The notes beneath the pieces were generated by a model. It was not told the origin of the DNA. It worked only from the letters and a program-made list of their open reading frames with translations, and ran no database searches. Of a stretch of DNA of 64,000 nt, positions 1 through 64,000 are shown one piece after another. The DNA lies in IMG/VR virus record IMGVR_UViG_3300028558_000791, positions 310,001-374,000 of that record. One strand, given 5' to 3'. Positions within the stretch are counted from its first letter, which is position 1. Each line of letters begins with the position of its first letter. The position numbers and the translations under genes are program-made.

Positions 1-2
1 TT

Positions 3-980
3 GCCATTCCATTTGTTTATGATGCTAGTTACTTGAAAACAAGCAGTACAGCAAATGCTGAAAGACCTTTGTTAGAGAAAATTATTAGAGACAGGTTGGC
101 AACACCCAAAGTATCTGATTCTGGTATTTCTGTGGCTGATACGGTTACCTACATACAAGGCAACAAGAACTTACAGGGAATAACCATAGGTGGAACTACT
201 CTTAGCAGTATTTTCAGCGGCAATGTGTATAAGCTATCCCAGCAACAAGCTTTTGCAGAATATCTATCTACTATCCGTTCATTAATGTTTAAACTAGTTG
301 ATTCTATGAGAATCATACATGCTCGACAAGGAAGCTATTACTGGCTACCAATTCCCGCAGTGCGCGGTCCTGAGGGCGGCTGTAGTATACGAGACGTACC
401 ACTCAGCAAGAATATTGACCCGGCTCTATTTACTATCAACGATTTTGACATCATTGAAAAGCAGGCTGGCGTTATTCTATCCAATCTAAACAGCTCATCC
501 GTTCAGCCATCTGTTACTCCAGACGCTGGAAGTTTTGCCTTTTCTAACTACAAGCTGACCTTTGATTCTAGTACCTCAGACTCCCAGGGTAACCTAAGCA
601 CTAGGTCACAAGATACCCTAACCAAAATTAGAACCAAGTCTTTAAAAGAGGCTTCTGAGGCTCTACAGATAATTGAAATGATTATGGGAGAGTTCAGCGG
701 TTTGGGTCTAGCTGATATTATTGCTATTATGGGCGCTCTCTATGTTATGCCGCTCAATGATCCTGATAGCAAAGGCACCGGCAACTTACTGGGATTTTTG
801 GATGATGATGCTGTTGTAAGAGCGGAAGAGATACTTGAACTCCCTGATAAGAGCCTACAGAACGTAAGGTCTGGAATCACTCCAGCGATGACTACTTTGT
901 GCAATACTGTCAATGGCTTTTACCAAATTATGGACCAGATTTTCCAAGACTACTTGAACAATGCTGCTCTCAACCTTTAA
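3..980 (+). CDS. Hypothetical protein, 5'-truncated (probable virion/tail-associated)
   Basis: Frame is open from the window edge (AIPFVYDASYLKTSS...); lies directly upstream of the baseplate genes; no recognisable motif. Confidence 0.6.
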   Translation, partial: AIPFVYDASYLKTSSTANAERPLLEKIIRDRLATPKVSDSGISVADTVTYIQGNKNLQGITIGGTTLSSIFSGNVYKLSQQQAFAEYLSTIRSLMFKLVDSMRIIHARQGSYYWLPIPAVRGPEGGCSIRDVPLSKNIDPALFTINDFDIIEKQAGVILSNLNSSSVQPSVTPDAGSFAFSNYKLTFDSSTSDSQGNLSTRSQDTLTKIRTKSLKEASEALQIIEMIMGEFSGLGLADIIAIMGALYVMPLNDPDSKGTGNLLGFLDDDAVVRAEEILELPDKSLQNVRSGITPAMTTLCNTVNGFYQIMDQIFQDYLNNAALNL

Positions 981-993
981 TCCATTGGATTGC

Positions 994-1009
994 CTAATAA
1001 TTTTGCATT
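994..1009 (+). promoter_or_regulatory. Putative phage (late-type) promoter motif CTAATAATTTTGCATT
   Basis: Intergenic, 16 nt before ATG 1026; resembles motifs at 33258, 36506, 47641(-), 47713 and 54872. Confidence 0.4.
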
Positions 1010-1025
1010 ACAAGGTGGAGCCGGT

Positions 1026-1457
1026 ATGTCTTTTGACCTAAAAATAGTTAACGGGGATTTGGTTGTCAGCCAAAGTGCCCTTCAGACCGTGGAAGATAGC
1101 GAAAAGCTTATCCAAGACATCCTCAAGATTTGCTTGACGGACGTAGGGGGTAATCCCATACATCCGTCATATGGTTCTTTCTTGTCGAGATCAGTAATTG
1201 GGAACGCCCAACAGACTAGTGTAGTTGTGCAAATAGCTAAGTCACAACTCAATACTTGTTTGACGAATTTGCAGTATTTGCAAACCCTACAAATGAAATC
1301 TCTACAAAAAATGACTGCAGATGAGCAACTTGCAGCAATAACAGGTATATCTGTAGTAAGAAGTGCATTTGATCCAAGACTCTTCAACGTTAAAATCAGT
1401 TGTGTGACAAAAGGATTCAAACCAATCACTACTGCTTTTAGTATCTCAACAATTTAA
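1026..1457 (+). CDS. Baseplate wedge protein, gp25/GPW-like
   Basis: DLKIVNGDL...KLIQDILKICLTDVGGNPIHPSYGS pattern typical of gp25-like proteins; GGTGGAG RBS before ATG 1026; precedes the baseplate J-like gene. Confidence 0.75.
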   Translation: MSFDLKIVNGDLVVSQSALQTVEDSEKLIQDILKICLTDVGGNPIHPSYGSFLSRSVIGNAQQTSVVVQIAKSQLNTCLTNLQYLQTLQMKSLQKMTADEQLAAITGISVVRSAFDPRLFNVKISCVTKGFKPITTAFSISTI

Positions 1458-1466
1458 GGATAGCTT

Positions 1467-4400
1467 ATGGTCACAATAAGGTCAGTAAATGAAATTATTG
1501 CCAACCTGATAGACTTTTTCAGAATGGCACAACCTAACCTGGACACTAAACCAGGTACTGTGGCTAGAGATCTGTTTATCGAAGGTCCATCATCTCAATT
1601 ATCCATTCTGTATGATGAGTTACAAGGTGTCTCTAATAAGCAGTCGCTAAGACTATCTATCGGAACAGATTTAGATAAACTGGGCAAAAACTTTGGGTTA
1701 ATTAGAAAGCAGTCTACTCCATCAACAGGTGTGGCTCTATTAACGTTCTCTTCCTTAAATTCCACTATTAATGTCAATAAGGGCTCTTCTATCTTTACAT
1801 CGGGTGGTTTAGGATTCACTGTGGTCAATGGTATTTCTATTGTTCCATCCAATATCAATTTCTATCGCTCAGTCGCCAGTAAGTTCGCTGCCCAACTTGC
1901 TTTCGTAGGAATCACAGACCAATACGCTGTTGAAGTTACGGTTATCGCCTCTGCTCCAGGTTCATCTGGAAACATTGGCCAATATACGCTATCTAAAATC
2001 AGTATACCAGGTATCAGTAATGTAACCAACGTTGCCAGTTTTGCCGGTGGAACTGACCAGGAAACTGATGCGGCCTTTAGAAACCGTGTTCTATCTACAT
2101 TCAGTGGTTCCAGCGTTGGAACTCAACTCGGTTATTTGAACGCAGCTCTAAGTGTGACTGGAGTTCAGGATGCCGTTGTAATTGAGCCAGGCGACCCGCT
2201 AATGACTCGTGATGGCACTGTAACAGAAACCATCAATGGCGTCTTAACAATCGTTTCAGAGGGTTCTGGAGGTAAAGTAGATATAGCAGTTTTAGGAACT
2301 AACGATGTTGCTAATACTGACACTTTTATTTATCAAGATAAAAGTAATAATAACGATCCTACTAACTCCAAAAATGACTTTGTGCTAGGCCAAATTATTG
2401 CAGATGCTAATTTAAGTGTTTCTCAAAAGAGAGTTAAAGACATAAAGAATGGCCAGCTCCCTGCCCAACCAGTAGATTCTATTATTCAGGTAACTGGCTC
2501 AATCAGTGGTTCTAACTTTATTCCATACTCAGTAGATCAATATGGTCGTGGCTCAGGTAACTATCAACTACAGAAAGATACTGGAGTTTATGGTGGTAGC
2601 CCATTCGGATTCGATACTTTCATTTGGAAGAACAATCAAATTGAATTCCAAGAAGATTTAATCAAGGGTCAGACTAACGGTCAAGATCCAACTACATTTA
2701 CTGAAGTACAACAAATTACCGATGCTCAGCAGCAGTTGGGCGTAACAAATGAAAATAGCACTGTAACTAGCGACCGCACTATCATTCAGTTACTACATAC
2801 TCCAGCCACTAACGTCACCAGAGTCTTCAATACAAATACTGGAGAAAGATATCTAATCACCAATCAGAATTTTGATAATACCGCCCCATTTAACACAACT
2901 GGTAGAATTAAAATTTCCGGTAACACATTACCTTCCCCTAGCGATATTCTTCAGGTAGATTATACTTGGGTTGTAGATTATGATAGATATTCTGATTTCG
3001 ACGGATTGCTTGACACTCAAAATCCAAGAACTGTTACTGATAGTATAGATTGGGGATATCCTTCTGCTATTAAGAGTGAATTTGTTGATTTTACTTTAAG
3101 TCCAGGAAATAACTTTTACGTAGGAACTGCATCCCATCCGGTTGATACTGTCATTTCAACTAATAGTTATCTGCAAGTAGATGGATATGTGCAAATAATT
3201 AAGTCTGGAGCCTTCGTCAATAGACTATCAGTAGTAGTAAGTAACTTAGAGAGTCCTACTACATCAGTAGATAGTATCGTTTGGAAAAACAACGGCACAG
3301 AACTATACAAGACTGCCCAAAATGATGGTTCCTTCTCTAATTTAGCCGGAGTAGTTGGAATTGATATTGTGTATACCACAACTATCATTTTGCCAACTGA
3401 TTCAGCCGCTCAGATAGGAGATAGGGTTTCTATCTACATGAACCTTAATAATATCTTCCAGTCCGGTGCCCTACAAGGTAGCAGTAACGGAGCGCAGATA
3501 ACGATACCATCTTTGTTGGTAGGTTCATCTACTGATAGAATTAACCTAAGAGTAACATACATTGCCAATGTCAATGATCTATTCTCTTCAGCAATTACTT
3601 CCCTTCCAACTAGCAGAGTTGGTAATGGTTATGCCCTTTCCACTAACAGTGGATTCAATAACTTTAGCATTGTCAATGTATCTAGACGTGAGAATCAGAT
3701 TGTTCAGCTCAATCTAAGCAATCAATTTTTCGTAGAACTAAATCTACCAAGCTCTGATTACAATTTGGATGCCGATAAGGTTCTTTCGGTAGTCAGATTG
3801 TCTGACGGCAAGGAACTATGGAATGCTGATCATGAAGGTCAAGCTACCGTTGGAACAGATGGTAATTACCAGCTCATACTAACAGGATTCAATACTCCTG
3901 TCACGGCTGACCGTGTGTTGATAATCTATTATGCTGACGACCTACGTCGCTTCCAGCCATTCAGTTTTGGCAACCAAATCATCAAGACTAAAATCAATAA
4001 TCTAGGTGTAGACCCTATTAGTAAGAACTTCACAGTTCCATTGATTGAGCTAACTGCTCAAGCTAGCGGATTGAATTTCGAAGTAGTTGAGCAAAACAGT
4101 GATACGGTTCTTTTCAATGTATTGGATGGATACCTAACTCCAATCAGCGCTACTCAAGCTAATCTAAATAGCTTAACTGTTAACTTTTCTAGTCTCCCAG
4201 ATTTGACAAACAAGCGTATTAAAATTACGGGAGCTATTGCTCCAAATAATGACGGGTATTATGATATCATCGATTATAATGTGATGACCAATAATATCAC
4301 CATCACCAACATACTAGATCATATTACCGCGAATCAAATTTCCATAGTAAGAGTATTGGATGGTAAAGAGTTATGGAACTATAGTGGCACTATTGATCAA

Positions 4401-5561
4401 GCAAATAATAGGTTGATCATCCCTAAAACTTCCAATGCTGTAGCTAATGACTTAGTTTATGTTATGTTTTTCAACTACAATAACCTAAGAAAAGCGCCAA
4501 CTAGAATCGTAGGAACCATTGTTGACCAAGTTGTCAATGTAGGAGTTATCTCTGTTATTGGAACTAGCATGGCTCTGGCGTCTGATGTTATCTTCACGGC
4601 CACGAGCACTGGCCTCCAGCAGAATTTACAAGAAGCTTTGCGCAAGGCTTTGGGTCTCAGCTCCACAGCCAGCATTCCGTCTACTATAAAGATTGCTAAG
4701 GTTGTTAAGGCTGAGAAGGTTCAGACATTCTCCGCCGGAAGCGATATTGTTACCAGCGTATTGTCTACGTTTGATGTAATTGGAACCACAATTGCTAACA
4801 ATCTATATTTTGCAGATACTATGCAATCCAATCCATTGTTACCAAATCTAGATTTCGTTCTTCCAGCTACCACTAATAATACTTTGACTGGTTCGAATAA
4901 TAACCTACCAACTGTAGGAGATTTGATTAGAGTATCTTTCTATTACACAACTGATAATGACTCTGAAAATCTGTCATATACTCGAATTGGTTCGTTATAT
5001 ACAAATAAGAAGTTCGCGTTGATTAACCAGATTTATGTGAATAGCGGATTTCAAGCGTCTCAGGCTACCAAGTTTAGCGCTACCTCATTTACCAAGCCAA
5101 GTGTCGGTGCCAGATATACAACCTTCTACAATTATCTTGCTCCAAAACAAAATGAAAGAATTCTGATACAGTATAACTATAACAAACTGATCTCAGATAC
5201 TACCTTCACAATTGAAGGAAGCCGCCCTATCAATGCTGACGTGTTAGTCAGATCCGCTAAGTTGATTCTAATTGACCTAACTATGAACGTAGTTATCAAC
5301 CAGAATTTCTTAACGACCTCCGCTACCGTTCTGCAGAACCTGCGTAATCAAATGGTAGCTGCCTTAACTACCACACAGCTAGGTCAAACTATAGACCAAA
5401 TAACGTTAATCAATATAGCTCAAGGCGTACAGGGTATAGATAGGGCAAGAATACTCTTCTTCAACGTAACCGGACTACCAGGTCAAGTACTTAGTATCGT
5501 TGCTAACGAAGACCAATACTTCCAGTCCAATAGCATCACCATAAACACTGAAACAAGATGA
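1467..5561 (+). CDS. Baseplate J/gp47-like protein, greatly enlarged (1364 aa)
   Basis: N-terminal DTKPGTVARDL, GTDLDKLGKNFGLIRK and GGTDQETDAAFRNR motifs; C-terminal LINIAQGVQGID; long beta-rich central insert. Confidence 0.8.
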   Translation: MVTIRSVNEIIANLIDFFRMAQPNLDTKPGTVARDLFIEGPSSQLSILYDELQGVSNKQSLRLSIGTDLDKLGKNFGLIRKQSTPSTGVALLTFSSLNSTINVNKGSSIFTSGGLGFTVVNGISIVPSNINFYRSVASKFAAQLAFVGITDQYAVEVTVIASAPGSSGNIGQYTLSKISIPGISNVTNVASFAGGTDQETDAAFRNRVLSTFSGSSVGTQLGYLNAALSVTGVQDAVVIEPGDPLMTRDGTVTETINGVLTIVSEGSGGKVDIAVLGTNDVANTDTFIYQDKSNNNDPTNSKNDFVLGQIIADANLSVSQKRVKDIKNGQLPAQPVDSIIQVTGSISGSNFIPYSVDQYGRGSGNYQLQKDTGVYGGSPFGFDTFIWKNNQIEFQEDLIKGQTNGQDPTTFTEVQQITDAQQQLGVTNENSTVTSDRTIIQLLHTPATNVTRVFNTNTGERYLITNQNFDNTAPFNTTGRIKISGNTLPSPSDILQVDYTWVVDYDRYSDFDGLLDTQNPRTVTDSIDWGYPSAIKSEFVDFTLSPGNNFYVGTASHPVDTVISTNSYLQVDGYVQIIKSGAFVNRLSVVVSNLESPTTSVDSIVWKNNGTELYKTAQNDGSFSNLAGVVGIDIVYTTTIILPTDSAAQIGDRVSIYMNLNNIFQSGALQGSSNGAQITIPSLLVGSSTDRINLRVTYIANVNDLFSSAITSLPTSRVGNGYALSTNSGFNNFSIVNVSRRENQIVQLNLSNQFFVELNLPSSDYNLDADKVLSVVRLSDGKELWNADHEGQATVGTDGNYQLILTGFNTPVTADRVLIIYYADDLRRFQPFSFGNQIIKTKINNLGVDPISKNFTVPLIELTAQASGLNFEVVEQNSDTVLFNVLDGYLTPISATQANLNSLTVNFSSLPDLTNKRIKITGAIAPNNDGYYDIIDYNVMTNNITITNILDHITANQISIVRVLDGKELWNYSGTIDQANNRLIIPKTSNAVANDLVYVMFFNYNNLRKAPTRIVGTIVDQVVNVGVISVIGTSMALASDVIFTATSTGLQQNLQEALRKALGLSSTASIPSTIKIAKVVKAEKVQTFSAGSDIVTSVLSTFDVIGTTIANNLYFADTMQSNPLLPNLDFVLPATTNNTLTGSNNNLPTVGDLIRVSFYYTTDNDSENLSYTRIGSLYTNKKFALINQIYVNSGFQASQATKFSATSFTKPSVGARYTTFYNYLAPKQNERILIQYNYNKLISDTTFTIEGSRPINADVLVRSAKLILIDLTMNVVINQNFLTTSATVLQNLRNQMVAALTTTQLGQTIDQITLINIAQGVQGIDRARILFFNVTGLPGQVLSIVANEDQYFQSNSITINTETR

Positions 5562-8500
5562 TAGCAACTCTTAGAGTCGTCAATTTAGCTATAAACAGCA
5601 GCACTAGTATAGATGTTTCATTTACAGAAGCATTGACTGGTGATCTTGTGACTGGTAACGTCTCTATTCTTTCGCAGACCGAAAATGTTCCCAACTCAGA
5701 AGTTCTACAGATTTCTGTAAATGGAAATGTTCTTTCTATTACCTGCCAACCCCTCACACCATATTCGGCATTCTACTTACAGTTTCAATCTACCCCTGGT
5801 AATCCATTTATTTCTCTAAATGGAGACGCTAAAATTTCTGAGGATGGCGTCTCCAATAGGATGATTATTATTGGTCCATTACCATCTGACAATCCTGTTA
5901 ATGACTATCTACAGTCATTTTACCAAAACAACATTTACAAAACTAGTGATACCACAACGGTTGTAAATAAGTACATTCAATCTATTGCCGTTAATTTTGC
6001 TAGAGCATTATATGATATTAGGCAGCTTGGAAATGAGAACTATCTCTCATTTACCATAGTAGATGAAGTACACACAAAGGGAGAAACTCCTTTTGAAAGA
6101 CTATATGAAGAGGGAGCCTATGATGTATTTAGATTAGGTTTCGGTCTTTCAGAGGCGCCCGTATCTACTACATTTGTTTTTGATAGTTTTCCATCTTATC
6201 CAGTTACTTTGCAAAGACAATTGGTAACTGAGATTATTAAAGCTTCTTCTAACGATACTGATGGTACTTTTAATATCAATACTCTTGTTTTCAATCTAAG
6301 TAACAAGCCAGTTACTAGGGTAAATAGCATCACATTTACTTTAACTACTGCAGACCCAGTATTCGTTTACGATATTGATAAGCTCGGATACCAGATTCTA
6401 AATTCTACTTTTGACCAGGATTTTGCCTCTAGCTATTTGCTATTAGAAGACAACCAAGTCAAAATAAATGAGTCCATTCTAAGCGATCCTAATTTCTCTT
6501 TGGATCAGATATTCCATATTGTAATTGAGTACGAGTACAAAGGTTTAGGAATTCAAGTAGATCCTACTACGGTAAATACATTTGCGACCCTACAATCTGT
6601 TAGAGAAGTTCTACCTCCTATTATCAACATCTTCAGTTTAAAGCATGCTCCTATAACTGATGCATCTAATAATACTGTAACAACAGGCGGAGTATTTTTC
6701 ATAGATCCAAATTCTGGAACTGGTACTCCACATCCTGCATTCATGGTTGAAATACCATTCAGCCTCAGCGGTTTGCCATCCTCTCCAGGAGTTTACTCTA
6801 TAGACTATTCTACTGGAACTGTTTATGTATATGGTGCAAATAGCGATAATGATGGTACTGGACCGTCACCCCCACTAGCTACATACTACTATAAGTTTAC
6901 ATTCACTCCAGACATAGATTACGTTTATGATTCTGATTTGCTAGAATTGGTTGCATTACCATTAGGTAATTTGATTGACCAGGCTGGCACCATTGCATTC
7001 AATTATGAGCAAGTTTTAATTCCAGGCGTAGACTATGTTGCAGACACTCACATTGAGTCTATCAATGAAAGAATTGGCAATAAACTAAACGCCCTCAACT
7101 CTCTTACAACTCTACATTCACCAATCACTAATGTGTTTCAAATTTTCAACGAAACATCTGGTGAAATATACATTCTAGATAGATGGAATGATGACACTGT
7201 TTATTTCAGATTCAACAGCCCTCCAAGAGTATTAAACCAAATCGGAGAGAACTCTAAATTCTTCACGGTTACTAATGAGCTATTGGGAATTAATACTACT
7301 ACTACGAATGCTAATAACCTACGTATTTTCGTTATCCTATTAGCAAACAACACAATCATCAATTCATCACAAGATGGTATTGGTGCTTCGTTCAATACTA
7401 GTCTACAGTTCACGAATGGTAATGTTTTCAATAGAGAGCTGTGGTTTGACCAAGAATTCACTGCCGGTTTCAATGTAGATAGAATACAGGTTCCTGGTGA
7501 GTATGTTGTTGACTATAAGAATGGAGTTGTATACGTTGCAGTATCTTCAACCCAGAGTAATGACATTGGTACAGTTACGTACAAGAAAAACAGTATAGTT
7601 CCAAGTTTCCCACATGTCATTAGTGTAGATGATATCTATAACCGTATCAGCGTCCTAAATCCTAAGAACAAGCAGTTCTCATACTTATCATTCGGTGATG
7701 GATTCATAGTCCCACAGAATTTAGATATCTCTGATGAGGCTTTCCTTAATGGAGTTACATCATCTCCATATCAGATTTTCCAAAATCAGGTTGGGGCATT
7801 TGTACAATCCACATTCGTAAATGGCGTAACCAATGCCGTTAAGTATGTAAGAAGTGTTTATGAATTTAACGATCTAACTAACAGTAGCAACCCAATCAAT
7901 TTTGGAATTGTAAGTACTAGTAGTAATTTTAACATCACTGTTGGTTCAATCAATAGACAATCTTTTGAGAGCGTGCAGTTTGATGGTTCTAATTATTTCA
8001 TTACACTTAACGAAAACATACCATATCTTTCTCCAGGAATTACATTCACATTTGATGTGGTAAGAACATCTGATTTGCAACCACTATGGAATGGATCTGG
8101 AACTGTTGTACCGGGTAATCCACTCAAACTAATTCTTCCTGGCATTGGATCTCCTCAAATTGGAGATTTGGTAAAAGTAACTTACTCATTCTCAATTGTA
8201 CCATTAGAAAGAGTGATTGTAGATTATAATAAGGGAGATTTCTTTACTGACTATACGTATGTTGCCGATGAAATTCTAGTTAGTTACGAATATGGAGATA
8301 ACGTAATTGACTTCCGTAAGAATTTGAATTTGCCAACCGGCTCAAACTACTATGTATCTTACAAGGCTGGAGCGCTCCGTGATGCCCTTCTCAGGAACTT
8401 CGGAACATTGGTAAACGTTCCCGACTTATCTACTTTTGATTTGAGTTTGGATAGAGAAAGATACCGCGATGCCTTGTATGCCGCGCTTTCATCTTTTATT

Positions 8501-11500
8501 CAAGGACCAACCGTTGCTGCTATCAAGAACATTGGACAAGTTATTACACATGTTGAACCTGAGGTAATTGAATCGGCATTTGAAATCTGGTCATTAGGTA
8601 GCAGCCTATTGTTCCCAGTTAGTGTGCAAACTACTGGAAGCTTCCAGCTCTTACCAGCTCACTATGGTAATGGAGTGCTCATTGATCAGCCAGAACAAAC
8701 TATTACTATGCCTGTTAATTCAAACTTACGTTTGGAAGAAGGCACATTTGAAACTTGGGTACTACCACAATGGAACGGCTTAGATAATGATGCCTCATTG
8801 GCATTCCATATAACTAGAGATGGTTATGCTATAGATCCGTATAGACTATTTATCGGAGGATCAGAGTATCATCCAGAATTAGATGGTAAGTATAACTTCA
8901 CACTAAATAAGCAGTCAAATGTTACAGGTCGTCCTAATAGGAATAAAGACGGTATTTTCATCTATTATGATAAAGATATCTCTGGCAGCTTCTACCGTTG
9001 GTATGTGGAAGTTATCGATGGATATGTGGCTCCTGACAATCATATTTACCAATTCCAGATTTTCTCCTCAGGTAAATTCTACGATGTTAAACCTATTGGT
9101 GGGGTTAAGCCATCTAATATGAGTACCTTCACTGGTACTAGTAAAGTTAATCTAACCATTAGACCATCATTTGATGGATATGGAATTGATGAAGGTATTA
9201 CTTTTGTTTCTGATGTTGAGCATTACATTTTGGACTTTGGTTTGACCAAAGATTCCAATAGACTTTCTATTTTCAAAGATGTAAGTGGATACATGAACTT
9301 CCGAGTTTATGATAGAGACCACAAGATGTATACTATTAGTGCCGATGTATCATCTTGGAAAAATAACGTACCTCACATGGTAGCAGCTTCTTGGAAGTTG
9401 AATACTAAGAACAATCGTGATGAGATGCATTTGTTCATTGATGGGTTGGAAGTTCCAAATATCATCAAGTACGGACAGAAACTACAGCCGTATCTACATG
9501 AGAAATTTAGAACTGTTAACCCAGAAGAAATAGTGGGTCTAGCAACTCGCGATATCGTTGGTTCAACAGATTTGGCCACTTTAGAAGGTTCTACTCTAGT
9601 TACATCGAGTATCAACTTTAGTGATTTTAAAGTGTTCATTGGAGATACTATCTTCATTAACGAAAATGGATTTTCTCCGGTTGGATATACGATTATCAAT
9701 ATCAATGGCCAATCATTAACTCTAAATTCGGCGATGCCTGTCACTATGAATGGTGGTAGATTCTCTGTTAATCAGACTGAGTTCCCAGTTTCATCTGAGA
9801 TTAACATTGCTCCAAATATCGCAGTAACTACAGTACATACATTTGCTACCGGCACTGATCTAACTACAATCTCGGGATCTGCTACAGTAACATCTGTTGG
9901 AACTAACTTTAGTGCGTTGGGCGTCAAACCAGGCTTCATACTAAGAATAGATAATTCTTCTTTTGCTCTAACCTATAGCATTGTTCAAGTAAGTGGTAAT
10001 TCACTCACCATTACCGATCCATCTCCACTAAGTCTATCTGGAGTTACTTTCCAGATCTACTCAAATGTAGAGAACGAAATTCCTGGTGTTAGGGCGCTTC
10101 ATCCAGCCTACAGCATTACTCAAGATGCTAATTTCAATAATATTTTGACTGTATCAAATGATGTTTTTGCTAACGATCTAATCCTAATTAGAACGCTCGG
10201 CTTAAACTTTAAGGATATCAAAAAACAATATTATGTTTGGAGTTCTCAGATAGAGAACGTTCTACAGACTCAATTGCCTCCACCAATCAATTTGGACCAG
10301 GCCAACATCACTAGAATTATTACACCAACCACTGCTATTGGTCCAGCTAATTCTACTTTAATGGCAGGCGTATTTGTTTCTAACTATCTACCAACAGCAA
10401 AACCATCTAATGCTCAAGTTGGTAGAACTATACAAGCTACTATTAGCGGTACTAACGTTGATTTCTCTGTGCCAGTACAAGTTACTATTAATGGTATTTC
10501 AGGCATTAATACAATCAATGAGACTATTACATTTACTAACTATGGTACTCTAGATTTTACTAACACTTTTGTTACAGTTAACTACGTATGGGTTAATGTT
10601 AAACCAGTCAATGCAAGTAAAAATGCATTAGCATTAGAGTTGAGAGAAAAATACCCAATGACTCATGGCGAGTCCAGTGGTCTAGTTCCAGTTATTAGAT
10701 ATAGCTATCATATCAATGGAGGTTATACTCTAGGCGGTAATGGTATTGATAATACAGTAACCGATCTAAACAATACGTTTAGTGCGCTGGATATCAACAA
10801 CTATTTGATTATCCATTCGCCACCAACTGTAGCTGGATTCTATTTGATTACCGGGCTATCTACTGATAGACACTCAATAACTATTCAGCCAACTGCCGCA
10901 TCTTTCTCAGTGCCACTACCTTATTTTGCTAACGGAGCATACCAGGTACTAAACACTACGCAATATCGTAGCGGCTTGCAAAACGGATATTTTACTCTAG
11001 AAGCTGGAGTTCTTCCAGGTCAACAGTATTTCCTTGACCAAGGATTCTATGAACTAGAGTACTCTACTTACGCTAGAATTAAGTTTGATGCTCTTAACAC
11101 CAAGATGTATATCGGAAGTGATTTCCAGGGACATAGTCAAGCAAATTCTATTATCGACCAAGCAACTATCTACTCAATCATGTTGACCGATACTAGAGTT
11201 GGTGAAGTAATTGCCCTACACAAACATTCTGTCACCAAAGATTTCAACTCTCTAAGGCCACCTAAAGCAGACTCTAATACGTTAGCGCTGATTGACTTTG
11301 ATACTTATCCATTTACTAATGATGCCAGCTTTTATGCTAGCACCAACAATGACCATAAACATTTCCAATCAGATTTTACGGTTAATGATAACTTCAGTCA
11401 GAGCTTGGTAATCTTGGATGAGCCGCTAGTTTTATCTAACGATGGAATATTGGATACTAGACATCAAGGAACTATTGAATTCTGGATGAGTCCAATATTC

Positions 11501-12712
11501 GATACATCTAATGATCCAAACACTAGATACTACTTTGATGCCTTTGGCGCCGTAACTGAAACCGTCACTAGTGTTAGCAACGTAGCAGTCAAGTTGTCTT
11601 CTCCAGCTTCTAAGATTTTAAGTGTTACTCTGGCAGCAGGTGATCCTAAAATTGATTACTTTGCTGGTGGTCAGTTGGAGATTGATACTCAGCATGCCAT
11701 CCAAGAAGAATCTATGGTTACAGGAATGTCCATTGTAACAGTCTCTCAGCCAATTCTTCAAGTCATTACTGTTAAGATTGCAGGAGACCTAACTGAGAAG
11801 GATTACTTTGCTAACGGAAGCGTCGGAGCTGATGGAAAAACTATCTTCTTGGGTATCTCAACTCCACAAGCAAATGTAGATGTTATCGTTACTTATCAGA
11901 CAACGAGCAATAACAACGTCACGCTCAATACCCAGGTCATTAGACTCAACAGGAAGCTACCTGCGCAAAATTCTAAGGTTGTTGTAACCTATATTCCAAC
12001 CGGACTCCAGGGAGACCGCCTCTCAATTTATAAAGACCCATACGGTTACATTAATTTTACCATCCGTGCTTCTGACTCTGACTTTGTAGTTAGAGCGCCA
12101 GTTCGCTGGGCACAAAACACCTGGCACCGTGTCAAAGCAAGTTACAAGATCAATAATGGTCTTGGACAAGATGAAATGAGACTATTCCTAGATGGATATC
12201 AGTATACTGATGTGCTATTTGGTGAAGGACTGTCTTTTGGCAAGTTCCCAATGGTTTATGGTTCTGTAGCAGTAGGAGATGGTTACAGTTTGGTAGGCAG
12301 CATTTCTTTCAAGGACCCAATTAACACGCTGTATATTGGATCTGATTTTAATAAGAATAACCCAATCTATACCCTGTTGGATAATTTTAGGGTCAGCAAT
12401 CTCTCTAGACCGATCTATGCCCCTTATGGAGAGCCTCTAGATGCAAACTTTAGCAGTAACTTAAGTACGGTTTTCCCAGTTACAAAAGACTTATACACAA
12501 CTTTACTGATAGATTTTGACAGGTTGAATGCCTTGAATACAGATTTTGCCACTTTGATTGATAGAGCTAATGGAGCTTTTGATTTTACTGTGAATATCTT
12601 CGATTCTTTTGGTATAGTTAGTGGTAGTGCGAAAGTCAAAGAAGTACTTGAAAACCTTATCAATATCCTAAAGCCAGCCAACTGCAGGGTGTTTATTAAG
12701 TATATTACCTGA
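5558..12712 (+). CDS. Giant virion baseplate-region protein with LamG/concanavalin-like domains (2384 aa)
   Basis: LRNFGTLV...RERYRDAL...QGPTVAAIK (tail-I/wedge-like); EGTFETW/HMVAASW/LFIDG and QGTIEFW/WHRVKASY/LFLDG/LYIGSD/LDNFRVS LamG motifs; C-terminal LKPANCRV. Confidence 0.65.
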   Translation: MIATLRVVNLAINSSTSIDVSFTEALTGDLVTGNVSILSQTENVPNSEVLQISVNGNVLSITCQPLTPYSAFYLQFQSTPGNPFISLNGDAKISEDGVSNRMIIIGPLPSDNPVNDYLQSFYQNNIYKTSDTTTVVNKYIQSIAVNFARALYDIRQLGNENYLSFTIVDEVHTKGETPFERLYEEGAYDVFRLGFGLSEAPVSTTFVFDSFPSYPVTLQRQLVTEIIKASSNDTDGTFNINTLVFNLSNKPVTRVNSITFTLTTADPVFVYDIDKLGYQILNSTFDQDFASSYLLLEDNQVKINESILSDPNFSLDQIFHIVIEYEYKGLGIQVDPTTVNTFATLQSVREVLPPIINIFSLKHAPITDASNNTVTTGGVFFIDPNSGTGTPHPAFMVEIPFSLSGLPSSPGVYSIDYSTGTVYVYGANSDNDGTGPSPPLATYYYKFTFTPDIDYVYDSDLLELVALPLGNLIDQAGTIAFNYEQVLIPGVDYVADTHIESINERIGNKLNALNSLTTLHSPITNVFQIFNETSGEIYILDRWNDDTVYFRFNSPPRVLNQIGENSKFFTVTNELLGINTTTTNANNLRIFVILLANNTIINSSQDGIGASFNTSLQFTNGNVFNRELWFDQEFTAGFNVDRIQVPGEYVVDYKNGVVYVAVSSTQSNDIGTVTYKKNSIVPSFPHVISVDDIYNRISVLNPKNKQFSYLSFGDGFIVPQNLDISDEAFLNGVTSSPYQIFQNQVGAFVQSTFVNGVTNAVKYVRSVYEFNDLTNSSNPINFGIVSTSSNFNITVGSINRQSFESVQFDGSNYFITLNENIPYLSPGITFTFDVVRTSDLQPLWNGSGTVVPGNPLKLILPGIGSPQIGDLVKVTYSFSIVPLERVIVDYNKGDFFTDYTYVADEILVSYEYGDNVIDFRKNLNLPTGSNYYVSYKAGALRDALLRNFGTLVNVPDLSTFDLSLDRERYRDALYAALSSFIQGPTVAAIKNIGQVITHVEPEVIESAFEIWSLGSSLLFPVSVQTTGSFQLLPAHYGNGVLIDQPEQTITMPVNSNLRLEEGTFETWVLPQWNGLDNDASLAFHITRDGYAIDPYRLFIGGSEYHPELDGKYNFTLNKQSNVTGRPNRNKDGIFIYYDKDISGSFYRWYVEVIDGYVAPDNHIYQFQIFSSGKFYDVKPIGGVKPSNMSTFTGTSKVNLTIRPSFDGYGIDEGITFVSDVEHYILDFGLTKDSNRLSIFKDVSGYMNFRVYDRDHKMYTISADVSSWKNNVPHMVAASWKLNTKNNRDEMHLFIDGLEVPNIIKYGQKLQPYLHEKFRTVNPEEIVGLATRDIVGSTDLATLEGSTLVTSSINFSDFKVFIGDTIFINENGFSPVGYTIININGQSLTLNSAMPVTMNGGRFSVNQTEFPVSSEINIAPNIAVTTVHTFATGTDLTTISGSATVTSVGTNFSALGVKPGFILRIDNSSFALTYSIVQVSGNSLTITDPSPLSLSGVTFQIYSNVENEIPGVRALHPAYSITQDANFNNILTVSNDVFANDLILIRTLGLNFKDIKKQYYVWSSQIENVLQTQLPPPINLDQANITRIITPTTAIGPANSTLMAGVFVSNYLPTAKPSNAQVGRTIQATISGTNVDFSVPVQVTINGISGINTINETITFTNYGTLDFTNTFVTVNYVWVNVKPVNASKNALALELREKYPMTHGESSGLVPVIRYSYHINGGYTLGGNGIDNTVTDLNNTFSALDINNYLIIHSPPTVAGFYLITGLSTDRHSITIQPTAASFSVPLPYFANGAYQVLNTTQYRSGLQNGYFTLEAGVLPGQQYFLDQGFYELEYSTYARIKFDALNTKMYIGSDFQGHSQANSIIDQATIYSIMLTDTRVGEVIALHKHSVTKDFNSLRPPKADSNTLALIDFDTYPFTNDASFYASTNNDHKHFQSDFTVNDNFSQSLVILDEPLVLSNDGILDTRHQGTIEFWMSPIFDTSNDPNTRYYFDAFGAVTETVTSVSNVAVKLSSPASKILSVTLAAGDPKIDYFAGGQLEIDTQHAIQEESMVTGMSIVTVSQPILQVITVKIAGDLTEKDYFANGSVGADGKTIFLGISTPQANVDVIVTYQTTSNNNVTLNTQVIRLNRKLPAQNSKVVVTYIPTGLQGDRLSIYKDPYGYINFTIRASDSDFVVRAPVRWAQNTWHRVKASYKINNGLGQDEMRLFLDGYQYTDVLFGEGLSFGKFPMVYGSVAVGDGYSLVGSISFKDPINTLYIGSDFNKNNPIYTLLDNFRVSNLSRPIYAPYGEPLDANFSSNLSTVFPVTKDLYTTLLIDFDRLNALNTDFATLIDRANGAFDFTVNIFDSFGIVSGSAKVKEVLENLINILKPANCRVFIKYIT

Positions 12713-12720
12713 GAGAAGTA

Positions 12721-15700
12721 ATGACAAAGCGAGCCCCCGTATCCGTACAAAAACCAATTTGGTATGATGCCCAGCAGGTAGACGAGACCGATCTATCTTC
12801 TGAGCAGACAGCTAATGACACTATTGATGCTGCCATTATTAACAACCACATTGGAGACGGTGTTCTACCAGAGAACCTGGTGGCCAATGTTTTGTTTGAC
12901 TCCAGCCTAACCACTGGCTTTTTAGATGGTCTTGCCATTCAAACACAAGTTCAGCCCTCCGATAACAATTTCGGCAATCAACTTACCATCACCCTAACCG
13001 GCTCAAAGGCATCTGGCCATCGCCGTGTTAAAGTAGGTATTATTGGATTGGACTTTCAATCCAACTTGCAATATGAAACCTTTTATTTCAAGAGTAATGA
13101 AGTTCAAGTTAGCAGGCGCCATTTTACTAAAATTCTAGTGCTACTATTCAATGACTTTATTGGAGATGACGAGCTATCTTTCAATCTAGGTGGAAATATT
13201 GTTATTGCAGAGGCTCTGCCAATGACTCTTTCAAGAGATATTGTAATGATCTCACAAGAGCAACAGCCCAATCTATTCTTCAGAGACTTCTTCCTAGACT
13301 CTTCCATTAGTAAATTGTCTATCCAAACAATGTTGCAAGACGCGCTACCACTATACAACATAGATAGTCTCAATATCTTAGGCGCCCCACTTGATAATCT
13401 ACCAATTCTAAGTGGTGACGTTACTACTCAGATTGGACAAAAGTTTCAAGCTACCACCAATAGCGTTCAAAAGATTTCTCTATTACTATCCGTAAGAAAT
13501 CAGGTTGCAGGAAAAGAAGATGATTTAGTTTGGAGCGGAGATATTGTTGTTAGTATCTATCCTCTACAGACTAGCATTGATTGTCCAACAGACTTCTTAC
13601 CAAATCTACCAATCGATTTCTCGCCATCTAATATTCCAGTTGCTCAAATTAGCTATAACTATAATAGCTTAACTGCTGCTGGTATAGTTCTTGATTCAGT
13701 TCCACAGCCAGTAGACTTTGTATTTAGTAATAGTCCTGTTGCCGGCGGTAATCAAATGGTACCGGGCCAATACTATGCTCTTACCATTAAGCGTTCAGGT
13801 TCCGCCAATCAATGTGACATCTTAGTCGCAACTGGTCAAGATCTAATTACTAACTCCAGAATCACTACATTTACTGGGACATTATGGGTTGATATTCCTG
13901 ACCAAGATTTATGGTTTATTGTTTGGACAGATGCCGCTAAAGTGTCTGATGGACAAGCCTACGATCAAGGTCATGGTGTTACTATCCCTAAGACAACTAC
14001 CGATCCAACAACGTTGGCTACAGTAGATAATGTATTTGGTTCCAAGCAGTTCGTTGGTAATGATGTATTTAGAGCCGTTCTTGCGGCCGTTACCCAGGTT
14101 TCCGATCCTGTACCAGACCAGAGAACTGGTAACCCAGTTGATTCTCGTCAAGAATATGTTCCTCAAGTTACATTGATGAACAGCATTGACATTACCAATC
14201 TAGAAAAATCATCTGAGCCACTTATCCTTGGCGCTATCTCTGACAAGAACATTAAGTTCTTTGATGCAAGCCAGCAAATCATCAACTCTACATTGTATAG
14301 TGCTACGATGGTTAAAGATGAAATTGTTATTAGAATAGTTGATGACCCAACTGATACTGTAAGATTTGATTTATCAGTTAGTGGATTGGCAACTAGCCTA
14401 TTAAATGGTGATTTGGTTGGAGCTATTATTAGACCAGATGCTGCCGCTCCATTCACATCATATCGTTTGGCTGGCGCTAGACTATGTTCCATGATTTTAG
14501 GTGATGTAGATGGTAATGGAATTATCGATGAAAAAGATTTAGCTTTGTTGAATACGTTTGTTGGTTACAATATGAACGTTGGACTACCAGCTCATACCAA
14601 TATCGTAACAGACGGTTACACTACTACTTTCCAAAATGGATATCAAAGCCTTACTCAACCGTTCGCCAATCTATTCGGCATTAGCTTCCAGCTAATTAAC
14701 CCAAATGATGGTTCTGTTGTTGCTGCAGCTACTGATGGTGTTTTAGTTGCTAACCCATCCGATCCAACTTTAGCTCAATTTACTAGTGCGACTATACAAT
14801 TCAATACCATTGTTGGTCTCAGCTCTTACAAATTGGTTATTCTAAGCAGTGGTTCTAATGAAGCTGATTGGGGTGGCTGGAATATTACCGCACTAGACTC
14901 TAGTGTAGATGTTATTACTATTCAGAAGATATTGCTAACTGGAGACGTATTTGCCCAGATGCTAAGGGCTGATATCAACGGTGACTTTGCTGTTACTACA
15001 GCGGACGGATACTTACTCGGTAGTTACATTGATAGACTTCCAACCACGGCTATCCCTCCAGCTACATATCCAGCTCCAAGCACAAATCCATATACTAAAA
15101 TTGGAACTCGTTTTAACGTTATTAGATTAAGAGTGGAAGAGTTAGTAGATAGACTTGATGATTATACTGCTGATCCTAATACTCGTGCATTGACCGTCCA
15201 TCCACAACAAGACATCTTCTCTGGTGATGGTTACTTCGCCAACCATAATTTCTATACATCTCCAATCCAAATGGCTTTTACCAAGCAATTGGTCTGGGAC
15301 GCTTCATTGGTTATTACTAACGCTCATCCAAAGCTAGTACCAAGTGTATTCACGTCTGAAACTGGTGTTGTTCATAATGCTTGTGAGATAGAAGGCATTC
15401 AATGCAATGTCTATCCAGTCCCACAACCATTCGATCCAGGCAAGGTAGACTTCTTTGTACCTAACAACCTCATCATCGGTGATGGTGAGCTACAGCGTCC
15501 AGACGGATATTTCTACAAAGTAGACTTTGAAGTTGGTACAGTCGTTCTAGAGATTCCAGACGGATTGTTTGGTTCAGAACGAACTATTGACATCATGAAT
15601 GATTTTATCTCTGATTACACAGGCAATGGTGCGACTCGTCTTGGATTCCCATCCATGAGATTTGCAGACTGCTCTTATGTGCAGAGAGATGCTCTATCAA

Positions 15701-16746
15701 AGGATCAAATTAGATTTTCGGTTTCTGTGCAGTCTTTCTCACCAAATACAGCCGGTTTGAGTCCCGATGGATATACGGGAGCCATTGTAGATGGTAAGAT
15801 GGGTGTAAGCGTAGACTTTGAAACCGGCTTGCTCACATTGAACTTCAGTAATTTGTATCAGGACCCAACCCTCTTGACTCTAAGTACCAAGGTACAAGTC
15901 AATGTGTTCTTGAAGAAGGGCGGGTTTAACAACATGCCAATCTTCGTAGACTCTACTAAGGTCCAGAACATGCTAAGTTTGATTAGTGTCTTCAGCGGTG
16001 CCAATGATGGCGGCCCATCTGCTCTAGTAGATTTAGGTAATGATGTAACTGGAATCCTACCAATCTTGAATGGTGGTACCGGTCTCAATGCAGTAGGAGC
16101 TTTCGGAACCGTGCTCACAAGCACCGGAAGCGGACTAAGCTATCAATTCATTAATACTTTGCTCAACGTCATTCCATTCTCTAGTGGTATCCCATCTGCT
16201 GATAAGGTTCCAAAGCTTGATGGTTATGGATTCCTAGACCCAAGCTTTATGTACAAACAACCAATGTATATTGTTGGTGTGGCTGGAAACTACTCTAATG
16301 ATGGATATATTCCATCAGCCATTGGCGCCCTTACATTTAGACTAGATAGCTTCATTCTAGAAGGTCTAGATAGTATTAAGCTAGAGTGTATTCTAGAAAC
16401 TACTAATGTGGCTAGCACAGCAGGTCTACAGCTATTTAATGTAGATAACCACACTTATGTTCCTCTTAATGGATCTAGTACGGCTTTGATAACTACCAAT
16501 GTACAAGCAACGTACTTAGTATCTCAGGACCTAAAGGGATTGTTATACACGGGAGCTACGAACTTTGTATATGAAATCCATCTATTCTCGAATCCTGGTG
16601 GTTCATTGGATACGGGTATCTGCAAGATGGCAAGATTGGTTATGACATACAACAATTTGACTTTGAATGGAGTCTCTGCAATTGCACCTCCAGTATCTCA
16701 TAGCTACAACTTCGTACCGTTCCTACCAAGCCCAACTCCATCATAA
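12721..16746 (+). CDS. Large virion structural protein with dockerin/EF-hand-like repeats (1341 aa)
   Basis: N-terminal WYDAQQVDETDLSSEQ; GDVDGNGIIDEKDL and ADINGDFAVTTAD repeats; GILPILNGGTG fibre-like motif; last gene of the structural operon. Confidence 0.6.
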   Translation: MTKRAPVSVQKPIWYDAQQVDETDLSSEQTANDTIDAAIINNHIGDGVLPENLVANVLFDSSLTTGFLDGLAIQTQVQPSDNNFGNQLTITLTGSKASGHRRVKVGIIGLDFQSNLQYETFYFKSNEVQVSRRHFTKILVLLFNDFIGDDELSFNLGGNIVIAEALPMTLSRDIVMISQEQQPNLFFRDFFLDSSISKLSIQTMLQDALPLYNIDSLNILGAPLDNLPILSGDVTTQIGQKFQATTNSVQKISLLLSVRNQVAGKEDDLVWSGDIVVSIYPLQTSIDCPTDFLPNLPIDFSPSNIPVAQISYNYNSLTAAGIVLDSVPQPVDFVFSNSPVAGGNQMVPGQYYALTIKRSGSANQCDILVATGQDLITNSRITTFTGTLWVDIPDQDLWFIVWTDAAKVSDGQAYDQGHGVTIPKTTTDPTTLATVDNVFGSKQFVGNDVFRAVLAAVTQVSDPVPDQRTGNPVDSRQEYVPQVTLMNSIDITNLEKSSEPLILGAISDKNIKFFDASQQIINSTLYSATMVKDEIVIRIVDDPTDTVRFDLSVSGLATSLLNGDLVGAIIRPDAAAPFTSYRLAGARLCSMILGDVDGNGIIDEKDLALLNTFVGYNMNVGLPAHTNIVTDGYTTTFQNGYQSLTQPFANLFGISFQLINPNDGSVVAAATDGVLVANPSDPTLAQFTSATIQFNTIVGLSSYKLVILSSGSNEADWGGWNITALDSSVDVITIQKILLTGDVFAQMLRADINGDFAVTTADGYLLGSYIDRLPTTAIPPATYPAPSTNPYTKIGTRFNVIRLRVEELVDRLDDYTADPNTRALTVHPQQDIFSGDGYFANHNFYTSPIQMAFTKQLVWDASLVITNAHPKLVPSVFTSETGVVHNACEIEGIQCNVYPVPQPFDPGKVDFFVPNNLIIGDGELQRPDGYFYKVDFEVGTVVLEIPDGLFGSERTIDIMNDFISDYTGNGATRLGFPSMRFADCSYVQRDALSKDQIRFSVSVQSFSPNTAGLSPDGYTGAIVDGKMGVSVDFETGLLTLNFSNLYQDPTLLTLSTKVQVNVFLKKGGFNNMPIFVDSTKVQNMLSLISVFSGANDGGPSALVDLGNDVTGILPILNGGTGLNAVGAFGTVLTSTGSGLSYQFINTLLNVIPFSSGIPSADKVPKLDGYGFLDPSFMYKQPMYIVGVAGNYSNDGYIPSAIGALTFRLDSFILEGLDSIKLECILETTNVASTAGLQLFNVDNHTYVPLNGSSTALITTNVQATYLVSQDLKGLLYTGATNFVYEIHLFSNPGGSLDTGICKMARLVMTYNNLTLNGVSAIAPPVSHSYNFVPFLPSPTPS

Positions 16747-16759
16747 TATTTGGCGGGCC

Positions 16760-16787
16760 TTGACATCCTAATTTTTAAGGCTACAAT
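16760..16787 (+). promoter_or_regulatory. Sigma70-like promoter TTGACA-N16-TACAAT
   Basis: Near-consensus -35/-10 in the intergenic gap before ORF 16829. Confidence 0.6.
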
Positions 16788-16828
16788 GCTCCTTACATAA
16801 GGATCGGTGTGCGCCGAATTGTGGAAAA

Positions 16829-17530
16829 ATGAGACGAGAAAAATGGTGGAAAATTTTCCATCTACCATCTCCAAAGGAGCTGGGGTGGACTACTAGCGAG
16901 TACAATGCGTTACCAATGGCTTTGTTCAAGAAAGCTAATGATGATACTCCTACTTGGGAAGACTGGGACGCAAAGATGCGTAAAGAGTATCCAGTGAGAT
17001 ATTTCTTTGCGGAGACTGTCCCCTATTGGTTTAGTACTATGATTAGAAGACGCGTCAAGGATGCTTGGTACTGGTTTAAATGCCACGTGTTACCCAGCCA
17101 CCAATATCATATGTTAGATCTTAGGCAGCCTAAGAACGAGTTCATGCACAGTTACAAATGGGGTTGGATTGATTCCGATACCAAAATTCTGTATGCACTC
17201 TTTAACATTCTCAATACTTTTGTCAAGGAAGAGCTGCCCCATATGTATTGCCCTAGTGAAGAGGATGTACAAACGGATGCTCACCTATTGCATCAACGTA
17301 ATCACTATCTAGAAATCAAGGCCATTCATTACTGGTGGAATGTTGAAAGATTACGCCAGAATAAGAATCACGCTGATGTTCTTTCTGCTTGGTCAGATGC
17401 TAAACATGCCAGCGATCCCAAAGAACACCAACTCTGGGATGATTTAAAGAAAATTGAAGCTGCCAATGAAGCCAAAGAGGATGAAATGATGGGCAGGCTA
17501 ATCAAGATCCGACGTTCTTTATGGACCTGA
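16829..17530 (+). CDS. Hypothetical phage protein (Trp-rich, C-terminal EDEMMGRLIKIRRSLWT)
   Basis: Clean ORF downstream of a promoter; function not recognised. Confidence 0.7.
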   Translation: MRREKWWKIFHLPSPKELGWTTSEYNALPMALFKKANDDTPTWEDWDAKMRKEYPVRYFFAETVPYWFSTMIRRRVKDAWYWFKCHVLPSHQYHMLDLRQPKNEFMHSYKWGWIDSDTKILYALFNILNTFVKEELPHMYCPSEEDVQTDAHLLHQRNHYLEIKAIHYWWNVERLRQNKNHADVLSAWSDAKHASDPKEHQLWDDLKKIEAANEAKEDEMMGRLIKIRRSLWT

Positions 17531-17543
17531 TATAGAAAGGTTC

Positions 17544-18680
17544 ATGAAGATTTGTTGGTTTGGATTTCTTGGAAAAAATCATAGTTGGTCAATTGTTGCA
17601 CAGAATCTCTCTAGAGAGTTTGTTAGGATGGGGCACCAGGTAGACTTGTTCTCCACCAATGGTACAGATCATTTTCCAGAAGATTTGAAACCATATCTAA
17701 AAGGTTCCATCACCGAAGATGAAGGCGTAGCCCCTGAGCAATTCTATGCTAAGGTGGCATCCAAGCTAGATGCCAATTATGATATGCAAATGTCGTATAC
17801 GGCACTCCGTAATTTCTGCAATTATTTCAGTAGAGGCGAAACCAATAGATTTGGTATTTGGAATTACGAAACAACCAAACTGCCCACCGCATTCTCTAGA
17901 TTTGGCAAGTGTGTAGATTTAGTTCTACCCTCATCTGAATTTTCTAAGAAGATTTTCACTGACAACGGAATGGCAGCAGATCACCAAGTGGTAGTGCCAC
18001 ATGGCATCTATCTTGATAGATTTGCCAACCTGGGAAAGTATCCTCTCAAAACTAAAAAGAAGTATAAGATACTGGCTAACATTGCACAGCCCCATTTACG
18101 AAAGAACATACCGGGGTTGCTAAGAGCATTTGGTAAAGCTTTTACTAGGAAAGATGATGTATGTTTGGTGCTGAAAGTCGCTCGTAAGAGCCCTCAGCCA
18201 GGATTTGATGTGCCGTTTAACGATATCATGGCTCGTTGGCAAAAGGAATTTCCTCAGCACGCTGAAGTTGAAATTATCGACAAGTTCATTGTCGATATTG
18301 AAACTCTTTACAATGCTTGTGACGTTGTATATACTATGGCACATGCTGAATGTTTCTGGATGCCTGGTCTAGAAGGATTTGCGGCTAACAAGATTGTTGT
18401 AGCTCCACGCTATGGCGGTCAGCTTGACTATATGAATGATGAGAACTCTATCCTAATAGATGGTAAGATAATTAGGGCCGACGTACGTATGCAATATTGG
18501 GAACCATCTTCATATGCAGAAGTATTTGATCCAAATCAAGATCAAGCCGCCGAGAAGCTCAAGCACCTCATCGCAAACTATGATGACTACCTAAAGAAAT
18601 TCTCTCCGGGCATGCAAGAGACGGCACATAAGTTTACGTGGGAGAATGCGGCCAAACAAATTATAGGACTATGTAAATGA
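17544..18680 (+). CDS. Glycosyltransferase, GT4/GT-B family
   Basis: RKNIPGLLRAF, LYNACD, ECFWMPGLEGFA (E-x7-E), FTWENAA motifs. Confidence 0.85.
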   Translation: MKICWFGFLGKNHSWSIVAQNLSREFVRMGHQVDLFSTNGTDHFPEDLKPYLKGSITEDEGVAPEQFYAKVASKLDANYDMQMSYTALRNFCNYFSRGETNRFGIWNYETTKLPTAFSRFGKCVDLVLPSSEFSKKIFTDNGMAADHQVVVPHGIYLDRFANLGKYPLKTKKKYKILANIAQPHLRKNIPGLLRAFGKAFTRKDDVCLVLKVARKSPQPGFDVPFNDIMARWQKEFPQHAEVEIIDKFIVDIETLYNACDVVYTMAHAECFWMPGLEGFAANKIVVAPRYGGQLDYMNDENSILIDGKIIRADVRMQYWEPSSYAEVFDPNQDQAAEKLKHLIANYDDYLKKFSPGMQETAHKFTWENAAKQIIGLCK

Positions 18681-19468
18681 CCGATCCAAAGAAAGTTGAA
18701 CTTGGTTTCACGGTGAAAGAAAAAATTGGTATTGGAATAGTAAACCCACGGGGAATCTATCGATCCCTTAGTATTGTTATTCCTGTGTTCAATAAGTGGA
18801 ACTTTACCAAGTCTTGTCTGAATGACTTAGCTCAGCTACCAGAAGATCATGAAATCATTATCATCGATAATGCTAGTTCAGATGAAACTCAACAAGAAAT
18901 CGAGAAACTAATCAATGACCTTAGAGAAAAATATCCTTCAAGCGCTTACGTCCGTTATGTTAGGAATGAAGAAAACACTTTTCACTCTAAAGCTTGCAAT
19001 CAAGGCTTTAAAATCGCGAGTGGTGAAAATGTTCTGTTCCTGAACAATGATATTAGAGTTAGGGCTAACCATACAGGTTGGACCAAAGCTATCATTGATG
19101 CTTGTAAGGCTGGTGGAATAGTAGGGCCGACCATGGGACTACTAGATAAAGATCTAAACTTCGTTAAAGAGGCTAACCAGCAACTAACTGGTAATTGTTA
19201 TCTAGGTGGTTGGTGCATTGCTGCCTCAAAAGAGACTTGGAAGCGGTTGGACACTGGTGATAATAAAGTTTGGAATGAAGACTTCCCGTTCTATTTCAAT
19301 GACACTGATTTGAGTTTTCGTGCTCGTCAGAAGAAAGTAGCATTGACTGTAATCGCTGTGCCAGAGGTAGCCCATTTTGGCAAAGTGTCTGCTGCCCAGA
19401 TCAACATTCCAAAATTATATCAAGAAGGTAGAAATGTCTTTCTCAAGAAGTGGGCAAGGGGCCGTTAA
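18677..19468 (+). CDS. Glycosyltransferase, GT2/GT-A family
   Basis: SIVIPVFN, IIIIDNASSD, FLNND, YFNDTDLSFRA motifs. Confidence 0.85.
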   Translation: MTDPKKVELGFTVKEKIGIGIVNPRGIYRSLSIVIPVFNKWNFTKSCLNDLAQLPEDHEIIIIDNASSDETQQEIEKLINDLREKYPSSAYVRYVRNEENTFHSKACNQGFKIASGENVLFLNNDIRVRANHTGWTKAIIDACKAGGIVGPTMGLLDKDLNFVKEANQQLTGNCYLGGWCIAASKETWKRLDTGDNKVWNEDFPFYFNDTDLSFRARQKKVALTVIAVPEVAHFGKVSAAQINIPKLYQEGRNVFLKKWARGR

Positions 19469-19523
19469 TTCGGTTGGCAAATGCCATTTTGGTAAATGGT
19501 ATCTTCATCAAACGTCTGAGAAG

Positions 19524-19805
19524 ATGGATGCGTGGAAGAAGCCTGTTGTAGATCCGATCCAGGATATTATGGTTGTAGACGGTTACATACGAATCATTCG
19601 TCAAAATATAGATGTGGCCTCTCAAAAATTCGAATACAGTATTTTCTTTGTTGGTGAAGCAAATTTTTTGAGAGAGCATTTCAAAAGTTTTAGGCCAGAA
19701 TACGAAGATCATACAACTAAACTTGAATTTGAAAGTATTCAGGCCGCTAAAGATTATATTGACAAATTCATTGAGCGATTAGACAATCTCATAGCATTCA
19801 TCTAA
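19524..19805 (+). CDS. Hypothetical protein with C-terminal RLDNLIAFI tag
   Basis: Fills the gap between GT2 and Fpg; start uncertain (track start 19377 overlaps the upstream gene). Confidence 0.55.
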   Translation: MDAWKKPVVDPIQDIMVVDGYIRIIRQNIDVASQKFEYSIFFVGEANFLREHFKSFRPEYEDHTTKLEFESIQAAKDYIDKFIERLDNLIAFI

Positions 19806-19821
19806 TAGGAGTATATGTGTT

Positions 19822-20658
19822 ATGCCGGAAGGCCCCGAAGTTAAACTCAGTGCAGATTTGATTAGACCATTAGTTGTTGGAAAGAAAGTTATCAATGCTT
19901 TCCCAGGAAAGAATAGTAGATATGCTGGTAGTAACCCAGAAGGATTTGCTAAGTTTTTAGATTCTCTTTCTGAAGTGGAAGTAAGAGTAACTGAGATAAA
20001 TATTGTAGGTAAGTTTATGTACTGGAAGTTTAGTAATGAGTGGTATCTCATGAATACTTTTGGTATGAGTGGACAATGGTCTGCGGAGGCTGGTAAACAT
20101 CCTAGTTTTGGATTCTACTTTAGTGAAAATTGGCCTAATATTGAGTCTACTATGTACTTCAATGACCCGCGCCATTTCGGTACCATTAAGTTTGTGAATT
20201 CCAAGAAAGAGCTAGAGAAAAAACTTCAGGAATTAGGCTGGGATCCCTTGTCGATGCCCCTTGACAAAAGCCTAAAGTGGCTTACATTTCAGCTATCAAA
20301 AAGCAGTAAATCCATTGCGGAAGCGTTGATGGACCAAGGCTTATTTTCAGGCGTTGGAAACTATATTAGGGCCGAAGCGTTATATGCATGTAAGATTTCC
20401 CCGTGGCGCAAAGCTAATCAACTTTCCCAGGATGAGGTCAAAACTTTGTGCCAAGCTATCGTTGATGTAATGCAAGAGTCATATCAACAACAAGGTGCTA
20501 CCATTCATACTTACAAGACTGCGTATGGCGAAGAAGGTAAGTATTCAGGTTTCTTTAAAGTATACGGTAAAGCAAAAGACCCATTAGGCAATAAGATAAT
20601 CAAACAACAGACACCAGATAAAAGAACTATTCACTGGTGTCCTGACATTCAAGTATAA
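19822..20658 (+). CDS. Fpg/Nei-family DNA glycosylase/AP lyase
   Basis: N-terminal MPEGPEV, FGMSG, DPRHFG, H2TH GVGNYIRAEAL, C-terminal RTIHWCPDIQ. Confidence 0.9.
   Translation: MPEGPEVKLSADLIRPLVVGKKVINAFPGKNSRYAGSNPEGFAKFLDSLSEVEVRVTEINIVGKFMYWKFSNEWYLMNTFGMSGQWSAEAGKHPSFGFYFSENWPNIESTMYFNDPRHFGTIKFVNSKKELEKKLQELGWDPLSMPLDKSLKWLTFQLSKSSKSIAEALMDQGLFSGVGNYIRAEALYACKISPWRKANQLSQDEVKTLCQAIVDVMQESYQQQGATIHTYKTAYGEEGKYSGFFKVYGKAKDPLGNKIIKQQTPDKRTIHWCPDIQV
20261..20288 (+). promoter_or_regulatory. Internal sigma70-like promoter TTGACA-N16-TACATT
   Basis: Same geometry as the promoters at 16760 and 51413 but inside the Fpg gene. Confidence 0.35.
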
Positions 20659-20668
20659 GGTATCATTC

Positions 20669-21661
20669 ATGTCTCCTACATTAATCAAAATCCTCGTAGC
20701 CGTTGGTGCTGTATTGACCATTGGCGTTGTAGGTCTAATCATCTACAATCAAATTCAAATCAGAAAACAGAATGATGCTATTCAATCTCAATTAGTTGAA
20801 CAACGATCATTAGTTGACGGCATTGTAAGAAGCCAGAATCAATATGCCACCAAGAGTGATGTTGATAAGTTTGCTAAGGACAATGGCATTAACCTAAACG
20901 CTATTCAATCTGATCTGGACAAACTACATGGAGAGATTAGCGCCGTAAACGTAGCCATCTCTACCAGCCAAGGCCAGCATGGCACCAACATTCCAAGCGT
21001 CAAGCCTACTCCAAGCAACCCAGTCAACCCTAACCCGGTGGACCCAGCCAACCCGGATCCTTTTGGTTATCAAAAATCTCAGCAGAATTTGGCTTTGAAT
21101 GAAGACTTCGGCACAATCAAGGTTCCGTTTGGCAGTGTCGGCTTCTCTGCTTGGCAGAAAGACCCATGGAGCGTGGATGTTAATCCAAGACAATACAACG
21201 TAGACACGGTTGTTGGGACTGACGAGAACCAGAGACAGTATTTCTACAATAAGTTTAGCGTAGTCACTGGAGATAAAACGTACGAAATCCCAATCAAGAC
21301 AGCTACTACTAAGCAAGAGTTCCCGACTGCTAAGTGGAGTTGGTGGAATCCAAGACTCCTAATGGGTCTGGATGGTGGCGTCAACATCACTAATGTCAAA
21401 GGAGAATTCACGCCACATGTTGGCGTTGGCATTATGTCCTATGGACAGTATAAAACTACGCCAGACTTCTCAATCTTAGAGGTGGGTGTAGGGTATGGAA
21501 CCATAAACAAGACTGGTCAAGTAGTGGTTACACCAGTTGCCTACAACATAGGTAAGAATCTGTTCTCACCACTGATGAACAACACATATATTGGCCCAAG
21601 CCTTTCAATTGGCACTGACGGTTCCATTGGAGCTGGAGCGGGCGTAAGGGTAGGTTTTTGA
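20669..21661 (+). CDS. Membrane-anchored protein: N-terminal TM helix, coiled coil, C-terminal beta-strand domain ending in Phe
   Basis: ILVAVGAVLTIGVVGLIIY TM; heptad region; Pro/Asn linker; amphipathic strands ending GAGAGVRVGF. Confidence 0.6.
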   Translation: MSPTLIKILVAVGAVLTIGVVGLIIYNQIQIRKQNDAIQSQLVEQRSLVDGIVRSQNQYATKSDVDKFAKDNGINLNAIQSDLDKLHGEISAVNVAISTSQGQHGTNIPSVKPTPSNPVNPNPVDPANPDPFGYQKSQQNLALNEDFGTIKVPFGSVGFSAWQKDPWSVDVNPRQYNVDTVVGTDENQRQYFYNKFSVVTGDKTYEIPIKTATTKQEFPTAKWSWWNPRLLMGLDGGVNITNVKGEFTPHVGVGIMSYGQYKTTPDFSILEVGVGYGTINKTGQVVVTPVAYNIGKNLFSPLMNNTYIGPSLSIGTDGSIGAGAGVRVGF

Positions 21662-22500
21662 TGTTACATATTCTCACTTTGACATGGAACGCTGCTGATA
21701 AGCTATCTAAATTGCATGAGACTCTTATGCCTGCTCTAGAAGGTATTGATTTCAAATGGTGGATCAAGGATAACGCTTCTAAAGATGATACAGTAGCCGT
21801 GGCCTCTACATGGGGAGATAAGGTAACTGTTATCCCTTACAAGGATAACCGCCAGAACTTCTCTGAAGGCTGCAACTTTCTCTTCAATGAGGCAAAACCC
21901 GCTGATGATGATTATGTCATGTTACTAAACAATGATATCGTTTTCAATGATACTGATTCTATCAAGAAGATGTTGGCCATTATTGAAAATGATGATTCAG
22001 TAGGAATGGTAGGCGCCCGCTTACTGTACACCAACACTGATCAGCTTCAGCACTGTGGCGTGGTATTCAATCCAACCTATAAGACTCCAATGCATTTCCG
22101 TGCAGGTCAGAAATCAGACAATGATGCCGAGCGAGATCGCGAGTTCCAAGTAGTCACTGGCGCCGTTTGTATCACCAAAGCAGAATACTTCCGTAAGGCT
22201 AATACGACCACTAAGTCTGGTATTGCTGGAATGGATGAGAGCTATCATTGGGCTTTTGATGATGTGGATTTGTGTCTGTCCATTAAGTACAATCTAAAGA
22301 AGAAAATTGTGTATTGTGGTAGGACCAATATCTTCCATGAAGAAAGTGCATCTCTCAAGAAGAACCAAGTCAATAAACTATTTTTGACTCACAACCTACA
22401 ATATCTTTTTGGAAAATGGCAGGGCCGCTACGATATAGATCAGGAAGCCTATGCTAAGGATTCCAGGCTCAACCTTTATCGAGGTCCTAGTGTCGGTTGA
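21658..22500 (+). CDS. Glycosyltransferase, GT2 family
   Basis: IKDNASKD, NFSEGCN, LLNND, VTGAVC, FDDVDLCL, HEESAS motifs. Confidence 0.85.
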   Translation: MMLHILTLTWNAADKLSKLHETLMPALEGIDFKWWIKDNASKDDTVAVASTWGDKVTVIPYKDNRQNFSEGCNFLFNEAKPADDDYVMLLNNDIVFNDTDSIKKMLAIIENDDSVGMVGARLLYTNTDQLQHCGVVFNPTYKTPMHFRAGQKSDNDAERDREFQVVTGAVCITKAEYFRKANTTTKSGIAGMDESYHWAFDDVDLCLSIKYNLKKKIVYCGRTNIFHEESASLKKNQVNKLFLTHNLQYLFGKWQGRYDIDQEAYAKDSRLNLYRGPSVG

Positions 22501-22711
22501 GTTAGGGTTGTACCAGCACTCCAAGGGCGGCCTTTACTGGGTAATTGGTATTGGAAAACACTCAGAGACTTTAGAGGAGATGGTTGTATATCAAAAGTAT
22601 TATGGCCCTGACGATCTTGGTGAAATATGGGTTCGACCTTTAAGCATGTGGTCTGAAGAAGTGAAACCTGGAGTTCCTCGTTTCCGAAAAGTAGATGATG
22701 TTGTGAAATAA
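22490..22711 (+). CDS. DUF1653-like protein
   Basis: GLYQHSKGGLYWVIGIGKHSETLEEMVVY...WVRPLSMW; probable GTG start at 22490. Confidence 0.75.
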   Translation: MSVELGLYQHSKGGLYWVIGIGKHSETLEEMVVYQKYYGPDDLGEIWVRPLSMWSEEVKPGVPRFRKVDDVVK

Positions 22712-22718
22712 GGTGTAA

Positions 22719-23693
22719 ATGAAAAAAGTTCTTGTAACAGGTACATGTGGTTTTATCTTTAGTAACTTTATTCGTAAAGCCATCTACGACCAAAATCAGA
22801 GAAGATCTCAAGATAAGGATTACACTTTTGTTAGCGTAGACCGTGTTACGGCTAATGCCATCAATTCTATGTATTGGAACAAGAACCATATCTTCCACCC
22901 GGCTGACATTCGTGACCAACATGTCATGGATGTAATCTTCCAATTTGAGAAGCCAGATATTGTTATCCATGGAGCGGCTGAGACCTTCGTGGATACATCG
23001 TTGAAAGACCCGAACTCTTTCGTAACCTCTAATGTGCTAGGCACCCAAGTTATCATTAACTCGTGCCTCAAACACAAAGTGGAGAGGATGATTTACATTT
23101 CCACAGATGAAGTGTATGGTCACCTTACCAGCGAGTCAGAGGCCGCCTGGAAGGAAGATGCGCCCCTCAATCCTAGAAACCCCTATTCAGCCTCTAAGGC
23201 TGCCGGGGAGCTAATGGTCAGAGCAGCCCACCAGACTCATGGATTAATTTATAACATTACTAGAAGCTCCAACTGCTATGGTCCCCGCCAGCTTCCTGAA
23301 AAGCTGGTGCCCAAGGCAATAAAGTGTGTTATGGATGGACAGAAAATCCCAATTTACGGTCAAGGTCAACAGATTAGAGATTGGACCTATGTAGCAGATA
23401 ATTGTACTGCCATAATGACAGTTTTAAACCAAGGTAAACCTAATGAGGTTTACAATATTTCCGCTAATCAGGAATTTACCAATATTGAAACTATTAACTT
23501 AGTTTGTAATGCCATGGGTAAGGGTCACGACTTGATATCCTTCATTCCAGATCCGAGAACCGGGCATGATTTTAGGTACGCGATTGATACTAGTAAAATT
23601 CGAGAGCTGGGCTGGAAGCCAACTTACAAATTTAAGGATGGCATCAGAGATACAGTACAGTGGTATCTAGATAACCAATGGTTTTTGAAGTGA
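22719..23693 (+). CDS. rmlB: dTDP-glucose 4,6-dehydratase (RmlB/RfbB-like SDR)
   Basis: VTGTCGFIFSNF, AAETFVD, ISTDEVYG, YSASKAA, NCYGPRQLPEKL, IRDW, GHDFRYAID. Confidence 0.9.
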   Translation: MKKVLVTGTCGFIFSNFIRKAIYDQNQRRSQDKDYTFVSVDRVTANAINSMYWNKNHIFHPADIRDQHVMDVIFQFEKPDIVIHGAAETFVDTSLKDPNSFVTSNVLGTQVIINSCLKHKVERMIYISTDEVYGHLTSESEAAWKEDAPLNPRNPYSASKAAGELMVRAAHQTHGLIYNITRSSNCYGPRQLPEKLVPKAIKCVMDGQKIPIYGQGQQIRDWTYVADNCTAIMTVLNQGKPNEVYNISANQEFTNIETINLVCNAMGKGHDLISFIPDPRTGHDFRYAIDTSKIRELGWKPTYKFKDGIRDTVQWYLDNQWFLK

Positions 23694-23718
23694 TATAGTA
23701 GGACGCACAGGAGAAATA

Positions 23719-25077
23719 ATGCCCGCAACGTCAGTAACCGAACAAGATCAAAAAGAAGAAGTCATGGATGATGTATCCAATGAAGAAGTAAAGCCGTCTG
23801 AAACAGTAGACGTCAGCAAATTAGCAGCACTAAAGGCCAAGAGCCAAGCCAAGCAAGAGGAGAGTAAGATGGCAGCAAAGATTGTGTCAAAGAAAGACAG
23901 AAGTATCACATTAGGAGTTCTAGGATCAGGCCAGGCCGGTTCCAGAATTGCTGAAGCTTTCTACAAGCTCGGCTATGATGCTGTCGCAGTCAACACTGCC
24001 ATGCAGGATCTCAAGTTTATTGATATCCCAGATTCTAACAAGCTGCTGCTTGAGTACGGTTTGGGTGGAGCTGCCAAGGAAACCGAAATTGGTCGTGCGG
24101 CTGCTGAAGCTCATCGTGGAGAGATTCTCCAATTGGTTAATGAGAAGCTACAAAACTCGCAGGTCAACGTACTTTGCTTGAGTTTGGGTGGCGGTTCTGG
24201 TGCAGGTTCTTGCGATACTATGGTAGACATTCTATCATCTCTAGGTAAGCCACTTGTCGTTGTCACTGTACTTCCAATGGATACAGAAGACGCACAGACC
24301 AAGGCTAACGCATTAGAAACTCTTTCTAAGCTAGCTAAGGCAACACAAACTAAGAAGGTCAATAACCTAATTGTAGTAGACAATGCTAAGATTGAAGCTA
24401 TCTACCACAATATTAGCCAGGTTGATTTCTACGGCATTGCCAATAAAGCCATCGTAGAACCAATTGATATCTTCAATACACTTTCATCCTTACCATCAGC
24501 AGTCAAGGGACTAGATCCAATGGAATGGGGAAAGCTCTTTACAGATGGTGAGGGTTTAACTGTCTATGGTGAATTGACCATTGAAAACTTTGCCGAAGAT
24601 ACTGCTATTGCAGAAGCTGTCGTCAATAACTTGAATGGTAACTTGCTAGCTGGCGGTTTCGATCTAAAGCAGTCTAGATATGTTGGCGTTATCATTGCTG
24701 CCAACAAAGAAGTCTGGTCCAAAATCCCAAGCTCCAGTATTACTTATGCTATGGCCATGGTTAATGATCAATGTGGATCACCAAAGGGCGTATTCAAAGG
24801 TATCTACACTATAGAGACCCCAGACCCAGTAGTCAAGGTATACTCTATGTTTACTGGTCTCGGCTTACCAGAATCACGTATCACTCAACTAAAGAAGGAT
24901 ACGGCAGCCATGCAACAGAATGTCAAGGGTAAGGATGAGCAGCGCAACCTATCTCTCAATCTAGACACCGGTACTAATGAAACTGTCTCTGCTGCCCAAA
25001 AGGTTAAAGAGAAGATTGCGGCTAAGTCTTCTGCTTTCGGTAAGTTGGTTGGTGGTGTTGTTGACAGGAGAAAATAA
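23719..25077 (+). CDS. Tubulin/FtsZ-superfamily GTPase (PhuZ/TubZ/CetZ-like)
   Basis: GSGQAGSRIA, AVNTA, tubulin signature LGGGSGAG, VVDNAK. Confidence 0.85.
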   Translation: MPATSVTEQDQKEEVMDDVSNEEVKPSETVDVSKLAALKAKSQAKQEESKMAAKIVSKKDRSITLGVLGSGQAGSRIAEAFYKLGYDAVAVNTAMQDLKFIDIPDSNKLLLEYGLGGAAKETEIGRAAAEAHRGEILQLVNEKLQNSQVNVLCLSLGGGSGAGSCDTMVDILSSLGKPLVVVTVLPMDTEDAQTKANALETLSKLAKATQTKKVNNLIVVDNAKIEAIYHNISQVDFYGIANKAIVEPIDIFNTLSSLPSAVKGLDPMEWGKLFTDGEGLTVYGELTIENFAEDTAIAEAVVNNLNGNLLAGGFDLKQSRYVGVIIAANKEVWSKIPSSSITYAMAMVNDQCGSPKGVFKGIYTIETPDPVVKVYSMFTGLGLPESRITQLKKDTAAMQQNVKGKDEQRNLSLNLDTGTNETVSAAQKVKEKIAAKSSAFGKLVGGVVDRRK

Positions 25078-25310
25078 TGGATGTTCTAGATCACACAGAA
25101 ACATCTTCTCCAACTCTAATGAAAGATATTTTTACCAATCTCATTGGAGAAGATGTTTCTGTTTACATCAGTGGCAGCAGTAGTACTACTACGTTGAATG
25201 GACAGTTACAGTCTTACAATGGGTTTGTTTTACATCTCACTTCCAATGGTGGTAGGTATCATTCTTACATACCGGCCGATAAAGTATCCGCAATCTGTAG
25301 TGGTAAATAA
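25077..25310 (+). CDS. Sm/Hfq-like fold small protein
   Basis: LIGEDVSVYI...LNGQLQSYNGFVLHL...YIPADKVSAI matches the Sm1/Sm2 pattern. Confidence 0.55.
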   Translation: MDVLDHTETSSPTLMKDIFTNLIGEDVSVYISGSSSTTTLNGQLQSYNGFVLHLTSNGGRYHSYIPADKVSAICSGK

Positions 25311-25609
25311 TGGAAACTGATATTCTAAAACACTTCATTGGTAAGGATGTAGAAATTCTTGTCTCTGGTGTTTGGATTGAAGGTCATATGCAGCCTATTG
25401 CAAAAGGGGTTGTAACTTTAGTGCCTATAGGAGAGGCTAGTTCTTTTTATGGGCCAGCCGCCTGTAAGACAGAAGTGATTGTAGCAATTAGACAAGTGAT
25501 TCGTTCTGGTGTAAAGTTGGCCGAGCCAATACCAGAGATAAATCAAGACCCACCGATTAGATCAAGCATGGAGTCAATTACTCCAGGACAACGTTTCAAG
25601 AGGAAATAA
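25310..25609 (+). CDS. Sm/Hfq-like fold small protein
   Basis: LKHFIGKDVEILVSGVWIEGHM...VVTL...VIVAIR. Confidence 0.45.
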   Translation: METDILKHFIGKDVEILVSGVWIEGHMQPIAKGVVTLVPIGEASSFYGPAACKTEVIVAIRQVIRSGVKLAEPIPEINQDPPIRSSMESITPGQRFKRK

Positions 25610-25896
25610 TGAAAAGACTAAAGAGAGTAACCAAGCGCGAGAAGAAAGCAATGCTCAAATTCCTTAAGGACATGGAGGCTAACCAACCCAAATCCGATGT
25701 TGCTGTTAAGCCTAAGACTTCCAAAGTGAAGGTTGTAATTACTCTAACTAAATTCTTGGAGAACCAAGCTAAGAAGAAGTTAGCTAAGGCAATTCATCGT
25801 GAAGAGAAGCGTAATCTCAAAGCAGCAGCTAAGGGACAAAAGAAGCCAAATCATACGCATGACCATGACCACGAACATGAACATGAGCACAAATGA
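25609..25896 (+). CDS. Lys-rich basic protein with His/acidic tail
   Basis: Very basic body; ends HTHDHDHEHEHEHK. Confidence 0.6.
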   Translation: MKRLKRVTKREKKAMLKFLKDMEANQPKSDVAVKPKTSKVKVVITLTKFLENQAKKKLAKAIHREEKRNLKAAAKGQKKPNHTHDHDHEHEHEHK

Positions 25897-26147
25897 GATA
25901 TGAGATTCTAACCAACTATTTCGGGCAGCATGTAGAGGTTGGTATTATCAACAAGATTTTTAGCGGTATCCTAAGGCAAGCCGAATCAGATGGTGGTTTG
26001 AATGATATTGTAGAAATCGAACCAGGTAACGATTATGCTAGAAAACGCTATGGTTCCGCTATCTTAGATGTGAATACAATCACTTCTATCAGGGCAATTA
26101 AACCGCATACAGATGAAGATGACGACTGTTGTGAAGACAGTCCATAA
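25893..26147 (+). CDS. Sm/Hfq-like fold small protein
   Basis: LTNYFGQHVEVGIINKIFSGIL...IVEI...ILDVNTITSIR. Confidence 0.45.
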   Translation: MRYEILTNYFGQHVEVGIINKIFSGILRQAESDGGLNDIVEIEPGNDYARKRYGSAILDVNTITSIRAIKPHTDEDDDCCEDSP

Positions 26148-26168
26148 CTAAAGTAATTGGCGGTATGT

Positions 26169-27008
26169 ATGACAAACTTGATTAAGGGCCTTGACGTTTC
26201 GATCATTCAAGGAAACATAGATTTCAAAGCCGTAGCGGCGACCGGAGTTCAATTTGTAGTTTGCCGTTGTGGTGTTGGTAACGGTGGAATTGATTCCAAG
26301 TACAAACAGAACATTGCAAATGCTAGAGCCGCTGGCCTTAAGGTCATGGCATACCATTTCATTTACCCTTTGCCTCCCCTAGCTTCCCAACCTCTACGTG
26401 ACCCAAAGCTCCAAGCCAAGATGCACGTAGACGCTGCTGGTGGAGAACTAGCAGCTTGTGACTTAGAGTGGCCAGCCCCAGAAGATTGGGGTAAGTGGGG
26501 ATGTACTGCCGCTCAGATTACTGCGTGGTCTATTGCATATCTCGAAGAGTATGAACGTCTATCTGGTATTAGGCCAATTGTCTATACCTATCCATACTTC
26601 GCCAAGGCTATCAACCTACCAGCTTCATTTGGTGAGAAGTATAAGCTATGGATTGCTAGCTACCAAACTGGTGCTCCACTTATTCCAAAGCCTTGGACTG
26701 ATTGGGTCATGTGGCAATATTCTGGAGGAACTGGACCTGAAGCCCAGCATCTTCCAAGCGGTGCTCCAGTTGATGGTGATAGAGTTAGAGACTTATCACT
26801 ATGGGACGTAGAAGAGGCCCCTGAGCCCGCTCCAGAGCCAGTACCAGAGCCTGATCCAGTTCCTGCTCCACCAGACCCAGTTCCAGAAGAGCCGGCTCCT
26901 GTGCCCGCCCCAGCGCCACCAGTAGAGCCTGTTGTGGCTAAGGCAAATCCTTTGTTACAATTTTTTCAACTCTTCTCTGGACTATTTGGCAAGCTCCTCA
27001 AGAGATAA
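26169..27008 (+). CDS. GH25-family lysozyme (endolysin) with Pro/Glu linker and amphipathic C-terminal helix
   Basis: GLDVSIIQG, AYHF, CDLEW, PIVYTY, LWIASY, WQYS motifs. Confidence 0.85.
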   Translation: MTNLIKGLDVSIIQGNIDFKAVAATGVQFVVCRCGVGNGGIDSKYKQNIANARAAGLKVMAYHFIYPLPPLASQPLRDPKLQAKMHVDAAGGELAACDLEWPAPEDWGKWGCTAAQITAWSIAYLEEYERLSGIRPIVYTYPYFAKAINLPASFGEKYKLWIASYQTGAPLIPKPWTDWVMWQYSGGTGPEAQHLPSGAPVDGDRVRDLSLWDVEEAPEPAPEPVPEPDPVPAPPDPVPEEPAPVPAPAPPVEPVVAKANPLLQFFQLFSGLFGKLLKR

Positions 27009-27071
27009 AACTCAGCGATTCTGAGATGTAGATTTGTCGAGAAAAAGGTACCAGTTATATATGGTATCTGT

Positions 27072-28598
27072 ATGGCAAAGATCATCATCAAAGGCAATAC
27101 CTCGCAAATTATCGAAGAGACGGATGTAGACCACATCTTAGCTCTCGATAAGCATTTGTCATTTTACGTAATAGGTGCCGAGCACACTGCCGCCTTCAAG
27201 GGATATCTAAATCGTGATGGAGACTGGGTCAAGTGGGATGGCTTCAAAAAGCTTCTCACGCCAACTTTACAGTTTCCTACTGGGTTAGTTGATCGTATCA
27301 AAGACTTCTATCAAGAGGCAAACAAACCACTTGAGATTCTAGATAAACGAACTAGTAAATCTGTCGGAAAGCCGCGTAATATTCTCGACAATTTGAAAAA
27401 GATTGGCAAACCGCCCTACCCCTATCAAACGGAAATTCTCGATGTCATTGACAAATATGATCGAGGAATTATTAAAGTAGCTACGGGTGGAGGAAAGTCT
27501 CTCATCGCTGCGCTCATTGCCGCAAAATTAGGAAAGAAGACGATCATCTATGTCATAGGTAAAGACCTACTTTACCAATTCCATGATTTCTTCACCCAGT
27601 GCTTTGATGAGCCTATTGGTATTATTGGTGACGGTCAATGTGTAATTCATGATATCAACATAGCAAGTGTCTGGACCATTGGTCAGGCTATTGGTATGAA
27701 GAAGAATGAAATCCTATTAGACTCTGACGATGATGAGAATCCACTTAACAAGGAGAAGTACACTAGCATTCTAAAAATGATGAAGGAGACTAAACTCCAC
27801 ATTATCGACGAGTGCCATATGTCAGCCTGCGAAACCATTCAACAGGTTTTCAAACACTCAGCATCAGAATACATCTACGGACTCAGCGGTTCTCCATGGC
27901 GTGATGACGGCGCTGACTTGATGATTGAGTCTATCCTTGGCAAATACATTGTCAACATTCCAGCTTCCCGCCTTATCAAAGAAGGCTACCTAGCTAAACC
28001 ATTTATCAAATTCAGAGTTACACCACCCTACCCATATGAATTAGAAAGACAATACCAATCCATATACAAAAAGTATGTAGTTGAGAATGATGTGCGTAAT
28101 GGTCTGGTTCTTGATGCCGCTAAAACATTAGTTGCCAAGGGATATCAAACGTTAGTTCTATTCAACAGCCTCAAGCATGGCAAGATTCTATACGATCTAT
28201 TCGAAGAACACATGACGTGCGCTTTGTTAGACGGATCGAATGACAAAGATGAAAGAGAAAAAGTCAAGAAAGACTTGATGAACCACAAAATTGATTGTGT
28301 TCTCGCCTCCCGCATCTTTGATATAGGCGTAGACATCCCTAGCCTGTCCGGCTTGGTAATCGCTTGTGGTGGCAAGTCTACTGTCAAGGCTTTGCAGAGA
28401 GTAGGTCGAGTTATCCGCAAGTATCCTGGCAAGAAGTTTGCAGTGATTATTGATTTTGCTGACCAAGCGCCATTCTTAGACAACCACTCTAAAATTAGGC
28501 ACCGCATCTATACGTCAGAAGATGGTTTTGATGTGGCCTGGCCAAAAGAAGTAAAGCAATCAAGGAAGAGAAAGAAGAAAGATGAGCAAGACGAATGA
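27072..28598 (+). CDS. Superfamily II DEAD/DEAH-box helicase (UvsW/XPB-like)
   Basis: ATGGGKS, IIDECH, GLSGSPWRDD, FDIGVDIP, QRVGRVIR. Confidence 0.9.
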   Translation: MAKIIIKGNTSQIIEETDVDHILALDKHLSFYVIGAEHTAAFKGYLNRDGDWVKWDGFKKLLTPTLQFPTGLVDRIKDFYQEANKPLEILDKRTSKSVGKPRNILDNLKKIGKPPYPYQTEILDVIDKYDRGIIKVATGGGKSLIAALIAAKLGKKTIIYVIGKDLLYQFHDFFTQCFDEPIGIIGDGQCVIHDINIASVWTIGQAIGMKKNEILLDSDDDENPLNKEKYTSILKMMKETKLHIIDECHMSACETIQQVFKHSASEYIYGLSGSPWRDDGADLMIESILGKYIVNIPASRLIKEGYLAKPFIKFRVTPPYPYELERQYQSIYKKYVVENDVRNGLVLDAAKTLVAKGYQTLVLFNSLKHGKILYDLFEEHMTCALLDGSNDKDEREKVKKDLMNHKIDCVLASRIFDIGVDIPSLSGLVIACGGKSTVKALQRVGRVIRKYPGKKFAVIIDFADQAPFLDNHSKIRHRIYTSEDGFDVAWPKEVKQSRKRKKKDEQDE

Positions 28599-29184
28599 TG
28601 ATGGAGGCGATCTGACGCCCATTCCGAATGACAAATACAAAAAGTTCTTCGAAAAGTTTGCTGAGATTGAAACCCTGGATGTGTCGCAATGGAAGGTTGC
28701 TCACATCCTTGGTTATTTCTGCAAGAAGTATAAGCAGACTTATGGGATTGATTACTCCTGGAAGTTCAATAATCAAAGCCCCAATAAGTCCTTCGAGGTT
28801 TGGCAAGCCAATACATTAGCGGCCAAGTTATCTGCCAATCCCAAGATTCTACGAGACTACATAGACTGGGTATACACTAACTATGTGCCCAAAACTAAGG
28901 CTCGTTTCCGTTCAGTTTCTTTCATTACCAAGGATGAGATTGTTCAAGACTACAAGATGAATGTACTGCTAGCAGGACAGAAGAATCTTCAGGTAGATCG
29001 TTCAACTCAACTGCCACCAAACTACATTGAGATTATGAAAGAGATTGGCGGGGTCAATGTCTCCAGTTATGGAGACTTGGCGTTCTTATCACACATGGAT
29101 CCAATGCCAGATAATCTAGCCAAGGCATTAGAGAAGCTTGCTGAGTTTGGATTGGACCAAGCTGTATTGAAGAGGATTGTATGA
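28582..29184 (+). CDS. Hypothetical replication-associated protein
   Basis: Clean ORF between the helicase and the DnaC-like loader; function by context only. Confidence 0.6.
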   Translation: MSKTNDDGGDLTPIPNDKYKKFFEKFAEIETLDVSQWKVAHILGYFCKKYKQTYGIDYSWKFNNQSPNKSFEVWQANTLAAKLSANPKILRDYIDWVYTNYVPKTKARFRSVSFITKDEIVQDYKMNVLLAGQKNLQVDRSTQLPPNYIEIMKEIGGVNVSSYGDLAFLSHMDPMPDNLAKALEKLAEFGLDQAVLKRIV

Positions 29185-29669
29185 ACACTGGACCACTATT
29201 TCTGATAAACAAAGACCAACACGTCAAGTGCTTCTTACGAAGCGGAATGGTGCTTGAAGGAATCGTGGAAGAATACACGATGTCTCAGGTTGTATTGCGA
29301 TCATTAAGCGACGGAAGCTTAATCATTATACATCATCCTGGCGAAGATATAGTGCTGACCAAGGTTATGCCAGACGTTGTGGCACAGGAAGTCCCAGTTC
29401 AGCCAAAAGCTCCAGTAATTCCTAATGACAATCCTGTCAAAGAAAAGCTACAGGAAGTATTGCAAACTGAGGATCCTGAGCTTCAAAAACTAAGCATTGA
29501 AGAACTACGTCAACTAGTTCAAGAGCAGGATAGGCAAATCATTGCTCAGAAAAGAAGAGAACATTTTGGGTCACCCGGTAATGCTAAGATGACCAAATAT
29601 AGTTCACCATACCAGCCAGGGAAGATCCCTTCTTGGGCTTATGGACGTCCGCCTCGTAAGGGAGAATAA
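29181..29669 (+). CDS. Hypothetical protein with N-terminal Sm-like pattern
   Basis: HVKCFLRSGMVLEGIVEEYTMSQVVL; C-terminal coiled region. Confidence 0.55.
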   Translation: MNTGPLFLINKDQHVKCFLRSGMVLEGIVEEYTMSQVVLRSLSDGSLIIIHHPGEDIVLTKVMPDVVAQEVPVQPKAPVIPNDNPVKEKLQEVLQTEDPELQKLSIEELRQLVQEQDRQIIAQKRREHFGSPGNAKMTKYSSPYQPGKIPSWAYGRPPRKGE

Positions 29670-30379
29670 TGGAACCTATTGATTTTATCAGAAGCCGAGC
29701 CCTCAATAACATCCCTGCCAAGAAGCTCCAGGAAGAACTTGACGCCATCAATGCGAGTTCTGATTCAATAGAGGTAAAGCATGTCAAGCTTATCGCAACC
29801 AATAGGTATGCGGAAAGCAACATTCCTATCGAGTATTGGAAACTCAAGATGGAAAAAGACTTCGTTGGAGATCCTCGTCTCAAACAGAAGTATGGCGAGT
29901 ACATTGCTGACCTAAAGCTTTCCCATCAGAGTGGCTCGTCTTTCTGTTTAGCGGGCGGGCATGGTGTTGGTAAAACAATGACCATGGCCTGTATTCTAAA
30001 GAAGGCAAGTCAAAAGGGCTATTCGTGTCTCTATACAACTCTTAGTGATATTGTCAGTGTACTGATTCAAGCTCCGCCAGAGGATAGATTCCTGGCTCGC
30101 CAAGAGCTTATCAAGGTAGATTTCCTAGTCATTGATGAGTTTGATCCTAGATTTATGGCTTCAGAGAATGCAGCCGATCTATATGCAAGAACATTAGAAA
30201 GTATCTTCCGTACTCGTAGCTCTAATAAGCAGCCCACATTAATGTGCACTAATAGTCCAAACGTGGTAGAGAGCTTCCATGGCTCATTGAAGGCTAGCAT
30301 CAATAGCTTGATGAAGGGATACATCAAGGTGTTTCCTGTGTTGGGTGAAGATATTAGACAGCAGCGGGGTGTTAAATGA
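29669..30379 (+). CDS. DnaC/IstB-like AAA+ helicase loader
   Basis: Walker A GGHGVGKT, Walker B LVIDEF, R..R...PTLMCTN; adjacent to DnaB. Confidence 0.85.
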   Translation: MEPIDFIRSRALNNIPAKKLQEELDAINASSDSIEVKHVKLIATNRYAESNIPIEYWKLKMEKDFVGDPRLKQKYGEYIADLKLSHQSGSSFCLAGGHGVGKTMTMACILKKASQKGYSCLYTTLSDIVSVLIQAPPEDRFLARQELIKVDFLVIDEFDPRFMASENAADLYARTLESIFRTRSSNKQPTLMCTNSPNVVESFHGSLKASINSLMKGYIKVFPVLGEDIRQQRGVK

Positions 30380-31785
30380 GTTTCGACGATTTGGAAATGA
30401 GAGTTCTCAAGACCATTACAACAAACAAAAAGTTTGGTCTTGATTTCGCCAATGAAAATGACCCTAAGCTATTCTCGGGTGAGTTGTGGAATTTTGCCAA
30501 TGTAGTAATTGGATACATCAAAACTCACAAAGACCTACCCACTATTCGTGTAATCAACGAAAAGCTATCTAAAGGCAACAACGAAAACTTACTCAAGAAG
30601 ATCAACTCAGTTTGGGAAAGCCTTCAAAAGGTTCAAGCTGATGATAAAGAGTATAAGCACGATCTAGAAAAGATGAAGAAGCGCTTTGCTGAAAAGGCGC
30701 TTATCGATACTAGCGGTATGCTAGGCAAACTAGAGCCTGGTAACATTGATGTTGGTAAAGCAGTTGTTGAATTGCAAAAAACCATTCAATCTATCAAGGG
30801 CCTAAGTCAGACTCGTACGTTCGAGCGTAGAACGCTTAAAGACGATGTGCCATTCTTCCGTGATGAGTACAACGCTAAACTACAAGATCCAAACTTTGAT
30901 GCTGGCATTAAGACTGGATATTCATTCCTTGACCACGTTACTGATGGTTTACGTGGCGGGGAGCTGTTGCTTATCGGTGGTGAGTCTGGTGCTGGTAAGT
31001 CCATGCTTCTAATGAATATGGCGATACAGATTTGGTTGGGCGAAAACAATATCGATATGACGGAGAACTTTTTGCCGGGCAACAACGTCATGTATTTCTC
31101 ATTGGAAATGCCATTCAAGCCTTGCCGTAACCGTGTGCTTGGTAGGTTGTCATCTAATCCAACTAAGTTGATTCGTACGGCCAAGCTGAATAACGAAGAA
31201 GCGGCCAAGCTGAAGAAGGTTTTGAAATTCGTTGGCAACTACCCGAATCAGTTCGAGGTCATTGACATCCCTCGTGGTGCCACCATGGAGAGCCTAGAAC
31301 TAATTTTTGAAGAAGCCAAAGTCATGTATGACCCAAAGGTCATTGTCATCGACTACCTCGGTCTAATGGACTATGAGGGCGGCAAGGAGATGGACGACTG
31401 GCTCAAGCTAGGAAAGATAGCAGAACGTATCCACGAGTTCGCTCGTGTCCATGGCGTAACTGTTCTAAGTGCTGTCCAGCTCAATCGTTCCAAAGGAGCC
31501 AAGGAAGAGGACAAGATTGGTTTACATCGTATTGGTCGTTCCGCTTTGATTATGACTAATGCTAACATTGCCATTCAAATTGAGACTAGAGCTAACGAGA
31601 AAAACTTCCCAGATATGAAGTACCATGTCATCAAGAACCGTGACGGTGAACTGGGTGATGGTCGATTGATCAAGAACCTGGCCTGTGGTACCCTTTTAGA
31701 CGAAAAAACTGAGGAAGATCCTACTACTTTCGAGATGCGTGACCCTGATGATATTTCAGAAAAGATTGAATTATTAGACATATAA
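30376..31785 (+). CDS. dnaB: Replicative DNA helicase, DnaB-like
   Basis: GGESGAGKS, FSLEM, VIDYL, AVQLNR, KNRDG. Confidence 0.9.
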   Translation: MSFDDLEMRVLKTITTNKKFGLDFANENDPKLFSGELWNFANVVIGYIKTHKDLPTIRVINEKLSKGNNENLLKKINSVWESLQKVQADDKEYKHDLEKMKKRFAEKALIDTSGMLGKLEPGNIDVGKAVVELQKTIQSIKGLSQTRTFERRTLKDDVPFFRDEYNAKLQDPNFDAGIKTGYSFLDHVTDGLRGGELLLIGGESGAGKSMLLMNMAIQIWLGENNIDMTENFLPGNNVMYFSLEMPFKPCRNRVLGRLSSNPTKLIRTAKLNNEEAAKLKKVLKFVGNYPNQFEVIDIPRGATMESLELIFEEAKVMYDPKVIVIDYLGLMDYEGGKEMDDWLKLGKIAERIHEFARVHGVTVLSAVQLNRSKGAKEEDKIGLHRIGRSALIMTNANIAIQIETRANEKNFPDMKYHVIKNRDGELGDGRLIKNLACGTLLDEKTEEDPTTFEMRDPDDISEKIELLDI

Positions 31786-31796
31786 TAGAGGTCAAA

Positions 31797-31970
31797 ATGC
31801 AGGACAAAGTAGTGGCGGAAGCCGTCAGAATAGAGTACGAAGAAAAGACCGGAAAGCTGTATATTGTTTTCGAGGTCAAGGACGAAAAGTACAAACAAGA
31901 CATCAAAGCTAATTGGACAAAAGATATAGAATATAAACTAGTAGATAAGTTTTTAGTGCAAGGTGACTAA
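31797..31970 (+). CDS. Small hypothetical protein (57 aa, not in the ORF track)
   Basis: MQDKVVAEAVRIEYEEKTGKLYIVFEV...; GAGG RBS; stop overlaps the next ATG. Confidence 0.65.
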   Translation: MQDKVVAEAVRIEYEEKTGKLYIVFEVKDEKYKQDIKANWTKDIEYKLVDKFLVQGD

Positions 31971-32317
31971 TGAACATAATCCAGATAGAAAATTTGAGGG
32001 CCCTAATCGATTTACAGTATCCTCACATTTGTATATACGAAGGGGACTTTAGACAATTTATGAATATACCTTGGGAGGCAAAACGCTTCTATCCGCTTCG
32101 AACACGAGGTGGCTGGTATGAGAAAAAGGGGTTCTTTCACAATGGTAGAACAACAGTCTGGGCAACTCTTAGCATGAAACAGAATCACATTAAGATTGCA
32201 GACAAAGAGATTCCAACTCTAACTTCAGGCGCCCACTGGACAAAGGATTTTTCTTTTGAAGAAGCAGGAAGTGCCGATGTCATTCGAAGGATGATGAAAC
32301 TAAAGGCTTTCTGGTAA
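31970..32317 (+). CDS. Hypothetical protein with C-terminal RMMKLKAFW tag
   Basis: Translationally coupled ORF. Confidence 0.65.
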   Translation: MNIIQIENLRALIDLQYPHICIYEGDFRQFMNIPWEAKRFYPLRTRGGWYEKKGFFHNGRTTVWATLSMKQNHIKIADKEIPTLTSGAHWTKDFSFEEAGSADVIRRMMKLKAFW

Positions 32318-32326
32318 GAGGACAAT

Positions 32327-32635
32327 ATGCCAACATATGAACATAGATGCGATACGTGTAAACATGAGTGGGAAGCTGATTATTCAATCAAAGCTGATCC
32401 ACCAAAAGAATGCCCTGAGTGTAAAGCCGAGACAGTTACTCGTCTTATCTCTGGCGCTCCAAGGGGAGTAGTTGAATTATATGGCCAAGACCTAGTTGAT
32501 AAGATTAAGTCTGATGCTAAGAAAACTAAAGCCGAAGCTGCAAAAGATGAAAAGGTATATGCTAACCTTCTAGGTGAAGACAGATACCAGAGCATGCAGA
32601 CACAGATAGACCGAAACAAACGCGAGCGCCGATGA
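32327..32635 (+). CDS. FmdB-like zinc-ribbon protein
   Basis: MPTYEHRCDTC...CPEC...RLIS. Confidence 0.8.
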   Translation: MPTYEHRCDTCKHEWEADYSIKADPPKECPECKAETVTRLISGAPRGVVELYGQDLVDKIKSDAKKTKAEAAKDEKVYANLLGEDRYQSMQTQIDRNKRERR

Positions 32636-32859
32636 ATGCATCTCGCCGTGTCCAGTTATCCGCTAGCATGTTAGCCTGTAACTATATTGTTAAGAAATTA
32701 TTGATGAGAATTGCCGAAGTGGAGTCCGATACGGAAACTTCTTTAGATGACAAGGTTTCTCAAATCAAAAACATTAAGGACGAAATAACGAAAGTTGGCA
32801 CGGAAATTGACAGCATAAAAAAAGAGATTACATTGCTAAATGCATATAACGTAAATTGA
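32632..32859 (+). CDS. Small coiled-coil protein
   Basis: Heptad pattern; coupled ORF. Confidence 0.55.
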   Translation: MNASRRVQLSASMLACNYIVKKLLMRIAEVESDTETSLDDKVSQIKNIKDEITKVGTEIDSIKKEITLLNAYNVN

Positions 32860-32865
32860 GGATAA

Positions 32866-33060
32866 ATGCCTACGTACCTGTATGAGTGCTCCGTTCATGG
32901 AGAGTTTGAACATCAACATTCAATAAATGATCAGTTAGAGTGTTGCCCTAAGTGCCAGGCGGAAACCCCTCCAGTGGAAACGAAGGTCAAGAGGCTAATT
33001 GCTGGCGGTAGTGGCTTCATACTAAATGGGAGTGGTTGGGCCAAAGACAACTATAGCTAA
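32866..33060 (+). CDS. FmdB-like zinc-ribbon protein
   Basis: MPTYLYECSVHGEFE...CPKC...KRLIAGGSGFILNGSGW. Confidence 0.8.
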   Translation: MPTYLYECSVHGEFEHQHSINDQLECCPKCQAETPPVETKVKRLIAGGSGFILNGSGWAKDNYS

Positions 33061-33061
33061 C

Positions 33062-33208
33062 ATGAAACACAACGGCAGGGGCAGCGATAAACATAAACTG
33101 GAGCAGGTGATCGAGCTGCTCAAATTCGCTTTGACTCTTGACGATGAAGAGATAATGAAGTCCACCGTTGAATCTGTTATTGAGATTCTTGAAGAAGAAA
33201 TTAAGTAA
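33062..33208 (+). CDS. Small hypothetical helical protein
   Basis: Likely ATG at 33062 directly after the preceding stop. Confidence 0.5.
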   Translation: MKHNGRGSDKHKLEQVIELLKFALTLDDEEIMKSTVESVIEILEEEIK

Positions 33209-33257
33209 GTGAATCGTTACCTTGTAATGTATGAAGACCTAATTTTGTAAGCCCGTA

Positions 33258-33273
33258 TCAATAACAGAGTATA
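33258..33273 (+). promoter_or_regulatory. Putative phage promoter motif TCAATAACAGAGTATA
   Basis: Intergenic upstream of the sigma gene; same spacing as the motif at 994, 36506 and 54872. Confidence 0.3.
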
Positions 33274-33305
33274 CTATTACTTTCGACTAAAGTGAGAAGA
33301 ATAAA

Positions 33306-33935
33306 ATGCTGACAGACCAAGAAGCACATGACCTGATGGTTAAGTTTATCGACCTTAGAACCCAGTTTTCCGAAACTGGAGATTCTAAGATTGAGGCTCA
33401 ACTGAAGCGTCATGAACAAGAGTGCATTGAGAAATTTCGATATCTAGTAACCATGAAAACTGGCCGCTATAAGGCGTTCAGTAATTATGAAGATTTGAAT
33501 CAAGAGGGCTTCGAAGCTCTGATCAAAGCAATGAAAACCTTTAAGCCAAACAAGGGTTCGTTTTTTGCGTGGGCGCACAATTACATTGGTACTCGTATTT
33601 CGAGAAGTGCCAATTTGCACACGACAATTCGTTTTCCATTAAAGGTTGCTAAGGCCAATACCCCACACAAGGAATCTGTAATGCCTGTGCAGGTAGAGGA
33701 ACGCTATTGCCCTGATAAGGAGCTTGAGGAATCTCAAACCACTCATGCCATTCAAGATGCTCTTTCTGTCCTAACCAAAGAACAGAAGGAGATTATTAAC
33801 CTGGCATATGGCTTTGATGGTGACAAGCCTATGTCCATTAACAAGATATGTAAGAAACTAAACATATCTCGATTGAGCTGTATCAAAACGATTAACAGCG
33901 CTCTTTCTTCGATGAAAGAAAACATCAAAATTTAA
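33306..33935 (+). CDS. Phage sigma70-family RNA polymerase sigma factor
   Basis: Region 2 EDLNQEGFEALIKAMKTFKPNKGSFFAWAHNYI; region 4 LTKEQKEIINLAYG...SINKICKKLNISR. Confidence 0.85.
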   Translation: MLTDQEAHDLMVKFIDLRTQFSETGDSKIEAQLKRHEQECIEKFRYLVTMKTGRYKAFSNYEDLNQEGFEALIKAMKTFKPNKGSFFAWAHNYIGTRISRSANLHTTIRFPLKVAKANTPHKESVMPVQVEERYCPDKELEESQTTHAIQDALSVLTKEQKEIINLAYGFDGDKPMSINKICKKLNISRLSCIKTINSALSSMKENIKI

Positions 33936-33992
33936 CCGTCTACTGTATCTACAATATAGGGACTTTAACTTAATTCCTCTAAAGGATGGATT

Positions 33993-36503
33993 ATGCAGGG
34001 ATACACTTATTCTCAGGTTTATGAAGCGTCAATTGAATACTTTGCTGGTGATGAATTTGCTGCTAAGGTTTTCGTTGACAAATATGCTTTGCAAGACCTG
34101 AGCGGAACTTACTTAGAACTTACTCCAGCGGCAATGCATCGCCGTTTGGCCAAGGAGTTTGCACGCATTGAACAAAACTATCCAAACCCTCTTGATGAGG
34201 AGGTAATTTTTTCATTGCTAGATCATTACAAATATATTGTACCACAAGGCAGTCCTATGTCTGCTATTGGTAATCCTTATCAGATGCAGAGTTTATCGAA
34301 TTGCTTCGTGATTCAAGGCGTGCATTCAGATAAGTTTGATTCCTATGGTGGCATCATGCTTGCTGATCAAGAACTAGCCCAAATCATGAAACGTAGGGGT
34401 GGTGTAGGATTAGACATTTCTGGCATCCGACCTAAAGATGTAATCACTAACAACGCAGCTAAGACCACTGATGGTCTTGGCGTTTTCATGGAACGTTTTT
34501 CTAATACCTGCCGTGAGGTAGCTCAGAATGGTAGACGTGGTGCAGAAATGATCACCATCTCTATCAATCATCCTGAAATTGAAACATTCATCAATATCAA
34601 GCGTAATCTCACTAAGGTAACTGGAGCTAATATTTCCATTCGTCTTAATGATGACTTTATGCAAGCAGTTAAAGACGATCAAGGATACACACTACGTTGG
34701 CCAGTAGAATCCTCTCCAGAAACAGCAAGAGTAACAAAAACAGTTAGAGCCAGAGACATATGGGATCAAATCATAGACTCCGCTTGGACATCCGCCGAGC
34801 CGGGTCTTTTGTTTTGGGATACTGTCAAGAAGCATACTCCATCTGACATCTATCATGAGTTTGGTCATAACTCCATCTCCACTAATCCATGTGGTGAGAT
34901 TGTATTACCGGCCTATGATGCTTGTCGTTTGCTCGTTCTTAATCTAGTTTCTTACGTCAATAACCCATTTACCAAAGATGCCGTATTCGATTTTAAGAAA
35001 TTCCATCGGCACACGTTGATAGCTCAGCGTCTAATGGACGATATCATTGATTTAGAGATTGAGTGCATCGATAGAATCCTTGCCAAGATCAAAGCTGACC
35101 CTGAGCCGGACGAAGTCAAGGCAGTCGAACTGGCCTTATGGCACAAGATTCGTAACATGAACACCTCTGGCCGTAGAACCGGTTTAGGCATCACTGCGCT
35201 CGGCGATACACTAGCTATGCTTGGCATCAAATATGGCGCTCCAGAATCTATTGAAGTTACTCGTAAGATTTATCGTGCTTTGGCCGTAGGCTCACACACA
35301 TCTTCTTGCATCATGGCAAAGGAACGTGGAGCATTCCCAATCTTCAATTATGATCTGGAAAAAGATCACAAGTACCTCAATGCTATCTTTGACGATTGCA
35401 CTCGGGAAGTCAGGCGGATGTGGAAGAAGACTGGTAGAAGAAACATTGCCAATACTACTACTGCACCAGCGGGCTCAGTGTCTTCACAGACTCAAACGAC
35501 CTCTGGTATTGAGCCGGCATTTATGCTTTCCTATGTTCGTCGTAAGAAACACAATCCATCTGATAAGAATGCTCGTGTAGACTTCGTAGATGCAATGGGT
35601 GACCAGTGGCAGGAGTTTACTGTGTACCACCATGGTGTCAAGCTATGGATGGAAGCAACTGGTGAAACCGACATCACTAAGTCACCATACTATGGCGCTA
35701 CCTCTAATGAAATTGATTGGGTTGCCTCCGTAGATATGCAAGCTGCTGCTCAAGACTCAATTGATCATAGTATCAGCAAGACTTGTAACTTACCAGAAGA
35801 TATCTCTAAGGATATCGTATCTCAGGTCTATATGAGGGCTTGGGAAAAGGGATGTAAGGGTTTCACTGTCTATCGCGATAAATGTCGTGATGGTGTATTG
35901 ATTAGCTCATCTAAGTCTAATAGTAAGAAAGCTCAAGATGGTAGGCCATTAGAGATTGAAACACACATGGCACCAAAGCGCCCCCTTGAACTACCTTGTG
36001 ATATTAAGAAGGCTAAGGTCCAGGGTGAACAGTGGACTCTTTTTGTGGGAATGTTCAACGGTAAACCATACGAAATATTTGGAGGTTTGTCTAAGTATGT
36101 AGACATTCCAAACAAATACAAAATGGGTAGAGTTGTCAAGAATGGTAAAGTAGAAGATATTACCACTTACAATTTGATTATTGGTGAAGGTGAAGATCAG
36201 ATGTTGATCAAAGACATTGCAAACGTTTTTGAGAATGCTAACTTTGGAGCTTTCACTCGTACTATTTCTCTAGCTTTACGTCATGGTACTCCGGTACAAT
36301 ATGTAGTAGAGCAACTTCAGAAAGATAAGTATTCTGATGTAACGTCTTTTTCTAAAATAGCAGCTAGAGTTCTAAAGAGCTATATTGCCGATGGAACTAA
36401 ATCAACTGCTGAGAAAAAATGTCCTAAATGCCATATGGAAAACAACTTTGCATATCAGGAAAAATGCCTGACTTGTATGGGTTGCGGATGGAGTAAGTGC
36501 TAA
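33993..36503 (+). CDS. nrdJ: Class II (adenosylcobalamin-dependent) ribonucleotide reductase
   Basis: SNCF, GRRGA, EPG, TNPCGE, APAGSVS, TSGIEP, SISKT, KGFTVYRD; C-terminal TSCPD-like domain and CPKC...CMGCGWSKC; no beta subunit nearby. Confidence 0.85.
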   Translation: MQGYTYSQVYEASIEYFAGDEFAAKVFVDKYALQDLSGTYLELTPAAMHRRLAKEFARIEQNYPNPLDEEVIFSLLDHYKYIVPQGSPMSAIGNPYQMQSLSNCFVIQGVHSDKFDSYGGIMLADQELAQIMKRRGGVGLDISGIRPKDVITNNAAKTTDGLGVFMERFSNTCREVAQNGRRGAEMITISINHPEIETFINIKRNLTKVTGANISIRLNDDFMQAVKDDQGYTLRWPVESSPETARVTKTVRARDIWDQIIDSAWTSAEPGLLFWDTVKKHTPSDIYHEFGHNSISTNPCGEIVLPAYDACRLLVLNLVSYVNNPFTKDAVFDFKKFHRHTLIAQRLMDDIIDLEIECIDRILAKIKADPEPDEVKAVELALWHKIRNMNTSGRRTGLGITALGDTLAMLGIKYGAPESIEVTRKIYRALAVGSHTSSCIMAKERGAFPIFNYDLEKDHKYLNAIFDDCTREVRRMWKKTGRRNIANTTTAPAGSVSSQTQTTSGIEPAFMLSYVRRKKHNPSDKNARVDFVDAMGDQWQEFTVYHHGVKLWMEATGETDITKSPYYGATSNEIDWVASVDMQAAAQDSIDHSISKTCNLPEDISKDIVSQVYMRAWEKGCKGFTVYRDKCRDGVLISSSKSNSKKAQDGRPLEIETHMAPKRPLELPCDIKKAKVQGEQWTLFVGMFNGKPYEIFGGLSKYVDIPNKYKMGRVVKNGKVEDITTYNLIIGEGEDQMLIKDIANVFENANFGAFTRTISLALRHGTPVQYVVEQLQKDKYSDVTSFSKIAARVLKSYIADGTKSTAEKKCPKCHMENNFAYQEKCLTCMGCGWSKC

Positions 36504-36505
36504 TA

Positions 36506-36521
36506 TCAATTAACTAGCATT
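36506..36521 (+). promoter_or_regulatory. Putative phage promoter motif TCAATTAACTAGCATT
   Basis: Intergenic, 8 nt before ATG 36530. Confidence 0.3.
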
Positions 36522-36529
36522 GGATAAAG

Positions 36530-36931
36530 ATGAAAGGCACGATACTTCTCGATTATAGCGAGAATACCCACCAGATTGAAGACGAAGAAAAAGCTAGATT
36601 CCTTAAAGGAATTCTAGAAATGTGCTTCAATGACGCTGAAAACGTGAAAACCCAAATTCAATCAATTTGGACTTCGGATGGGGTATTACCAGCTTCCCAA
36701 AAAGTAAAATTGAGAGGTATCCTCGCTACTTACGGCATACAGGTTATAGATGATCTTGACGGCCACATGCAGATATACTTAGAAAATGAGTTAATTGCTG
36801 AATGGCACAAGTGTACCTATAAACTTAAAAGAGACCTGCGTGCTATAGATCCGCGAAAGCGTGTTTATCTTGAAATGGAAGTTAATTGTTGGTCAGTTTT
36901 TGACGACAAAGAGGAACAAGAGATAGAATGA
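36530..36931 (+). CDS. Hypothetical protein
   Basis: Clean ORF coupled to the PhoH gene. Confidence 0.65.
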   Translation: MKGTILLDYSENTHQIEDEEKARFLKGILEMCFNDAENVKTQIQSIWTSDGVLPASQKVKLRGILATYGIQVIDDLDGHMQIYLENELIAEWHKCTYKLKRDLRAIDPRKRVYLEMEVNCWSVFDDKEEQEIE

Positions 36932-38238
36932 GAAAAACTTACGTACTTGATACTAGTACCTTGATCACCGATCCCGTAGCTTACAAATCATTTATGCACA
37001 GCGATGTGGTAATTCCAATCGCTGTTCTTAATGAACTTGACAAATTAAAGAAAGGTTCAAGTGAAGCTGGCAGAAATGCCAGAGTCGCAATTAGATTACT
37101 AGATGAAATCTGCGATAGAGGCGATATTAGCATGGGTATTTTGCTTGATGATGATATCATGCTCAGTGTAGATGCTACCTATCTTGATTGTTCTCAGCCA
37201 CCATATCTTGGATTCGGCGATCCAAATTATGGTGATACTCAAATCCTTGCCTGCTTACAGTCTCACTGGCTCAGACACCCAGAGCGTGATGTTGCATTAA
37301 TTAGTAACGACATCAACTTGCGTGTAAAAGCCAAGTCACGTTCTATTGATGCGGAATCACATGATGGTGGTGAGTATTCACTTAGCGATCTTTACTCTGG
37401 CGCCTCGATAGTCAATCATGAGGATGCTGGTGTGGCCTTGCTCCAAGATGGTAAGATTGATCCGCGTGTCTTTGGCATTAGACTCAATATGCACGAGTGT
37501 GTATTGTTCCAGGCTGACAACGGTGATGGTCTTTGCATGGGTCGTAAGGTAGCGAATGACTGTGTCAAACTAATCCGTAAACAATACCCTTGGAATATCT
37601 CTGCCCGTAATAAGGAACAGAGCTTCGCCATGGATCTAATTATGGATAGAAACGTTGACCTAGTTACCCTAATTGGTAAGGCTGGTACCGGTAAAAGCTT
37701 AATCGTATTAGCAACTGCTCTAGAATTAGTTCTTAGCAGAAAAGAATATGACAAATTCATTATCTATCGTCCAATTCAGCCAGTTGGTAATGACATTGGT
37801 TATTTGCCAGGAACTATGGAAGAAAAGTTGGCCCCATGGTTTAGTGCCATTATGGACAATTTCGAAATGCTCTTTACCACCAAAGCTGGTGGAGACTGGA
37901 AGCGTGAGTTAGAAATGTACCAGAAAAAGGGCAGAATTGAGATGGAAGCTATTACCTATATTCGTGGTCGTAGTATTCCGAATGCTATTATCCTAGTCGA
38001 TGAGTGCCAAAACTTGAGCAAAGAGGATGTAAAAACTATCCTAACTCGTGCTGGAGAAGGTACAAAAATCATCTTGACAGGTGATATAGAGCAGATTGAT
38101 AATTCATTGCTAGATGCTACCAGCAACGGATTAACACATGTTATCGAGAAGTTTAAGGATTCTGAGTTGGCTGGTCACGTTACCTTCACTCAGGGTGAGC
38201 GTAGCAAGTTGGCAACTAAAGCCGCTGAAATTTTGTAA
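36928..38238 (+). CDS. phoH: PIN-PhoH (PhoH2-like) protein
   Basis: N-terminal PIN VLDTS...ELDKLK...SNDINLR; GKAGTGKS, GYLPG, RGRS, DECQN, GDIEQID. Confidence 0.9.
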   Translation: MRKTYVLDTSTLITDPVAYKSFMHSDVVIPIAVLNELDKLKKGSSEAGRNARVAIRLLDEICDRGDISMGILLDDDIMLSVDATYLDCSQPPYLGFGDPNYGDTQILACLQSHWLRHPERDVALISNDINLRVKAKSRSIDAESHDGGEYSLSDLYSGASIVNHEDAGVALLQDGKIDPRVFGIRLNMHECVLFQADNGDGLCMGRKVANDCVKLIRKQYPWNISARNKEQSFAMDLIMDRNVDLVTLIGKAGTGKSLIVLATALELVLSRKEYDKFIIYRPIQPVGNDIGYLPGTMEEKLAPWFSAIMDNFEMLFTTKAGGDWKRELEMYQKKGRIEMEAITYIRGRSIPNAIILVDECQNLSKEDVKTILTRAGEGTKIILTGDIEQIDNSLLDATSNGLTHVIEKFKDSELAGHVTFTQGERSKLATKAAEIL

Positions 38239-38247
38239 GGAGTTTTC

Positions 38248-38625
38248 ATGACTAAGAAGAAGAATTCTCAACCAGGAGCACCTGAAGTAGTATTGACGCC
38301 AGATGAATCCTCGGCTGAAGCACCTACTACCAATGTGAATGGCGTCCCACTTGGTTCTGTAGTTCCAATGACAGTGCCAGGGGCCCCAAGCAGACTAACC
38401 GATATGGATAGAATGGCCTTGGAACTAGCTAGACAACAAAGACTAACCACTTTAGCTGAAGCTAGAGCTGCCGTTGCTCAGACTGAAAAATCTGAGTTAG
38501 CCTATAAGTATGTGGTCCTCCAATTGTATATGAAGTACGGCCTAACCGATGCTGATGCCATTAGCGAAGCTGGTGATATTATCAAGGGTGGCGCACTACC
38601 TCAGAACCAACCAAAGCAGCAGTAA
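38248..38625 (+). CDS. Hypothetical protein
   Basis: AGGAG RBS; helical C-terminal half. Confidence 0.65.
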   Translation: MTKKKNSQPGAPEVVLTPDESSAEAPTTNVNGVPLGSVVPMTVPGAPSRLTDMDRMALELARQQRLTTLAEARAAVAQTEKSELAYKYVVLQLYMKYGLTDADAISEAGDIIKGGALPQNQPKQQ

Positions 38626-38909
38626 TGCAATTTGAAGAGCTTATTGGTCTGATTAAGATTAGAGAATACGTTGTCAATTCTACCGCTCTTCCTACTATCG
38701 ATAGGAAGACGGTAAATGAGTTGAATGGTATTCTCCTATTATTGGACAAAAAGATTATCGGACTCTTGACAGGCGCGGACTTCAAGGATTACATTGGCTA
38801 CCATGACGTGCAAGCTGCCAAAGAAGCAGCGGCCCGTATCACGAACATCTATTCGGGCATTGATAATAAGAACGCTGCCCTTCACAAACACATTAAAAAC
38901 CAGAAGTAA
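38625..38909 (+). CDS. Hypothetical protein
   Basis: Coupled ORF. Confidence 0.6.
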   Translation: MQFEELIGLIKIREYVVNSTALPTIDRKTVNELNGILLLLDKKIIGLLTGADFKDYIGYHDVQAAKEAAARITNIYSGIDNKNAALHKHIKNQK

Positions 38910-38919
38910 TAGGTAACAT

Positions 38920-39723
38920 ATGAGAATGAACGCTCCCAAAGAGCTGTTCAGCGAAAACAGCTTGGTTCGTCTAAAAGACAAGGACTGGTTGGAGAAACAA
39001 AGGGTCGCCGGCAGAATTGCTGCCGAGACCCTTTTGCTTTTGGAGGGTTTCGTCAAAGGACGAACTTTCCATTCTCTTCTAGCTCTTAATGAAGTAGCAG
39101 AACATTACATCACTAAGAATGGTGGAACTGCAACCTTCAAAGGCTACAAAGGATTCCCTGCCGGTGTCTGTATCTCTGTCAACAAGGAAATGGTCCATGG
39201 TATCCCCAAGGATATTGTCCTAGATGATGGTGATATTGTCAGCTTTGATTTAGGCGTGACTTACCAAGGTGCTATTGCTGATACGGCTATCACCTGTATC
39301 TTCGGCACTCCCAAATCAGAAAGACATGTTACCCTTGTTAAAGCTACTGAAGAGTCTTTGATGAAAGGCATTGAAGCCATTCAAGTGGGCAGTCGTCTAG
39401 GTGTAATTGGTCAGGCCATTTCCAAACACGCAAAGACCTATGGGTTTGGCGTCATCAATAACTATGGTGGGCACGGATTAGATTGGGACGTTCCCCATGC
39501 TCCGCCCTTCGTGGAAAACAAATCAGATGAGACTCGTGGAATTAGAATTCAACCAGGATTAGCCATTGCTATAGAGCCGATGCTCGTGCTTGGTTCTACC
39601 AGTACCACCACACTGAGTGATGGTTGGACTGTGGTAACACCTGATTTGAGTGCTCATTTTGAACACTCAGTCTATGTTCATGAAGACCATGTCGAAATCA
39701 TTACCGATAGGAGCAAACTATGA
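38920..39723 (+). CDS. map: Methionine aminopeptidase, type I
   Basis: CISVN...HGIP, DLGV, DTAIT, GGHG, AIEPM, AHFEHSV metal-binding motifs. Confidence 0.92.
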   Translation: MRMNAPKELFSENSLVRLKDKDWLEKQRVAGRIAAETLLLLEGFVKGRTFHSLLALNEVAEHYITKNGGTATFKGYKGFPAGVCISVNKEMVHGIPKDIVLDDGDIVSFDLGVTYQGAIADTAITCIFGTPKSERHVTLVKATEESLMKGIEAIQVGSRLGVIGQAISKHAKTYGFGVINNYGGHGLDWDVPHAPPFVENKSDETRGIRIQPGLAIAIEPMLVLGSTSTTTLSDGWTVVTPDLSAHFEHSVYVHEDHVEIITDRSKL

Positions 39724-39989
39724 TTACTAAAGAGTCAGTGGTTGCGCAACTTAATAGACTGTTACAGTTAGATAGAAATCTAACTGAAAAACTGATAGAT
39801 ACTCGTTATCCGGTTACTAATGAATACGCAGACTCAGAAGAGTTTATTTGTATGGTAGATGATCCTAACAATCCAGTAGCTGGTATGCTTGGTGTACTCA
39901 ATGGACTGCTAAATGAAGATATTCCAATTGCAGCGGTCTATGATGAGGATATGAAACTAATCATGTTTGTACTAGCTGAAAGGCCCTAA
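39720..39989 (+). CDS. Hypothetical protein
   Basis: Coupled ORF; GMLGVLNGL motif. Confidence 0.6.
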   Translation: MITKESVVAQLNRLLQLDRNLTEKLIDTRYPVTNEYADSEEFICMVDDPNNPVAGMLGVLNGLLNEDIPIAAVYDEDMKLIMFVLAERP

Positions 39990-40192
39990 TGTTTATCGTA
40001 GATGTACTAATGCCTTGGGATGATATTCCTAACATGAAGGTAAACTATCAAGAAACCTTTGCAGGTGCATTAAGTGCGGCCGAAAGAATCGTACAAGAGT
40101 CTGGCGGAGCTAGGCGTATTGAGATTTTTGAAGCCGATGAAAAGCACTCTAAGAATAAAAGGCTGATTGCCTCTCTAAGGACAATCAGATGA
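39989..40192 (+). CDS. Hypothetical protein
   Basis: Coupled ORF. Confidence 0.55.
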   Translation: MFIVDVLMPWDDIPNMKVNYQETFAGALSAAERIVQESGGARRIEIFEADEKHSKNKRLIASLRTIR

Positions 40193-40395
40193 ATGAGGGA
40201 GTCATTGAAGGCAACATCCGTATAATTGCTGATGGTCTTGATAGAGACTTGCCAGAAAATGAAATCATTGAGGCGTATATTGCCGTTGGTTTCGATATGG
40301 CAGATGTTACGCTTCTATTAGCGGCGGCCAGGCTATTACTTGGTGATCGTAAAAGTGCTCAGGCAGTCCGCGGCACATTCAGGAGAGTTACATGA
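40189..40395 (+). CDS. Hypothetical protein
   Basis: Coupled ORF. Confidence 0.55.
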   Translation: MNEGVIEGNIRIIADGLDRDLPENEIIEAYIAVGFDMADVTLLLAAARLLLGDRKSAQAVRGTFRRVT

Positions 40396-40565
40396 AAATC
40401 ACATTCGATGATAAGAGCTATATTGAGTGTATCAAGTCAGCTAATCCTGGCAAGATAATCTTTACTATCTCTGCTAAGGATCACACTGACCCACTCAAGA
40501 AAATTACTAACGCAGTTGAGATTACTGTCGAAGAATTCAAGAAACTAATTTCTGATGTAACATGA
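40392..40565 (+). CDS. Small hypothetical protein (57 aa, not in the ORF track)
   Basis: MKITFDDKSYIECIKSANPGKIIFTIS...; AGGAG RBS; ATGA overlaps at both ends. Confidence 0.65.
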   Translation: MKITFDDKSYIECIKSANPGKIIFTISAKDHTDPLKKITNAVEITVEEFKKLISDVT

Positions 40566-40837
40566 TTGAAAATCGCTCCATAAGACTAGAAGACTATCTC
40601 AAGCAATACGACCTTGAGAAGAGTATTAGTTTTATGAGGGCGATTTTTCATTTCAGTTACACAAAAACTCGTGGTGATGATGGTGTTTATATTTGGTTTG
40701 GCGATAAAGATTGGGGTACTAATTCCAAATGCTTTATAGCTCATGTCGGCTATTGTTCATTCATCTTTATTGATTATACAGAAGATCAAGTGATCGACAA
40801 GTATGATCGATATTACAAACTAAAGGCATTTACATGA
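40562..40837 (+). CDS. Hypothetical protein with C-terminal RYYKLKAFT tag
   Basis: Coupled ORF. Confidence 0.6.
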   Translation: MIENRSIRLEDYLKQYDLEKSISFMRAIFHFSYTKTRGDDGVYIWFGDKDWGTNSKCFIAHVGYCSFIFIDYTEDQVIDKYDRYYKLKAFT

Positions 40838-41376
40838 AGGTATATTTTGTTGGCGCTCATAGCACTGGTAAGACGACGTGTGCTCGCTATGTTTCCGAGC
40901 AATACAAACTGCCTATGATTACAGAGGTGGCAAGAGCTGTCCTGTCTGAAAAGGAATTGCATTTAGATAGCTTGCGATACAATATGGATTTGGTAGATGA
41001 TTACCAACAGTCTATTTTCTACAGGCAGCTTTCTGAAGAAACAAAGCATGATACTTTTGTCTCAGATAGAAGTTTTGACTGTCTTGCTTACGCGGCCCAG
41101 CATACGCGCATTCTATCTAAGTTACTTACCAGCGATCAGATGATGCCGTATGTTGAAAAACTAAGGGACTCAGACGTATTTATATTCTTCGTTCGACCCT
41201 CCAAGGCTACCCTGAAGGCTGACGGCGTACGAGAAAGTTTAACGTGGGATGGCGTGGTCGCAATCGATGCCATGGTGAAGTTTATGTTAGAGATGTGGCA
41301 GCTTAAGCACTATCAGATTAATATGGAGAATATGCAAGAGCGTATTCAGCTAATTAACGCGGTGCTTGAGCGATAA
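40834..41376 (+). CDS. P-loop nucleotide kinase-like ATPase (AAA_28/NadR-like)
   Basis: GAHSTGKTT, EVAR, VSDRSFDCLAY, DGVR. Confidence 0.75.
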   Translation: MKVYFVGAHSTGKTTCARYVSEQYKLPMITEVARAVLSEKELHLDSLRYNMDLVDDYQQSIFYRQLSEETKHDTFVSDRSFDCLAYAAQHTRILSKLLTSDQMMPYVEKLRDSDVFIFFVRPSKATLKADGVRESLTWDGVVAIDAMVKFMLEMWQLKHYQINMENMQERIQLINAVLER

Positions 41377-42193
41377 ACGTCTGACAACACTCTCCAAACT
41401 GATAAGTGGGTTTTACCACTGTAACAGCAGAAAATCTAGTATTCAGAATGGCAGTAAGCTCGCTAACCGTTGGAAAGTGATGTTTAGCCGTTTTGCCCCT
41501 ATATACATCTATGGTAGCAACATCGGCCGGAGAGAATCCGTTATGTGGAGACGCTTTAAGTATCATCTGCACGGCCTTCCAGACATCATCTTGGCTGACG
41601 CCCTCTTCAAATGATCTTTGGAGCGCCATAGCTACCCTAAATTTGAATTCATGAAAGTTGATATGATAACCGTCACTATAACCATCATGAACATCGTGAA
41701 GAATAGTTGTAACGGTTTCTCTTCTTTCGGGCATTACAAAACAGCGAGTTAGAAAAATGCCATTATTATCTAGCGCCAAAGATACTCTAGTAACTAATCT
41801 TGACACACCTTCTGGATTGAAAAATACTAACGATCCATCTGCCAAAACAATGTCTTTTGATCTATTTACTATGTAGTAGTTAAACCAGTCCCCATGAACG
41901 GCGGTACGTTGGTTAGGAATATCTCCTGGCCAGACATACTGAATCATGGCCTCAGACTTATCTATAGCTAATAGGTTAGTGGGAGTTGGGAAATTCATAG
42001 TAGCAATTTCAGGAGTAACTCCTAATAAAACAGCTTGAGCATATCCGTCAACAGGCGCATATCCATCTGAGGACCAAACACCAAGTGAATCCTCTAAGAT
42101 AGTTGTATCTTCGATATTTGGTCGCAATGGTGGTGCCCAATGGTCCCACATGGTGGCAATGGCATTCCATGTATCTTGTAAGTCATTTGGCAT
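41354..42193 (-). CDS. Class I SAM-dependent methyltransferase-like protein carrying four DGY motifs
   Basis: WAPPLRP, LLGVTPE, AIDKSEAM, GDW, DIVLADGSL, GIFLTR Rossmann-MTase pattern. Confidence 0.7.
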   Translation of the reverse strand: MPNDLQDTWNAIATMWDHWAPPLRPNIEDTTILEDSLGVWSSDGYAPVDGYAQAVLLGVTPEIATMNFPTPTNLLAIDKSEAMIQYVWPGDIPNQRTAVHGDWFNYYIVNRSKDIVLADGSLVFFNPEGVSRLVTRVSLALDNNGIFLTRCFVMPERRETVTTILHDVHDGYSDGYHINFHEFKFRVAMALQRSFEEGVSQDDVWKAVQMILKASPHNGFSPADVATIDVYRGKTAKHHFPTVSELTAILNTRFSAVTVVKPTYQFGECCQTFIAQAPR

Positions 42194-43586
42194 TGATATT
42201 CTCCGGCTCTACAACGATTATTTTCAATTTTCCATTAGGACGTTCGATAACTTCGCTCTTCTTTATATCGACATGAACAGTAGATTCTACCTCTTCTTGA
42301 ATGCATTGAATCATTTTTAACCCATGTTCGTCGGTCCACTCTTTATTAGGAACTACTCTTAATGTGAAGTTATCGATATTGTGTTGAATAACTTGGAACT
42401 GACGAACCCCGCCTATTTGACGTATACCTAACATAATTCCAGTAGATACTTTACGACGATTGCCGGCTAAGAATAGCATTGGATGCCTTCTACCATTGAT
42501 ATGTTTTAGAAGTGGTAAACCGCGACCACAGGAACAAGGCTCATTGGCAAGCGTTACTTCGTCAATGATATCGTATCTAATAAATGGATTAATAAAATTG
42601 GTTAAGCTTGTAACAACTAGCTTACCAGTTTCTCCAGGCTTACATGGATTATTTTGTTCATTCAGAACTTCTACGTATACACTCTCTGCATGGATATGTA
42701 ATCCATTACCAGTCGGACAAGAAGATGCAATGTAACCGGTTTCGTTAGCCGAATAAAGATTGACTACTTTGGCTCCAAAAGTTCTTTCAAGTCTTTCTTT
42801 AATTTGTGGAGTAAGAGTCTCTCCAATGGTTTGGATTGTTTCCAAGTCTGGTAGTTTTCTACCACTCTCTTCAACCAAATCAGCTAACACTTCTAAATTA
42901 GAAGGCATACTGATTAGATAATTTGGATTAACAGTTCTGAGCCAAGTTAATTGGACTTTAGGGTCTTGACGTATATCCATACCATGAACTGGTACGCATT
43001 TGAAGACACTGTATCCATGAACTTTTGGTAGCCAAGTAGGTATTGAAATGCCCTTAACAGCAATTTCATAGTCGCTCTTGTTCATACCAATCAATCTAAT
43101 AGATGCCATACGTTTCATGGGGTCCATGCCACCCCATTCAAAATCACGCATAGCCATTGCTTGCCACCACAAATTATCTCTATCTGTTTTGTATAGAGAG
43201 ATAGGCGTGCCGTTAGTTCCTGAAGTATGTATAGGCGAGGGGCTTGGAATCATCCCTTCTGGTAGTTTACTAACCTTAATACTAGAGTAATGATCTTGAT
43301 ACTTCTTGCGAGTTAGTAGTGGTATTTTTCTAAACTCTTGAAAACTTGTAATTGGTTTCCTTCCAATACCACACTGATCTAACATCAGCCTATAGTAAGG
43401 CGAGTTATCATAAGAGTGTTGTAGTAGATTATTTATCTGTTGAAGTTGGGCCTGCTCTAATTGTTCCGGACTTAACCATTGTGTTTTAGTTAGTTCAGTA
43501 TAGGCGCTAACAACAGACGTAAACTCAGGAATAGGAACCATCGGCCAGGTTGAGCCTGGAGTGGATGTAAACTTAAAAAAACTCAT
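42183..43586 (-). CDS. Adenylate-forming enzyme, phenylacetate-CoA ligase/CapK-like
   Basis: HTSGTNGTP P-loop, NLYSANETG, GKLVVTSL, PFIRYDIID, GRR. Confidence 0.85.
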   Translation of the reverse strand: MSFFKFTSTPGSTWPMVPIPEFTSVVSAYTELTKTQWLSPEQLEQAQLQQINNLLQHSYDNSPYYRLMLDQCGIGRKPITSFQEFRKIPLLTRKKYQDHYSSIKVSKLPEGMIPSPSPIHTSGTNGTPISLYKTDRDNLWWQAMAMRDFEWGGMDPMKRMASIRLIGMNKSDYEIAVKGISIPTWLPKVHGYSVFKCVPVHGMDIRQDPKVQLTWLRTVNPNYLISMPSNLEVLADLVEESGRKLPDLETIQTIGETLTPQIKERLERTFGAKVVNLYSANETGYIASSCPTGNGLHIHAESVYVEVLNEQNNPCKPGETGKLVVTSLTNFINPFIRYDIIDEVTLANEPCSCGRGLPLLKHINGRRHPMLFLAGNRRKVSTGIMLGIRQIGGVRQFQVIQHNIDNFTLRVVPNKEWTDEHGLKMIQCIQEEVESTVHVDIKKSEVIERPNGKLKIIVVEPENINAK

Positions 43587-43609
43587 TGTGACTTAGATAT
43601 AACCAAAGG

Positions 43610-46600
43610 TTAACCGCCAGTAAATCCAGGAACCTCAAACCATTCGGCTGTGGCCATTACACTTATTATATTGGTTGCATCGCCCCTAAAATTAAATCTG
43701 ATAATGTTATCAGACGCACTAATACTAAAGTCCCAAACGGTTCCATTTGGAACATCATGTATAACAAATTGATCATCAATAATTGCTGTGCCGTTAACAT
43801 TATGAACTAAAATTTGACGACTGAACATTGCAGCTTGTTCATTATTGATGCTATTGGCAATACATGTGACTCTCATAGCATAAGCTTGACCTGGCTCTAG
43901 GAATAACTCTCCACTAAATTCATCTCTAAGTGTTATTGGAGCTTCATTAAATGAAGTTCCTTTTACAAAGTATCTTGCAAATTGAGCATCTCCGGGACTA
44001 CCTAAATAGCCGCCTGCATGAGATAGTTGTCCGGTTCTTATTGCTTTACCACCATGTCCGCCAGGAACGGTTCCATAATCTGCGGTAACACTGTTTTGAT
44101 AGCCGCCGCCAATGGTTCCTTTACCGGCTGAAATGCTGTTATTAATTCCTCCAGCAATTACGCTATAGCCATCACCACCAGAGATGACGTTATTAGTGCC
44201 ACCACCAACTGTATCAAAGTGGTCTTGTGTTCTATTGCTAGAACCTCCAGCAATTGTTCCATATGGTTGAGTAACGGTGTTGTTAGAACCGCCACCAATG
44301 GAAGCGTCGTTTGCACCAGATAAAACTTGGTTAAACTGGCCGCCACTAATGACTGCATATGATGCGCTATTATTGTTGTTAGCGCCACCACTTATTACGG
44401 CTCCAGAGCTGTTGCTGACGTCATTACCAATACCTCCAGCAATCGTGGCATAATCTGCTGTAACAATAGCATGGCCATGACCTCCACTGATAGTGCCTCC
44501 TGTAGTGTCACCAATGGAATGTCCTTCTCCGCCAACAATAACATTCCATTTACGGCCAGGCGTGCCAGTACTATAAATAGTGTTATTGCCACCACCACCA
44601 ATAAATGAGAATGTTGGTGGTCCACCGAGACCACTAGTATCATAAATTAAGTTACTGAATCCACCAAGTATTACGTCATATTCGCCTTGTGATTTGTTAT
44701 TAAGACCACTTAGAATGACCGCATAGTTGTTGCCAGTGCCGGGTGATAGGTATGGGTTAGTTTGTTCAGCAAAATTTAACTGACCTGAAAATGCGGGACT
44801 GACATCTGATTGATTTAGTTTGGTAGATACTAAATTAGAACGACCAATAACATCATCAAATACTATATCTCCCTGAAACCATTTAGCTGAAAATGGGCCA
44901 GCCCAAGATTCGTTGAACTGATTTGAACTATTATCAATGCTTACAATTGAGTTTCCGCCAGGATTAGCTACCCAAGTATAATTATTGTAGGAATCGTAAG
45001 CCATTCCCATAAATGGAGCGCCACTTAATCCAGATGTTGGAATCTTAATGGTAGCTGTTATTGATGGAGAACTAGTTATAGCTGTAGATACTCTAAAGAC
45101 AGTATTGTTACTATCATTAATCCAGATATCACCATCGTTATTACCATCAGAGATGATGTCTCCAGCAAAACCACCAAGACTTAAAAGTCCATTTGCTCCG
45201 CTATTAAGATTTTGGAACTCAAACTCTTGAAGAAGTTGGCTTCCCAAAGAAGTGGTCCATAATCCCCAACCAAAAGAATTGTGATGTACTGGTACAACAC
45301 CGCCGAGTTGATAACCTGGTGTATAACCCGAACCATTACCATAGTTACCAAATATAGTGCTGAGGCCGTCATCAACAGAACAGAACTGGTAGATATAGCC
45401 GGCACTGCCGGTGACTAGATAACCACCTTCGCCACCAATGAAGCACATATCTTCCCAGTCGGCCGTGCCGTTTGGTATGATTTGGAAAAGATCCGGATCA
45501 ATTTCAGTAGGGTAATTTGCAATCATATCAGAGATACTAAATCTCTGAACAACATCAGGTTGCGGATCGCTGACTGGACCTCTAGCCTTACATACTACCC
45601 AAAGGTAGTCTGCATTTCCGGTAGTGGTGATAGCTGTTGTCTGTCCAGTTTCAGTTCCTTTGGAATTACCAACACCAACAACTGCGGCACTGTTCTTATT
45701 GATAACATATACTTTACCACTATTATTAGAGGTTACATATACATTTGTTGAGTCGCCAGTAATTTTCCAACCTTGGAACGATCCTGACAAGCCAACATTA
45801 TTAGATAATACTGGGGAACCAGATGTAACATTTAGTTTTTGAACAGTTGGGGTCGAGGCATTAGTAACCCATAAATCATATGTTGCTGAATCAAACCATA
45901 AACCTACTGGGGTGATAAATAATTGATCTGGGACCAATCTCAAATTATCATATACATTACCTGGTGGTGGTAAAGTTCCAGCATCAATATTCAGATTTAC
46001 TGTATCAAATGCGCCCGATGAAAAAGTTCCGCCGCTTGGAATATTAATTGTTCCAAATGCTCCGATTCCAGTTCCATTATTTTGAAATTGCAATTGATTG
46101 GTAGATGATGGAATAGATGTGTATACAATTTCTAATTGACCACCAAAGAATTTAACCCAAGCTTCTGTACCTAATCCGGTAGAGATAGCATCCATACCGC
46201 CAGCGTAGCCACCAGTACTTAAGGTCCAAATATAAGTGCCATCAAAAGCTGGCATACCAAAACCGTATGGAGAATGACTTACTGAAGCAATTACAGCCTC
46301 ACTACCAAGCGTTGTTGATATTCTATATGCTACTGAACCATTATTAGTTTGCCAAATAGTGGAATCATCACTTATAATACATCGTCCCACACTAGGGTTA
46401 GCTGTAGGTATGAATGCAATAGGCGCAGAAAGATTAGATGGATCAAATCTATGAATGCCTCCACTACTCTCATGGAAATTATTAACCCATAAGCTTCCAA
46501 AAGCAAACGTGCAACCATATGCTACACCAAGACCAGGACTATCTTCGGTATATGAATCAAGCACAGTCATACTTGATGGATCTATTTTGTAAATCTTTCC

Positions 46601-47623
46601 ACCATCATATCCGCCGCTTGTGACAAATAGGAAGCCACCACCAAAACACATATTACCATAATATGATCCAGAAGCATCGGGACCTAGTGTCTGAAGAGGT
46701 GGTACTGAATTAGGGTATGCTAGAAGTGCAGCAGATTTAGAATATTTCTCAACTCTAGAGTTATTAAGTGGCGTACTGGTACTTGGGCCAGTAGAAACAT
46801 AAATATTGTTTCCATCAACAGCAATATCAAGGAAAAATTCTCCAGTACTACCAGTAGAAATTCTACCAACTATATTATTAGTTGCTCTTTCGATAATGAA
46901 AATGTGACCATAAGGGAAACTGGCTGGTCCAACTTGGTTATATCCAAGAGATGTAACAAAAATGTGAGTGTCATCTGATGTTAGTAACCCACTATTATTG
47001 CTTAGTGGTAGCTCAACTATCTTTGTAATTTCAGGGGTAGCAGGGTTTATTCTAAGTACGCCATTGCTTCCGCCATTGGAGACCCACAAATCTGTTCCAT
47101 CAAATATGATTCCAGCAGGCCCCTGAAAAGACTCTTTAGCTTGGAGATATTTGCCCGCATCATTATTGAATTCACCTTGATGACCTTTTCTTACAGGAAT
47201 AGTATTGATACCAATTACTTCTTGTGTAACTGGATTTCCTTGTAAGTCACCAGCAAAATGTACGTTAGCTGGTTGAGTGCCTGGTGTCCAGGCAAGTCCG
47301 TCCCAGACATATACATCACCAGGAGCTGGAGGGACGGTAGAAATAGGGCGGCCGTGAATACCAATGACCTGGGGATGTTCTAATGTTCCGCCCAAATCAT
47401 TTTCAAGTTCAATTACTCTTAAATTGCCAACAATATTTTCAAGTGCATCAAAGCGAGCACGAACGGTGGCATAAAGACCACTTGGTTTTACTCCTAGTTC
47501 CTCTTCAATGGCGATTATCGCCACTCTTAATTGCTCAACAGATCCGCCAGTTACTGGCTGTCCGTCAAGAATTGGCTTGAGGGTGAAAACGGTGTCTATG
47601 GCTGCTGGGTATTTTGTTACCAT
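43610..47623 (-). CDS. Tail-fibre/receptor-binding-like protein with beta-propeller repeats and GG-N repeats (1337 aa)
   Basis: N-terminal TKYPAAID...AIEEELG coiled segment; repeated FDGTDLWV/FDGTYIW blades; C-terminal I(G/A/S)GG-x-x-N repeats. Confidence 0.65.
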   Translation of the reverse strand: MVTKYPAAIDTVFTLKPILDGQPVTGGSVEQLRVAIIAIEEELGVKPSGLYATVRARFDALENIVGNLRVIELENDLGGTLEHPQVIGIHGRPISTVPPAPGDVYVWDGLAWTPGTQPANVHFAGDLQGNPVTQEVIGINTIPVRKGHQGEFNNDAGKYLQAKESFQGPAGIIFDGTDLWVSNGGSNGVLRINPATPEITKIVELPLSNNSGLLTSDDTHIFVTSLGYNQVGPASFPYGHIFIIERATNNIVGRISTGSTGEFFLDIAVDGNNIYVSTGPSTSTPLNNSRVEKYSKSAALLAYPNSVPPLQTLGPDASGSYYGNMCFGGGFLFVTSGGYDGGKIYKIDPSSMTVLDSYTEDSPGLGVAYGCTFAFGSLWVNNFHESSGGIHRFDPSNLSAPIAFIPTANPSVGRCIISDDSTIWQTNNGSVAYRISTTLGSEAVIASVSHSPYGFGMPAFDGTYIWTLSTGGYAGGMDAISTGLGTEAWVKFFGGQLEIVYTSIPSSTNQLQFQNNGTGIGAFGTINIPSGGTFSSGAFDTVNLNIDAGTLPPPGNVYDNLRLVPDQLFITPVGLWFDSATYDLWVTNASTPTVQKLNVTSGSPVLSNNVGLSGSFQGWKITGDSTNVYVTSNNSGKVYVINKNSAAVVGVGNSKGTETGQTTAITTTGNADYLWVVCKARGPVSDPQPDVVQRFSISDMIANYPTEIDPDLFQIIPNGTADWEDMCFIGGEGGYLVTGSAGYIYQFCSVDDGLSTIFGNYGNGSGYTPGYQLGGVVPVHHNSFGWGLWTTSLGSQLLQEFEFQNLNSGANGLLSLGGFAGDIISDGNNDGDIWINDSNNTVFRVSTAITSSPSITATIKIPTSGLSGAPFMGMAYDSYNNYTWVANPGGNSIVSIDNSSNQFNESWAGPFSAKWFQGDIVFDDVIGRSNLVSTKLNQSDVSPAFSGQLNFAEQTNPYLSPGTGNNYAVILSGLNNKSQGEYDVILGGFSNLIYDTSGLGGPPTFSFIGGGGNNTIYSTGTPGRKWNVIVGGEGHSIGDTTGGTISGGHGHAIVTADYATIAGGIGNDVSNSSGAVISGGANNNNSASYAVISGGQFNQVLSGANDASIGGGSNNTVTQPYGTIAGGSSNRTQDHFDTVGGGTNNVISGGDGYSVIAGGINNSISAGKGTIGGGYQNSVTADYGTVPGGHGGKAIRTGQLSHAGGYLGSPGDAQFARYFVKGTSFNEAPITLRDEFSGELFLEPGQAYAMRVTCIANSINNEQAAMFSRQILVHNVNGTAIIDDQFVIHDVPNGTVWDFSISASDNIIRFNFRGDATNIISVMATAEWFEVPGFTGG

Positions 47624-47640
47624 CTTGTAAGTCCTGCTAT

Positions 47641-47728
47641 AATATCAAAATTTTAGCATAAGCAGAGAATCTGACTATCTATATCTGAAGAACTCTTAAA
47701 GTCAAGAATATACTAAAATTTTGATATT
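47641..47728. promoter_or_regulatory. Divergent promoter pair: perfect 16-bp inverted repeat CTAAAATTTTGATATT
   Basis: 47641-47656 (AATATCAAAATTTTAG) is the reverse complement of 47713-47728; each copy faces a divergent structural gene. Confidence 0.7.
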
Positions 47729-47757
47729 CTTGTGAGCTTTTAGTTCAATGAGGATAC

Positions 47758-49425
47758 ATGAGCGGAATTTTAACTCCAGGATACCTAAGGTGGGATGGCA
47801 CCAAATATGTTCTAGACCACGATGTAGAAATCGTTGGTCCATCAGGCTCACAGGGTCCGGCAGGTATTGCCGGACCAGTGGGTCCAGCCGGTCCTAATGG
47901 TACTGCTTCAGGCGATCTGTTAGGAACTTTCCCAGGTCCCATATCAGTGGTTGGCCTAACCGGCATCTCTGGCACTGTCAGTTATGGCTCGGCCGTAACC
48001 AATCCAACGATTACTCAAGTAGCTACGGCAGGTACAACCGGCCAATCAATGACCTGGAAAGCACAGAATGCTACCCTATTCGGTGGTAATGCCGTAATTC
48101 AAAGTGGAACTGGTACTACTGCTGGTCTTATTCAATTTTTAGTAGGTAATACCGCTGCAGCATATTTTGATTCCAATCAGGCTTTTAGATTTGGACCAAA
48201 TGCTACCTCCACCGTAACAGGGCCAAATGGAGTTTCTCCATTAGCTGGTACTGATTATATCTTTGGAAACAATGCTGCCGGAAGTATATTGTCTGAAATA
48301 TTTACAGAATCATCTTCACAAAGAGCTGGTTACTTTGCATACAATGCAGCGGCTGGTGGAACTGGTGTCAGCGGAATCAGTATACAGTCTCCTGGAACAA
48401 CTTATACTGTTGGAGCATACCAGGGTCAGGGAGTTATCGAGCAATCAGGTCTCGCAACTTCTGCAATGATTTTTAGCAAAGTCTTGGGCGACGGTTCATC
48501 TCGTGGTGTGACTGGTCGCGTTTTCCAATCTGGAGCTTGGAGCATTGGAGATTTAAGCAGTTCATCTTCTTTTAACCAAGCCGGTTTAACTGGTCCAGTA
48601 ATGAATTTCGCTCCTGTCGGTGGAACTTTGACCACTACATCTGGCCAAGCCCTAATATTCGCACAAAGTTTCGGACCAAGCAGCCAGGGCCTTCTTAACC
48701 TTCAAGGAAATATTGGAGTTAACTTACTATCTGGAACTACATTAGTAGCAAATACTTTAGCTTCTAAGTTTATTACTAATGTTGGTAGAAGAATTAAAGT
48801 TAGAACTACTACAACTACTCCTGATACTATGACGGGAGCTGATGAGGTTCTTTCTATTGGTGCAATCGCAACTCCTTTTACTGTTAATTTACCAGCCACT
48901 CCAACATCTGGTGATACCTATATTATTAAGGATGCTCTGGGAAATGCGGGTAACTTTAATATTACTGTGTCTGGTAACGGTAGCAACATTGACGGATTCT
49001 CAACTATACTTATTAGCACCAACTATACAGAAGCATCTTTTGTATACAACGGTACGACATGGATTTCATCGCTAACCAACAATATCTCACCAAATACCGG
49101 ATACTCTTCTGTTATAAACGTAGCAAGCGGCGGTAGCGCTAGTATAGTAGGTCTTGATCAGCTTTTCGTTTGTGACCCAACTAGTAATACTTGTACTATT
49201 ACAGCTCCAGCAACCCCAACTGTTAACTTAAGATTTACTGTAAAGGATGCTACATTTACTGCTAATACACATAACATTGTTGTTCAGGGTAATGGTAGGA
49301 CACTAGAAGACCCGGCCACACTTGGTACATATACTTCCCCAATTAATATCAACGTAGCTGGCCGTTCAGCTACTTGGGCTTATGACCCAACCAGAAATAG
49401 ATACACCCTAGTTTCAAGGATATAA
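47758..49425 (+). CDS. Fibre-like virion protein with short collagen-like segment
   Basis: GPSGSQGPAGIAGPVGPAGPNG; GDLLGTFPGP motif shared with ORF 43610; two C-terminal T(V/I)xxP...KDA...NI.V.GNG repeats. Confidence 0.65.
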   Translation: MSGILTPGYLRWDGTKYVLDHDVEIVGPSGSQGPAGIAGPVGPAGPNGTASGDLLGTFPGPISVVGLTGISGTVSYGSAVTNPTITQVATAGTTGQSMTWKAQNATLFGGNAVIQSGTGTTAGLIQFLVGNTAAAYFDSNQAFRFGPNATSTVTGPNGVSPLAGTDYIFGNNAAGSILSEIFTESSSQRAGYFAYNAAAGGTGVSGISIQSPGTTYTVGAYQGQGVIEQSGLATSAMIFSKVLGDGSSRGVTGRVFQSGAWSIGDLSSSSSFNQAGLTGPVMNFAPVGGTLTTTSGQALIFAQSFGPSSQGLLNLQGNIGVNLLSGTTLVANTLASKFITNVGRRIKVRTTTTTPDTMTGADEVLSIGAIATPFTVNLPATPTSGDTYIIKDALGNAGNFNITVSGNGSNIDGFSTILISTNYTEASFVYNGTTWISSLTNNISPNTGYSSVINVASGGSASIVGLDQLFVCDPTSNTCTITAPATPTVNLRFTVKDATFTANTHNIVVQGNGRTLEDPATLGTYTSPININVAGRSATWAYDPTRNRYTLVSRI

Positions 49426-49427
49426 GA

Positions 49428-49787
49428 ATGAACTCTGTAGATAAATTATTCAAATTGGCCGATCGTTTGGCTCGTAAAATCTCATTGGGACAAAAGGTTG
49501 CTGGTGACTTTCAAGATGTATTGCAAGCAGCCGGTTTATGGGATAAAGCAGCAGAAGTATCTCCAATGTTAGCTACTGCTGGAGTAGATGATGGTCCTGT
49601 TGCCATAACTATTCATTTTGATAAGGCTTTGAATATTAAGTTTCTTGTTAGTGCCACTCCACCAGCAGCCGCCACTAAATTAGCAGCTATGCTTACCGCT
49701 AAATATGCTGCTGCAATGAAGGCAGCCGTAGTTGCTGCTAAGCTCACGGTTATGGAAACTATGGATGTTAAGTGGTTAACCTTCTAA
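49428..49787 (+). CDS. Ala-rich hypothetical protein
   Basis: Follows the fibre gene; N-terminal helix VDKLFKLADRLARKI. Confidence 0.65.
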   Translation: MNSVDKLFKLADRLARKISLGQKVAGDFQDVLQAAGLWDKAAEVSPMLATAGVDDGPVAITIHFDKALNIKFLVSATPPAAATKLAAMLTAKYAAAMKAAVVAAKLTVMETMDVKWLTF

Positions 49788-49818
49788 AGAAATTCTAACC
49801 CCGATATAATATGAGGGC

Positions 49819-51027
49819 ATGAAAGATTTTGATGTCGGTATTATTGGGGCTGGTGTAGCGGGCGCTTTTGCAACTTTGAAGTTAGCAAAAGACCATAAAA
49901 ACGTTAAAGCTATTCTTTTTGATTTGGGTAGACCTCCTATGAAGCGCAGAAGACAACTGGAAGGTTGGCTTGGCTGCTTGCCAAATAGTGATGGAAAACT
50001 ATATCAATCTGATGTGTCCAAAGTTGCAGAACTTACTGGACTTCGCAGAGCCAAATCGGCTCACACTTGGTTTCGACATGTATTAGAACAAGTCGATGAA
50101 TTCAAAGTAATCAAAGACCGCGCTCCTACAACGTCTTTGGAAAAGAAAATCAAGAAGCTAGGATATGATATTGCTCTCAACGATCATATTCAGATCTATC
50201 CAAAAGAGATTCATGCCCTATCTAAACACATGGCTGAACTTATTGAGGTAGGCAAGAATATTACTTTCAATTTTGATAGTGAAGTTGTTAGAATAGTTAA
50301 GCAGAAGAATGTCTTCGTTATCACTACTGAAGAACATGAATATCGCTGCAAGAAAATTATCATTGCTGTTGGTAGAAGTGGCTGGCGTTGGGCTAGAGCA
50401 CTATATGGTAGCTTTGGAATTGTAGATAATAATGACATTGCTCGTTTTGGTATTCGTGTAGAAACTAACTCTAGCGTTATGAAGGATTTCAATAGATCCA
50501 ATTGTACTCTTACTAAGTCCGACCTAGAGATAGGACCATTATCTTGGTATGGTACTGTTATTCCAGAAGACCATATAGATTTAGCTATTTCAGCTTTCCG
50601 TTCCAATGAGAATAGATGGAAGACGGATAAAGTTTCGTTTAATCTAATAGGTAATAGACCATTTCCTGATACTGGATTTGAACAGACAGATAGAATTGGA
50701 AAACTAACTTTCGTTCTTGCCAATGACAGAATTATTAAAGAAAGAGTCTCTACTATTTTAACTGGTAAGAGTCGAATATCTATTATCCCAGAGTATGAAT
50801 GGTTAAAGCCAGTCATTACTGAGCTATCTGCTATTATACCAGAGATTACTACCAAAGCTTACTTCCATGTTCCTACTATCGTACCATCTGCTCCCAAGAT
50901 AAACATTGGAGATAATTTGGAAACTGAAGTAGATGGAATGTTTGTGGCTGGCGAAAGCGCTGGTATCCATGGTATATTATCAGCAGGCATCATGGGCATC
51001 ATTGCGGCAGATGCCGTATGCAAATGA
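49819..51027 (+). CDS. FAD/NAD(P)-dependent oxidoreductase-like protein
   Basis: IIGAGVAG, SDGKL, IAVGRSG, GMFVAGESAG...GILSA. Confidence 0.8.
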   Translation: MKDFDVGIIGAGVAGAFATLKLAKDHKNVKAILFDLGRPPMKRRRQLEGWLGCLPNSDGKLYQSDVSKVAELTGLRRAKSAHTWFRHVLEQVDEFKVIKDRAPTTSLEKKIKKLGYDIALNDHIQIYPKEIHALSKHMAELIEVGKNITFNFDSEVVRIVKQKNVFVITTEEHEYRCKKIIIAVGRSGWRWARALYGSFGIVDNNDIARFGIRVETNSSVMKDFNRSNCTLTKSDLEIGPLSWYGTVIPEDHIDLAISAFRSNENRWKTDKVSFNLIGNRPFPDTGFEQTDRIGKLTFVLANDRIIKERVSTILTGKSRISIIPEYEWLKPVITELSAIIPEITTKAYFHVPTIVPSAPKINIGDNLETEVDGMFVAGESAGIHGILSAGIMGIIAADAVCK

Positions 51028-51034
51028 GATAAAC

Positions 51035-51406
51035 ATGCCAACTAAAACACAGACTAAAACTAATACAGATGCAACACCCAATCTACCTCAAGTAGGTGAA
51101 GAGGGGAAAGACGGTAATACCAAATACAGTCTTAGTAAATTCGAATATGATTTGTATCATGAAGAAGATGACAAAGCCGAAAAGGTAATTAGAGTAAAAC
51201 GAATTGCTATGCCCAATAAAGGCGAGAAGTGGAAAATCTTTGAAGATAATAAAGTGATGTTTATTGTCGAAGGCTCTAAGCTAAATAACAAAGAAAAAGA
51301 TTTCTTGCGCACAATTGACGGCGTAAATTTCCTGATTACTCAATACAAGGCCGGCATCAAGTCCTTCAATGCTCTGAAAAACGAGATCAAGAAAAAACTA
51401 AAATAA
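51035..51406 (+). CDS. Hypothetical protein
   Basis: Likely ATG at 51035 (MPTKTQ...); the track start overlaps the upstream gene. Confidence 0.6.
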   Translation: MPTKTQTKTNTDATPNLPQVGEEGKDGNTKYSLSKFEYDLYHEEDDKAEKVIRVKRIAMPNKGEKWKIFEDNKVMFIVEGSKLNNKEKDFLRTIDGVNFLITQYKAGIKSFNALKNEIKKKLK

Positions 51407-51412
51407 TAGGGG

Positions 51413-51440
51413 TTGACTCTCGGCCCTCGATTCTTACATT
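51413..51440 (+). promoter_or_regulatory. Sigma70-like promoter TTGACT-N16-TACATT
   Basis: Intergenic before the exonuclease gene. Confidence 0.5.
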
Positions 51441-51472
51441 AGTCGGAGCATCCAGCACTAGAGGTGTATTGT

Positions 51473-52093
51473 ATGAATTATGTATTTTATGTTGCCGATA
51501 TTGAAACGACTGGACTAGACGCTCGCAAACATGATGTGATTGAGTTGTCTCTCCATCGCTTGGGCGATTCCAGCGAGAATGCCCAGAAAACCTGGTGTCT
51601 AAAACCACTAACACCAGAAACCACCGAAGCAGCCGCGCTGAAAATTAACGGCCACAAACTAGAGGACATAACCCATAAGACCAAAGAAGGTCGTGAGCGT
51701 TATCTGGATCCAATTCCTACACTAGTTGAGATTGAAGATTGGTTAGCTGAAGATGGCGTGCCTGCTGAGAAGCGCTTTCTCATTGGTCAGAACATTGCCT
51801 TCGATAAAGAACGATTGGTTCAATTGTGGAATAAGTGCGATTCAGATGGATCATTTCCGTTTGGACGCAGACTGATTGATACCATGATTGTTGAGTTGTT
51901 CTTTGACTTCTGTAAGGGCCAGTTCGCAGAAGGATATAGTCTAAAGAATTTAGGCAAGAAGTATGGTATTAAGAACGATAAGGCTCACACCGCTGCGGCT
52001 GACGTAAAGGCTACTAAAGAAATCTTTGAGAAGCAGGTTGAGTTGATGCAGAAACTTATCAAGTTAGGTGTAGAAGCTAAGCTGTTTGAATGA
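51473..52093 (+). CDS. DEDDh 3'-5' exonuclease (DnaQ-like)
   Basis: ADIETTGL, GQNIAFD, IDT, AHTAAADV. Confidence 0.88.
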   Translation: MNYVFYVADIETTGLDARKHDVIELSLHRLGDSSENAQKTWCLKPLTPETTEAAALKINGHKLEDITHKTKEGRERYLDPIPTLVEIEDWLAEDGVPAEKRFLIGQNIAFDKERLVQLWNKCDSDGSFPFGRRLIDTMIVELFFDFCKGQFAEGYSLKNLGKKYGIKNDKAHTAAADVKATKEIFEKQVELMQKLIKLGVEAKLFE

Positions 52094-53067
52094 AGATATT
52101 GTACGCGGCCTCTAACAATCAGAATGCCAAGATTCAGCTCTCACGTTTCCTAAGGGCTATGGAAGGATCTGCGCATCAGATTAAGATTGCAGCGTATAAA
52201 AAATCGTCTCTTAAGAATGTTAATATCGATTGGACTCTAGACGCACTATTAAACATCTATCGACCAGACTTACTGTCCCTGTACGGTGACAACTTAAACA
52301 TCTATCTGGAGCAAGTCAAGAGCTATGCGCCTGATTTAATTATTAGTGACTTAGAGTATTTCACCAGCAGTGTAGCTATCGATTTGAACATCACCCTGTG
52401 GCAGTGTAGTTCCTCACTAATCAACTACGCCCTTGTTAGGAATGAGAAGTATAATCTTGGTCTCTTCAAATATCATGCGCATGCATTGAATAGAGATACT
52501 ATACATTCTCAGAGAATGATAAACGTTCTAGATAACTCCAATCGTAATTTTGTATACTCCCATTTCGGTGACATGGATGAACCCCCAACGCTGTTAGATG
52601 GATTTCAATGGGTGCGTCCCTATCATCAAATCGCCAGGAATTCTATCCCTTGCCAACATCACATAACTGCGGCCTTTTCTGTACTTGATAAGCACGTGAT
52701 AGATTTTTTGAAGAAGTATCCCGATAGTGTAGCTTTCATGGATGATCCGCAAGAACGCTATCAAAACGTGCAGGTCAAGGATATAAGGATCGTAGACGAG
52801 TATTACTGTAATCTCAAAAATTCTGCATTCTACATTTGCCAGGGCCAAACTAGTTTCTTGGCAGATGCTTTTTACAATGGTAAGTACGCTCTAATCTTTC
52901 CAGATTATGAGGATGCTGAGTCTATTACTAATAGTCAGCTTGCTCAGAAAATAGGCATTGGACGTATTATGATTTTCACAGAGGGACTAGATGGTTTCTC
53001 CATGAAAGTTGAGCCTGCGTGCTCAGACTCAATTAAGTATCTGCACGAACATATAGAGGAACTATGA
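52090..53067 (+). CDS. Divergent GT-B glycosyltransferase-like protein
   Basis: MKILYAA, PDLIISDLEY, ICQGQTSFLADAFYNGK...P...E...N pattern of GT28/MJ1255-like proteins. Confidence 0.55.
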   Translation: MKILYAASNNQNAKIQLSRFLRAMEGSAHQIKIAAYKKSSLKNVNIDWTLDALLNIYRPDLLSLYGDNLNIYLEQVKSYAPDLIISDLEYFTSSVAIDLNITLWQCSSSLINYALVRNEKYNLGLFKYHAHALNRDTIHSQRMINVLDNSNRNFVYSHFGDMDEPPTLLDGFQWVRPYHQIARNSIPCQHHITAAFSVLDKHVIDFLKKYPDSVAFMDDPQERYQNVQVKDIRIVDEYYCNLKNSAFYICQGQTSFLADAFYNGKYALIFPDYEDAESITNSQLAQKIGIGRIMIFTEGLDGFSMKVEPACSDSIKYLHEHIEEL

Positions 53068-53708
53068 AGTATGTAGCCTTAGATATTGGTAACGTACTAT
53101 GTCACGTTGACTTTACCGAATTTCTAAACGATTTATCGGCCGAGATGAACATATCTTTAGAAGATGCTATGTACTTCTTGAATCGAAGTCAGAAGCAACA
53201 TGACTTAGGACTTACTGTAATGAAAGATGAGTTGCATGACCATCTTCATCTCAAATCCCCGGTGGTCATAGATAAACTATTGCGATCTTGGAATAGATCT
53301 ATTCAACCAAATTTACATGTTCTAGATATGTACAACTCTATGACTGAGAAGCATGGGCTCCAAGTAGCCTTATTATCCAATATCGGTATTGAACATGCTA
53401 AACAGGCCGAGAATATCCTGTCCCATGGCGGATTCTTTGAAGGAGCTATCAAACATTTCAGTTGTAATGTTGGCGCCCGCAAACCTACCAGTCTATTTTA
53501 CCAAAGCTTTCTAATGGAATATCCAGAATTCCATGGATGTGTATATGTAGATGACGTTCTAGAGAACTTAGAAACTGGTAGAAGATATGGATTTCAGTCC
53601 TATCATTTTGACTTATCTAAGATGGACACTAGTAAAGAATTACCTGAAATTGAGAAGATGATACTAGAAGTAGCTGAAGTCCAGCAGAAAAACCCACGTT
53701 GGCACTGA
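53064..53708 (+). CDS. HAD-superfamily phosphatase
   Basis: LDIGNVL, LLSN, ARKP, YVDD...N. Confidence 0.85.
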   Translation: MKYVALDIGNVLCHVDFTEFLNDLSAEMNISLEDAMYFLNRSQKQHDLGLTVMKDELHDHLHLKSPVVIDKLLRSWNRSIQPNLHVLDMYNSMTEKHGLQVALLSNIGIEHAKQAENILSHGGFFEGAIKHFSCNVGARKPTSLFYQSFLMEYPEFHGCVYVDDVLENLETGRRYGFQSYHFDLSKMDTSKELPEIEKMILEVAEVQQKNPRWH

Positions 53709-53745
53709 TATATTCACTGTTAGAGCCGTCTATAAAGGATATTAT

Positions 53746-54243
53746 ATGAATAAAGATAACAACGCATCCAATGTCGCCAAGCAATTTCAACCAAAAGGTC
53801 GAGTCAAGGTAATCAACGGAAGCATTTTAGCACCAGAGAACGCAGGACTACGTTTTGTATTGAACGTTGTAAACATGGCTGGCAAGATTGACAGTCCTCT
53901 TTACCCGGTTTTCGAGAAGAAGTGGCCAACTGTTAAGCGTGAAGCTAAGGGTTGGTTCAATGCCCGTGATAACAAGTACAAGCTAGGTGCAGTCGCTACT
54001 AACGCTGTTCAGAGTGACACTTGGGTACTTAGTATGCTATGTCAAAATGCCGAGTTAGAAACTGATTCTGCAGGACTTACTGCCTGTTTGAAGGAAATCT
54101 GCAAGATGGCCAAGTATGAGAGAGCAAGCGTTCATGTTTCTACTCTATTGACTACTGCCCTTCCAGAGTTGCAGGAACTCCTCACTACGGAGTTAGTTGA
54201 CAATGGTGTTTCAGTTTACTTCTACGAAGAGCCGCAAGCTTAA
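53746..54243 (+). CDS. Macro-domain-like protein (divergent)
   Basis: VKVINGSI...VLNVVN...KKWP...LG...WVLSMLCQ pattern; lacks an obvious Gly-rich loop. Confidence 0.5.
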   Translation: MNKDNNASNVAKQFQPKGRVKVINGSILAPENAGLRFVLNVVNMAGKIDSPLYPVFEKKWPTVKREAKGWFNARDNKYKLGAVATNAVQSDTWVLSMLCQNAELETDSAGLTACLKEICKMAKYERASVHVSTLLTTALPELQELLTTELVDNGVSVYFYEEPQA

Positions 54244-54413
54244 TGACCAAGCTAACTGAGACTGTTACTGTAACAAGAGAAGTTCCTTCTCATATTGCAG
54301 ACCTTGTTAGATTTGCGCGGATTGTCTGCGCTCATGATGTGAATACCCTAGATGATAGCGATTTAATTAGGATGGCTAGAGACTTTTGGGACTCGCAGCA
54401 TGGTGAAGACTAA
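54243..54413 (+). CDS. Small hypothetical protein (56 aa, not in the ORF track)
   Basis: MTKLTETVTVTREVPSHIADLVRFARIVC...; TAATG coupling. Confidence 0.55.
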   Translation: MTKLTETVTVTREVPSHIADLVRFARIVCAHDVNTLDDSDLIRMARDFWDSQHGED

Positions 54414-54878
54414 ATGTTGCGCCTGATTAACATCGGGGCAGGAAACTATGATCTCATTACGGATGTTGAAGAAGTCATAATTCCGCATACTGACATGACA
54501 AAACTCAAACCGGGAGACCGAGTTGATTGTCGTGTGAAGGCGTCCACCATAGTCAGCCCCTATAAAAGCTATGATGAGATTCAGACTTTCGAGATTGTCG
54601 CCATTGACAATCAAGGGTACTATCTTTACGTACCCCATTATTATTCATTGAAGGGCACTACGGTAGCCAATAGCTATCGGTGTAAACAGCTAGGAATTGA
54701 TAAGAAGTTCCTAGACGAAAACATCCTCTATATTCAAGGTAATATGGTAGCGCATGTTCATGAGAAAATGGACGGCTTATCATGTTGTATTTGTCGTGAG
54801 TTCTATAGGTATGCGGAGCCAAATCAGCCTAATGATACCTTGATTTGCTATTCTTGTCGTCAAAATCCATATCGATAA
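54414..54878 (+). CDS. Hypothetical protein with C-terminal Zn finger
   Basis: CCIC...CYSC; true start may be about 54495. Confidence 0.6.
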   Translation: MLRLINIGAGNYDLITDVEEVIIPHTDMTKLKPGDRVDCRVKASTIVSPYKSYDEIQTFEIVAIDNQGYYLYVPHYYSLKGTTVANSYRCKQLGIDKKFLDENILYIQGNMVAHVHEKMDGLSCCICREFYRYAEPNQPNDTLICYSCRQNPYR

Positions 54879-54887
54879 CTAAGTATT
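54872..54887 (+). promoter_or_regulatory. Putative phage promoter motif TCGATAACTAAGTATT
   Basis: 6 nt before the ATG of the M23 gene; same family as 994, 33258 and 36506. Confidence 0.3.
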
Positions 54888-54893
54888 ATAGGT

Positions 54894-55670
54894 ATGGCAG
54901 ATTTGGATGACAGCTATTTCGAGACTCTTATTAATCAAACAAAGGGTCTGTTTGGCAATAAAAACCAGCAGAGTGCGCCGGCCTCCCCAACCCCAGGCGG
55001 GCAGGGAAAGCAATTTGTAGTGTCTCCTGGAGGCTTCACGGCCCCAATCCATGGTGCCTGGCACAACTTGGGCGGATTCGCCCCCAGCATGAAGCGCTAC
55101 GATGATGATCCAAAGGCTGCAAAAGGCCGTGGACATTTTGGTGTTGACATGAGCGCTGCTGCCGGAACCCCAGTCTATGCCCTCACTTCAGGCACAGTCA
55201 ATACTGTAGGTACTGACCCAATGGGTGGTAACATCGTAGGCGTTCAACATGCCAATGGTCTATGGTCCTATTACGCCCATCTTTCTACTGCCAGTGTGCA
55301 GAAGGGGGATAAGGTAGATTCCAATACTGTAATTGGTACCGTAGGTAATACGGGCAATGCCGGTAACCCCAATGACCCCCTAAAGACGCAAGAGGGTGGA
55401 AGAACCTGGCCTCACTGTCATTTTGGTATTAAAGAGAATGGTAGCTGGGTTGACCCTGCCAAGTACATTACTATTCCCGCTTATGATCCTAGTTTTGCTA
55501 AGAATCCATCCAAGTATCAAAAATTTTGGGTATCTGATCAGGCCAAGCAAGATGCAGAAGCATTCAACATGAAAGACCACCTCTCTAAACGTAGAGTGGC
55601 CTTCTCTAAAGATGTTGATACATTAATGAAGGTTGCGTTTGAGTACGCTAAAGCCATTAAGAAAACTTAA
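54894..55670 (+). CDS. M23-family metallopeptidase (peptidoglycan hydrolase)
   Basis: HFGVD, GTPVYA, YAHL, VGNTG, PHCHF. Confidence 0.88.
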   Translation: MADLDDSYFETLINQTKGLFGNKNQQSAPASPTPGGQGKQFVVSPGGFTAPIHGAWHNLGGFAPSMKRYDDDPKAAKGRGHFGVDMSAAAGTPVYALTSGTVNTVGTDPMGGNIVGVQHANGLWSYYAHLSTASVQKGDKVDSNTVIGTVGNTGNAGNPNDPLKTQEGGRTWPHCHFGIKENGSWVDPAKYITIPAYDPSFAKNPSKYQKFWVSDQAKQDAEAFNMKDHLSKRRVAFSKDVDTLMKVAFEYAKAIKKT

Positions 55671-55987
55671 CGATCAATCCAGGTAAGGACAACCTCTATA
55701 TTAGAGAGCGCGTGCCCACTGGGCGGAATCAATAGTGGTGCGCCCATCGAGAACCATACTTCATACCTATTGGTGCTAGTATTAAATCCTTGCAACTTGA
55801 AATAGGTATTGAATCCGTATGTTACTCTAGTGGTCGGATTAAACGCTACAAATTGAATCGATGGATTATAGGCAGTGGTAACAAAATTGCTTTGGTAATC
55901 ATGTATTCCTTGACTTCCTGAATATTGTCCAGTCCAAGTTTTAAATAACACATTACCGAAAACACCTAAATCTGTAGTGGTTGACAT
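55667..55987 (-). CDS. Small virion-associated protein, paralog of 63068..63562
   Basis: YFKLQGFN...YEVW...PPSGHALSNI...WI. Confidence 0.65.
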   Translation of the reverse strand: MSTTTDLGVFGNVLFKTWTGQYSGSQGIHDYQSNFVTTAYNPSIQFVAFNPTTRVTYGFNTYFKLQGFNTSTNRYEVWFSMGAPLLIPPSGHALSNIEVVLTWIDR

Positions 55988-55996
55988 AGTTTATCC

Positions 55997-58753
55997 TTAT
56001 GGGTTCAATCCGCCGGCACCATTCCATCTCATATAGATTCCATTTTGGAGATGTAGAAATTGTGCGGTTCCATTAACAGTACCACCACCAGTATATGGAT
56101 TTAGTCCATTAGTATTGTTTAATGTAAAGTGAGTATTATCAACTACTGTAATAACAAAAGTTCCATTAGCAACAGTATTGCCTGTTACTCCAGTAATGAC
56201 CACCGTCTGTCCAGTTACTAATGTATTAGTTGCAGATGTTGTAATTTGGATTGGTGATGTAGCGGTCGCTCCAGTTACCGTTAGGGATGTCGTGTTATCG
56301 GTGCTTAAAGTAAAGGTTCCAAAGTTAGCTCTTCCTTGTCTAATATTTGGCGCAGTTCCCATAAATCTCTGATTGATAGTATTTACAGTTAAACCACCAA
56401 TAGCAATTGGTAAGCTACCTACGTTATCTGTTGCTGTTCCGCCCCAAATTTCCCAAGGCAATAACTCTGTAGTTCCTGTAAATGGACTATCTCCGGCATT
56501 CGTGGCGTAAGCTGGACTTGCACCAGAAACTCCATCCGCATTTGCCCAGCCCGAAATTAAACAGGTTTCAGGTGCAGAATCTCTGAACGTGTAGCCAAAA
56601 TTATTGGAGTTACCCACTCTCATTTGAATTCCACTATAATCAACAGTATTAACTCCACCATAGACAAATGGTCTATTGGTAGTTGGAGCTAATGGCGATG
56701 GCTCATTGCTAGGTATTCCCATTAGAAGGAGTCCATTGGCGCCTGCACCCTGTGTTCTAGCATACATGAAAACTGATTGACCAAGATCATCACCCATTAC
56801 AGTCATACGATAAGCAATAGCTCCAGTTGTTGAAGCTCCAACAACCGATGCCGCATAAGGTGAAACGGGATTGTTTCCTAAATATTGCGATATGCTGCTA
56901 GTTATTCCGCCTATAGGCCAGTCACCATTTAAGACTCCGCCGAAACCAACACTTACTGATGTTGGAGGCATATTTGGAATGTTAAATGGTTCAACGGCCA
57001 TTCTAGATTGCCATGCAGTTGAGTGCGGGCTTTGTAGAATAATCTTACTATTAAATGAATATCCATCACCACCAGTATATCCAATACGACTTATAGATCC
57101 GGAAGTGGTAGAGGTACCATTACCAATAGACCCATTGAGTGTAAACGTATTACTTCCATTAGTTGTAATTGTCCAAGTGCCATTAGCATTTGTATTTCCA
57201 GTCACACCAGCTATAGTAACTCTTTGACCAGTTAAAAATTGATTGATCGTATTCAAATTAGGTGTAACTTGAATAGGTGCCGTGTTTGTTGTTGATAGCA
57301 TTCCTAAACCAGTAATAAAAGTATTATTTGGGTAGGACGCGTAAAATGAAACTTGAGTTTCAACTTCATACAACCACCAATCCATAGTCTCGTTAGGTGG
57401 AGTATCAGTAGAGCGATAATCAATTGTATAGCCGTTGAAATTATTAACTGTGTTACCAGTAGTCATTGTGCCAGTTCCACCAGTACATCCTGTAAATTGC
57501 GTGCCGCCTGAAATTCCGGTATATGCTACTGTCTGTACCCCTGTAGTTGTAAAGACAAAAATGTTTCCGCTAGTTGGGAATCCGGCCGTGGAAGCGACAT
57601 TTATAGTAGACTGTGGAAGTGATGCATTGTTAGAGCCGACAGCAATAGTGGTGCTGTTGCCAGTATTAGCGGCAGAGATTTTGAAAGCGCCAGAGTTTTT
57701 GGTTGTATAACTGGAACTTTTTAGTACTAGTATTCTACCTGCATCTCCTGTAGTTGGTGCAGTTCCAGATACTACAACTCTAGCAGATTGTGGAATGCTA
57801 ACAGCATAGACTGAGTTAGCGCCAGTCACATTTATCTGTGCTCCCGTTCCTCCAGCAACAGTACCAGATGCGACTAGCATACCTGTAGGTGTTAGAGTTC
57901 CAGAAAAAGCGGTGTAGGCAGCGCCATCAGCCTTAGAACCAACCAGCGTTAATTGTGTCGGGCTAGTAACAACAGTTGGCCATAGTCCATTAAGATTGGC
58001 TGTACCGGCAATTCCGGATGTTAAAACATACTGGCCACTCGTTACTCCGTGTGGTACTTGAGTTGTAATGGTTGCATACTGATTAAGCGTAGTAGTAGCG
58101 GCCGATATTTTAGTTGGTCCACAGAAGATAGTGCTTGCAGCAGAGGTGACAGCATTACCTGTAGCCATAGAACCGGTGCCACCTAGACATCCAGTAAAGG
58201 TCGTTGCACCAATTCCAGTATATGTTACTAGTTGAGTGCCTGCGGAGGTAACGACATAGATAGATCCACTAGTAGGAAATCCTGCTGTTGTGGCTACGTT
58301 GATAGTTGCTTGCGGAAGAGATGCTCCGTTAGATCCTGAAGTTATTGTTGTGGCTTGACCAGATGACATACTACCAGTTCCACCAGTGCAATTTAAGAAT
58401 GCATTAGCTGTAGTACCGGAATATTTGACAGCCTGAATCCCACCAGAAGTATTGACATAAATAGTTCCAGAATTAGGGAAACTAGTTGTTGATATTACAT
58501 TGATGATAGATTGCGGAAGTGATTGTCCATTTGACCCAGCAGCTACGGAGGTTCCATTGCTGGCCGTAAATGTTTGCACATTTGAGTTGTTGATATCCCA
58601 TCCAGTATTAGAAACAACAGAATGACCTAATATTTTGTGCATGAAGACTGGCAACAAATATTGCTGTGTAACCCAGAAGTAATTGACACCACCACCAGGA
58701 GCAAAATATCCAGTGGTTGCCATAGGATAGTCTCTTAGAATATGAACAGCCAT
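55997..58753 (-). CDS. Fibre-like virion protein, paralog family (918 aa)
   Basis: Shares GRILVL, IDYRS, WWLYE, IILQSPH, MGDD, GRANF, HLQNG motifs with its neighbours; contains repeated inserted modules. Confidence 0.7.
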   Translation of the reverse strand: MAVHILRDYPMATTGYFAPGGGVNYFWVTQQYLLPVFMHKILGHSVVSNTGWDINNSNVQTFTASNGTSVAAGSNGQSLPQSIINVISTTSFPNSGTIYVNTSGGIQAVKYSGTTANAFLNCTGGTGSMSSGQATTITSGSNGASLPQATINVATTAGFPTSGSIYVVTSAGTQLVTYTGIGATTFTGCLGGTGSMATGNAVTSAASTIFCGPTKISAATTTLNQYATITTQVPHGVTSGQYVLTSGIAGTANLNGLWPTVVTSPTQLTLVGSKADGAAYTAFSGTLTPTGMLVASGTVAGGTGAQINVTGANSVYAVSIPQSARVVVSGTAPTTGDAGRILVLKSSSYTTKNSGAFKISAANTGNSTTIAVGSNNASLPQSTINVASTAGFPTSGNIFVFTTTGVQTVAYTGISGGTQFTGCTGGTGTMTTGNTVNNFNGYTIDYRSTDTPPNETMDWWLYEVETQVSFYASYPNNTFITGLGMLSTTNTAPIQVTPNLNTINQFLTGQRVTIAGVTGNTNANGTWTITTNGSNTFTLNGSIGNGTSTTSGSISRIGYTGGDGYSFNSKIILQSPHSTAWQSRMAVEPFNIPNMPPTSVSVGFGGVLNGDWPIGGITSSISQYLGNNPVSPYAASVVGASTTGAIAYRMTVMGDDLGQSVFMYARTQGAGANGLLLMGIPSNEPSPLAPTTNRPFVYGGVNTVDYSGIQMRVGNSNNFGYTFRDSAPETCLISGWANADGVSGASPAYATNAGDSPFTGTTELLPWEIWGGTATDNVGSLPIAIGGLTVNTINQRFMGTAPNIRQGRANFGTFTLSTDNTTSLTVTGATATSPIQITTSATNTLVTGQTVVITGVTGNTVANGTFVITVVDNTHFTLNNTNGLNPYTGGGTVNGTAQFLHLQNGIYMRWNGAGGLNP

Positions 58754-61700
58754 TACGTTCCTCCTGCCAGTACGTTATACGGTAGGATAGAACCATCCCA
58801 AGGAAGTAATATTCCATTAACTAAATGGATAAACTCACCACTATTTCCAACTAAATAAAATTGTGGTAATGTACCGCCCGTAAACTGCATTGGTCTCATT
58901 CTAGCTCTTGCAAATGAATACTGTCCAGCAGTTGAAGATACTGACATTAAAGCATCACTATATATAACTTGTCCAGTTTTATTTTGATAGGATAGGAATG
59001 TTGATAGGTTAAATCCTACAGTATATGCTGGCAAGATATTTCCTGGAGTACCTATAGTGCCTCCCGTATCACCGCCAAGATTTCTTGTTATCAATTGATG
59101 GGATCTAGTAACTCCATCAAATCCGACCATACCAAAAGATGTAGAAACGGAATCTGTAGTGTTACTTGCAGTTAACCCATTGCCACCAACTAGTATGGCT
59201 AGTAAATTAGGATCTTGTGCTTGCGTATACAATCTAGTTGGAGTGCAAGCCATAAAGTATAATGCTTTAGCGTTCGCTGCACCGTTGGAGTTAGCAGATT
59301 GAACATGGCCAAAGAAAAAGTCAGTATCGGCGAAAATTGTAACGAACCCACTTACGTTTATGTTTGCGCCGTTCAAAGTCACACCGTTAGCACTTGTTCT
59401 TTCTGTCATAGCTGAATTAGAGCCTGTTCCAGAAAAAGTAGCTCCAGACCAGCTACCATTAGGAGATCCTGCCATTCCAAAAGTTCCGAAAGCATTAGCC
59501 GCTCCTCTTAAGAAGAATTGAAATTGGCTTGGGGCTTGTCCAAAATTGATGTTAGCAGCTCCATTCATGGTTCCTACAAAATAGTTACCATTAGCTACTG
59601 CCAACTGAGATGCTGCTACAATATCAATTACTCTGTAGCTAAGTGAAGCTCTAGATGTTAGATTGTTTTTAAGAGTTGATATGTCTGTTGTTCCGCCGCT
59701 AAATGGAACCAATTGCAATTGTGTATTTGATGGCACAGCTACAATCTTGTAAATAGAGTCATCTGTACTTGCCGGATTAACAGATACATTTCCATTAGTG
59801 AACATAGTGCCGGTGCCTCCAGTACATCCAGTAAATATCTGTCCCGTAACAGCATTACCAGTAGTCATAGCTCCAGTACCACCCGTACATCCAGTAAAGC
59901 TAGTTGCAGTTACTCCAGTATATGTTACTACTTGTGCGGCGTTAGCATTCGTAATTACATTGATAGTTCCACTTGTTGGAAATCCGGTTGTGGATCCTAC
60001 ATTGATTGTTGCTTGAGGAAGTGATTGTCCATTAGATCCGACTGCAATAGTAGTATTAACTATTCCAGTATAAGCAACTGTTTGAGTACCAGCATTTGTT
60101 ACTACAAATATGGTTCCACTGTTTGCGAACCCAAGAGTGGATCCTACATTTATATTTGACTGTGGTAGTGTTTGTCCAACAGAAGCCTGACTAACTCCTG
60201 TATTAGCTCCAGCCAACCAGACAACTACATGCTTACCTATCATAGTAGCTGGACTAAATGGAGTTGAGGCAGAAGCTGTTAAGGTGCTACCGATAGAAGA
60301 GGTGACTCCATCGTTTCCTACAGCCAAAACACTTGCTCCCTCAAAAAATCCGGCCGGACCGCTGGTTGGAGAAATTGGCATTCCTCCCGGTACAAATACT
60401 TGACCACCACTAGTATAAGTGGCATTGCCAACAGCTCCATTCAAACTGAATTGAGTAGAGCTTACAACGGTAACGTTCCAACCACCATTGGCATTGGTAT
60501 TTCCACCTACGTTATATACGCCGACTAATTGGTTATTAGATAGATTATGGGGAGTGGAGGTAGTTATTGTAATTGGGTTGGCATTAGAGGCTGCAATTAC
60601 GTTAAGCATTTGGTTAGTGCCATTGACGCAATACGCCCAAAACTCATAGCACAACTTCATGAAGATAGGGATATCCTTACCATTCGTTCCTGTTGTGTAT
60701 TGTAAACCTCTAAGTAATTTTAAAGCCATTTTATCCTTATGCTACCACTGGCGGACCGCCCCACAATAACCACAAACCCCTTCTCATATGTTGTCCAACA
60801 AGATCAGTGGTTGTGGTAAATTCAGAGAAATTAGCTCTTCCTTCCCTTATATGCGCAATAGTTCCCAGGAACCTTCCTTCTAGTCTGGGGAAGCCATAAT
60901 TGATGGCTGCCGAGCCGTTCCAAGTGTTTACAATTCCAGCCATTACATCTACTGGATACAGTTCTGTTCCGCCAAGCCAAGGGGATTCGCCAGCGCTACC
61001 ATCAAAAATTGGACTGCCTTGTTGTCCATTTCCAAAAATATAAGCCAACAATGTAATATTCAGTGTAACTGGTAATGGAACTTGGCCAATAGCTGACTGA
61101 ATAGTTATGCCTTGTGTATTACCGCCTCCAATATTTCCCGGATACCAACTCATATCGTTTAAGCTATTCCCGCTACCTGAACTTAATCCCGAACCAATAA
61201 CAAATAATCTAGCTTCATTGTTTGGTGGTAATGGAACTATTTCCTGAGCTGGTAGTCCAAATGTTAGGAAGTATGATCTTGGAGTACTGGCATTTCCTGG
61301 TCTACGACCAAATATTGAAACACCATAACCATCATCATCTCCTGCTAAAGTAATTCTATAAGGCATAGAATTAGTTCCAGCAGGGATATTTGTATTATCA
61401 CCAAATCCTAAAGTTCCACCTTGCAAATTATTGCTATTTGAATTGTAATATAGTGCAGTGTGAAGATGTGGCCCTCCAACCGCAAAGTCTCCAGAAGCAT
61501 TGCCACCAAATCCAGGAGCAAAACTTATTAACGGGCACTCAGAGCTAACGCCCCCAGTTCCAACTGAAGAATCATCAACTGTTTCATGACAAATTCTAAC
61601 TTGCCAGGCCAAAGCATGCGGGCTTTGAAGAATAAGTCTTGGTGTCGTAGAAGTTCCATTACCCCTATATTGTAAAGTAGTATTTCCATTAGAAGCACCT

Positions 61701-62630
61701 TGAATTGGCGAAGAGCCATCTTTTTCATATAGATACCAATTCATACTATCAGATGGTTCTGCTGGCGGAAGATTAGGTGAGAAGTAAATTGTACCACCAG
61801 TTGACATGGATCCAGTTCCTCCCGTACATCCTGTGAATGTAGTCCCGGTCGATCCTGTGTATGAAACTTTTTGTACACCAGCAGATGTTGTTACATAGAT
61901 GGTTCCACTGTTAGGATTGAATCCTGCTACCACTGCATTACCAGTACTCATAAGGCCAAACCCACCTAAACATCCTGTGAATGTGGTCGCTGTAGTTCCA
62001 GTATAGCTAACTAACTGTTTACCATTATCAGTTGAAACCCAAATGTTTCCGGCAGTAGGAAATCCCGTAGTAGAAGCTACTGTGATAGTACCGGCAGTCG
62101 CTGTTGGCAATCTGGTCGCATTGGAGGCGGATGCAATTGTTGTTGTAGCAGTAGTTGTTGAAGCGACGTTAATAGTTGCTTGCGGCAAAGATTGACCGTT
62201 AGATCCAGAAGCAATCGTAGTGGTAGTTGCAGAAACTATTGTAGAGAATCCAATGACACCTGTACCACCCGAACATCCTGTGAAAGTGGTAGCCGTTATT
62301 CCGGTATAGCTAACTGTTTGCCTACCGGTACTAGTATAAACAAATAGAGTTCCGCTACTTGGAAATGGTGTAGTGGATGGGACCGTTAAGGTAGTTTGAG
62401 GTAGAGTAGTTGCATTGTTAGCTACACCATTTCCAGTTCTCATAGCTCCAGTGCCACCCGTACAACCGGTGAAAGTAGTAGCCGTTTTTGCAGTATAGGT
62501 TACAGTTTGCACGCCGTTATCAGTATACACTAAAATAGTTCCACTAGCGGGAAATACTGTTGTTGAGCTTACGTTAATAGTGCTTGTAGGAAGAGAAATG
62601 GCATTAGAGCTAGATATGATTGTTGTATCT
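57440..62630 (-). repeat. Nine copies of a ~65-aa module (TTIAxGSNGxSLPQxTINVxSTxGFPxSGTIxVxTxxGxQxVxYTGxTxTxFTGCTGGTGxMxTG)
   Basis: 3 copies in the 918-aa, 2 in the 658-aa and 4 in the 773-aa protein, read from the translations; boundaries approximate. Confidence 0.85.
58753..60729 (-). CDS. Fibre-like virion protein, paralog family (658 aa)
   Basis: LLR N-terminus; C-terminal HLVNGILLPWDG; nested repeat modules. Confidence 0.7.
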   Translation of the reverse strand: MALKLLRGLQYTTGTNGKDIPIFMKLCYEFWAYCVNGTNQMLNVIAASNANPITITTSTPHNLSNNQLVGVYNVGGNTNANGGWNVTVVSSTQFSLNGAVGNATYTSGGQVFVPGGMPISPTSGPAGFFEGASVLAVGNDGVTSSIGSTLTASASTPFSPATMIGKHVVVWLAGANTGVSQASVGQTLPQSNINVGSTLGFANSGTIFVVTNAGTQTVAYTGIVNTTIAVGSNGQSLPQATINVGSTTGFPTSGTINVITNANAAQVVTYTGVTATSFTGCTGGTGAMTTGNAVTGQIFTGCTGGTGTMFTNGNVSVNPASTDDSIYKIVAVPSNTQLQLVPFSGGTTDISTLKNNLTSRASLSYRVIDIVAASQLAVANGNYFVGTMNGAANINFGQAPSQFQFFLRGAANAFGTFGMAGSPNGSWSGATFSGTGSNSAMTERTSANGVTLNGANINVSGFVTIFADTDFFFGHVQSANSNGAANAKALYFMACTPTRLYTQAQDPNLLAILVGGNGLTASNTTDSVSTSFGMVGFDGVTRSHQLITRNLGGDTGGTIGTPGNILPAYTVGFNLSTFLSYQNKTGQVIYSDALMSVSSTAGQYSFARARMRPMQFTGGTLPQFYLVGNSGEFIHLVNGILLPWDGSILPYNVLAGGT

Positions 62631-63058
62631 GGAGTAATTGATGTCCCACTTCTATAATCAATGACATAAGAATTAGTGCCAGTATCAAATCCGGTAATTA
62701 GAAAACAACCTGAATTAGATTGTGGATTAGCCGTACTTCTTAGGACTAGTATTCTACCCTTATCGGTAGCAGAAACTGTTCTAGTCCCTGATGGAATAGA
62801 AACGTTCAACTCGGTATTCAAACCTAGATTGATTCCGGCTCGTGAGCCGCCAGCAAAAGTTGGGGCACCAGTAGGAGTAGAGTCGGCGGTAGAGATTAGT
62901 AACGTTCCAACAGAATTTATGTTGTAGTTCGTATCACCAACATAGGTATACAACAAAACTCTTCTTAAAAAGATCGTTGATAGATACGAGCCAATGAATG
63001 TAGAGGTTGTAGTATTGAAATTCTGTGTTACATAATCTCTGAGTAAATGCCTTACCAT
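60737..63058 (-). CDS. Fibre-like virion protein, paralog family (773 aa)
   Basis: HLLRDY N-terminus; four repeat modules; GRANF...HMRRGLWLLWGGP. Confidence 0.7.
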   Translation of the reverse strand: MVRHLLRDYVTQNFNTTTSTFIGSYLSTIFLRRVLLYTYVGDTNYNINSVGTLLISTADSTPTGAPTFAGGSRAGINLGLNTELNVSIPSGTRTVSATDKGRILVLRSTANPQSNSGCFLITGFDTGTNSYVIDYRSGTSITPDTTIISSSNAISLPTSTINVSSTTVFPASGTILVYTDNGVQTVTYTAKTATTFTGCTGGTGAMRTGNGVANNATTLPQTTLTVPSTTPFPSSGTLFVYTSTGRQTVSYTGITATTFTGCSGGTGVIGFSTIVSATTTTIASGSNGQSLPQATINVASTTTATTTIASASNATRLPTATAGTITVASTTGFPTAGNIWVSTDNGKQLVSYTGTTATTFTGCLGGFGLMSTGNAVVAGFNPNSGTIYVTTSAGVQKVSYTGSTGTTFTGCTGGTGSMSTGGTIYFSPNLPPAEPSDSMNWYLYEKDGSSPIQGASNGNTTLQYRGNGTSTTPRLILQSPHALAWQVRICHETVDDSSVGTGGVSSECPLISFAPGFGGNASGDFAVGGPHLHTALYYNSNSNNLQGGTLGFGDNTNIPAGTNSMPYRITLAGDDDGYGVSIFGRRPGNASTPRSYFLTFGLPAQEIVPLPPNNEARLFVIGSGLSSGSGNSLNDMSWYPGNIGGGNTQGITIQSAIGQVPLPVTLNITLLAYIFGNGQQGSPIFDGSAGESPWLGGTELYPVDVMAGIVNTWNGSAAINYGFPRLEGRFLGTIAHIREGRANFSEFTTTTDLVGQHMRRGLWLLWGGPPVVA

Positions 63059-63067
63059 ATTTTACCT

Positions 63068-63562
63068 TTACTGGATCCATCTTGCTACTATTTTTATGTT
63101 GGAAAGAGTATTTCCAGAAGGAGGAGCGAAGAAAACATTCAAATCTACATTGGGTGGGTTTCTAGTTGGATCAAACACTTCAGGACGCGGCACGATTTCT
63201 TCTGAAATTATCCATGTTTCGTAGGAGCTAGTGTTCTGATTAAACCCAGATAGTTTGTAATATATCTGTTGGTCTTTAGGATGAGGATAAACTGTGTTAG
63301 TGTCTAGTTGAACTGTTTGAAAATTCAATTCTGGAATGGCACTATAGTTATCTATAAACCCATTATATCCTTGATCTCTGAATGAGCTTGATAGGTTTTG
63401 GACTGTATTGCCTCCGTAATTGCCATTATTACCTTCATACAACACATTGAATTCGCCTTGTGAACCTTTTGGTAGTACAGATCCGCCAAAATTTTGATCG
63501 AATCCTTGATAGGGAAGAGTGCTTCCGGCAGTGTTAATTCCTAAATCAGCGGAGTTACTCAT
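63068..63562 (-). CDS. Small virion-associated protein, paralog of 55667..55987
   Basis: YYKLSGFN...YETW...PPSGNTLSNI...WI; likely ATG at 63562 (MSNSADLG, cf. MSTTTDLG). Confidence 0.65.
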   Translation of the reverse strand: MSNSADLGINTAGSTLPYQGFDQNFGGSVLPKGSQGEFNVLYEGNNGNYGGNTVQNLSSSFRDQGYNGFIDNYSAIPELNFQTVQLDTNTVYPHPKDQQIYYKLSGFNQNTSSYETWIISEEIVPRPEVFDPTRNPPNVDLNVFFAPPSGNTLSNIKIVARWIQ

Positions 63563-63999
63563 GGTACGACCTGTGGACCATTCCAAGTTACATAAACACC
63601 ATTTCTCATATGCTGCCAGGAATGATTGGCATCGGTGGTTAGTGAATACTCACCAAAGTTAGATCGGCCCGCTCTTAGATGAGGAACAGTTCCAATAATT
63701 CTTGGTTCAAGAGGAAATAAGGTTTGTGAGACGCCGCTATAACCACTAAAAGTAGTTGCTGTTCCATTAACAATATCTACCGAGAATAGTTCTGTGGCAT
63801 TTAACCATACACCATCGGTTGCGCTACCATCGAATCCGGGGCTATTAAATTGACCTACCCCTGTAGTATAAGTCCAAAGAGACGGCACACTACTGCATGG
63901 TAGTCCGCCCTGTGATTGACTAACGCCTTGACCTAGATTGGAATCGGGTGTCGATCCGTTGCTGGCAAATACGTTTCCTGGAGACCAACCAACATTATT
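63559..63999 (-). CDS. Fibre-like paralog, 5'-truncated by the window edge
   Basis: Frame is open to the window end; LEPRIIGTVPHLRAGRSNF...HMRNGVYVTWNGP matches the C-termini of the 773 and 918 aa proteins. Confidence 0.7.
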   Translation of the reverse strand, partial: NNVGWSPGNVFASNGSTPDSNLGQGVSQSQGGLPCSSVPSLWTYTTGVGQFNSPGFDGSATDGVWLNATELFSVDIVNGTATTFSGYSGVSQTLFPLEPRIIGTVPHLRAGRSNFGEYSLTTDANHSWQHMRNGVYVTWNGPQVVP

Positions 64000-64000
64000 T

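Follow-up and report, generated by a model that had tools for sequence, protein, structure and literature searches.

The window analyzed here is a 64,000-nucleotide stretch of a phage genome from a rhizosphere metagenome, positions 310,001 to 374,000 of IMG/VR record IMGVR_UViG_3300028558_000791. It carries three giant genes of the baseplate region, candidate sugar-modifying genes directly downstream of them, and several genes for fibre-like proteins. The tripeptide Asp-Gly-Tyr (DGY) recurs in the giants and in some of the other proteins.

Genes and DGY sites in the window

The features are listed below, with the number of orthologues that carry DGY at the same column where this was determined.

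1467-5561 (+), giant 1 (1364 aa), a Baseplate_J/baseplate wedge N-terminal domain (Pfam PF04865, 1.7e-25; phrog_6) with a long extension; 3 DGY, all outside the J domain
3180-3188 (+), DGY, giant 1 residue 572; 19 of 57 orthologues
4125-4133 (+), DGY, giant 1 residue 887; 44 of 57 orthologues
4251-4259 (+), DGY, giant 1 residue 929; 12 of 57 orthologues, otherwise NGI/NGL/NGT
5558-12712 (+), giant 2 (2384 aa), with a ConA/LamG-like domain near the C-terminus (PF13385, residues 2142-2249, just below the cut-off); 5 DGY
8819-8827 (+), DGY, giant 2 residue 1088; 6 of 11 orthologues
9017-9025 (+), DGY, giant 2 residue 1154; 9 of 11 orthologues
9173-9181 (+), DGY, giant 2 residue 1206; 5 of 11 orthologues
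12191-12199 (+), DGY, giant 2 residue 2212, in the LamG-like LFLDGY strand; 11 of 11 orthologues
12278-12286 (+), DGY, giant 2 residue 2241; 8 of 11 orthologues
12721-16746 (+), giant 3 (1341 aa), a fibre-like, putative receptor-binding protein with dockerin/EF-hand-like loops, tail-fibre motifs and a predicted TNF-like jelly-roll tip; 7 DGY
14611-14619 (+), DGY, giant 3 residue 631, in a confidently predicted (AF2) beta-hairpin loop; 65 of 110 orthologues, 15 parsimony changes
15004-15012 (+), DGY, giant 3 residue 762; the Asp is residue 12 of an EF-hand/dockerin-like DxNxD loop, read directly from the sequence, and Gly-Tyr opens the following helix (AF2); 110 of 110 orthologues
15226-15234 (+), DGY, giant 3 residue 836, in a low-confidence AF2 segment; 105 of 110 orthologues
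15502-15510 (+), DGY, giant 3 residue 928, toggling with DGN, DGE and DGS; 34 of 110 orthologues, 7 parsimony changes
15766-15774 (+), DGY, giant 3 residue 1016; 104 of 110 orthologues
16219-16227 (+), DGY, giant 3 residue 1167, in the conserved tail-fibre motif KLDGYGFLDPS; 107 of 110 orthologues
16300-16308 (+), DGY, giant 3 residue 1194, in a hairpin loop of the TNF-like tip domain (AF2 and Foldseek); 47 of 110 orthologues, 9 parsimony changes
16829-17530, a conserved unknown ORF
17544-18680 (+), a GT4-family (GT-B) glycosyltransferase (PF13439/PF00534, both just below their cut-offs; its Atlas neighbours are GT4) and candidate modifying enzyme
19578-19586 (+), a single DGY in a small ORF between the GT2 and Fpg genes, compatible with chance
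20669-21661 (+), a conserved 330-aa protein of the same cluster with an N-terminal TM helix, a coiled coil and a beta-rich C-terminus, of unknown function and probably not an enzyme
22719-23693 (+), a dTDP-glucose 4,6-dehydratase-like enzyme (TIGR01181, 3.8e-106, 354.8 bits against a cut-off of 365), a candidate donor-sugar pathway
41354-42193 (-), a 279-aa ORF with weak methyltransferase likeness, absent from relatives; 4 DGY in two tandem pairs (41666, 41678, 42041, 42059)
42183-43586, an AMP-ligase
43610-47623 (-), a Gly-rich fibre-like protein (1337 aa) that shares its N-terminal anchor domain with other fibre paralogues; 1 DGY at 44165
55997-58753 (-), a Gly-rich fibre-like protein; 1 DGY at 57059
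60737-63058 (-), a Gly-rich fibre-like protein; 1 DGY at 61325

A sequence-only reading had counted 15 in-frame DGY sites in the three giants and eight further copies in the window, and its observation was confirmed at every coordinate. The giants contain 42 Asp-Gly dipeptides, of which 15 are followed by Tyr, whereas composition predicts 0.95 DGY. As that reading had claimed, there are none in the ORFs for the SF2 helicase, DnaB, RNR, PhoH or tubulin. However, its description of the motif as a property of virion proteins should be narrowed to the distal tail. The major head protein and the tape-measure-like protein have no DGY and the sheath has one. The motif is instead concentrated in baseplate giants, fibre-like proteins and Kelch-like proteins, while the non-virion methyltransferase-like ORF carries four copies.

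Over-representation of DGY at the peptide level

We compared the count in the giants with randomized sequences. In 20,000 whole-protein shuffles the mean was 0.95 and the maximum 7, and shuffling within 50-aa windows gave a mean of 1.12 and a maximum of 8, against the 15 observed. Across the 480-kb genome there are 80 DGY against 21.8 expected from composition or 29.2 from a Markov model, which ranks DGY first of 8,000 tripeptides; DGF, DGW, DGH, NGY, EGY and SGY are at expectation. The virion modules of this genome and of two relatives, G002 and G003, hold 133 DGY against 11.2 expected, about twelve times more than chance. Other conserved genes hold 15 against 24.5, although this depletion is marginal (P about 0.03) and the orthologues are not independent. 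DGY is also the top tripeptide in low-charge large proteins of all five genomes compared, apart from collagen-like repeats in G002.

The signal lies in the peptide rather than in the DNA. Of 24 GAYGGNTAY sites in the window, 23 are in frame. Genome-wide within ORFs there are 80 sites in frame, 2 and 19 in the other sense frames and 9 antisense; in the virion module the in-frame count is 64 against 1, 3, 2, 2 and 0. Fourteen of the 16 codon combinations are used. In an all-vs-all BLAST comparison the flanks were unrelated, except for Kelch blades and one Gly-rich beta-helix repeat outside the three giants. The enrichment extends over about 75 related loci with GC contents of 26-48%, which show 4-22 sites against about 1 expected; the exceptions are three truncated loci (L140, L143 and L144; 0-1 sites) that end before the giants. 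No enrichment was found in T4, SPO1, phiKZ, the phage G baseplate, or the two other jumbo phages LR745208 and Tunturi_5.

Turnover of DGY sites and replacement of the tyrosine

To examine how the sites evolve, we aligned orthologues of the giants. Each of 110 giant 3 orthologues has 3-9 DGY against 0.26 expected. Among them 28 columns carry DGY, 4 near-invariant and 19 sporadic, and parsimony gives 86 changes, against 2-28 for most control tripeptides. DGY ranks first of 3,440 tripeptides both for conserved sites and for sporadic columns. The same pattern holds in the other two giants: in 57 giant 1 orthologues 22 columns carry DGY, none of them in the first 20% of the protein, and in 11 giant 2 orthologues 18 columns carry DGY and only residue 2212 is invariant. 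Some sites arrived within loop insertions of 5-7 aa, and tandem pairs number 17 against 5.4 expected. The sites are individually dispensable, since the giant 3 orthologue of the relative G004 has none, even at the four columns that are otherwise near-invariant, while the other tail proteins of G004 are DGY-rich. The predicted structural contexts differ and include hairpin loops, a helix N-terminus and low-confidence linkers.

When the Tyr of a DGY site is lost, Phe almost never replaces it. Phe makes up 1/189 (in the giant 3 orthologues) and 2/50 of replacements at DGY tyrosines, against 42% and 66% at other Tyr columns of the same proteins (Fisher 3e-38 and 1e-18, respectively). Together with the absence of DGW enrichment, these results indicate that the hydroxyl is what matters.

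Possible functions of DGY in the distal tail

The sequence-only reading had inferred that DGY marks virion proteins for a phage-encoded process, with Tyr O-glycosylation or acylation by the glycosyltransferases and ligase of the window, Asp-Gly isoaspartate chemistry or cross-linking, and docking to an assembly factor as options. This interpretation is partly supported. Selection does act on the peptide, rather than on DNA or a domain repeat, and is specific to certain protein classes; we add that it is clade-wide, evolutionarily dynamic and dependent on the Tyr hydroxyl. Marking for a phage-encoded process is still the best reading, although it is an inference without direct evidence of any modification. 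The AMP-ligase and both GT2 genes are ruled out as general agents, since the ligase is absent from all relatives tested and the GT2 genes are absent from G003 and from the most DGY-rich genome, G005. The isoaspartate route has no support because the genome has no PCMT. The GT4 and the dehydratase stay syntenic with the giants across the clade and so remain candidates. The GT4 follows the giants in G002-G005, G009 and G012, every relative examined, and is absent from phage G. The dehydratase is present at full length in G002, G003 and G005, whereas in G004 only a 44-aa fragment survives at the contig end.

An artefact or neutral effect of composition, a cryptic domain repeat, a DNA-level site (a restriction, uptake or packaging motif) or a general property of tail proteins is very unlikely and was largely refuted here. 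The fibre paralogues of Bacillus phage G (gp420-gp431), the nearest named relative, do show 14 DGY against 2.2 expected, T4 baseplate and tail proteins show a slight excess of 5 against 1.3, and Kelch blades and one beta-helix repeat account for a few sites in the present genome. About half of the phage G copies sit in two repeated domain motifs with conserved flanks, NGRHTDGYWYVRG and LVDGYxVKxGGN. There, as in the Kelch-like proteins of this genome, DGY follows a turn and opens a beta-strand, but in the giants the flanks are unrelated and sites arise de novo, with gains that recur independently. The shuffles never reached the observed count, the frame and strand asymmetry, codon usage and GC range exclude a DNA site, and neither non-virion genes of the same genomes nor the control phages are enriched. 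It is also unlikely that DGY is a docking motif, recognized as a short peptide epitope during tail morphogenesis, for an assembly factor or a baseplate partner, such as a fibre chaperone (possibly the small protein after giant 3) or the Kelch-like proteins. The motif is restricted to proteins that must be assembled onto the baseplate, ORF 16829-17530 and a protein like a tail-fibre-assembly factor lie nearby, and several fibre paralogues share an N-terminal anchor domain. Docking motifs, however, normally number one or two per protein at fixed positions rather than 3-11 shifting ones, ORF 16829-17530 is absent from G003 and G004, and there is no evidence of any interaction.

Two further alternatives, adhesion sites and structural clamps, remain live, although we consider each less likely than modification. 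In the former, somewhat the more plausible of the two, hairpin tips presenting an Asp carboxylate next to a Tyr hydroxyl would form many weak non-covalent binding sites for a repeating host-surface polymer (a polysaccharide or phosphate-rich glycan), possibly through a cation, and avidity would depend on the number of sites rather than their positions. The motif is confined to host-facing parts and to scaffolds typical of lectins, namely the LamG-like domain, the TNF-like tip, which resembles a cyanophage fibre carbohydrate-binding domain and a TNF-like lectin, and Kelch propellers with DGY in successive blades. Turnover, loop insertions and tandem copies fit selection for avidity, and the alternative residues at toggling sites are hydrophilic, which suggests exposure. 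On the other hand, a linear tripeptide is rarely a complete binding site, sugar-stacking sites usually accept Trp or Phe, yet DGW and DGF are not enriched and Phe almost never replaces the Tyr, the strict requirement for Gly is unexplained, and the methyltransferase-like non-virion ORF also carries four copies. In the latter, an Asp-Gly turn would be locked by an Asp-Tyr side-chain hydrogen bond, or Asp and Tyr from three chains would coordinate a hard metal ion on the axis of trimeric fibres, and the motif would be selected for virion robustness. This would explain the need for the hydroxyl, the Asp and the Gly. Two sites lie in confidently predicted beta-hairpin loops, three of the four near-invariant giant 3 sites lie in segments that a monomer prediction cannot model, as expected for trimeric shafts, one site is part of a Ca-binding-type loop, and in most orthologues the DG or NG turn is kept even when Tyr is absent. 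Nevertheless, a generally stabilizing micro-motif should be enriched in tail proteins of other phages, and it is not. Direct DGYDGY tandems and sites inside loop insertions fit a single hairpin or an axial site poorly, the sites are dispensable as in G004, and Kelch blades are not trimer axes. The analogous His-x-His iron sites of the T4 long tail fibre tip (gp37) are likewise a three-residue motif repeated along a fibre, with side chains i and i+2 as ligands and a strict chemical requirement. They form a regular array on the trimer axis, whereas DGY is irregular, occurs in loops and Kelch blades and has an obligatory Gly; HxH is not co-enriched in this genome (123 against 102 expected).

We tentatively favor the possibility that DGY is a surface-displayed acceptor site for a clade-specific covalent O-modification of Tyr made in the infected cell. 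The enrichment, its peptide-level nature, its clade specificity, the turnover of sites, the failure of Phe to replace Tyr and the gene synteny were all established by the analysis, whereas it is inferred that any modification occurs, that it is glycosylation and which enzyme performs it. The best candidate is glycosylation with a 6-deoxyhexose-type sugar by the GT4 and the dTDP-glucose 4,6-dehydratase. The link between GT4 and the DGY clade is weak, as it rests on a single phylogenetic contrast, and no GT4 enzyme is known to glycosylate tyrosine. The same cluster holds a membrane-anchored protein, an Fpg-like glycosylase and variable GT2 genes, so it could instead serve host-envelope or DNA modification. 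In addition, four sites in giant 3 and one in giant 2 are near-invariant within conserved motifs (an EF-hand-like loop, KLDGYGFLDPS and the LamG LFLDGY), which fits structural roles at least there, and DGY sits at the canonical turn of Kelch blades.

There are precedents for short sequons and for virus-encoded glycosylation at unusual sites. The bacterial PglB sequon D/E-X-N-X-S/T and the Bacteroidota O-glycosylation motif D-(S/T)-(A/I/L/V/M/T) are, like DGY, linear motifs of 3-5 residues, scattered through unrelated sequence, with an acidic residue two positions before the acceptor or opening the motif, respectively, and a hydroxyl or amide side chain as the acceptor. These bacterial systems act in the periplasm, whereas phage tails assemble in the cytoplasm. 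The atypical NTXT/NIPG sites of chlorovirus Vp54 are modified by virus-encoded enzymes (PMC9614988). Tyr as the acceptor with a fixed Gly in between is not known to have been described. In mycobacteriophages, glycosyltransferases encoded next to structural genes decorate virion proteins (Freeman et al. 2023, cited in PMC11256854 and PMC12582341). Those sites are reportedly in capsid and tail-tube subunits, and no tripeptide sequon or proteome-wide motif enrichment is known to have been reported for them; here the capsid protein has no DGY. The shifting N-glycan sequons that form the glycan shield of eukaryotic viral envelope proteins are also gained and lost among close relatives, often within loop insertions, while their number is maintained, but they use host machinery and NxS/T on Asn, and their function in immune evasion has no obvious equivalent here.

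We propose that DGY is a short linear motif under positive selection in the distal tail proteins of a large clade of phages of roughly 0.35-0.5 Mb, to which the genome of the window belongs. In this view the tyrosine hydroxyl is the selected group, presented just after an Asp-Gly turn, mostly in loops and peripheral domains, which points to an undescribed tag or binding site. If DGY is an acceptor site, the total load of sites rather than their exact positions would be what selection maintains in these phages.

Enrichment of the DGY tripeptide at the peptide level

The window covers bases 310,001-374,000 of a 480,838-bp single-contig phage genome with a GC content of 43%. We first re-examined the three large ORFs in which a sequence-only reading had counted an excess of the tripeptide Asp-Gly-Tyr (DGY):

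1467-5561: giant 1, with a Baseplate_J / baseplate-wedge N-terminal domain and a long extension
5558-12712: giant 2, with a LamG-like domain near the C-terminus
12721-16746: giant 3

The observation held in full, as these ORFs contain exactly the 15 in-frame DGY sites that had been listed. There are 42 Asp-Gly dipeptides in the three proteins and their composition predicts 0.95 DGY. In 20,000 whole-protein shuffles the mean was 0.95 and the maximum 7, and shuffling within 50-residue windows gave a mean of 1.12 and a maximum of 8. The eight further copies listed for the window are also real, and the helicase, DnaB, RNR, PhoH and tubulin ORFs have none, as had been claimed. Since shuffled sequences never reached the observed count, neither overall nor local composition explains the excess.

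We explored the possibility that the signal resides in the DNA, such as a restriction/modification, uptake, packaging or Chi-like site, by comparing reading frames and codons. Of 24 GAYGGNTAY sites in the window, 23 are in frame. Within the ORFs of the whole genome there are 80 in frame, 2 and 19 in the other two sense frames, and 9 antisense, while the counts in the virion module are 64 against 1, 3, 2, 2 and 0. The 19 out-of-frame copies are in sense frame +2 and mostly outside the virion module, against 2 in frame +1, these being raw counts without a codon-usage expectation. Fourteen of the 16 codon combinations occur, the degeneracy falls exactly at wobble positions, and the enrichment persists in relatives with GC from 26% to 48%. 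These results argue against a fixed DNA word and indicate a signal at the level of the peptide.

The signal covers the whole genome and is highly specific. Among 575 crude ORFs (144,826 aa), DGY occurs 80 times where composition predicts 21.8 and a first-order Markov model 29.2, and it ranks first of 8,000 tripeptides by either measure. DGF, DGW, DGH, NGY, EGY, SGY and the other DGx tripeptides sit at expectation. The next most over-represented tripeptides genome-wide are HHH (16 vs 1.5) and HTH (12 vs 3.4), which come mostly from two 95-aa His-rich ORFs, one at genome positions 85477-85764 and one at window positions 25609-25896. HxH as a class is not enriched (123 vs 102), and there is thus no co-enrichment of HxH metal motifs.

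The sites are concentrated in two regions. The virion module at 255-395 kb holds 64 against about 5-7 expected, and the other region, at 60-110 kb, holds two Kelch-like proteins. In tail proteins the ratio of observed to expected is about 12. Other conserved genes of three genomes hold 15 against 24.5, which is no enrichment and perhaps a mild depletion; since this is only marginal (P about 0.03, with orthologues that are not independent), we do not lean on it. Within the virion module, the major head protein and a tape-measure-like protein have none and the sheath has one. The carriers are the baseplate giants, several fibre-like proteins that share an N-terminal anchor domain, and other low-charge proteins without a family assignment. 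The shared domain, of 60-75 aa, is found in at least four fibre-like proteins (window 43610-47623, minus strand; genome 383831, 382340 and 284602) and also in three relatives, G002-G004. It is probably a common baseplate-attachment module for interchangeable fibres. The Gly-rich (about 13.5% Gly), Asp-poor fibre-like ORFs at window 55997-63058 (minus strand), continuing into genome 375295-379077, carry about 15 copies of a Cys-containing repeat of the form VTYTGxTATTFTGCTGGTGxM. This makes TGC, GCT and CTG the next most over-represented tripeptides in virion proteins. Two of these ORFs also match the small E1_FCCH beta-barrel domain.

To look for a cryptic domain or tandem repeat, 83-aa windows around the 80 sites were compared by all-vs-all BLAST. 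The flanks were mutually unrelated except for Kelch blades, one Gly-rich beta-helix repeat and a few marginal pairs, and a flank logo showed no consensus beyond the three residues other than low charge. Hidden repeats detectable by sequence are therefore not supported, although remote structural repeats are not excluded.

Distribution of DGY in the clade and turnover of its sites

The nearest named relative is Bacillus phage G, at 30% identity over the baseplate-J domain. IMG/VR holds many closer relatives with contigs up to about 470 kb, and the protein collection records contigs up to about 510 kb for giant-3 orthologues. We examined two whole relatives (G002, 394 kb; G003, 452 kb) and two fragments (G004 and G005) together with the genome of the window. 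DGY is the top tripeptide in G004 (32 vs 7.8) and G005 (38 vs 6.7). In G002 (72 vs 19.8) it comes behind collagen-like repeat tripeptides only, and it is weaker in G003 (43 vs 24.5). The repeats in G002 belong to long collagen-like G-P-Q / T-G-P proteins (loci L045-L064; GPQ 114 vs 11 expected), which the window's genome lacks. Of 76 loci around baseplate-J homologues at 42-94% identity, all but three have 4-22 DGY against about 1 expected, while DGF and NGY are at or below expectation. The three exceptions (L140, L143 and L144; 0-1 sites) end just after the J domain and lack the giants. Four outgroup loci at 30-31% identity have 0-2.

To determine whether DGY enrichment is a general property of tail proteins, DGY was counted in other phages.

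Table. DGY in control genomes and regions (observed; expected)
T4: 17; 8-11
SPO1: 6; 7-8
phiKZ: 19; 14-18
Phage G, first 400 kb: 28; 18-24
Phage G tail/baseplate, 50 kb: 3; 2.85
LR745208, baseplate region: 2; 1.8
Tunturi_5, baseplate region: 4; 1.5

We regard these controls as not enriched. In low-charge proteins of 300 aa or more, the five clade genomes have 61/4.9, 49/3.4, 25/3.3, 20/2.2 and 37/1.9 (observed/expected), whereas T4, SPO1 and phiKZ have 2/1.0, 1/0.9 and 2/1.9. DGY is the top tripeptide in low-charge large proteins of all five clade genomes, apart from collagen-like repeats in G002. Phage G does show a smaller, partly domain-borne excess in its fibre paralogues gp420-gp431, with 14 against 2.2. 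These form a cluster of giant proteins (locus L155, phage G 316-348 kb) next to an XkdX-family gene, and about half of their copies sit in two repeated domain motifs with conserved flanks, 'NGRHTDGYWYVRG' and 'LVDGYxVKxGGN', which is the ordinary explanation there. This may be an ancestral, domain-borne form of the same Asp-Gly-Tyr turn.

The evolution of the sites was examined in 110 full-length orthologues of giant 3 at 58% identity or more. Every orthologue has 3-9 DGY (median 6) against 0.26 expected. Twenty-eight alignment columns carry DGY in at least one sequence, of which four are near-invariant (residues 762, 836, 1016 and 1167), five are intermediate and 19 are sporadic. Among 3,440 tripeptides, DGY ranks first both for conserved sites and for sporadic columns relative to expectation. 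Fitch parsimony on a FastTree phylogeny gives 86 state changes for DGY, while DGF, NGY, DGS, DGT, DGN, SGY, TGY, DSY, YGD and GYD give 2-28. DGV and DGI give 63-65, and they are among the forms with which DGY alternates. Giant 1 (57 orthologues, 22 columns) and giant 2 (11 orthologues, 18 columns, one invariant) behave the same way. Some sites arrived inside 5-7 residue loop insertions, and tandem pairs at spacing 3-8 number 17 against 5.4 expected, including direct DGYDGY in four proteins of three genomes. The 50%-identity orthologue of giant 3 in G004 has no DGY at all, not even at the four near-invariant columns, although other tail proteins of G004 are rich in it. Individual sites are therefore dispensable while the load is maintained. 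In giants 1 and 3 the sites avoid the conserved N-terminal core and lie in the peripheral and distal parts.

The replacement of the tyrosine is informative. At Tyr-majority columns outside DGY, Phe makes up 42% (giant 3) and 66% (giant 1) of the non-Tyr residues, which is the usual Tyr/Phe exchange. At DGY columns Phe makes up only 1 of 189 and 2 of 50 (Fisher 3e-38 and 1e-18, with sequences that are not independent), and the Tyr is replaced instead by Ile, Thr, Asn, Glu, Ser and the like. Trp is not enriched after Asp-Gly either. The Tyr is therefore not there as a generic aromatic packing or stacking residue; the hydroxyl matters, although this does not show that it is glycosylated.

Two other systems that move or mark short sites were considered and do not fit. 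In a diversity-generating retroelement, variation is confined to a variable region of about 100 bp at adenine-templated codons, with a template repeat and a reverse transcriptase. The DGY sites are instead dispersed over more than 100 kb and dozens of proteins, and the replacement residues include Glu, which AAY mutagenesis cannot reach; this judgement rests on the distribution and the residues alone. Maturation-protease motifs occur once or a few times per substrate at propeptide boundaries of head proteins, whereas there are 3-11 DGY sites per fibre protein and none in the major head protein.

The phage DNA is found in rhizosphere metagenomes, and baseplate-J relatives (loci L207 and L208) occur on contigs binned as Bacteroidales and Chitinophagales MAGs, which hints at Bacteroidota hosts, but weakly. 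IMG/VR labels the 480-kb record 'provirus', which looks doubtful for a genome of this size and content. Within the window, ARAGORN found no tRNA genes and no Rfam family reached the gathering threshold. A GH25 muramidase (26157-27008) and an M23 peptidase (54894-55670) are present.

Predicted structural context and neighbouring genes

An AlphaFold2 model of giant 3 residues 600-1341 was built from a 54-sequence alignment. The structural context consequently rests on seven sites in one mediocre monomer model (mean pLDDT 61.5). Two sites (631 and 1194) are predicted in confident beta-hairpin loops and one (762) at the start of a helix, where its Asp is residue 12 of an EF-hand/dockerin-like loop. 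The remaining four are in low-confidence segments, and three near-invariant sites fall in unmodelled segments. Two dockerin/EF-hand-like DxNxD(G) calcium-loop motifs lie about 150 residues apart (window 14500-15012, residues about 594-762), and Pfam Dockerin_1 is precomputed on many orthologues. The C-terminal domain (window 16000-16746) is predicted as a TNF-like jelly-roll tip, and its Foldseek matches include a cyanophage A-1(L) short-tail-fibre carbohydrate-binding domain, a Bdellovibrio fibre tip and a Photorhabdus TNF-like lectin. Giant 3 also carries classic tail-fibre sequence motifs. It is therefore a fibre-like receptor-binding protein.

A gene cluster directly after giant 3 (window 16829-25077) stays syntenic with the baseplate giants across the clade. 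It contains, in order:

an unknown 233-aa ORF
17544-18680: a GT4 glycosyltransferase
a GT2
an Fpg/Nei-like DNA glycosylase
20669-21661: a conserved 330-aa protein with an N-terminal TM helix
a second GT2
22719-23693: a dTDP-glucose 4,6-dehydratase-like enzyme
a TubZ/PhuZ-like tubulin

The GT4 and the 330-aa protein follow the giants in G002-G005. The dehydratase matches full-length in G002, G003 and G005, while in G004 only a 44-aa fragment remains at the contig end. The GT4 is also present in a 47%-identity clade member and in a 473-kb relative. It is syntenic with the giants in six relatives, but it is absent from the complete phage G genome. This link between enzyme and motif is a single phylogenetic contrast, and other roles for the cluster are possible. 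The GT2 genes and Fpg come and go among relatives. The 330-aa protein was considered as a hidden enzyme, but it looks like a membrane-anchored coiled-coil protein.

The sequence-only reading had proposed that DGY may mark virion proteins for a phage-encoded process, with the glycosyltransferases and a ligase of the window, or isoaspartate chemistry, among its options. This interpretation was partly supported. Both GT2 genes are missing from G003 and from G005, the most DGY-rich genome. The AMP-dependent ligase (42183-43586) and the adjacent ORF are absent from the relatives examined. Together they occupy window 41354-43586 on the minus strand, where the PaaK/FlxY-like aryl-CoA ligase sits next to a methyltransferase-like ORF that carries four DGY in two tandem pairs; the flexirubin-ligase likeness fits a Bacteroidota connection. 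The ligase and both GT2 genes are therefore rejected as candidates by their distribution. Isoaspartate/succinimide chemistry is likewise not supported, since no PCMT was found in the genome and other DGx tripeptides are not enriched. Searches of the genome for enzymes of tyrosine sulfation, DOPA formation, AMPylation or glycogenin-type Tyr glucosylation gave no hits for Sulfotransfer_3 (PF13469), tyrosinase (PF00264, a search without a positive control), Fic (PF02661) or GT8 (PF01501), although host enzymes are not excluded.

Possible roles of the motif

The analysis establishes that selection acts on the tripeptide itself, that it depends on the Tyr hydroxyl, that it is restricted to the distal tail and specific to a clade, and that sites are continually gained and lost while the load is maintained. 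These properties are what one expects of a recognition code. That the tyrosine is modified at all, that the modification would be a glycan and that the neighbouring enzymes would attach it are inferences, and no modification has been observed.

We propose, tentatively, that DGY is an acceptor site for a Tyr-directed covalent modification, most plausibly glycosylation by the GT4 and the dTDP-sugar pathway. This reading accounts for the hydroxyl requirement, the acidic residue two positions upstream (compare D/E-X-N-X-S/T), the positional freedom, the loop insertions, the varied structural contexts and the synteny. It has precedents in virus-encoded glycosylation at unusual sites (PMC9614988) and in mycobacteriophage virion glycosylation (cited in PMC11256854 and PMC12582341). 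The near-invariant sites probably also have structural roles. A multivalent adhesion site remains possible and is only somewhat less favored, since lectin-type scaffolds support it while the lack of tolerance for Trp or Phe argues against it. An Asp-Tyr turn or axial metal clamp is less likely still, as it would explain the chemistry but not the clade specificity, the dispensability of sites or the tandems. An assembly-docking motif is unlikely because such motifs are usually few and fixed in position, and an artefact or neutral cause is very improbable, having been largely refuted by the tests described here.

Full-text searches found no description of a DGY or Asp-Gly-Tyr motif in phage proteins or as a tyrosine-modification site, and the giants and most carriers are annotated only as hypothetical. 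The phenomenon resembles known sequon systems but fits none of them, and its mechanism could turn out to be of a new kind. A broader form of the proposal, which is doubtful on present evidence but not excluded, is that a widespread clade of half-megabase soil and rhizosphere phages encodes a Tyr-directed protein modification system, probably O-glycosylation, with the three-residue sequon Asp-Gly-Tyr. In this view it would decorate the host-recognition apparatus, and the load of sites would evolve by continual gain and loss like a glycan shield. This would be a new acceptor chemistry and the first sequon-defined virion modification in phages.

A tripeptide that is selected across a whole proteome, changes position over time and depends on one chemical group is the signature of a recognition code such as a sequon, a docking motif or a binding site, and none has been described for phage tails. 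If DGY is a minimal adhesion or clamp motif, it is a compact and portable element of fibre design. If DGY is a modification site, it reveals a new Tyr-directed enzyme activity, would give a simple sequence marker for finding substrates in metagenomes, and would also show how very large phages tune or protect their adsorption apparatus.

What the first reader, a model, noticed from the sequence alone, without database searches (positions are those of the whole stretch)
17544..23693. Phage glycosylation toolkit directly downstream of the DGY-rich structural operon
Seen: GT4, GT2, GT2 and an RmlB-like dehydratase within 6 kb, plus a divergent GT-B protein and HAD phosphatase at 52-53.7 kb. Established: RmlB makes dTDP-4-keto-6-deoxyglucose, the precursor of rhamnose-type sugars; some phages glycosylate virions or DNA; Tyr O-glycosylation occurs in some bacterial S-layers. 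Inference: these could build a glycan on virion proteins, possibly at the DGY tyrosines. No base-hydroxymethylase for DNA glycosylation is visible in this window.
Basis: partly seen in the sequence, partly recalled or inferred. Interest (0 to 1): 0.6.

Follow-up and report, generated by a model that had tools for sequence, protein, structure and literature searches.

The report
Huge-phage core rhamnose glycosylation gene set
A 481-kb soil phage, distantly related to Bacillus phage G, carries a conserved set of genes that can make activated L-rhamnose and attach sugars with four soluble glycosyltransferases. This resembles the self-contained glycosylation machinery of giant viruses, but what gets glycosylated is still unknown.

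Summary
Window 17544-23693 encodes a GT4-type transferase, two GT2 transferases and an RmlB-type 4,6-dehydratase.

The window lies in a 480,838-bp phage record from rhizosphere metagenomes. Elsewhere the genome encodes an RmlA-like nucleotidyltransferase. Next to that sits a bifunctional 3,5-epimerase/4-reductase of the plant/Mimivirus type. This explains the missing RmlC and completes a three-enzyme NDP-L-rhamnose route.

In 25 related loci and two full-length relatives, GT4, GT2a, GT2b, RmlB, RmlA+ER and the 52-kb GT-B are conserved and syntenic. They are core genes, among the better-conserved ones. A second GDP-sugar cluster is strain-specific.

The genome has no ThyA-type hydroxymethylase and no ORF with more than five predicted membrane-spanning segments, so no Wzx/Wzy/OTase-like protein.

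The best reading is a cytoplasmic, phage-autonomous rhamnose-glycan system acting on a phage-determined acceptor, most likely virion proteins. The acceptor is inferred, not shown. The DGY motif is statistically real, but nothing links it to the transferases. A conserved sigma-70-like promoter separates the module from the baseplate operon.

The parts
990..16746 (+). Upstream context, a baseplate operon. It comprises a gp25-like sheath initiator (990-1457), a Baseplate_J fusion protein (1467-5561), a 2384-aa protein with a ConA-like lectin domain (5558-12712) and a 1341-aa protein (12721-16746). DGY motifs number 3, 5 and 7.
   Evidence: phrog_2669 4e-15; PF04865 1.7e-25 and phrog_6 2.2e-39; PF13385 4.5e-6. 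DGY counts against shuffles. Syntenic in all 25 related loci.
16760..16787 (+). Sigma-70-like promoter candidate (TTGACA, 16 nt, TACAAT; 11 of 12 matches) in the 82-nt gap between the last baseplate gene and p233.
   Evidence: Best-scoring site in 12-28 kb. Sites with 10-11 of 12 matches lie in the same gap in about eight distinct relatives. The regional count of promoter-like sites is not above shuffles, so this is suggestive only.
16829..17530 (+). p233, a Trp-rich protein of no known family. It is a variable member, present in 14 of 25 related loci.
   Evidence: No Pfam, PHROG or NCBIfam match. Presence and absence across loci.
17544..18680 (+). GT4-type (GT-B, retaining-type EX7E) soluble glycosyltransferase. 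It is the most conserved transferase of the module.
   Evidence: phrog_2170 1.8e-24; Pfam GT4/GT1 just below cut-off. Profile against PDB: 7mi0 glycosyltransferase 1.6e-8, PBCV-1 B736L 7.7e-3. Invariant E269/E277. 63-84% identity in 25 loci. More than 1000 metagenome clusters. No TM segment.
18677..19468 (+). GT2a, a GT-A fold family-2 glycosyltransferase. Its start overlaps the GT4 stop by 4 nt.
   Evidence: PF00535 74.3 bits. Invariant DNGS..D and NND motifs in 18 orthologues. Absent in L021 and L025.
19377..19805 (+). Small conserved ORF of unknown function. The real start is probably internal, since a 121-aa gene is called at this position in a close relative.
   Evidence: Weak tblastn conservation in 5 loci. 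Gene called at L089 11825-12190. No family match.
19822..20658 (+). Fpg/Nei-family DNA glycosylase/AP lyase. It is a DNA-repair enzyme, not a glycosyltransferase, and is a variable member of the locus.
   Evidence: TIGR00577 1.7e-45; PF06831 and PF01149. N-terminal catalytic P2/E3 present. Missing in several relatives.
20669..21661 (+). p330. It has an N-terminal membrane anchor, a long helix, a Pro/Cys-rich linker and a C-terminal all-beta meander ending in ...RVGF. It has no known family and its stop overlaps the GT2b start.
   Evidence: Hydropathy 2.67 over residues 8-26. 19-sequence alignment A1. AF2 pLDDT 74. No Foldseek PDB hit at E<=1e-3, and the weak rows are beta-barrels. VIA Z 9.5 to a designed beta-barrel over residues 225-330. 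Only an uncharacterised orthologue in BFVD.
21658..22500 (+). GT2b, a second GT-A family-2 glycosyltransferase.
   Evidence: PF00535 38.8 bits and PF13712 24.5 bits. Invariant KDN.S.D and NND motifs. 54-87% identity in relatives.
22451..22711 (+). Small DUF1653 ORF between GT2b and RmlB.
   Evidence: The orthologous 90-aa gene in L089 carries PF07866. Translation.
22719..23693 (+). RmlB-type NDP-glucose 4,6-dehydratase (extended SDR).
   Evidence: TIGR01181 354.8 bits (cut-off 365.1); PF16363 207.9 bits. PDB 2hun 2.8e-73 and nine further dTDP-glucose dehydratases. TDE and YxxxK motifs. 52-89% identity in relatives.
52090..53067 (+). GT-B glycosyltransferase of the GT1 / MJ1255-VC2487 (PF13528) type. 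It is conserved in the lineage.
   Evidence: TIGR00661 4e-10. PF13528 on many of 634 homologues. AF2 pLDDT 63, confident in the C-terminal half only. Foldseek best matches are dTDP/UDP-deoxysugar GT1 enzymes (SpnP 6e-8, CalG3, OleD, VinC, SpnG), not T4 beta-GT. 46-49% identity in G001 and G002.
53064..53708 (+). HAD-superfamily phosphatase-like protein, a weak assignment. Its start overlaps the GT-B stop.
   Evidence: NF006991 glucose-1-phosphatase 3.6e-7 and TIGR01993 pyrimidine 5'-nucleotidase 1.6e-4, both far below cut-off. No Pfam match at 1e-3. Present in G002, not found in G001.

Best explanation
The window holds the central part of a lineage-core, phage-autonomous glycosylation system.

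**Sugar supply.** This step is supported by homology and motifs.
- An RmlA-like enzyme (G000 175994-176731) would make NDP-glucose from glucose-1-phosphate.
- The window's RmlB-type dehydratase would convert it to NDP-4-keto-6-deoxyglucose.
- The SDR next to RmlA (G000 176773-177621) is a bifunctional 3,5-epimerase/4-reductase of the plant NRS/ER and Mimivirus L780 type. It would finish NDP-L-rhamnose without an RmlC.

**Transfer.** This step is inferred. Four soluble transferases with no TM segments would build a short rhamnose-containing glycan in the cytoplasm. They are GT4 (retaining type), GT2a and GT2b (inverting type), and the GT1-type GT-B at 52 kb.

**Acceptor.** This is inferred and is the weakest step.
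- The set is conserved, syntenic and slowly evolving across a lineage that shares only about 40% of its genes.
- The phage encodes no lipid-carrier, flippase, polymerase or oligosaccharyltransferase machinery and no source of hydroxymethyl bases.
- The acceptor is therefore most likely phage-determined, with virion proteins the leading candidate, modified directly in the cytoplasm before or during assembly. Mycobacteriophages and giant viruses glycosylate their particles in this way.

This genome's extra GDP-sugar cluster (Gmd, Fcl-like, aminotransferase, N-acetyltransferase, methyltransferases, two GTs) would add strain-specific decoration.
For: - **Enzyme identities:**
- **RmlA-like:** PF00483 163 bits; TIGR01208 196.6 bits.
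- **ER:** 4qqr Arabidopsis 3,5-epimerase/4-reductase 3.9e-41 and 7jid Mimivirus UDP-L-rhamnose synthase 3.2e-23. The GCI(F/Y), YSKTK, PRNxI and IPNSMT blocks align.
- **No RmlC in the genome:**, with the control ringing in 11 of 14 genomes.
- **Synteny:** 25 IMG/VR loci keep bigB-bigC-GT4-GT2a-p330-GT2b-RmlB-TubZ.
- **Conservation in full-length relatives G001 and G002:** cluster A, RmlA+ER and GT-B are kept at 46-71% identity. GT4, RmlB and GT2b mostly sit around the 80th-90th percentile of identity among shared genes, although GT2b falls to the 57th against G002. Only 193 of 515 ORFs are shared by all three genomes.
- **Accessory clusters:** the GDP-sugar and pyruvyltransferase clusters are absent from those relatives.
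- **Membrane machinery:** all transferases lack TM segments, and no ORF in the genome has more than 5 predicted TM segments.
- **Hydroxymethyl base source:** no ThyA-family protein in G000, G001 or G003. Where ThyA is present (G002, G004) it scores as ordinary ThyA at 329-338 bits, and G000 has ThyX.
- **GT-B fold:** it resembles dTDP-deoxysugar GT1 enzymes, including a rhamnosyltransferase, and not T4 beta-GT.
- **Precedents:** virion glycosylation by phage GTs as cited in PMC12619734 (Freeman et al. 2023); the Mimivirus R141/L780 and PBCV-1 GMD/GMER pathways (PMC4691112).
Against: - No direct evidence identifies any acceptor.
- A conserved sigma-70-like promoter after the baseplate operon and the downstream genes (TubZ, GH25, UvsW) suggest the module is not part of the late structural transcript.
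- p330, embedded in the cluster, is membrane-anchored. This hints at a membrane-proximal process.
- The GT-B's closest folds act on small lipophilic molecules.
- Soluble GT2/GT4 enzymes commonly work on host undecaprenyl-linked intermediates without needing phage-encoded flippases.
- Iyer et al. 2021 (PMC7824862) interpret jumbo-phage sugar clusters as host surface remodelling.
- RmlB and RmlA score below NCBIfam equivalog cut-offs, so nucleotide specificity (dTDP or UDP) and even the final sugar remain predictions.
- No RNA data exist for this phage.
Confidence: 0.45

Rival explanations
1. Host-envelope remodelling. The soluble transferases act at the inner face of the host membrane on host undecaprenyl-linked or wall-polymer intermediates. 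Host flippases and ligases then export the product. The result changes LPS, capsule, teichoic-acid or S-layer glycans during the long infection of a huge phage, to block superinfection or release progeny from debris. p330 would anchor or organise the enzymes at the membrane.
For: - This is the published interpretation of sugar clusters in jumbo phages (PMC7824862, read).
- GT2a's nearest NCBIfam models are EPS, teichuronic-acid and Und-P transferases, though all far below cut-off.
- p330 has a strong N-terminal membrane anchor and lies inside the cluster.
- This genome also has a CsaB-like polysaccharide pyruvyltransferase with a GT1 and a strain-specific GDP-sugar cluster. These look like surface-polysaccharide genes.
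- The sigma-70-like promoter suggests expression independent of the late genes.
Against: - The core set is conserved, syntenic and slowly evolving over relatives that share only about 40% of genes. The published argument for host O-antigen diversification rests on sporadic, polymorphic clusters (PMC7824862).
- The phage has no flippase, polymerase, initiating phosphoglycosyltransferase or ligase candidate, since no ORF has more than 5 TM segments.
- The phage makes its own rhamnose donor by a non-bacterial-type ER, as giant viruses do for virion glycans.
Confidence: 0.27
2. The acceptor is a non-virion phage or cell component. Candidates are a small molecule or lipid (a glycolipid or secondary-metabolite-like product made by the GT1-type enzyme) or p330 itself as a membrane-anchored glycoprotein. 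The role would lie in infection physiology rather than particle structure.
For: - The GT-B's best structural matches are natural-product and small-molecule GT1 enzymes using dTDP/UDP-deoxysugars.
- p330 is conserved within the cluster, has a Pro-rich linker typical of O-glycosylated spacers, and is translationally coupled to GT2b.
- The GT-B sits among non-structural genes: a FAD oxidoreductase, a DnaQ-like exonuclease and a HAD.
Against: - The GT-B model is low-confidence in its acceptor (N-terminal) domain, with pLDDT 33-59. Acceptor inference from it is therefore weak.
- G001 and L023/L026 lack p330 but keep the transferases and RmlB.
- No polyketide, NRPS or other aglycone pathway was seen in the regions scanned. 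The whole genome was not scanned for these.
Confidence: 0.15
3. DNA hypermodification. The transferases glycosylate modified bases in the phage genome to evade restriction, and the embedded Fpg/Nei glycosylase is part of base handling.
For: - An Fpg/Nei DNA glycosylase lies between GT2a and p330.
- The GT-B is coupled to a DnaQ-like exonuclease and a HAD with a weak pyrimidine-nucleotidase match.
- GT-A and GT-B enzymes glycosylate 5hmC in other phages (bioRxiv 10.1101/2023.12.21.572611).
Against: - Known pathways need a 5-hydroxymethylpyrimidine source, either a ThyA-like hydroxymethylase or a 5mYOX/TET enzyme, usually clustered with the GT.
- ThyA is absent from G000, G001 and G003. It is present, with ordinary thymidylate-synthase scores, only in G002 and G004, so it does not track the GT set.
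- There is no Tet_JBP match, although the control was uninformative.
- Fpg is missing in several relatives that keep the GTs.
- The GT-B does not resemble T4 beta-GT among the top matches.
- To my knowledge no DNA modification uses rhamnose or a dTDP-6-deoxyhexose donor.
Confidence: 0.05

Closest known systems
Giant-virus autonomous glycosylation (Mimivirus R141/L780 UDP-L-rhamnose pathway plus GT cluster; PBCV-1 GMD/GMER plus GTs)
   Same: - Virus-encoded 4,6-dehydratase plus a single-domain bifunctional 3,5-epimerase/4-reductase, with no cupin RmlC.
- Several soluble virus-encoded GTs.
- In this genome, also a Gmd plus Fcl-like pair, an aminotransferase and an N-acetyltransferase, as in the Mimivirus viosamine branch.
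- The ER hits Mimivirus L780 (7jid) at 3.2e-23 (PMC4691112).
   Different: - The host is a prokaryote and the virus is a tailed phage.
- An RmlA-like nucleotidyltransferase is also encoded.
- The dehydratase is closest to bacterial and archaeal dTDP-glucose dehydratases, not to UDP-glucose dehydratases.
- The genes are split over three loci.
- Glycan on the particle has not been shown.
Mycobacteriophage virion glycosylation (Che8-type; Freeman et al. 2023, as cited in PMC12619734)
   Same: - Phage-encoded soluble GTs lie next to structural genes.
- Cytoplasmic glycosylation of virion proteins is the proposed mode.
- Methyltransferases accompany the GTs in some relatives (L020, L025).
   Different: - Those phages rely on host sugar nucleotides.
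- GT4 finds no mycobacteriophage homologue by tblastn at E<=1e-5; GT2a and GT2b were not searched against phage records.
- Here a promoter-like site separates the module from the structural operon.
- The acceptor is unknown.
Jumbo cyanophage and other jumbo-phage 'LPS/capsule' sugar clusters (Iyer et al. 2021, PMC7824862)
   Same: - NAD-dependent epimerase/dehydratases, nucleotidyltransferases, several GT families, methyltransferases and HAD phosphatases in large phage genomes.
- The accessory GDP-sugar cluster of this genome fits this description well.
   Different: - Those clusters are described as sporadic and polymorphic between related phages.
- The rhamnose and GT core here is conserved and syntenic across the lineage.
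Bacterial RmlABCD dTDP-L-rhamnose pathway
   Same: - RmlA-like and RmlB-like enzymes are present.
- The predicted end product is the same.
   Different: - No RmlC.
- RmlD is replaced by an NRS/ER-type bifunctional enzyme.
- The genes are not in one operon.
- RmlA and RmlB score below equivalog cut-offs.
Phage DNA glycosylation (T4 alpha/beta-GT; 5mYOX/ThyS-linked GT clusters, Pyle et al.)
   Same: GT-A and GT-B enzymes are encoded by a phage, with an epimerase/dehydratase nearby.
   Different: - No hydroxymethylase or TET partner.
- The GT-B is not T4 beta-GT-like.
- The donor pathway leads to a 6-deoxyhexose.

Membership tests
dTDP-glucose 4,6-dehydratase (RmlB, TIGR01181) | Score above the curated equivalog cut-off | tested here: not met
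   354.8 bits against a cut-off of 365.1, a narrow miss. It is the best model by more than 100 bits over the alternatives.
dTDP-glucose 4,6-dehydratase (RmlB, TIGR01181) | Extended-SDR catalytic residues: the Thr/Asp/Glu of the TDE motif and Tyr-x3-Lys | tested here: met
   STDEVYG and YSASK read in the translation. The ten best PDB relatives are all dTDP-glucose 4,6-dehydratases. The N-terminal glycine motif is a GxxGxxF variant.
dTDP-glucose 4,6-dehydratase (RmlB, TIGR01181) | Uses dTDP-glucose rather than UDP- or another NDP-glucose | not testable with these tools
   Needs an enzyme assay.
Classical bacterial RmlABCD pathway | A separate cupin 3,5-epimerase RmlC | tested here: not met
   No PF00908 match in the 480,838-bp genome. 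The control ringed in 11 of 14 genomes.
Classical bacterial RmlABCD pathway | RmlA glucose-1-phosphate thymidylyltransferase | tested here: inconclusive
   PF00483 163 bits. TIGR01208 and TIGR01207 are the best models, but their 196.6 and 173.9 bits fall below the cut-offs of 320 and 361.
NRS/ER-type bifunctional NDP-4-keto-6-deoxyglucose 3,5-epimerase/4-reductase | Single SDR domain homologous to Arabidopsis NRS/ER and Mimivirus L780, with the conserved Cys-containing GCI block and YxxxK | tested here: met
   4qqr 3.9e-41 over residues 19-268. 7jid 3.2e-23. The GCIY, YSKTK, PRNLI and IPNSMT blocks align.
CAZy GT4 / Pfam Glycos_transf_1 (GT-B retaining) | Pfam score above gathering threshold | tested here: inconclusive
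   PF13439 28.0 against 28.5. PF00534 25.3 against 26.4, or 27.2 when scored in the genome frame. Most homologues carry both domains in precomputed Pfam.
CAZy GT4 / Pfam Glycos_transf_1 (GT-B retaining) | C-terminal EX7E motif | tested here: met
   E269 and E277 are invariant in 21 orthologues.
Glycosyltransferase family 2 (PF00535) | Score above gathering threshold and DXD-type metal/donor motifs | tested here: met
   GT2a 74.3 bits and GT2b 38.8 bits against a cut-off of 23.3. Invariant D..D and NND motifs.
Phage virion-protein glycosylation system | Glycan covalently attached to capsid or tail proteins | not testable with these tools
   Needs glycoproteomics or glycostaining of particles. 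No isolate exists and no RNA or protein data were found.
Phage virion-protein glycosylation system | GT genes associated with the structural gene block | tested here: inconclusive
   The module lies directly after the baseplate genes in all 25 loci. A promoter-like site intervenes, and non-structural genes follow.
Phage DNA glycosylation system | A source of 5-hydroxymethylpyrimidine (ThyA-like hydroxymethylase or 5mYOX/TET) | tested here: not met
   No PF00303 match in G000, G001 or G003. No PF12851 match in G000, but the control was silent, so that half is weak.
Wzx/Wzy- or Gtr-type surface-polysaccharide conversion | Phage-encoded multi-pass membrane components (flippase, polymerase, GtrA/GtrC, initiating transferase, ligase) | tested here: not met
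   A Kyte-Doolittle scan of 515 ORFs finds at most 5 segments in any ORF and none in any GT. The method is crude, and host components could substitute.

The most novel reading that the evidence does not exclude
A widespread lineage of roughly 430-510-kb soil and freshwater phages, distantly related to Bacillus phage G, runs an autonomous cytoplasmic protein-glycosylation system as part of its core genome.

- The system has its own three-enzyme L-rhamnose pathway, built around a eukaryote/giant-virus-type epimerase-reductase.
- Four dedicated transferases coat virion proteins (baseplate/fibre or capsid) with a rhamnose-containing glycan.
- Strain-specific GDP-sugar, methyl and pyruvyl decorations are added on top.

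This would be a prokaryotic-virus counterpart of giant-virus fibril and capsid glycosylation. p330 would be a new membrane-anchored component of it.
Probability: 0.35. Interest if true: 0.7.

Novelty: new variant of a known kind. Interest (0 to 1): 0.5.

Why it matters
Sugar-nucleotide and transferase genes in large phages are usually written off as sporadic auxiliary genes that remodel the host surface. Here a complete rhamnose route and four transferases belong to the conserved core of a very large, abundant and uncultured phage lineage. More than 1000 GT4 clusters were found, on contigs up to 506 kb.

The route also uses an enzyme type known from plants, protists and giant viruses. That type is essentially absent from 50,697 GenBank phage records.

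If the acceptor is the virion, self-sufficient particle glycosylation evolved in prokaryotic viruses as genome size grew, in parallel with giant viruses. That would bear on phage recognition by hosts, defence systems and predators in soil.

The enzymes can be tested directly by expression, even without an isolate.

Tried and rejected
- **Close cultured relative:** megablast of 17-24 kb against 50,697 phage records found no match. By protein, the nearest cultured relative is Bacillus phage G, at only 23-30% identity.
- **GT4 in cultured phages:** only one weak hit, Microcystis phage Mel-JY01 at 22.5%. No annotated precedent for the transferase was found.
- **Moraphages (PMC12619734):** considered and rejected as the same lineage. 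Their genomes reach only 307 kb, and that paper gives only a generic GT discussion.
- **Freeman et al. 2023:** could not be read. It is cited only through PMC12619734.
- **p330:** the fold prediction was adequate (pLDDT 74). Foldseek/PDB, VIA-wide and BFVD gave only generic beta-barrel or coiled-coil resemblance, so no function is assigned.
- **GT-B model:** only the C-terminal half is confident, so its acceptor preference is not interpreted.
- **Tet_JBP search:** silent in the genome and also in all controls, so uninformative.
- **'Provirus' label and the GC-rich 420-480 kb end:** I checked whether this is host DNA that could name the host. It is not. The genes are phage-like accessory ones (RNA ligase, AAA ATPase, RadC, DUFs) and none is shared with relatives.
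- **DGY against GT content:** the GT set hardly varies.
- **Expression data:** only three DNA runs from rhizosphere metagenomes were found and no RNA.

Full report
**What is in the window**

The stretch 16.8-23.7 kb is a tight, co-oriented gene row on the + strand.

| Gene | Coordinates | Main evidence |
|---|---|---|
| p233 | 16829-17530 | no family |
| GT4-type transferase | 17544-18680 | phrog_2170 1.8e-24; Pfam GT4/GT1 just under threshold |
| GT2a | 18677-19468 | PF00535, 74.3 bits |
| small conserved ORF | 19377-19805 | no family |
| Fpg/Nei DNA glycosylase | 19822-20658 | TIGR00577 1.7e-45 |
| p330 | 20669-21661 | no family |
| GT2b | 21658-22500 | PF00535, 38.8 bits |
| DUF1653 ORF | 22451-22711 | PF07866 on the orthologue |
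| RmlB-type dehydratase | 22719-23693 | TIGR01181 354.8 bits (cut-off 365.1); PDB 2hun 2.8e-73 |

Several neighbours overlap by 4 nt, namely GT4/GT2a and p330/GT2b.

The catalytic signatures are intact:
- EX7E in GT4, with E269 and E277 invariant in 21 orthologues;
- D..D and NND motifs in both GT2 enzymes;
- TDE and YxxxK in RmlB.

**Context**

The genes upstream form a myovirus baseplate module. It comprises a gp25-like protein, a 1364-aa Baseplate_J fusion, a 2384-aa protein with a ConA-like lectin domain, and a 1341-aa protein.

Downstream come a TubZ/PhuZ-like tubulin, small ORFs, a GH25 lysozyme and a UvsW-like helicase.

The window is bases 310001-374000 of a 480,838-bp IMG/VR virus record. 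The sequence occurs in rhizosphere metagenomes. The nearest cultured relative is Bacillus phage G, and it is distant, with tubulin at 23% and Baseplate_J at 30% identity.

**The rest of the sugar toolkit in the genome**

- An NTP_transferase whose best models are glucose-1-phosphate thymidylyltransferases lies at G000 175994-176731.
- Directly after it is a 282-aa SDR. Its only solved relatives are the Arabidopsis bifunctional 3,5-epimerase/4-reductase (4qqr, 3.9e-41) and the Mimivirus UDP-L-rhamnose synthase (7jid, 3.2e-23). The characteristic sequence blocks align.
- The genome has no cupin RmlC.

Together with the window's dehydratase, this gives a complete three-enzyme route to NDP-L-rhamnose. 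The layout is that of eukaryotes and giant viruses (PMC4691112), not the bacterial RmlABCD layout. This ER type is almost absent from 50,697 GenBank phage records, with only two weak hits. It is common in metagenomes, including contigs of about 480 kb.

Three further sugar-related loci were found:
- **GDP-sugar cluster (G000 157.3-167.1 kb, minus strand).** It encodes an Fcl-like enzyme, Gmd (TIGR01472 429 bits, above cut-off), a methyltransferase, a DegT/LegC-type aminotransferase, a NeuD/PglB/VioB-type N-acetyltransferase, two unknowns, a GT, a methyltransferase fusion and a GT2.
- **Pyruvyltransferase locus (G000 85.7-88 kb).** A CsaB-like pyruvyltransferase sits next to a GT1.
The 325-aa protein is a GT-B enzyme of the PF13528/TIGR00661 type, and the HAD assignment for its neighbour is weak. 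The GT-B's predicted fold best matches GT1 enzymes that transfer dTDP/UDP-deoxysugars, such as SpnP, CalG3, OleD, VinC and the rhamnosyltransferase SpnG. It does not match T4 beta-glucosyltransferase. Only the C-terminal half of that model is confident.

**Conservation**

The GT4 protein recovers 25 IMG/VR loci at 63-84% identity. All of them keep the order bigB-bigC-(p233)-GT4-GT2a-(Fpg)-p330-GT2b-RmlB-TubZ.
- Fpg and p233 come and go.
- L021 and L025 lack GT2a, and wholly or partly lack GT2b.
- L023 and L026 lack p330.

I fetched two near-complete relatives, G001 (433 kb) and G002 (448 kb), and compared all 515 ORFs of at least 100 aa.
- Only 193 ORFs are shared by all three genomes.
- Cluster A, the RmlA+ER pair and the GT-B are among the shared ones.
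- GT4 and RmlB lie at the 81st-91st percentile of identity among shared genes. GT2b is at the 79th (G001) and 57th (G002).
- The GDP-sugar cluster and the pyruvyltransferase/GT1 pair are absent from both relatives.

There is thus a lineage-core rhamnose and transferase set plus strain-specific additions. In other relatives the variable slots inside the cluster hold GIY-YIG homing endonucleases, SAM methyltransferases directly after GT4, and FGE-sulfatase/C-type-lectin-fold proteins after the last baseplate gene.

**What is the acceptor?**

*DNA.*
- Known DNA glycosylation needs a 5-hydroxymethylpyrimidine source, usually encoded next to the transferase.
- The genome has no ThyA-family protein, only ThyX.
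- Among relatives, ThyA is present in two, with ordinary thymidylate-synthase scores, and absent in two. It does not track the transferases.
- No Tet/JBP match was found, though that control was uninformative.
- Fpg is dispensable in relatives.
- DNA is therefore unlikely.

*Host surface polymers.*
- The phage encodes no protein with more than five predicted membrane segments, and no transferase has any. It supplies no flippase, polymerase, initiating transferase or ligase.
- Soluble GT2 and GT4 enzymes could still act on host lipid-linked intermediates.
- Iyer et al. 2021 read jumbo-phage sugar clusters this way. Their argument rests on such clusters being sporadic and polymorphic among related phages. 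The accessory clusters here fit that description, but the core set does not.

*A phage-determined acceptor.*
- A conserved acceptor best explains conserved, slowly evolving, syntenic transferases together with a private donor pathway.
- Virion proteins are the leading candidate, by analogy with mycobacteriophages (cited in PMC12619734) and giant viruses.
- This remains inference. I rate it 0.45, against 0.27 for host-envelope remodelling, 0.15 for another intracellular or membrane acceptor including p330 itself, and 0.05 for DNA.

**Points against leaning on adjacency**

The best sigma-70-like site in 12-28 kb (TTGACA, 16 nt, TACAAT) lies exactly in the 82-nt gap between the last baseplate gene and p233. 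Sites with 10-11 of 12 matches occupy the same gap in about eight distinct relatives. The regional count of such sites is not above chance, so this is a lead and not a finding. It does suggest that the sugar module heads its own transcription unit with the non-structural genes that follow.

**The DGY idea**

DGY is genuinely over-represented in the three large baseplate proteins. The counts are 3, 5 and 7 against shuffle means of 0.20, 0.51 and 0.25. In the 1341-aa protein, 7 of 17 DG dipeptides are followed by Tyr. Four of those seven sites are conserved in 15 orthologues.

Nothing connects this motif to glycosylation.
- The S-layer route for Tyr O-glycosylation uses a multi-pass membrane oligosaccharyltransferase outside the cytoplasm. 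The phage lacks one, and cytoplasmic virion assembly would not meet it (established knowledge).
- Relatives with fewer transferases have DGY counts within the normal range.
- Other large ORFs elsewhere in the genome are equally DGY-rich.

**p330**

This conserved 330-aa protein has four parts:
- a strongly hydrophobic N-terminal segment;
- a long helix;
- a Pro/Cys-rich linker;
- an all-beta C-terminal domain ending in a hydrophobic ...RVGF/L.

Fold searches give only generic beta-barrel resemblance. It could tether the system to the membrane, be an acceptor, or be unrelated. It is the least understood conserved member of the locus.

**Verdict**

The thing itself is a new variant of a known kind. 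Phage sugar-nucleotide and transferase clusters are known. This one differs in three ways:
- it is a core, syntenic component of a huge-phage lineage;
- it includes a complete rhamnose route;
- that route uses a eukaryote/giant-virus-type epimerase-reductase not seen in cultured phages.

The acceptor is the open question, and it can be addressed by expressing the genes.

Noticed in passing
window 20669-21661: p330 is a conserved protein of no known family inside the GT cluster. It has an N-terminal membrane anchor, a long helix, a Pro/Cys-rich linker and a C-terminal beta-meander ending in ...RVGF. Its resemblance to beta-barrel and outer-membrane-protein-like folds is only weak. It is lost in L023, L026 and G001.
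   Followed up: partly
G000 157269-167055 (locus L036 9269-10222 and L005 219-9055), minus strand: A second, strain-specific GDP-sugar cluster. It encodes an Fcl-like enzyme, Gmd, a methyltransferase, a DegT/LegC-type aminotransferase, a NeuD/VioB-type N-acetyltransferase, two unknowns, a Glyco_trans_1_2 GT, a 596-aa methyltransferase fusion and a GT2. It is absent from relatives G001 and G002, except for the methyltransferase domain.
   Followed up: partly
G000 85774-88032 (locus L037 1774-4032): A CsaB-like polysaccharide pyruvyltransferase (TIGR03609 5e-14) sits next to a 426-aa GT1-family transferase. Neither was found in G001 or G002.
   Followed up: partly
G000 420001-480838 (loci L085-L088): G+C rises from about 0.41 to 0.49-0.55, and almost no genes are shared with relatives. 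The ORFs are short and phage-like (RNA ligase, AAA ATPase, RadC, trypsin-like protease, DUF7275), not host chromosome. The IMG/VR 'provirus' label therefore looks doubtful. A 498,445-bp contig carries an identical GT-B protein, so the record may be trimmed.
   Followed up: partly
window 23719-25077: A TubZ/PhuZ-like tubulin lies directly after RmlB. It is among the most conserved genes of the lineage, at the 93rd-96th percentile. Its only cultured-phage relative is Bacillus phage G gp138, at 23% identity.
   Followed up: partly
G000 393824-394366; L038, L039: Thymidylate synthase type differs among relatives. G000 has ThyX, with a ThyX homologue in G001. G002 and G004 have ThyA instead.
   Followed up: partly
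L020, L021, L023, L025, L028, L030, L032 (gaps within the cluster): The variable slots of the cluster in relatives hold GIY-YIG/NUMOD3 homing endonucleases, SAM methyltransferases right after GT4 (L020, L025), and FGE-sulfatase-domain (C-type-lectin-fold) proteins between the last baseplate gene and GT4 (L030, L032).
   Followed up: partly
window 49819-52093: A GidA/TrmFO-like FAD-dependent oxidoreductase (402 aa) lies just upstream of a DnaQ-like 3'-5' exonuclease (209 aa). The exonuclease's stop overlaps the start of the GT-B gene. The function of this grouping is unknown.
   Followed up: no
window 1467-16746; also G000 383831-386815, 284602-289125, 98306-99553 and window 41354-42193 (-): The DGY tripeptide is strongly over-represented in several large proteins. 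In the 1341-aa protein, 7 of 17 DG dipeptides are followed by Tyr, and four sites are conserved in 15 orthologues. This is probably a structural turn motif of beta-rich fibre proteins. It was not investigated further.
   Followed up: partly
window 16829-17530: p233 is Trp-rich and Gly-poor, has no family match, and is the first gene after the promoter-like site. It is present in 14 of 25 related loci.
   Followed up: no

What the first reader, a model, noticed from the sequence alone, without database searches (positions are those of the whole stretch)
19779..40837. Shared C-terminal tag R-x-x-[KN]-L-[KI]-A-F-x-stop on three unrelated small proteins
Seen: ORF 19524..19805 ends RLDNLIAFI*, ORF 31970..32317 ends RMMKLKAFW*, and ORF 40562..40837 ends RYYKLKAFT*. 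The bodies share no visible similarity, and each gene is slotted between conserved genes. The motif sits at the same distance from the stop codon in all three. Inference: a C-terminal address label for a family of accessory or effector proteins. It could be a protease degron (cf. C-terminal ClpX signals), a capsid-packaging or injection signal, or a docking peptide for one partner.
Basis: partly seen in the sequence, partly recalled or inferred. Interest (0 to 1): 0.7.

Follow-up and report, generated by a model that had tools for sequence, protein, structure and literature searches.

The report
Shared C-terminal tail in megaphage proteins
Three small genes in this 481-kb phage genome really do end in the same short peptide. 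That ending marks dozens to over a hundred otherwise dissimilar small proteins in one clade of giant phages, and it most likely serves as a common docking surface whose partner is still unknown.

Summary
The three window ORFs end RLDNLIAFI, RMMKLKAFW and RYYKLKAFT. The whole 480,838-bp virus genome holds 15 such proteins, against about 0.01 expected. A looser format, [KR]-h-x-x-h-x-x-F-x-stop, marks 38 of 713 genes here and 82 of 758 in a 448-kb relative.

Codons vary synonymously, so selection acts on the peptide. The Phe is always penultimate, and shifted registers sit at background. The conserved part is about 11 residues at the end of a confidently predicted C-terminal helix.

The bodies fall into about 50 sequence clusters, and profile comparisons align only the tails. 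The same tail ends MORN-like repeat proteins, Zn-ribbon proteins and at least three other families. A sister tail (…K-T-Y-L-h-F-S) ends a tandem array of about 24–28 Zn-ribbon genes.

A scan of 2.9 million viral contigs found the motif essentially only in relatives of this clade. It was absent from 185,000 cellular species genomes, and no Pfam, PHROG or fold match exists.

Best reading (0.45): a constant, terminus-anchored helical face that docks hypervariable accessory proteins onto one unidentified partner. Main rival (0.3): a purely structural helix inherited within one hyper-diverged paralog superfamily. Degron, dimerisation and packaging remain untested.

The parts
19434..19805 (+). It ends ...ERLDNLIAFI and lies between a family-2 glycosyltransferase and an Fpg-type DNA glycosylase.
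   Evidence: The ortholog P0056 ends ...RLNKLLVFI.
19776..19802 (+). Tail of gene 1: R-L-D-N-L-I-A-F-I, with the stop at 19803-19805. This is a weaker, generic-class version (Ile instead of Lys at -4).
31970..32317 (+). Tail-bearing gene 2 (115 aa), two genes downstream of DnaB. It has 37 orthologs that all keep ...K-A-F-W. The AlphaFold model is an alpha/beta body plus a C-terminal helix at residues 101-114.
32288..32314 (+). Tail of gene 2: R-M-M-K-L-K-A-F-W, with the stop at 32315-32317. This is the canonical form.
40562..40837 (+). Tail-bearing gene 3 (91 aa), downstream of the methionine aminopeptidase gene and overlapping the next gene's start (ATGA). It has 16 orthologs. The AlphaFold model (pLDDT 89) is beta-alpha-alpha-beta4-alpha, with the C-terminal helix at residues 74-90.
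40808..40834 (+). Tail of gene 3: R-Y-Y-K-L-K-A-F-T, with the stop at 40835-40837. Orthologs end L-[KR]-A-F-[LIT].

Best explanation
The three ORFs are genuine genes. They belong to lineage-specific, massively expanded sets of small (about 90-145 aa), soluble accessory proteins in one clade of 350-500-kb megaphages.

What they share is the end of a C-terminal alpha-helix: h(-11)-x-[RK](-9)-h(-8)-x-[KN](-6)-L(-5)-K(-4)-A(-3)-F(-2)-x(-1)-COOH.

I propose that this is a constant interaction module. On a helical wheel, the identity-conserved residues (-9, -6, -5, -3, -2) line one face and, together with the nearby free carboxylate, dock onto a single common partner. The partner could be a phage-clade-specific protein or a host hub. 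The hydrophobic-but-variable residues (-11, -8, -7, -1) lie on the opposite face and pack against each family's own body. The variable bodies (MORN-like hairpins, Zn-ribbons, novel alpha/beta domains) would supply target specificity, as in adaptor families with a constant docking box.

Shown: the motif, its enrichment, protein-level selection, strict terminal register, clade restriction, body diversity, helical state and clustering.

Inferred: the two-face reading, the existence of a common partner and the adaptor logic.
For: Enrichment and register:
- 15 HMM members against about 0.01 expected.
- 38 of 713 and 82 of 758 genes carry the generic tail.
- Phe at -2 is enriched 2.3-fold and 4.2-fold, while -1, -3 and -4 are at background. 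Shifted-register controls give 0-8.

Protein-level selection:
- Conserved positions use several synonymous codons.

Conservation is confined to the last ~11 residues:
- Positions -9 and -6 were not used for ascertainment yet carry 1-2.4 bits.

Bodies are unrelated at the available sensitivity:
- 66 proteins fall into 50 clusters.
- hhalign aligns only 11-30 terminal columns between the five KLKAF-type family profiles.

Combinatorial pattern of bodies and tails:
- The same tail sits on MORN-like, Zn-ribbon, A2-, A3- and W1-type bodies.
- Zn-ribbon bodies carry either tail type.
- The cultured-phage Atu_ph07 MORN-like homolog has the helix start but not the K-L-K-A-F-x end.

The tail outlasts the body:
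- Distant homologs at E about 1e-5 to 6e-3 still end L-K-A-F-W.
- Residue -1 is fixed within a family (W in all 32 aligned members of the gene-2 family A2) but differs between families. That fits body-facing packing for -1 and partner-facing conservation for the other positions.

Clade restriction:
- Genuine K-L-K-A-F-W ends in 2.9 million viral contigs lie almost only in relatives of this clade.
- None occur in 185,579 cellular species genomes.
- Distant clade members G003 and G004 have about one each.
Against: - No partner was identified. The phage lacks proteasome, PDZ, S41 protease, beta-clamp and ClpX zinc-finger genes.
- Both AlphaFold models place the helix confidently as part of a compact domain, so it is not an exposed linear peptide. 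I could not inspect coordinates to verify that the conserved face is solvent-exposed.
- The two models share the same order of secondary-structure elements. Carriers also have a narrow size range and lie in tandem arrays. Common descent with a structurally conserved terminal helix could therefore explain much of the pattern without any partner.
- Within ortholog sets the tail is not the most conserved window (rank 7 of 107 and 30 of 83).
- No tail-less homolog of a window protein was found, so modularity is not proven for these three.
Confidence: 0.45

Rival explanations
1. The tail is a purely structural relic. All carriers descend by tandem duplication from one ancestral small domain (beta-hairpins capped by a C-terminal helix). 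The bodies diverged beyond recognition, while the helix end stayed because it is the folding core. The constant stop position is inherited and held by genome compaction. There is no common partner.
For: - Carriers lie in tandem arrays: 26 of 38 and 45 of 82 have a tagged neighbour, against 3.9 and 16.8 expected.
- The length distribution is narrow and none has a membrane-like segment.
- Both AlphaFold models have the same element order, beta-alpha-alpha-beta-beta-beta-(beta)-alpha, with a confident terminal helix.
- A preceding strand, turn and N-cap can be aligned over about 30 columns between some families.
- MORN-like hairpin signatures appear in several bodies.
- G002 shows a continuum of tail variants.
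Against: - Profile-profile comparison never extends into the bodies.
- The structural neighbours of the two models are disjoint and weak.
- Charged positions (K/R at -9, K/N at -6, K at -4) are conserved in identity across families whose bodies differ. That is unusual for a helix that only packs on different bodies.
- Clearly different N-terminal architectures (Zn-ribbon, MORN repeats) carry the identical tail.
- The Atu_ph07 MORN-like homolog lacks the motif.
Confidence: 0.3
2. The tail is a C-terminal degradation or tethering signal read by an AAA+ protease. A host ClpX-type unfoldase working with host ClpP or the phage's own ClpP1/ClpP2 would time the removal of early accessory proteins, or would use them as adaptors that drag host targets to the protease.
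For: - The phage and most relatives encode two adjacent ClpP paralogs.
- ClpX is known to read C-terminal motifs and to bind the C-terminal SspB XB peptide through its N-domain (PMC3983244, PMC12373786).
- The register L(-5)-basic(-4)-small hydrophobic(-3)-hydrophobic(-2)-x(-1) resembles the SspB tail L-R-V-V-K. That sequence is recalled from memory and was not verified here.
- The motif has a strict terminal position.
Against: - The tail does not match ClpX C-motif 2 (R/H-x-K/R-K-hydrophobic) or C-motif 1 (LAA).
- XB works irrespective of position and lies in a disordered tail (PMC12373786), whereas this motif is helical and register-locked.
- The phage has no ClpX or ClpX zinc finger.
- G004 has the ClpP pair but almost no motif, and G003 lacks both ClpP and the motif, so the co-occurrence is only loose.
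Confidence: 0.12
3. The tail is a self- or hetero-association helix. Two tails would pair antiparallel around L(-5), with R/K(-9) of one chain contacting the terminal carboxylate of the other. This would make homodimers, or mixed dimers among the many carriers.
For: - The geometry explains the fixed spacing between the basic residue at -9 and the C-terminus. It also explains the small Ala at -3 and why any residue is tolerated at -1 (inference).
- A self-complementary interface would be strongly conserved in all paralogs.
Against: - The only test gave no support: the homodimer prediction of the 91-aa protein scored 0.00 against a mark of 0.42. The tool states this is not evidence against binding.
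- The monomer models are already confident and compact.
Confidence: 0.08
4. The tail is a capsid-targeting or compartment-targeting signal, analogous to encapsulin cargo-loading peptides or the T4 capsid-targeting sequence. It would load many small proteins into the giant head for co-injection, or into an intracellular phage compartment.
For: - Terminal short helices are used as cargo signals by HK97-fold shells and microcompartments (established knowledge).
- The phage encodes a TubZ/PhuZ-like tubulin.
- The carriers are soluble accessory-type proteins.
Against: - Carriers are encoded away from the central region that holds the putative prohead protease/scaffold gene.
- No virion proteome or shell-protein data exist.
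- The motif bears no sequence resemblance to known cargo peptides.
- Nothing here could test it.
Confidence: 0.05

Closest known systems
Adaptor multigene families with a constant terminal docking box (for example poxvirus ankyrin/PRANC F-box-like proteins, cellular F-box and SOCS-box proteins)
   Same: Large, tandemly arrayed, fast-evolving virus gene families in which variable bodies are joined to one short conserved C-terminal element. In those families the element binds a single hub.
   Different: There is no sequence or structural relation. Here the element is only about 11 residues at a helix end, with a locked distance to the C-terminus, and no hub is known. Bacteria and phages lack the ubiquitin machinery those boxes recruit.
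ClpX-directed C-terminal signals (ssrA-like C-motif 1, MuA-like C-motif 2) and the SspB XB tethering tail
   Same: Short basic and hydrophobic motifs at the extreme C-terminus that are read by a protease machine. The phage carries ClpP1/ClpP2. The spacing of Leu, basic and hydrophobic residues resembles L-R-V-V-K (recalled from memory).
   Different: The tail does not fit the published C-motif consensus (PMC3983244). XB is position-independent and disordered (PMC12373786), whereas this motif is helical and register-locked. The phage has no ClpX.
HbYX motif (hydrophobic-Tyr-any-COOH) of proteasome activators and the HslU C-terminal tails
   Same: Same format: a hydrophobic residue, a penultimate aromatic residue, any last residue and a free carboxylate.
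   Different: The aromatic is Phe, never Tyr. Upstream Leu, Lys and Arg are also conserved. The phage has no proteasome subunit, and HbYX tails are flexible rather than helical.
Lineage-specific expansion of about 35 Zn-ribbon proteins in Bacillus phage G (Iyer et al. 2021, PMC7824862)
   Same: A giant phage with dozens of tandem small Zn-ribbon paralogs of unknown role (suggested transcription factors or DNA binders). G000 has a comparable array of about 24-28 genes at 403.7-417.2 kb.
   Different: A different phage lineage. That paper's searched text mentions no conserved C-terminal tail, and I did not examine the phage G proteins. Here the shared tail extends beyond the Zn-ribbon family to unrelated bodies.
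MORN-like / YwqK-type hairpin-repeat proteins of phages (for example Atu_ph07 gp051)
   Same: The same repeat (…HREDGPA…NG.K.WY.NGK…) followed by a C-terminal helix starting [ST]-x-[EQ]-E-F.
   Different: The cultured-phage homolog ends …FVRLAKGKT without K-L-K-A-F-x. Pfam MORN models do not hit the clade's proteins. Most tail carriers in G000 are not MORN-like.
Cargo-loading or encapsulation peptides (encapsulins, microcompartments) and the T4 capsid-targeting sequence
   Same: Short terminal, often helical, peptides shared by unrelated cargo proteins.
   Different: Those peptides are linked by flexible spacers, are poorly conserved in sequence or are N-terminal and cleaved. No shell interaction could be tested here.

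Membership tests
ClpX C-motif 2 degron (MuA-like) | C-terminal consensus R/H-x-K/R-K-hydrophobic (PMC3983244) | tested here: not met
   The tail consensus K/N-L-K-A-F-x has no pair of adjacent basic residues before the hydrophobic residue.
ClpX C-motif 1 degron (ssrA-like) | C-terminal L-A-A-COOH or a close variant | tested here: not met
   The tails end A-F-x or h-F-S.
SspB-type XB tethering tail | Short C-terminal peptide in a disordered tail that binds the ClpX zinc-binding N-domain | tested here: inconclusive
   The residue-class register is similar (from memory). However, the motif is the end of a confident helix. XB is position-independent (PMC12373786), while this motif is register-locked. 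Binding was not tested.
HbYX proteasome-docking motif | Hydrophobic-Tyr-X-COOH on a flexible tail, with a 20S/HslV-type ring as receptor | tested here: not met
   The penultimate residue is Phe in all carriers. There is no Proteasome-family gene in G000.
PDZ or tail-specific-protease ligand | Free C-terminal peptide bound by a PDZ domain (receptor present) | tested here: not met
   No PDZ_2 or Peptidase_S41 match in G000. Host receptors are not testable.
Sliding-clamp binding motif | Q-L-x-L-F-type peptide and a clamp to bind | tested here: not met
   No beta-clamp domain 3 in G000. The motif lacks the Gln and is helical.
MORN repeat proteins (Pfam MORN, MORN_2) | Match to the Pfam repeat models | tested here: not met
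   No MORN family hit, even for the clearly repetitive members. The three window proteins have no Pfam or PHROG hit.
Single paralog superfamily (one fold) | Detectable homology or the same fold over the whole domain | tested here: inconclusive
   hhalign aligns only the terminal 11-30 columns. The order of secondary-structure elements is the same in two models. No tool was available for direct model superposition.
DNA-level element (promoter, terminator, SD, recombination site) | Nucleotide conservation beyond what the peptide requires | tested here: not met
   Synonymous codons vary at all conserved positions. Lys(-4) is AAA in 52 of 70 cases.

The most novel reading that the evidence does not exclude
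A clade of megaphages uses a terminus-anchored peptide code. About 5 to 15% of the proteome, across many unrelated small domains, would be addressed through one C-terminal helical face (…[RK]-h-x-[KN]-L-K-A-F-x-COOH and its …Y-L-h-F-S sister) to a single hub such as a protease, a compartment shell or the transcription machinery. That would be a phage counterpart of F-box/PRANC-type adaptor families, or of a targeting signal such as PTS1.
Probability: 0.3. Interest if true: 0.8.

Novelty: new variant of a known kind. Interest (0 to 1): 0.55.

Why it matters
If the tail is a docking code, it gives a single handle on the function of a large share of the unannotated genes in giant phages. One bait peptide could identify the hub. 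The variable bodies would then form a ready-made library of binders against host targets such as defence systems.

It would also be a rare case of a short linear-type motif organising a sizeable fraction of a viral proteome in prokaryotes.

Even on the conservative reading, it defines a previously unannotated, clade-diagnostic protein superfamily. A simple C-terminal pattern recognises its members where sequence profiles fail.

Tried and rejected
- **Chance:** rejected.
- **DNA element or Shine-Dalgarno reading:** rejected because synonymous codons vary and AAA dominates at Lys(-4).
- **Known families:** Pfam and PHROGs gave nothing for the three window proteins, 12 other G000 members, MORN-type members, Zn-ribbon members and long G002 members. 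The exceptions were weak Zn-ribbon hits and an M24 peptidase fusion.
- **Known folds:** no significant match for either model in Foldseek PDB, AFDB clusters, BFVD, ESM Atlas or VIA-align wide. Weak HK97 P-domain-like hits (Z<=5.9) for model 1 were not trusted.
- **ESM Atlas feature search on the tail:** uninformative.
- **Global profile search of 1.84 billion proteins with the tail alignment:** zero hits at E<=0.001. The 37-position profile is too weak, so this is not evidence of absence.
- **Literature search for the motif strings and for phage MORN or ClpP leads:** nothing relevant.
- **Phage-encoded receptors:** proteasome, PDZ, S41, beta-clamp, ClpX zinc finger and ClpX-type AAA were all absent. 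Only two MoxR-like ATPases were found.
- **ClpP co-occurrence with the motif:** only loose.
- **Homodimer prediction:** no support.
- **Cellular genomes:** four pattern hits were all internal chance matches without a stop codon.
- **Tail-less homologs of the window proteins in relatives:** none found.
- **L007 (genome 125458-125688, …RKARLQAFT):** probably a false member. It matches phrog_2201 over its whole length and scores lowest with the tail HMM.


Full report
**1. The observation**

They end RLDNLIAFI (stop at 19803-19805), RMMKLKAFW (stop at 32315-32317) and RYYKLKAFT (stop at 40835-40837). The first gene probably starts at 19434 and encodes 123 aa. Independent gene calls and a 65%-identical ortholog have that length.

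The window is bases 310001-374000 of a single 480,838-bp virus record, G000.

In a crude set of about 700 genes, R...L.AF.$ occurs 11 times against 0.009 expected, and the strict motif never occurs away from the C-terminus. A profile of the last 24 residues finds exactly 15 members at E<=4e-5, with the next ORF at 0.16. One of these 15 (genome 125458-125688) is probably a false member, because it matches phrog_2201 along its length.

**2. Protein-level or DNA-level**

At every conserved residue the codons differ between copies: Arg uses six codons, and Leu and Ala four each. Lys(-4) is AAA in 52 of 70 cases, so an AAGG ribosome-binding reading fails. Selection therefore acts on the peptide.

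**3. The register**

A generic form, [KR]-h-x-x-h-x-x-F-x-stop, matches 41 ORFs in G000 and 86 in the relative G002. The same pattern with the Phe placed 0 or 2-6 residues from the end gives 0-8.

With no other ascertainment, Phe at position -2 occurs in 71 of 713 genes (31 expected) and 153 of 758 genes (36.5 expected). Phe at -1, -3 or -4 is at background.

**4. Context**

The genome is a megaphage. It encodes a TubZ/PhuZ-like tubulin, DnaB, an SF2 helicase, ribonucleotide reductase, PhoH, Fpg and methionine aminopeptidase. It has no close cultured relative: megablast finds nothing, and the best DnaB hit in cultured phages is about 25% identical.

IMG/VR holds 23 related loci on contigs of up to 452 kb. 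A degenerate DNA pattern for L-K-A-F-x-stop gave these counts, with zero for the reversed-pattern control in every genome:

| Genome | Relation | L-K-A-F-x-stop hits |
|---|---|---|
| G002 (448 kb) | DnaB 67% identical | 36 |
| G001 | relative | 5 |
| G005 | relative | 3 |
| G003, G004 | DnaB 42-49% identical | 1 each |

I fetched G002 whole. It has about 55 ORFs matching the tail profile and 82 generic-tail genes, 11% of its genes. G004, also fetched whole, shows no de novo C-terminal enrichment.

**5. What the carriers are**

Carriers are small, with medians of 124 aa (G000) and 102 aa (G002) and narrow interquartile ranges. None has a membrane-like segment, against 12% of other small genes. 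They are strongly clustered: 26 of 38 and 45 of 82 have a tagged neighbour, against 3.9 and 16.8 expected.

With the tail removed, 66 carriers from the two genomes fall into 50 clusters at phmmer 1e-3. Only one ortholog pair is shared between the two genomes.

Profile-profile comparison of the two well-sampled window families aligns only the 17 terminal columns. With enriched profiles of six families, the five KLKAF-type families align with one another only over 11-30 terminal columns, never over the bodies.

Across 116 distinct non-MORN tails, conservation is confined to about 11 residues: h(-11), [RK](-9), h(-8), [KN](-6), L, K, A, F, x. Positions -9 and -6 were not used for selection yet carry more than 2 bits. 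The F-only set shows the same pattern.

**6. Evolution**

The second window protein has 37 orthologs and the third has 16. All keep the ending.

Within these close sets the tail is conserved but not uniquely so. It ranks 7th of 107 and 30th of 83 nine-residue windows.

In more distant relatives the body of the second protein has decayed to E=1e-5 to 6e-3, while the ending is still L-K-A-F-W. No tail-less homolog was found.

The slot after the aminopeptidase gene holds four tail-bearing ORFs in L020, one of them fused in frame to the peptidase. G000 has three untagged small genes and one tagged gene there. The slot after DnaB holds a MORN-type carrier in G002 instead of the 115-aa protein.

**7. 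Range**

An exact scan of 2.9 million viral contigs for K-L-K-A-F-W-TAA gave 69 loci.

Most genuine hits are small MORN-like hairpin-repeat proteins ending …[ST]-Q-x-E-F-E-R-L-M-K-L-K-A-F-W. They are often in tandem, with nine in a row in L108.

Nearly all loci with genuine carriers encode other proteins that are 40-88% identical to G000 or G002 proteins. The loci without such relatives are mostly chance matches in tiny ORFs. The motif is therefore a hallmark of this broad clade.

A specific scan of 185,579 cellular species genomes gave four hits. All were internal matches not followed by a stop codon.

In the cultured phage Atu_ph07, the MORN-like homolog ends …T-E-Q-E-F-V-R-L-A-K-G-K-T. The helix start is present, but the K-L-K-A-F-x end is not.

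**8. A sister tail**

De novo enrichment revealed a second ending in G000, [EK]-K-h-K-[TL]-Y-h-h-F-S.

It closes most of a tandem array of about 24-28 genes at 403.7-417.2 kb. These proteins start with a C-x-x-C Zn-ribbon. Two of the 15 L-x-A-F members are simply members of this array.

Aligned on the penultimate Phe, both endings share [KR](-9), h(-8), [L/Y](-5), F(-2) and x(-1). G002 shows intermediates.

A seven-member G002 family with the canonical K-L-K-A-F ending has an N-terminal Zn-ribbon homologous to that of the array (hhalign probability 90%). So one body type carries two tail types, and one tail type sits on at least five body types.

The sister-tail profile does not pick up K-L-K-A-F members, and it has three members in the distant G004.

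**9. Structure**

| Protein | Mean pLDDT | Order of elements | Terminal helix |
|---|---|---|---|
| 115 aa (gene 2) | 85 | helix, strand, two helices, three or four strands, helix | residues 101-114 |
| 91 aa (gene 3) | 89 | strand, two helices, four strands, helix | residues 74-90 |

In both models the tail is the end of a confidently placed helix, not a floppy extension.

Neither model has a significant match in PDB, AFDB clusters, BFVD or the ESM Atlas, by Foldseek or VIA-align. I had no tool to superpose the two models or to inspect burial.

**10. Mechanism**

On a helical wheel, the identity-conserved positions (-9, -6, -5, -3, -2) fall on one face. The hydrophobic-but-variable positions (-11, -8, -7, -1) fall on the other. 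Residue -1 is fixed within a family (Trp in every aligned member of the second family) but differs between families.

The simplest reading is that the variable face packs on each family's own body. The constant face, next to the free carboxylate, would then contact something common to all carriers. This is inference.

No receptor was found. G000 lacks proteasome, PDZ, S41, beta-clamp and ClpX zinc-finger genes.

G000 does encode two adjacent ClpP paralogs. So do G001, G002, G004 and G005, but not G003. It has no ClpX, only two MoxR-like ATPases.

The motif fits neither published ClpX C-motif (PMC3983244). The SspB XB tail, which has a similar residue-class register from memory, works independently of position (PMC12373786).

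An antiparallel tail-tail pairing model would explain the fixed spacing between the basic residue at -9 and the carboxylate. It received no support from the single homodimer prediction, which scored 0.00; the tool states this is no evidence either way.

**11. Verdict**

The finding is real, statistically overwhelming and much broader than three genes.

The picture of a label appended to unrelated proteins is too simple, for three reasons:
- The element is an integral helix end.
- Carriers form tandem paralog arrays.
- Common descent of at least the terminal strand-helix unit is plausible.

I rank a constant docking face first (0.45) and a purely structural relic second (0.30). Degron or protease tethering (0.12), self-association (0.08) and packaging or compartment targeting (0.05) follow.

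I found no description of this motif in the searched literature. The nearest documented phenomenon is the expansion of about 35 Zn-ribbon proteins in Bacillus phage G (PMC7824862).

Noticed in passing
G000 genome 403718-417156 (outside the window): A tandem array of about 24-28 small N-terminal Zn-ribbon paralogs. Nearly all end [KR]-h-x-x-h-h-x-F-x, with the typical form …K-L-K-T-Y-L-h-F-S. This is a second enriched C-terminal motif in the same genome.
   Followed up: partly
G000 genome 406809-407903 (+), inside that array: A 364-aa ORF that looks like a class-I peptide chain release factor (G-G-Q motif). This is a notable gene for a phage.
   Followed up: no
G000 genome 182370-183532 (locus L128 6337-7532): Two adjacent ClpP paralogs. 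They are conserved in G001, G002, G004 and G005 and absent from G003. No phage ClpX-type unfoldase was found.
   Followed up: partly
window 23719-25077 (+): A TubZ/PhuZ-like tubulin gene (Tubulin GTPase plus TubZ-like C-terminal domain).
   Followed up: no
L020 18545-19711: Methionine aminopeptidase (M24) fused in frame to a 130-aa tail-bearing unit ending …N-L-K-A-F-L. In G000 the aminopeptidase (window 38920-39723) stops at the normal end. This is either a natural fusion or an assembly frameshift.
   Followed up: partly
L059 4664-5152 (-): Two MORN-type units in one ORF. The first unit's tail is internal (…K-L-K-A-F-F followed by more sequence), as if a stop codon had been lost.
   Followed up: no
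G000 genome 242566-246294 (+): A 1242-aa protein with a protease-like N-terminal part and long acidic Gly/Pro-rich low-complexity repeats, possibly a prohead protease/scaffold fusion. It gave a spurious-looking phmmer hit to one tail carrier.
   Followed up: no
G000 genome 417153-418777 (-): Two proteins with N-terminal signal- or membrane-like segments directly after the Zn-ribbon array. One has an H-E-I-G-H metallopeptidase motif and the other a trypsin-like G-N-S-G-G motif.
   Followed up: no
window 19434 vs 19524: The first tagged gene is called as 123 aa (start at 19434) in other assemblies, overlapping the upstream glycosyltransferase by 35 nt.
   Followed up: yes
L089, L098, L105 (IMG/VR contigs): A sub-lineage in which most MORN-type carriers end …Y-W-R-V-V-K-L-K-A-L-W, with Leu instead of Phe at -2. 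This concerted change across paralogs could reflect co-evolution with a partner or recent duplication.
   Followed up: no
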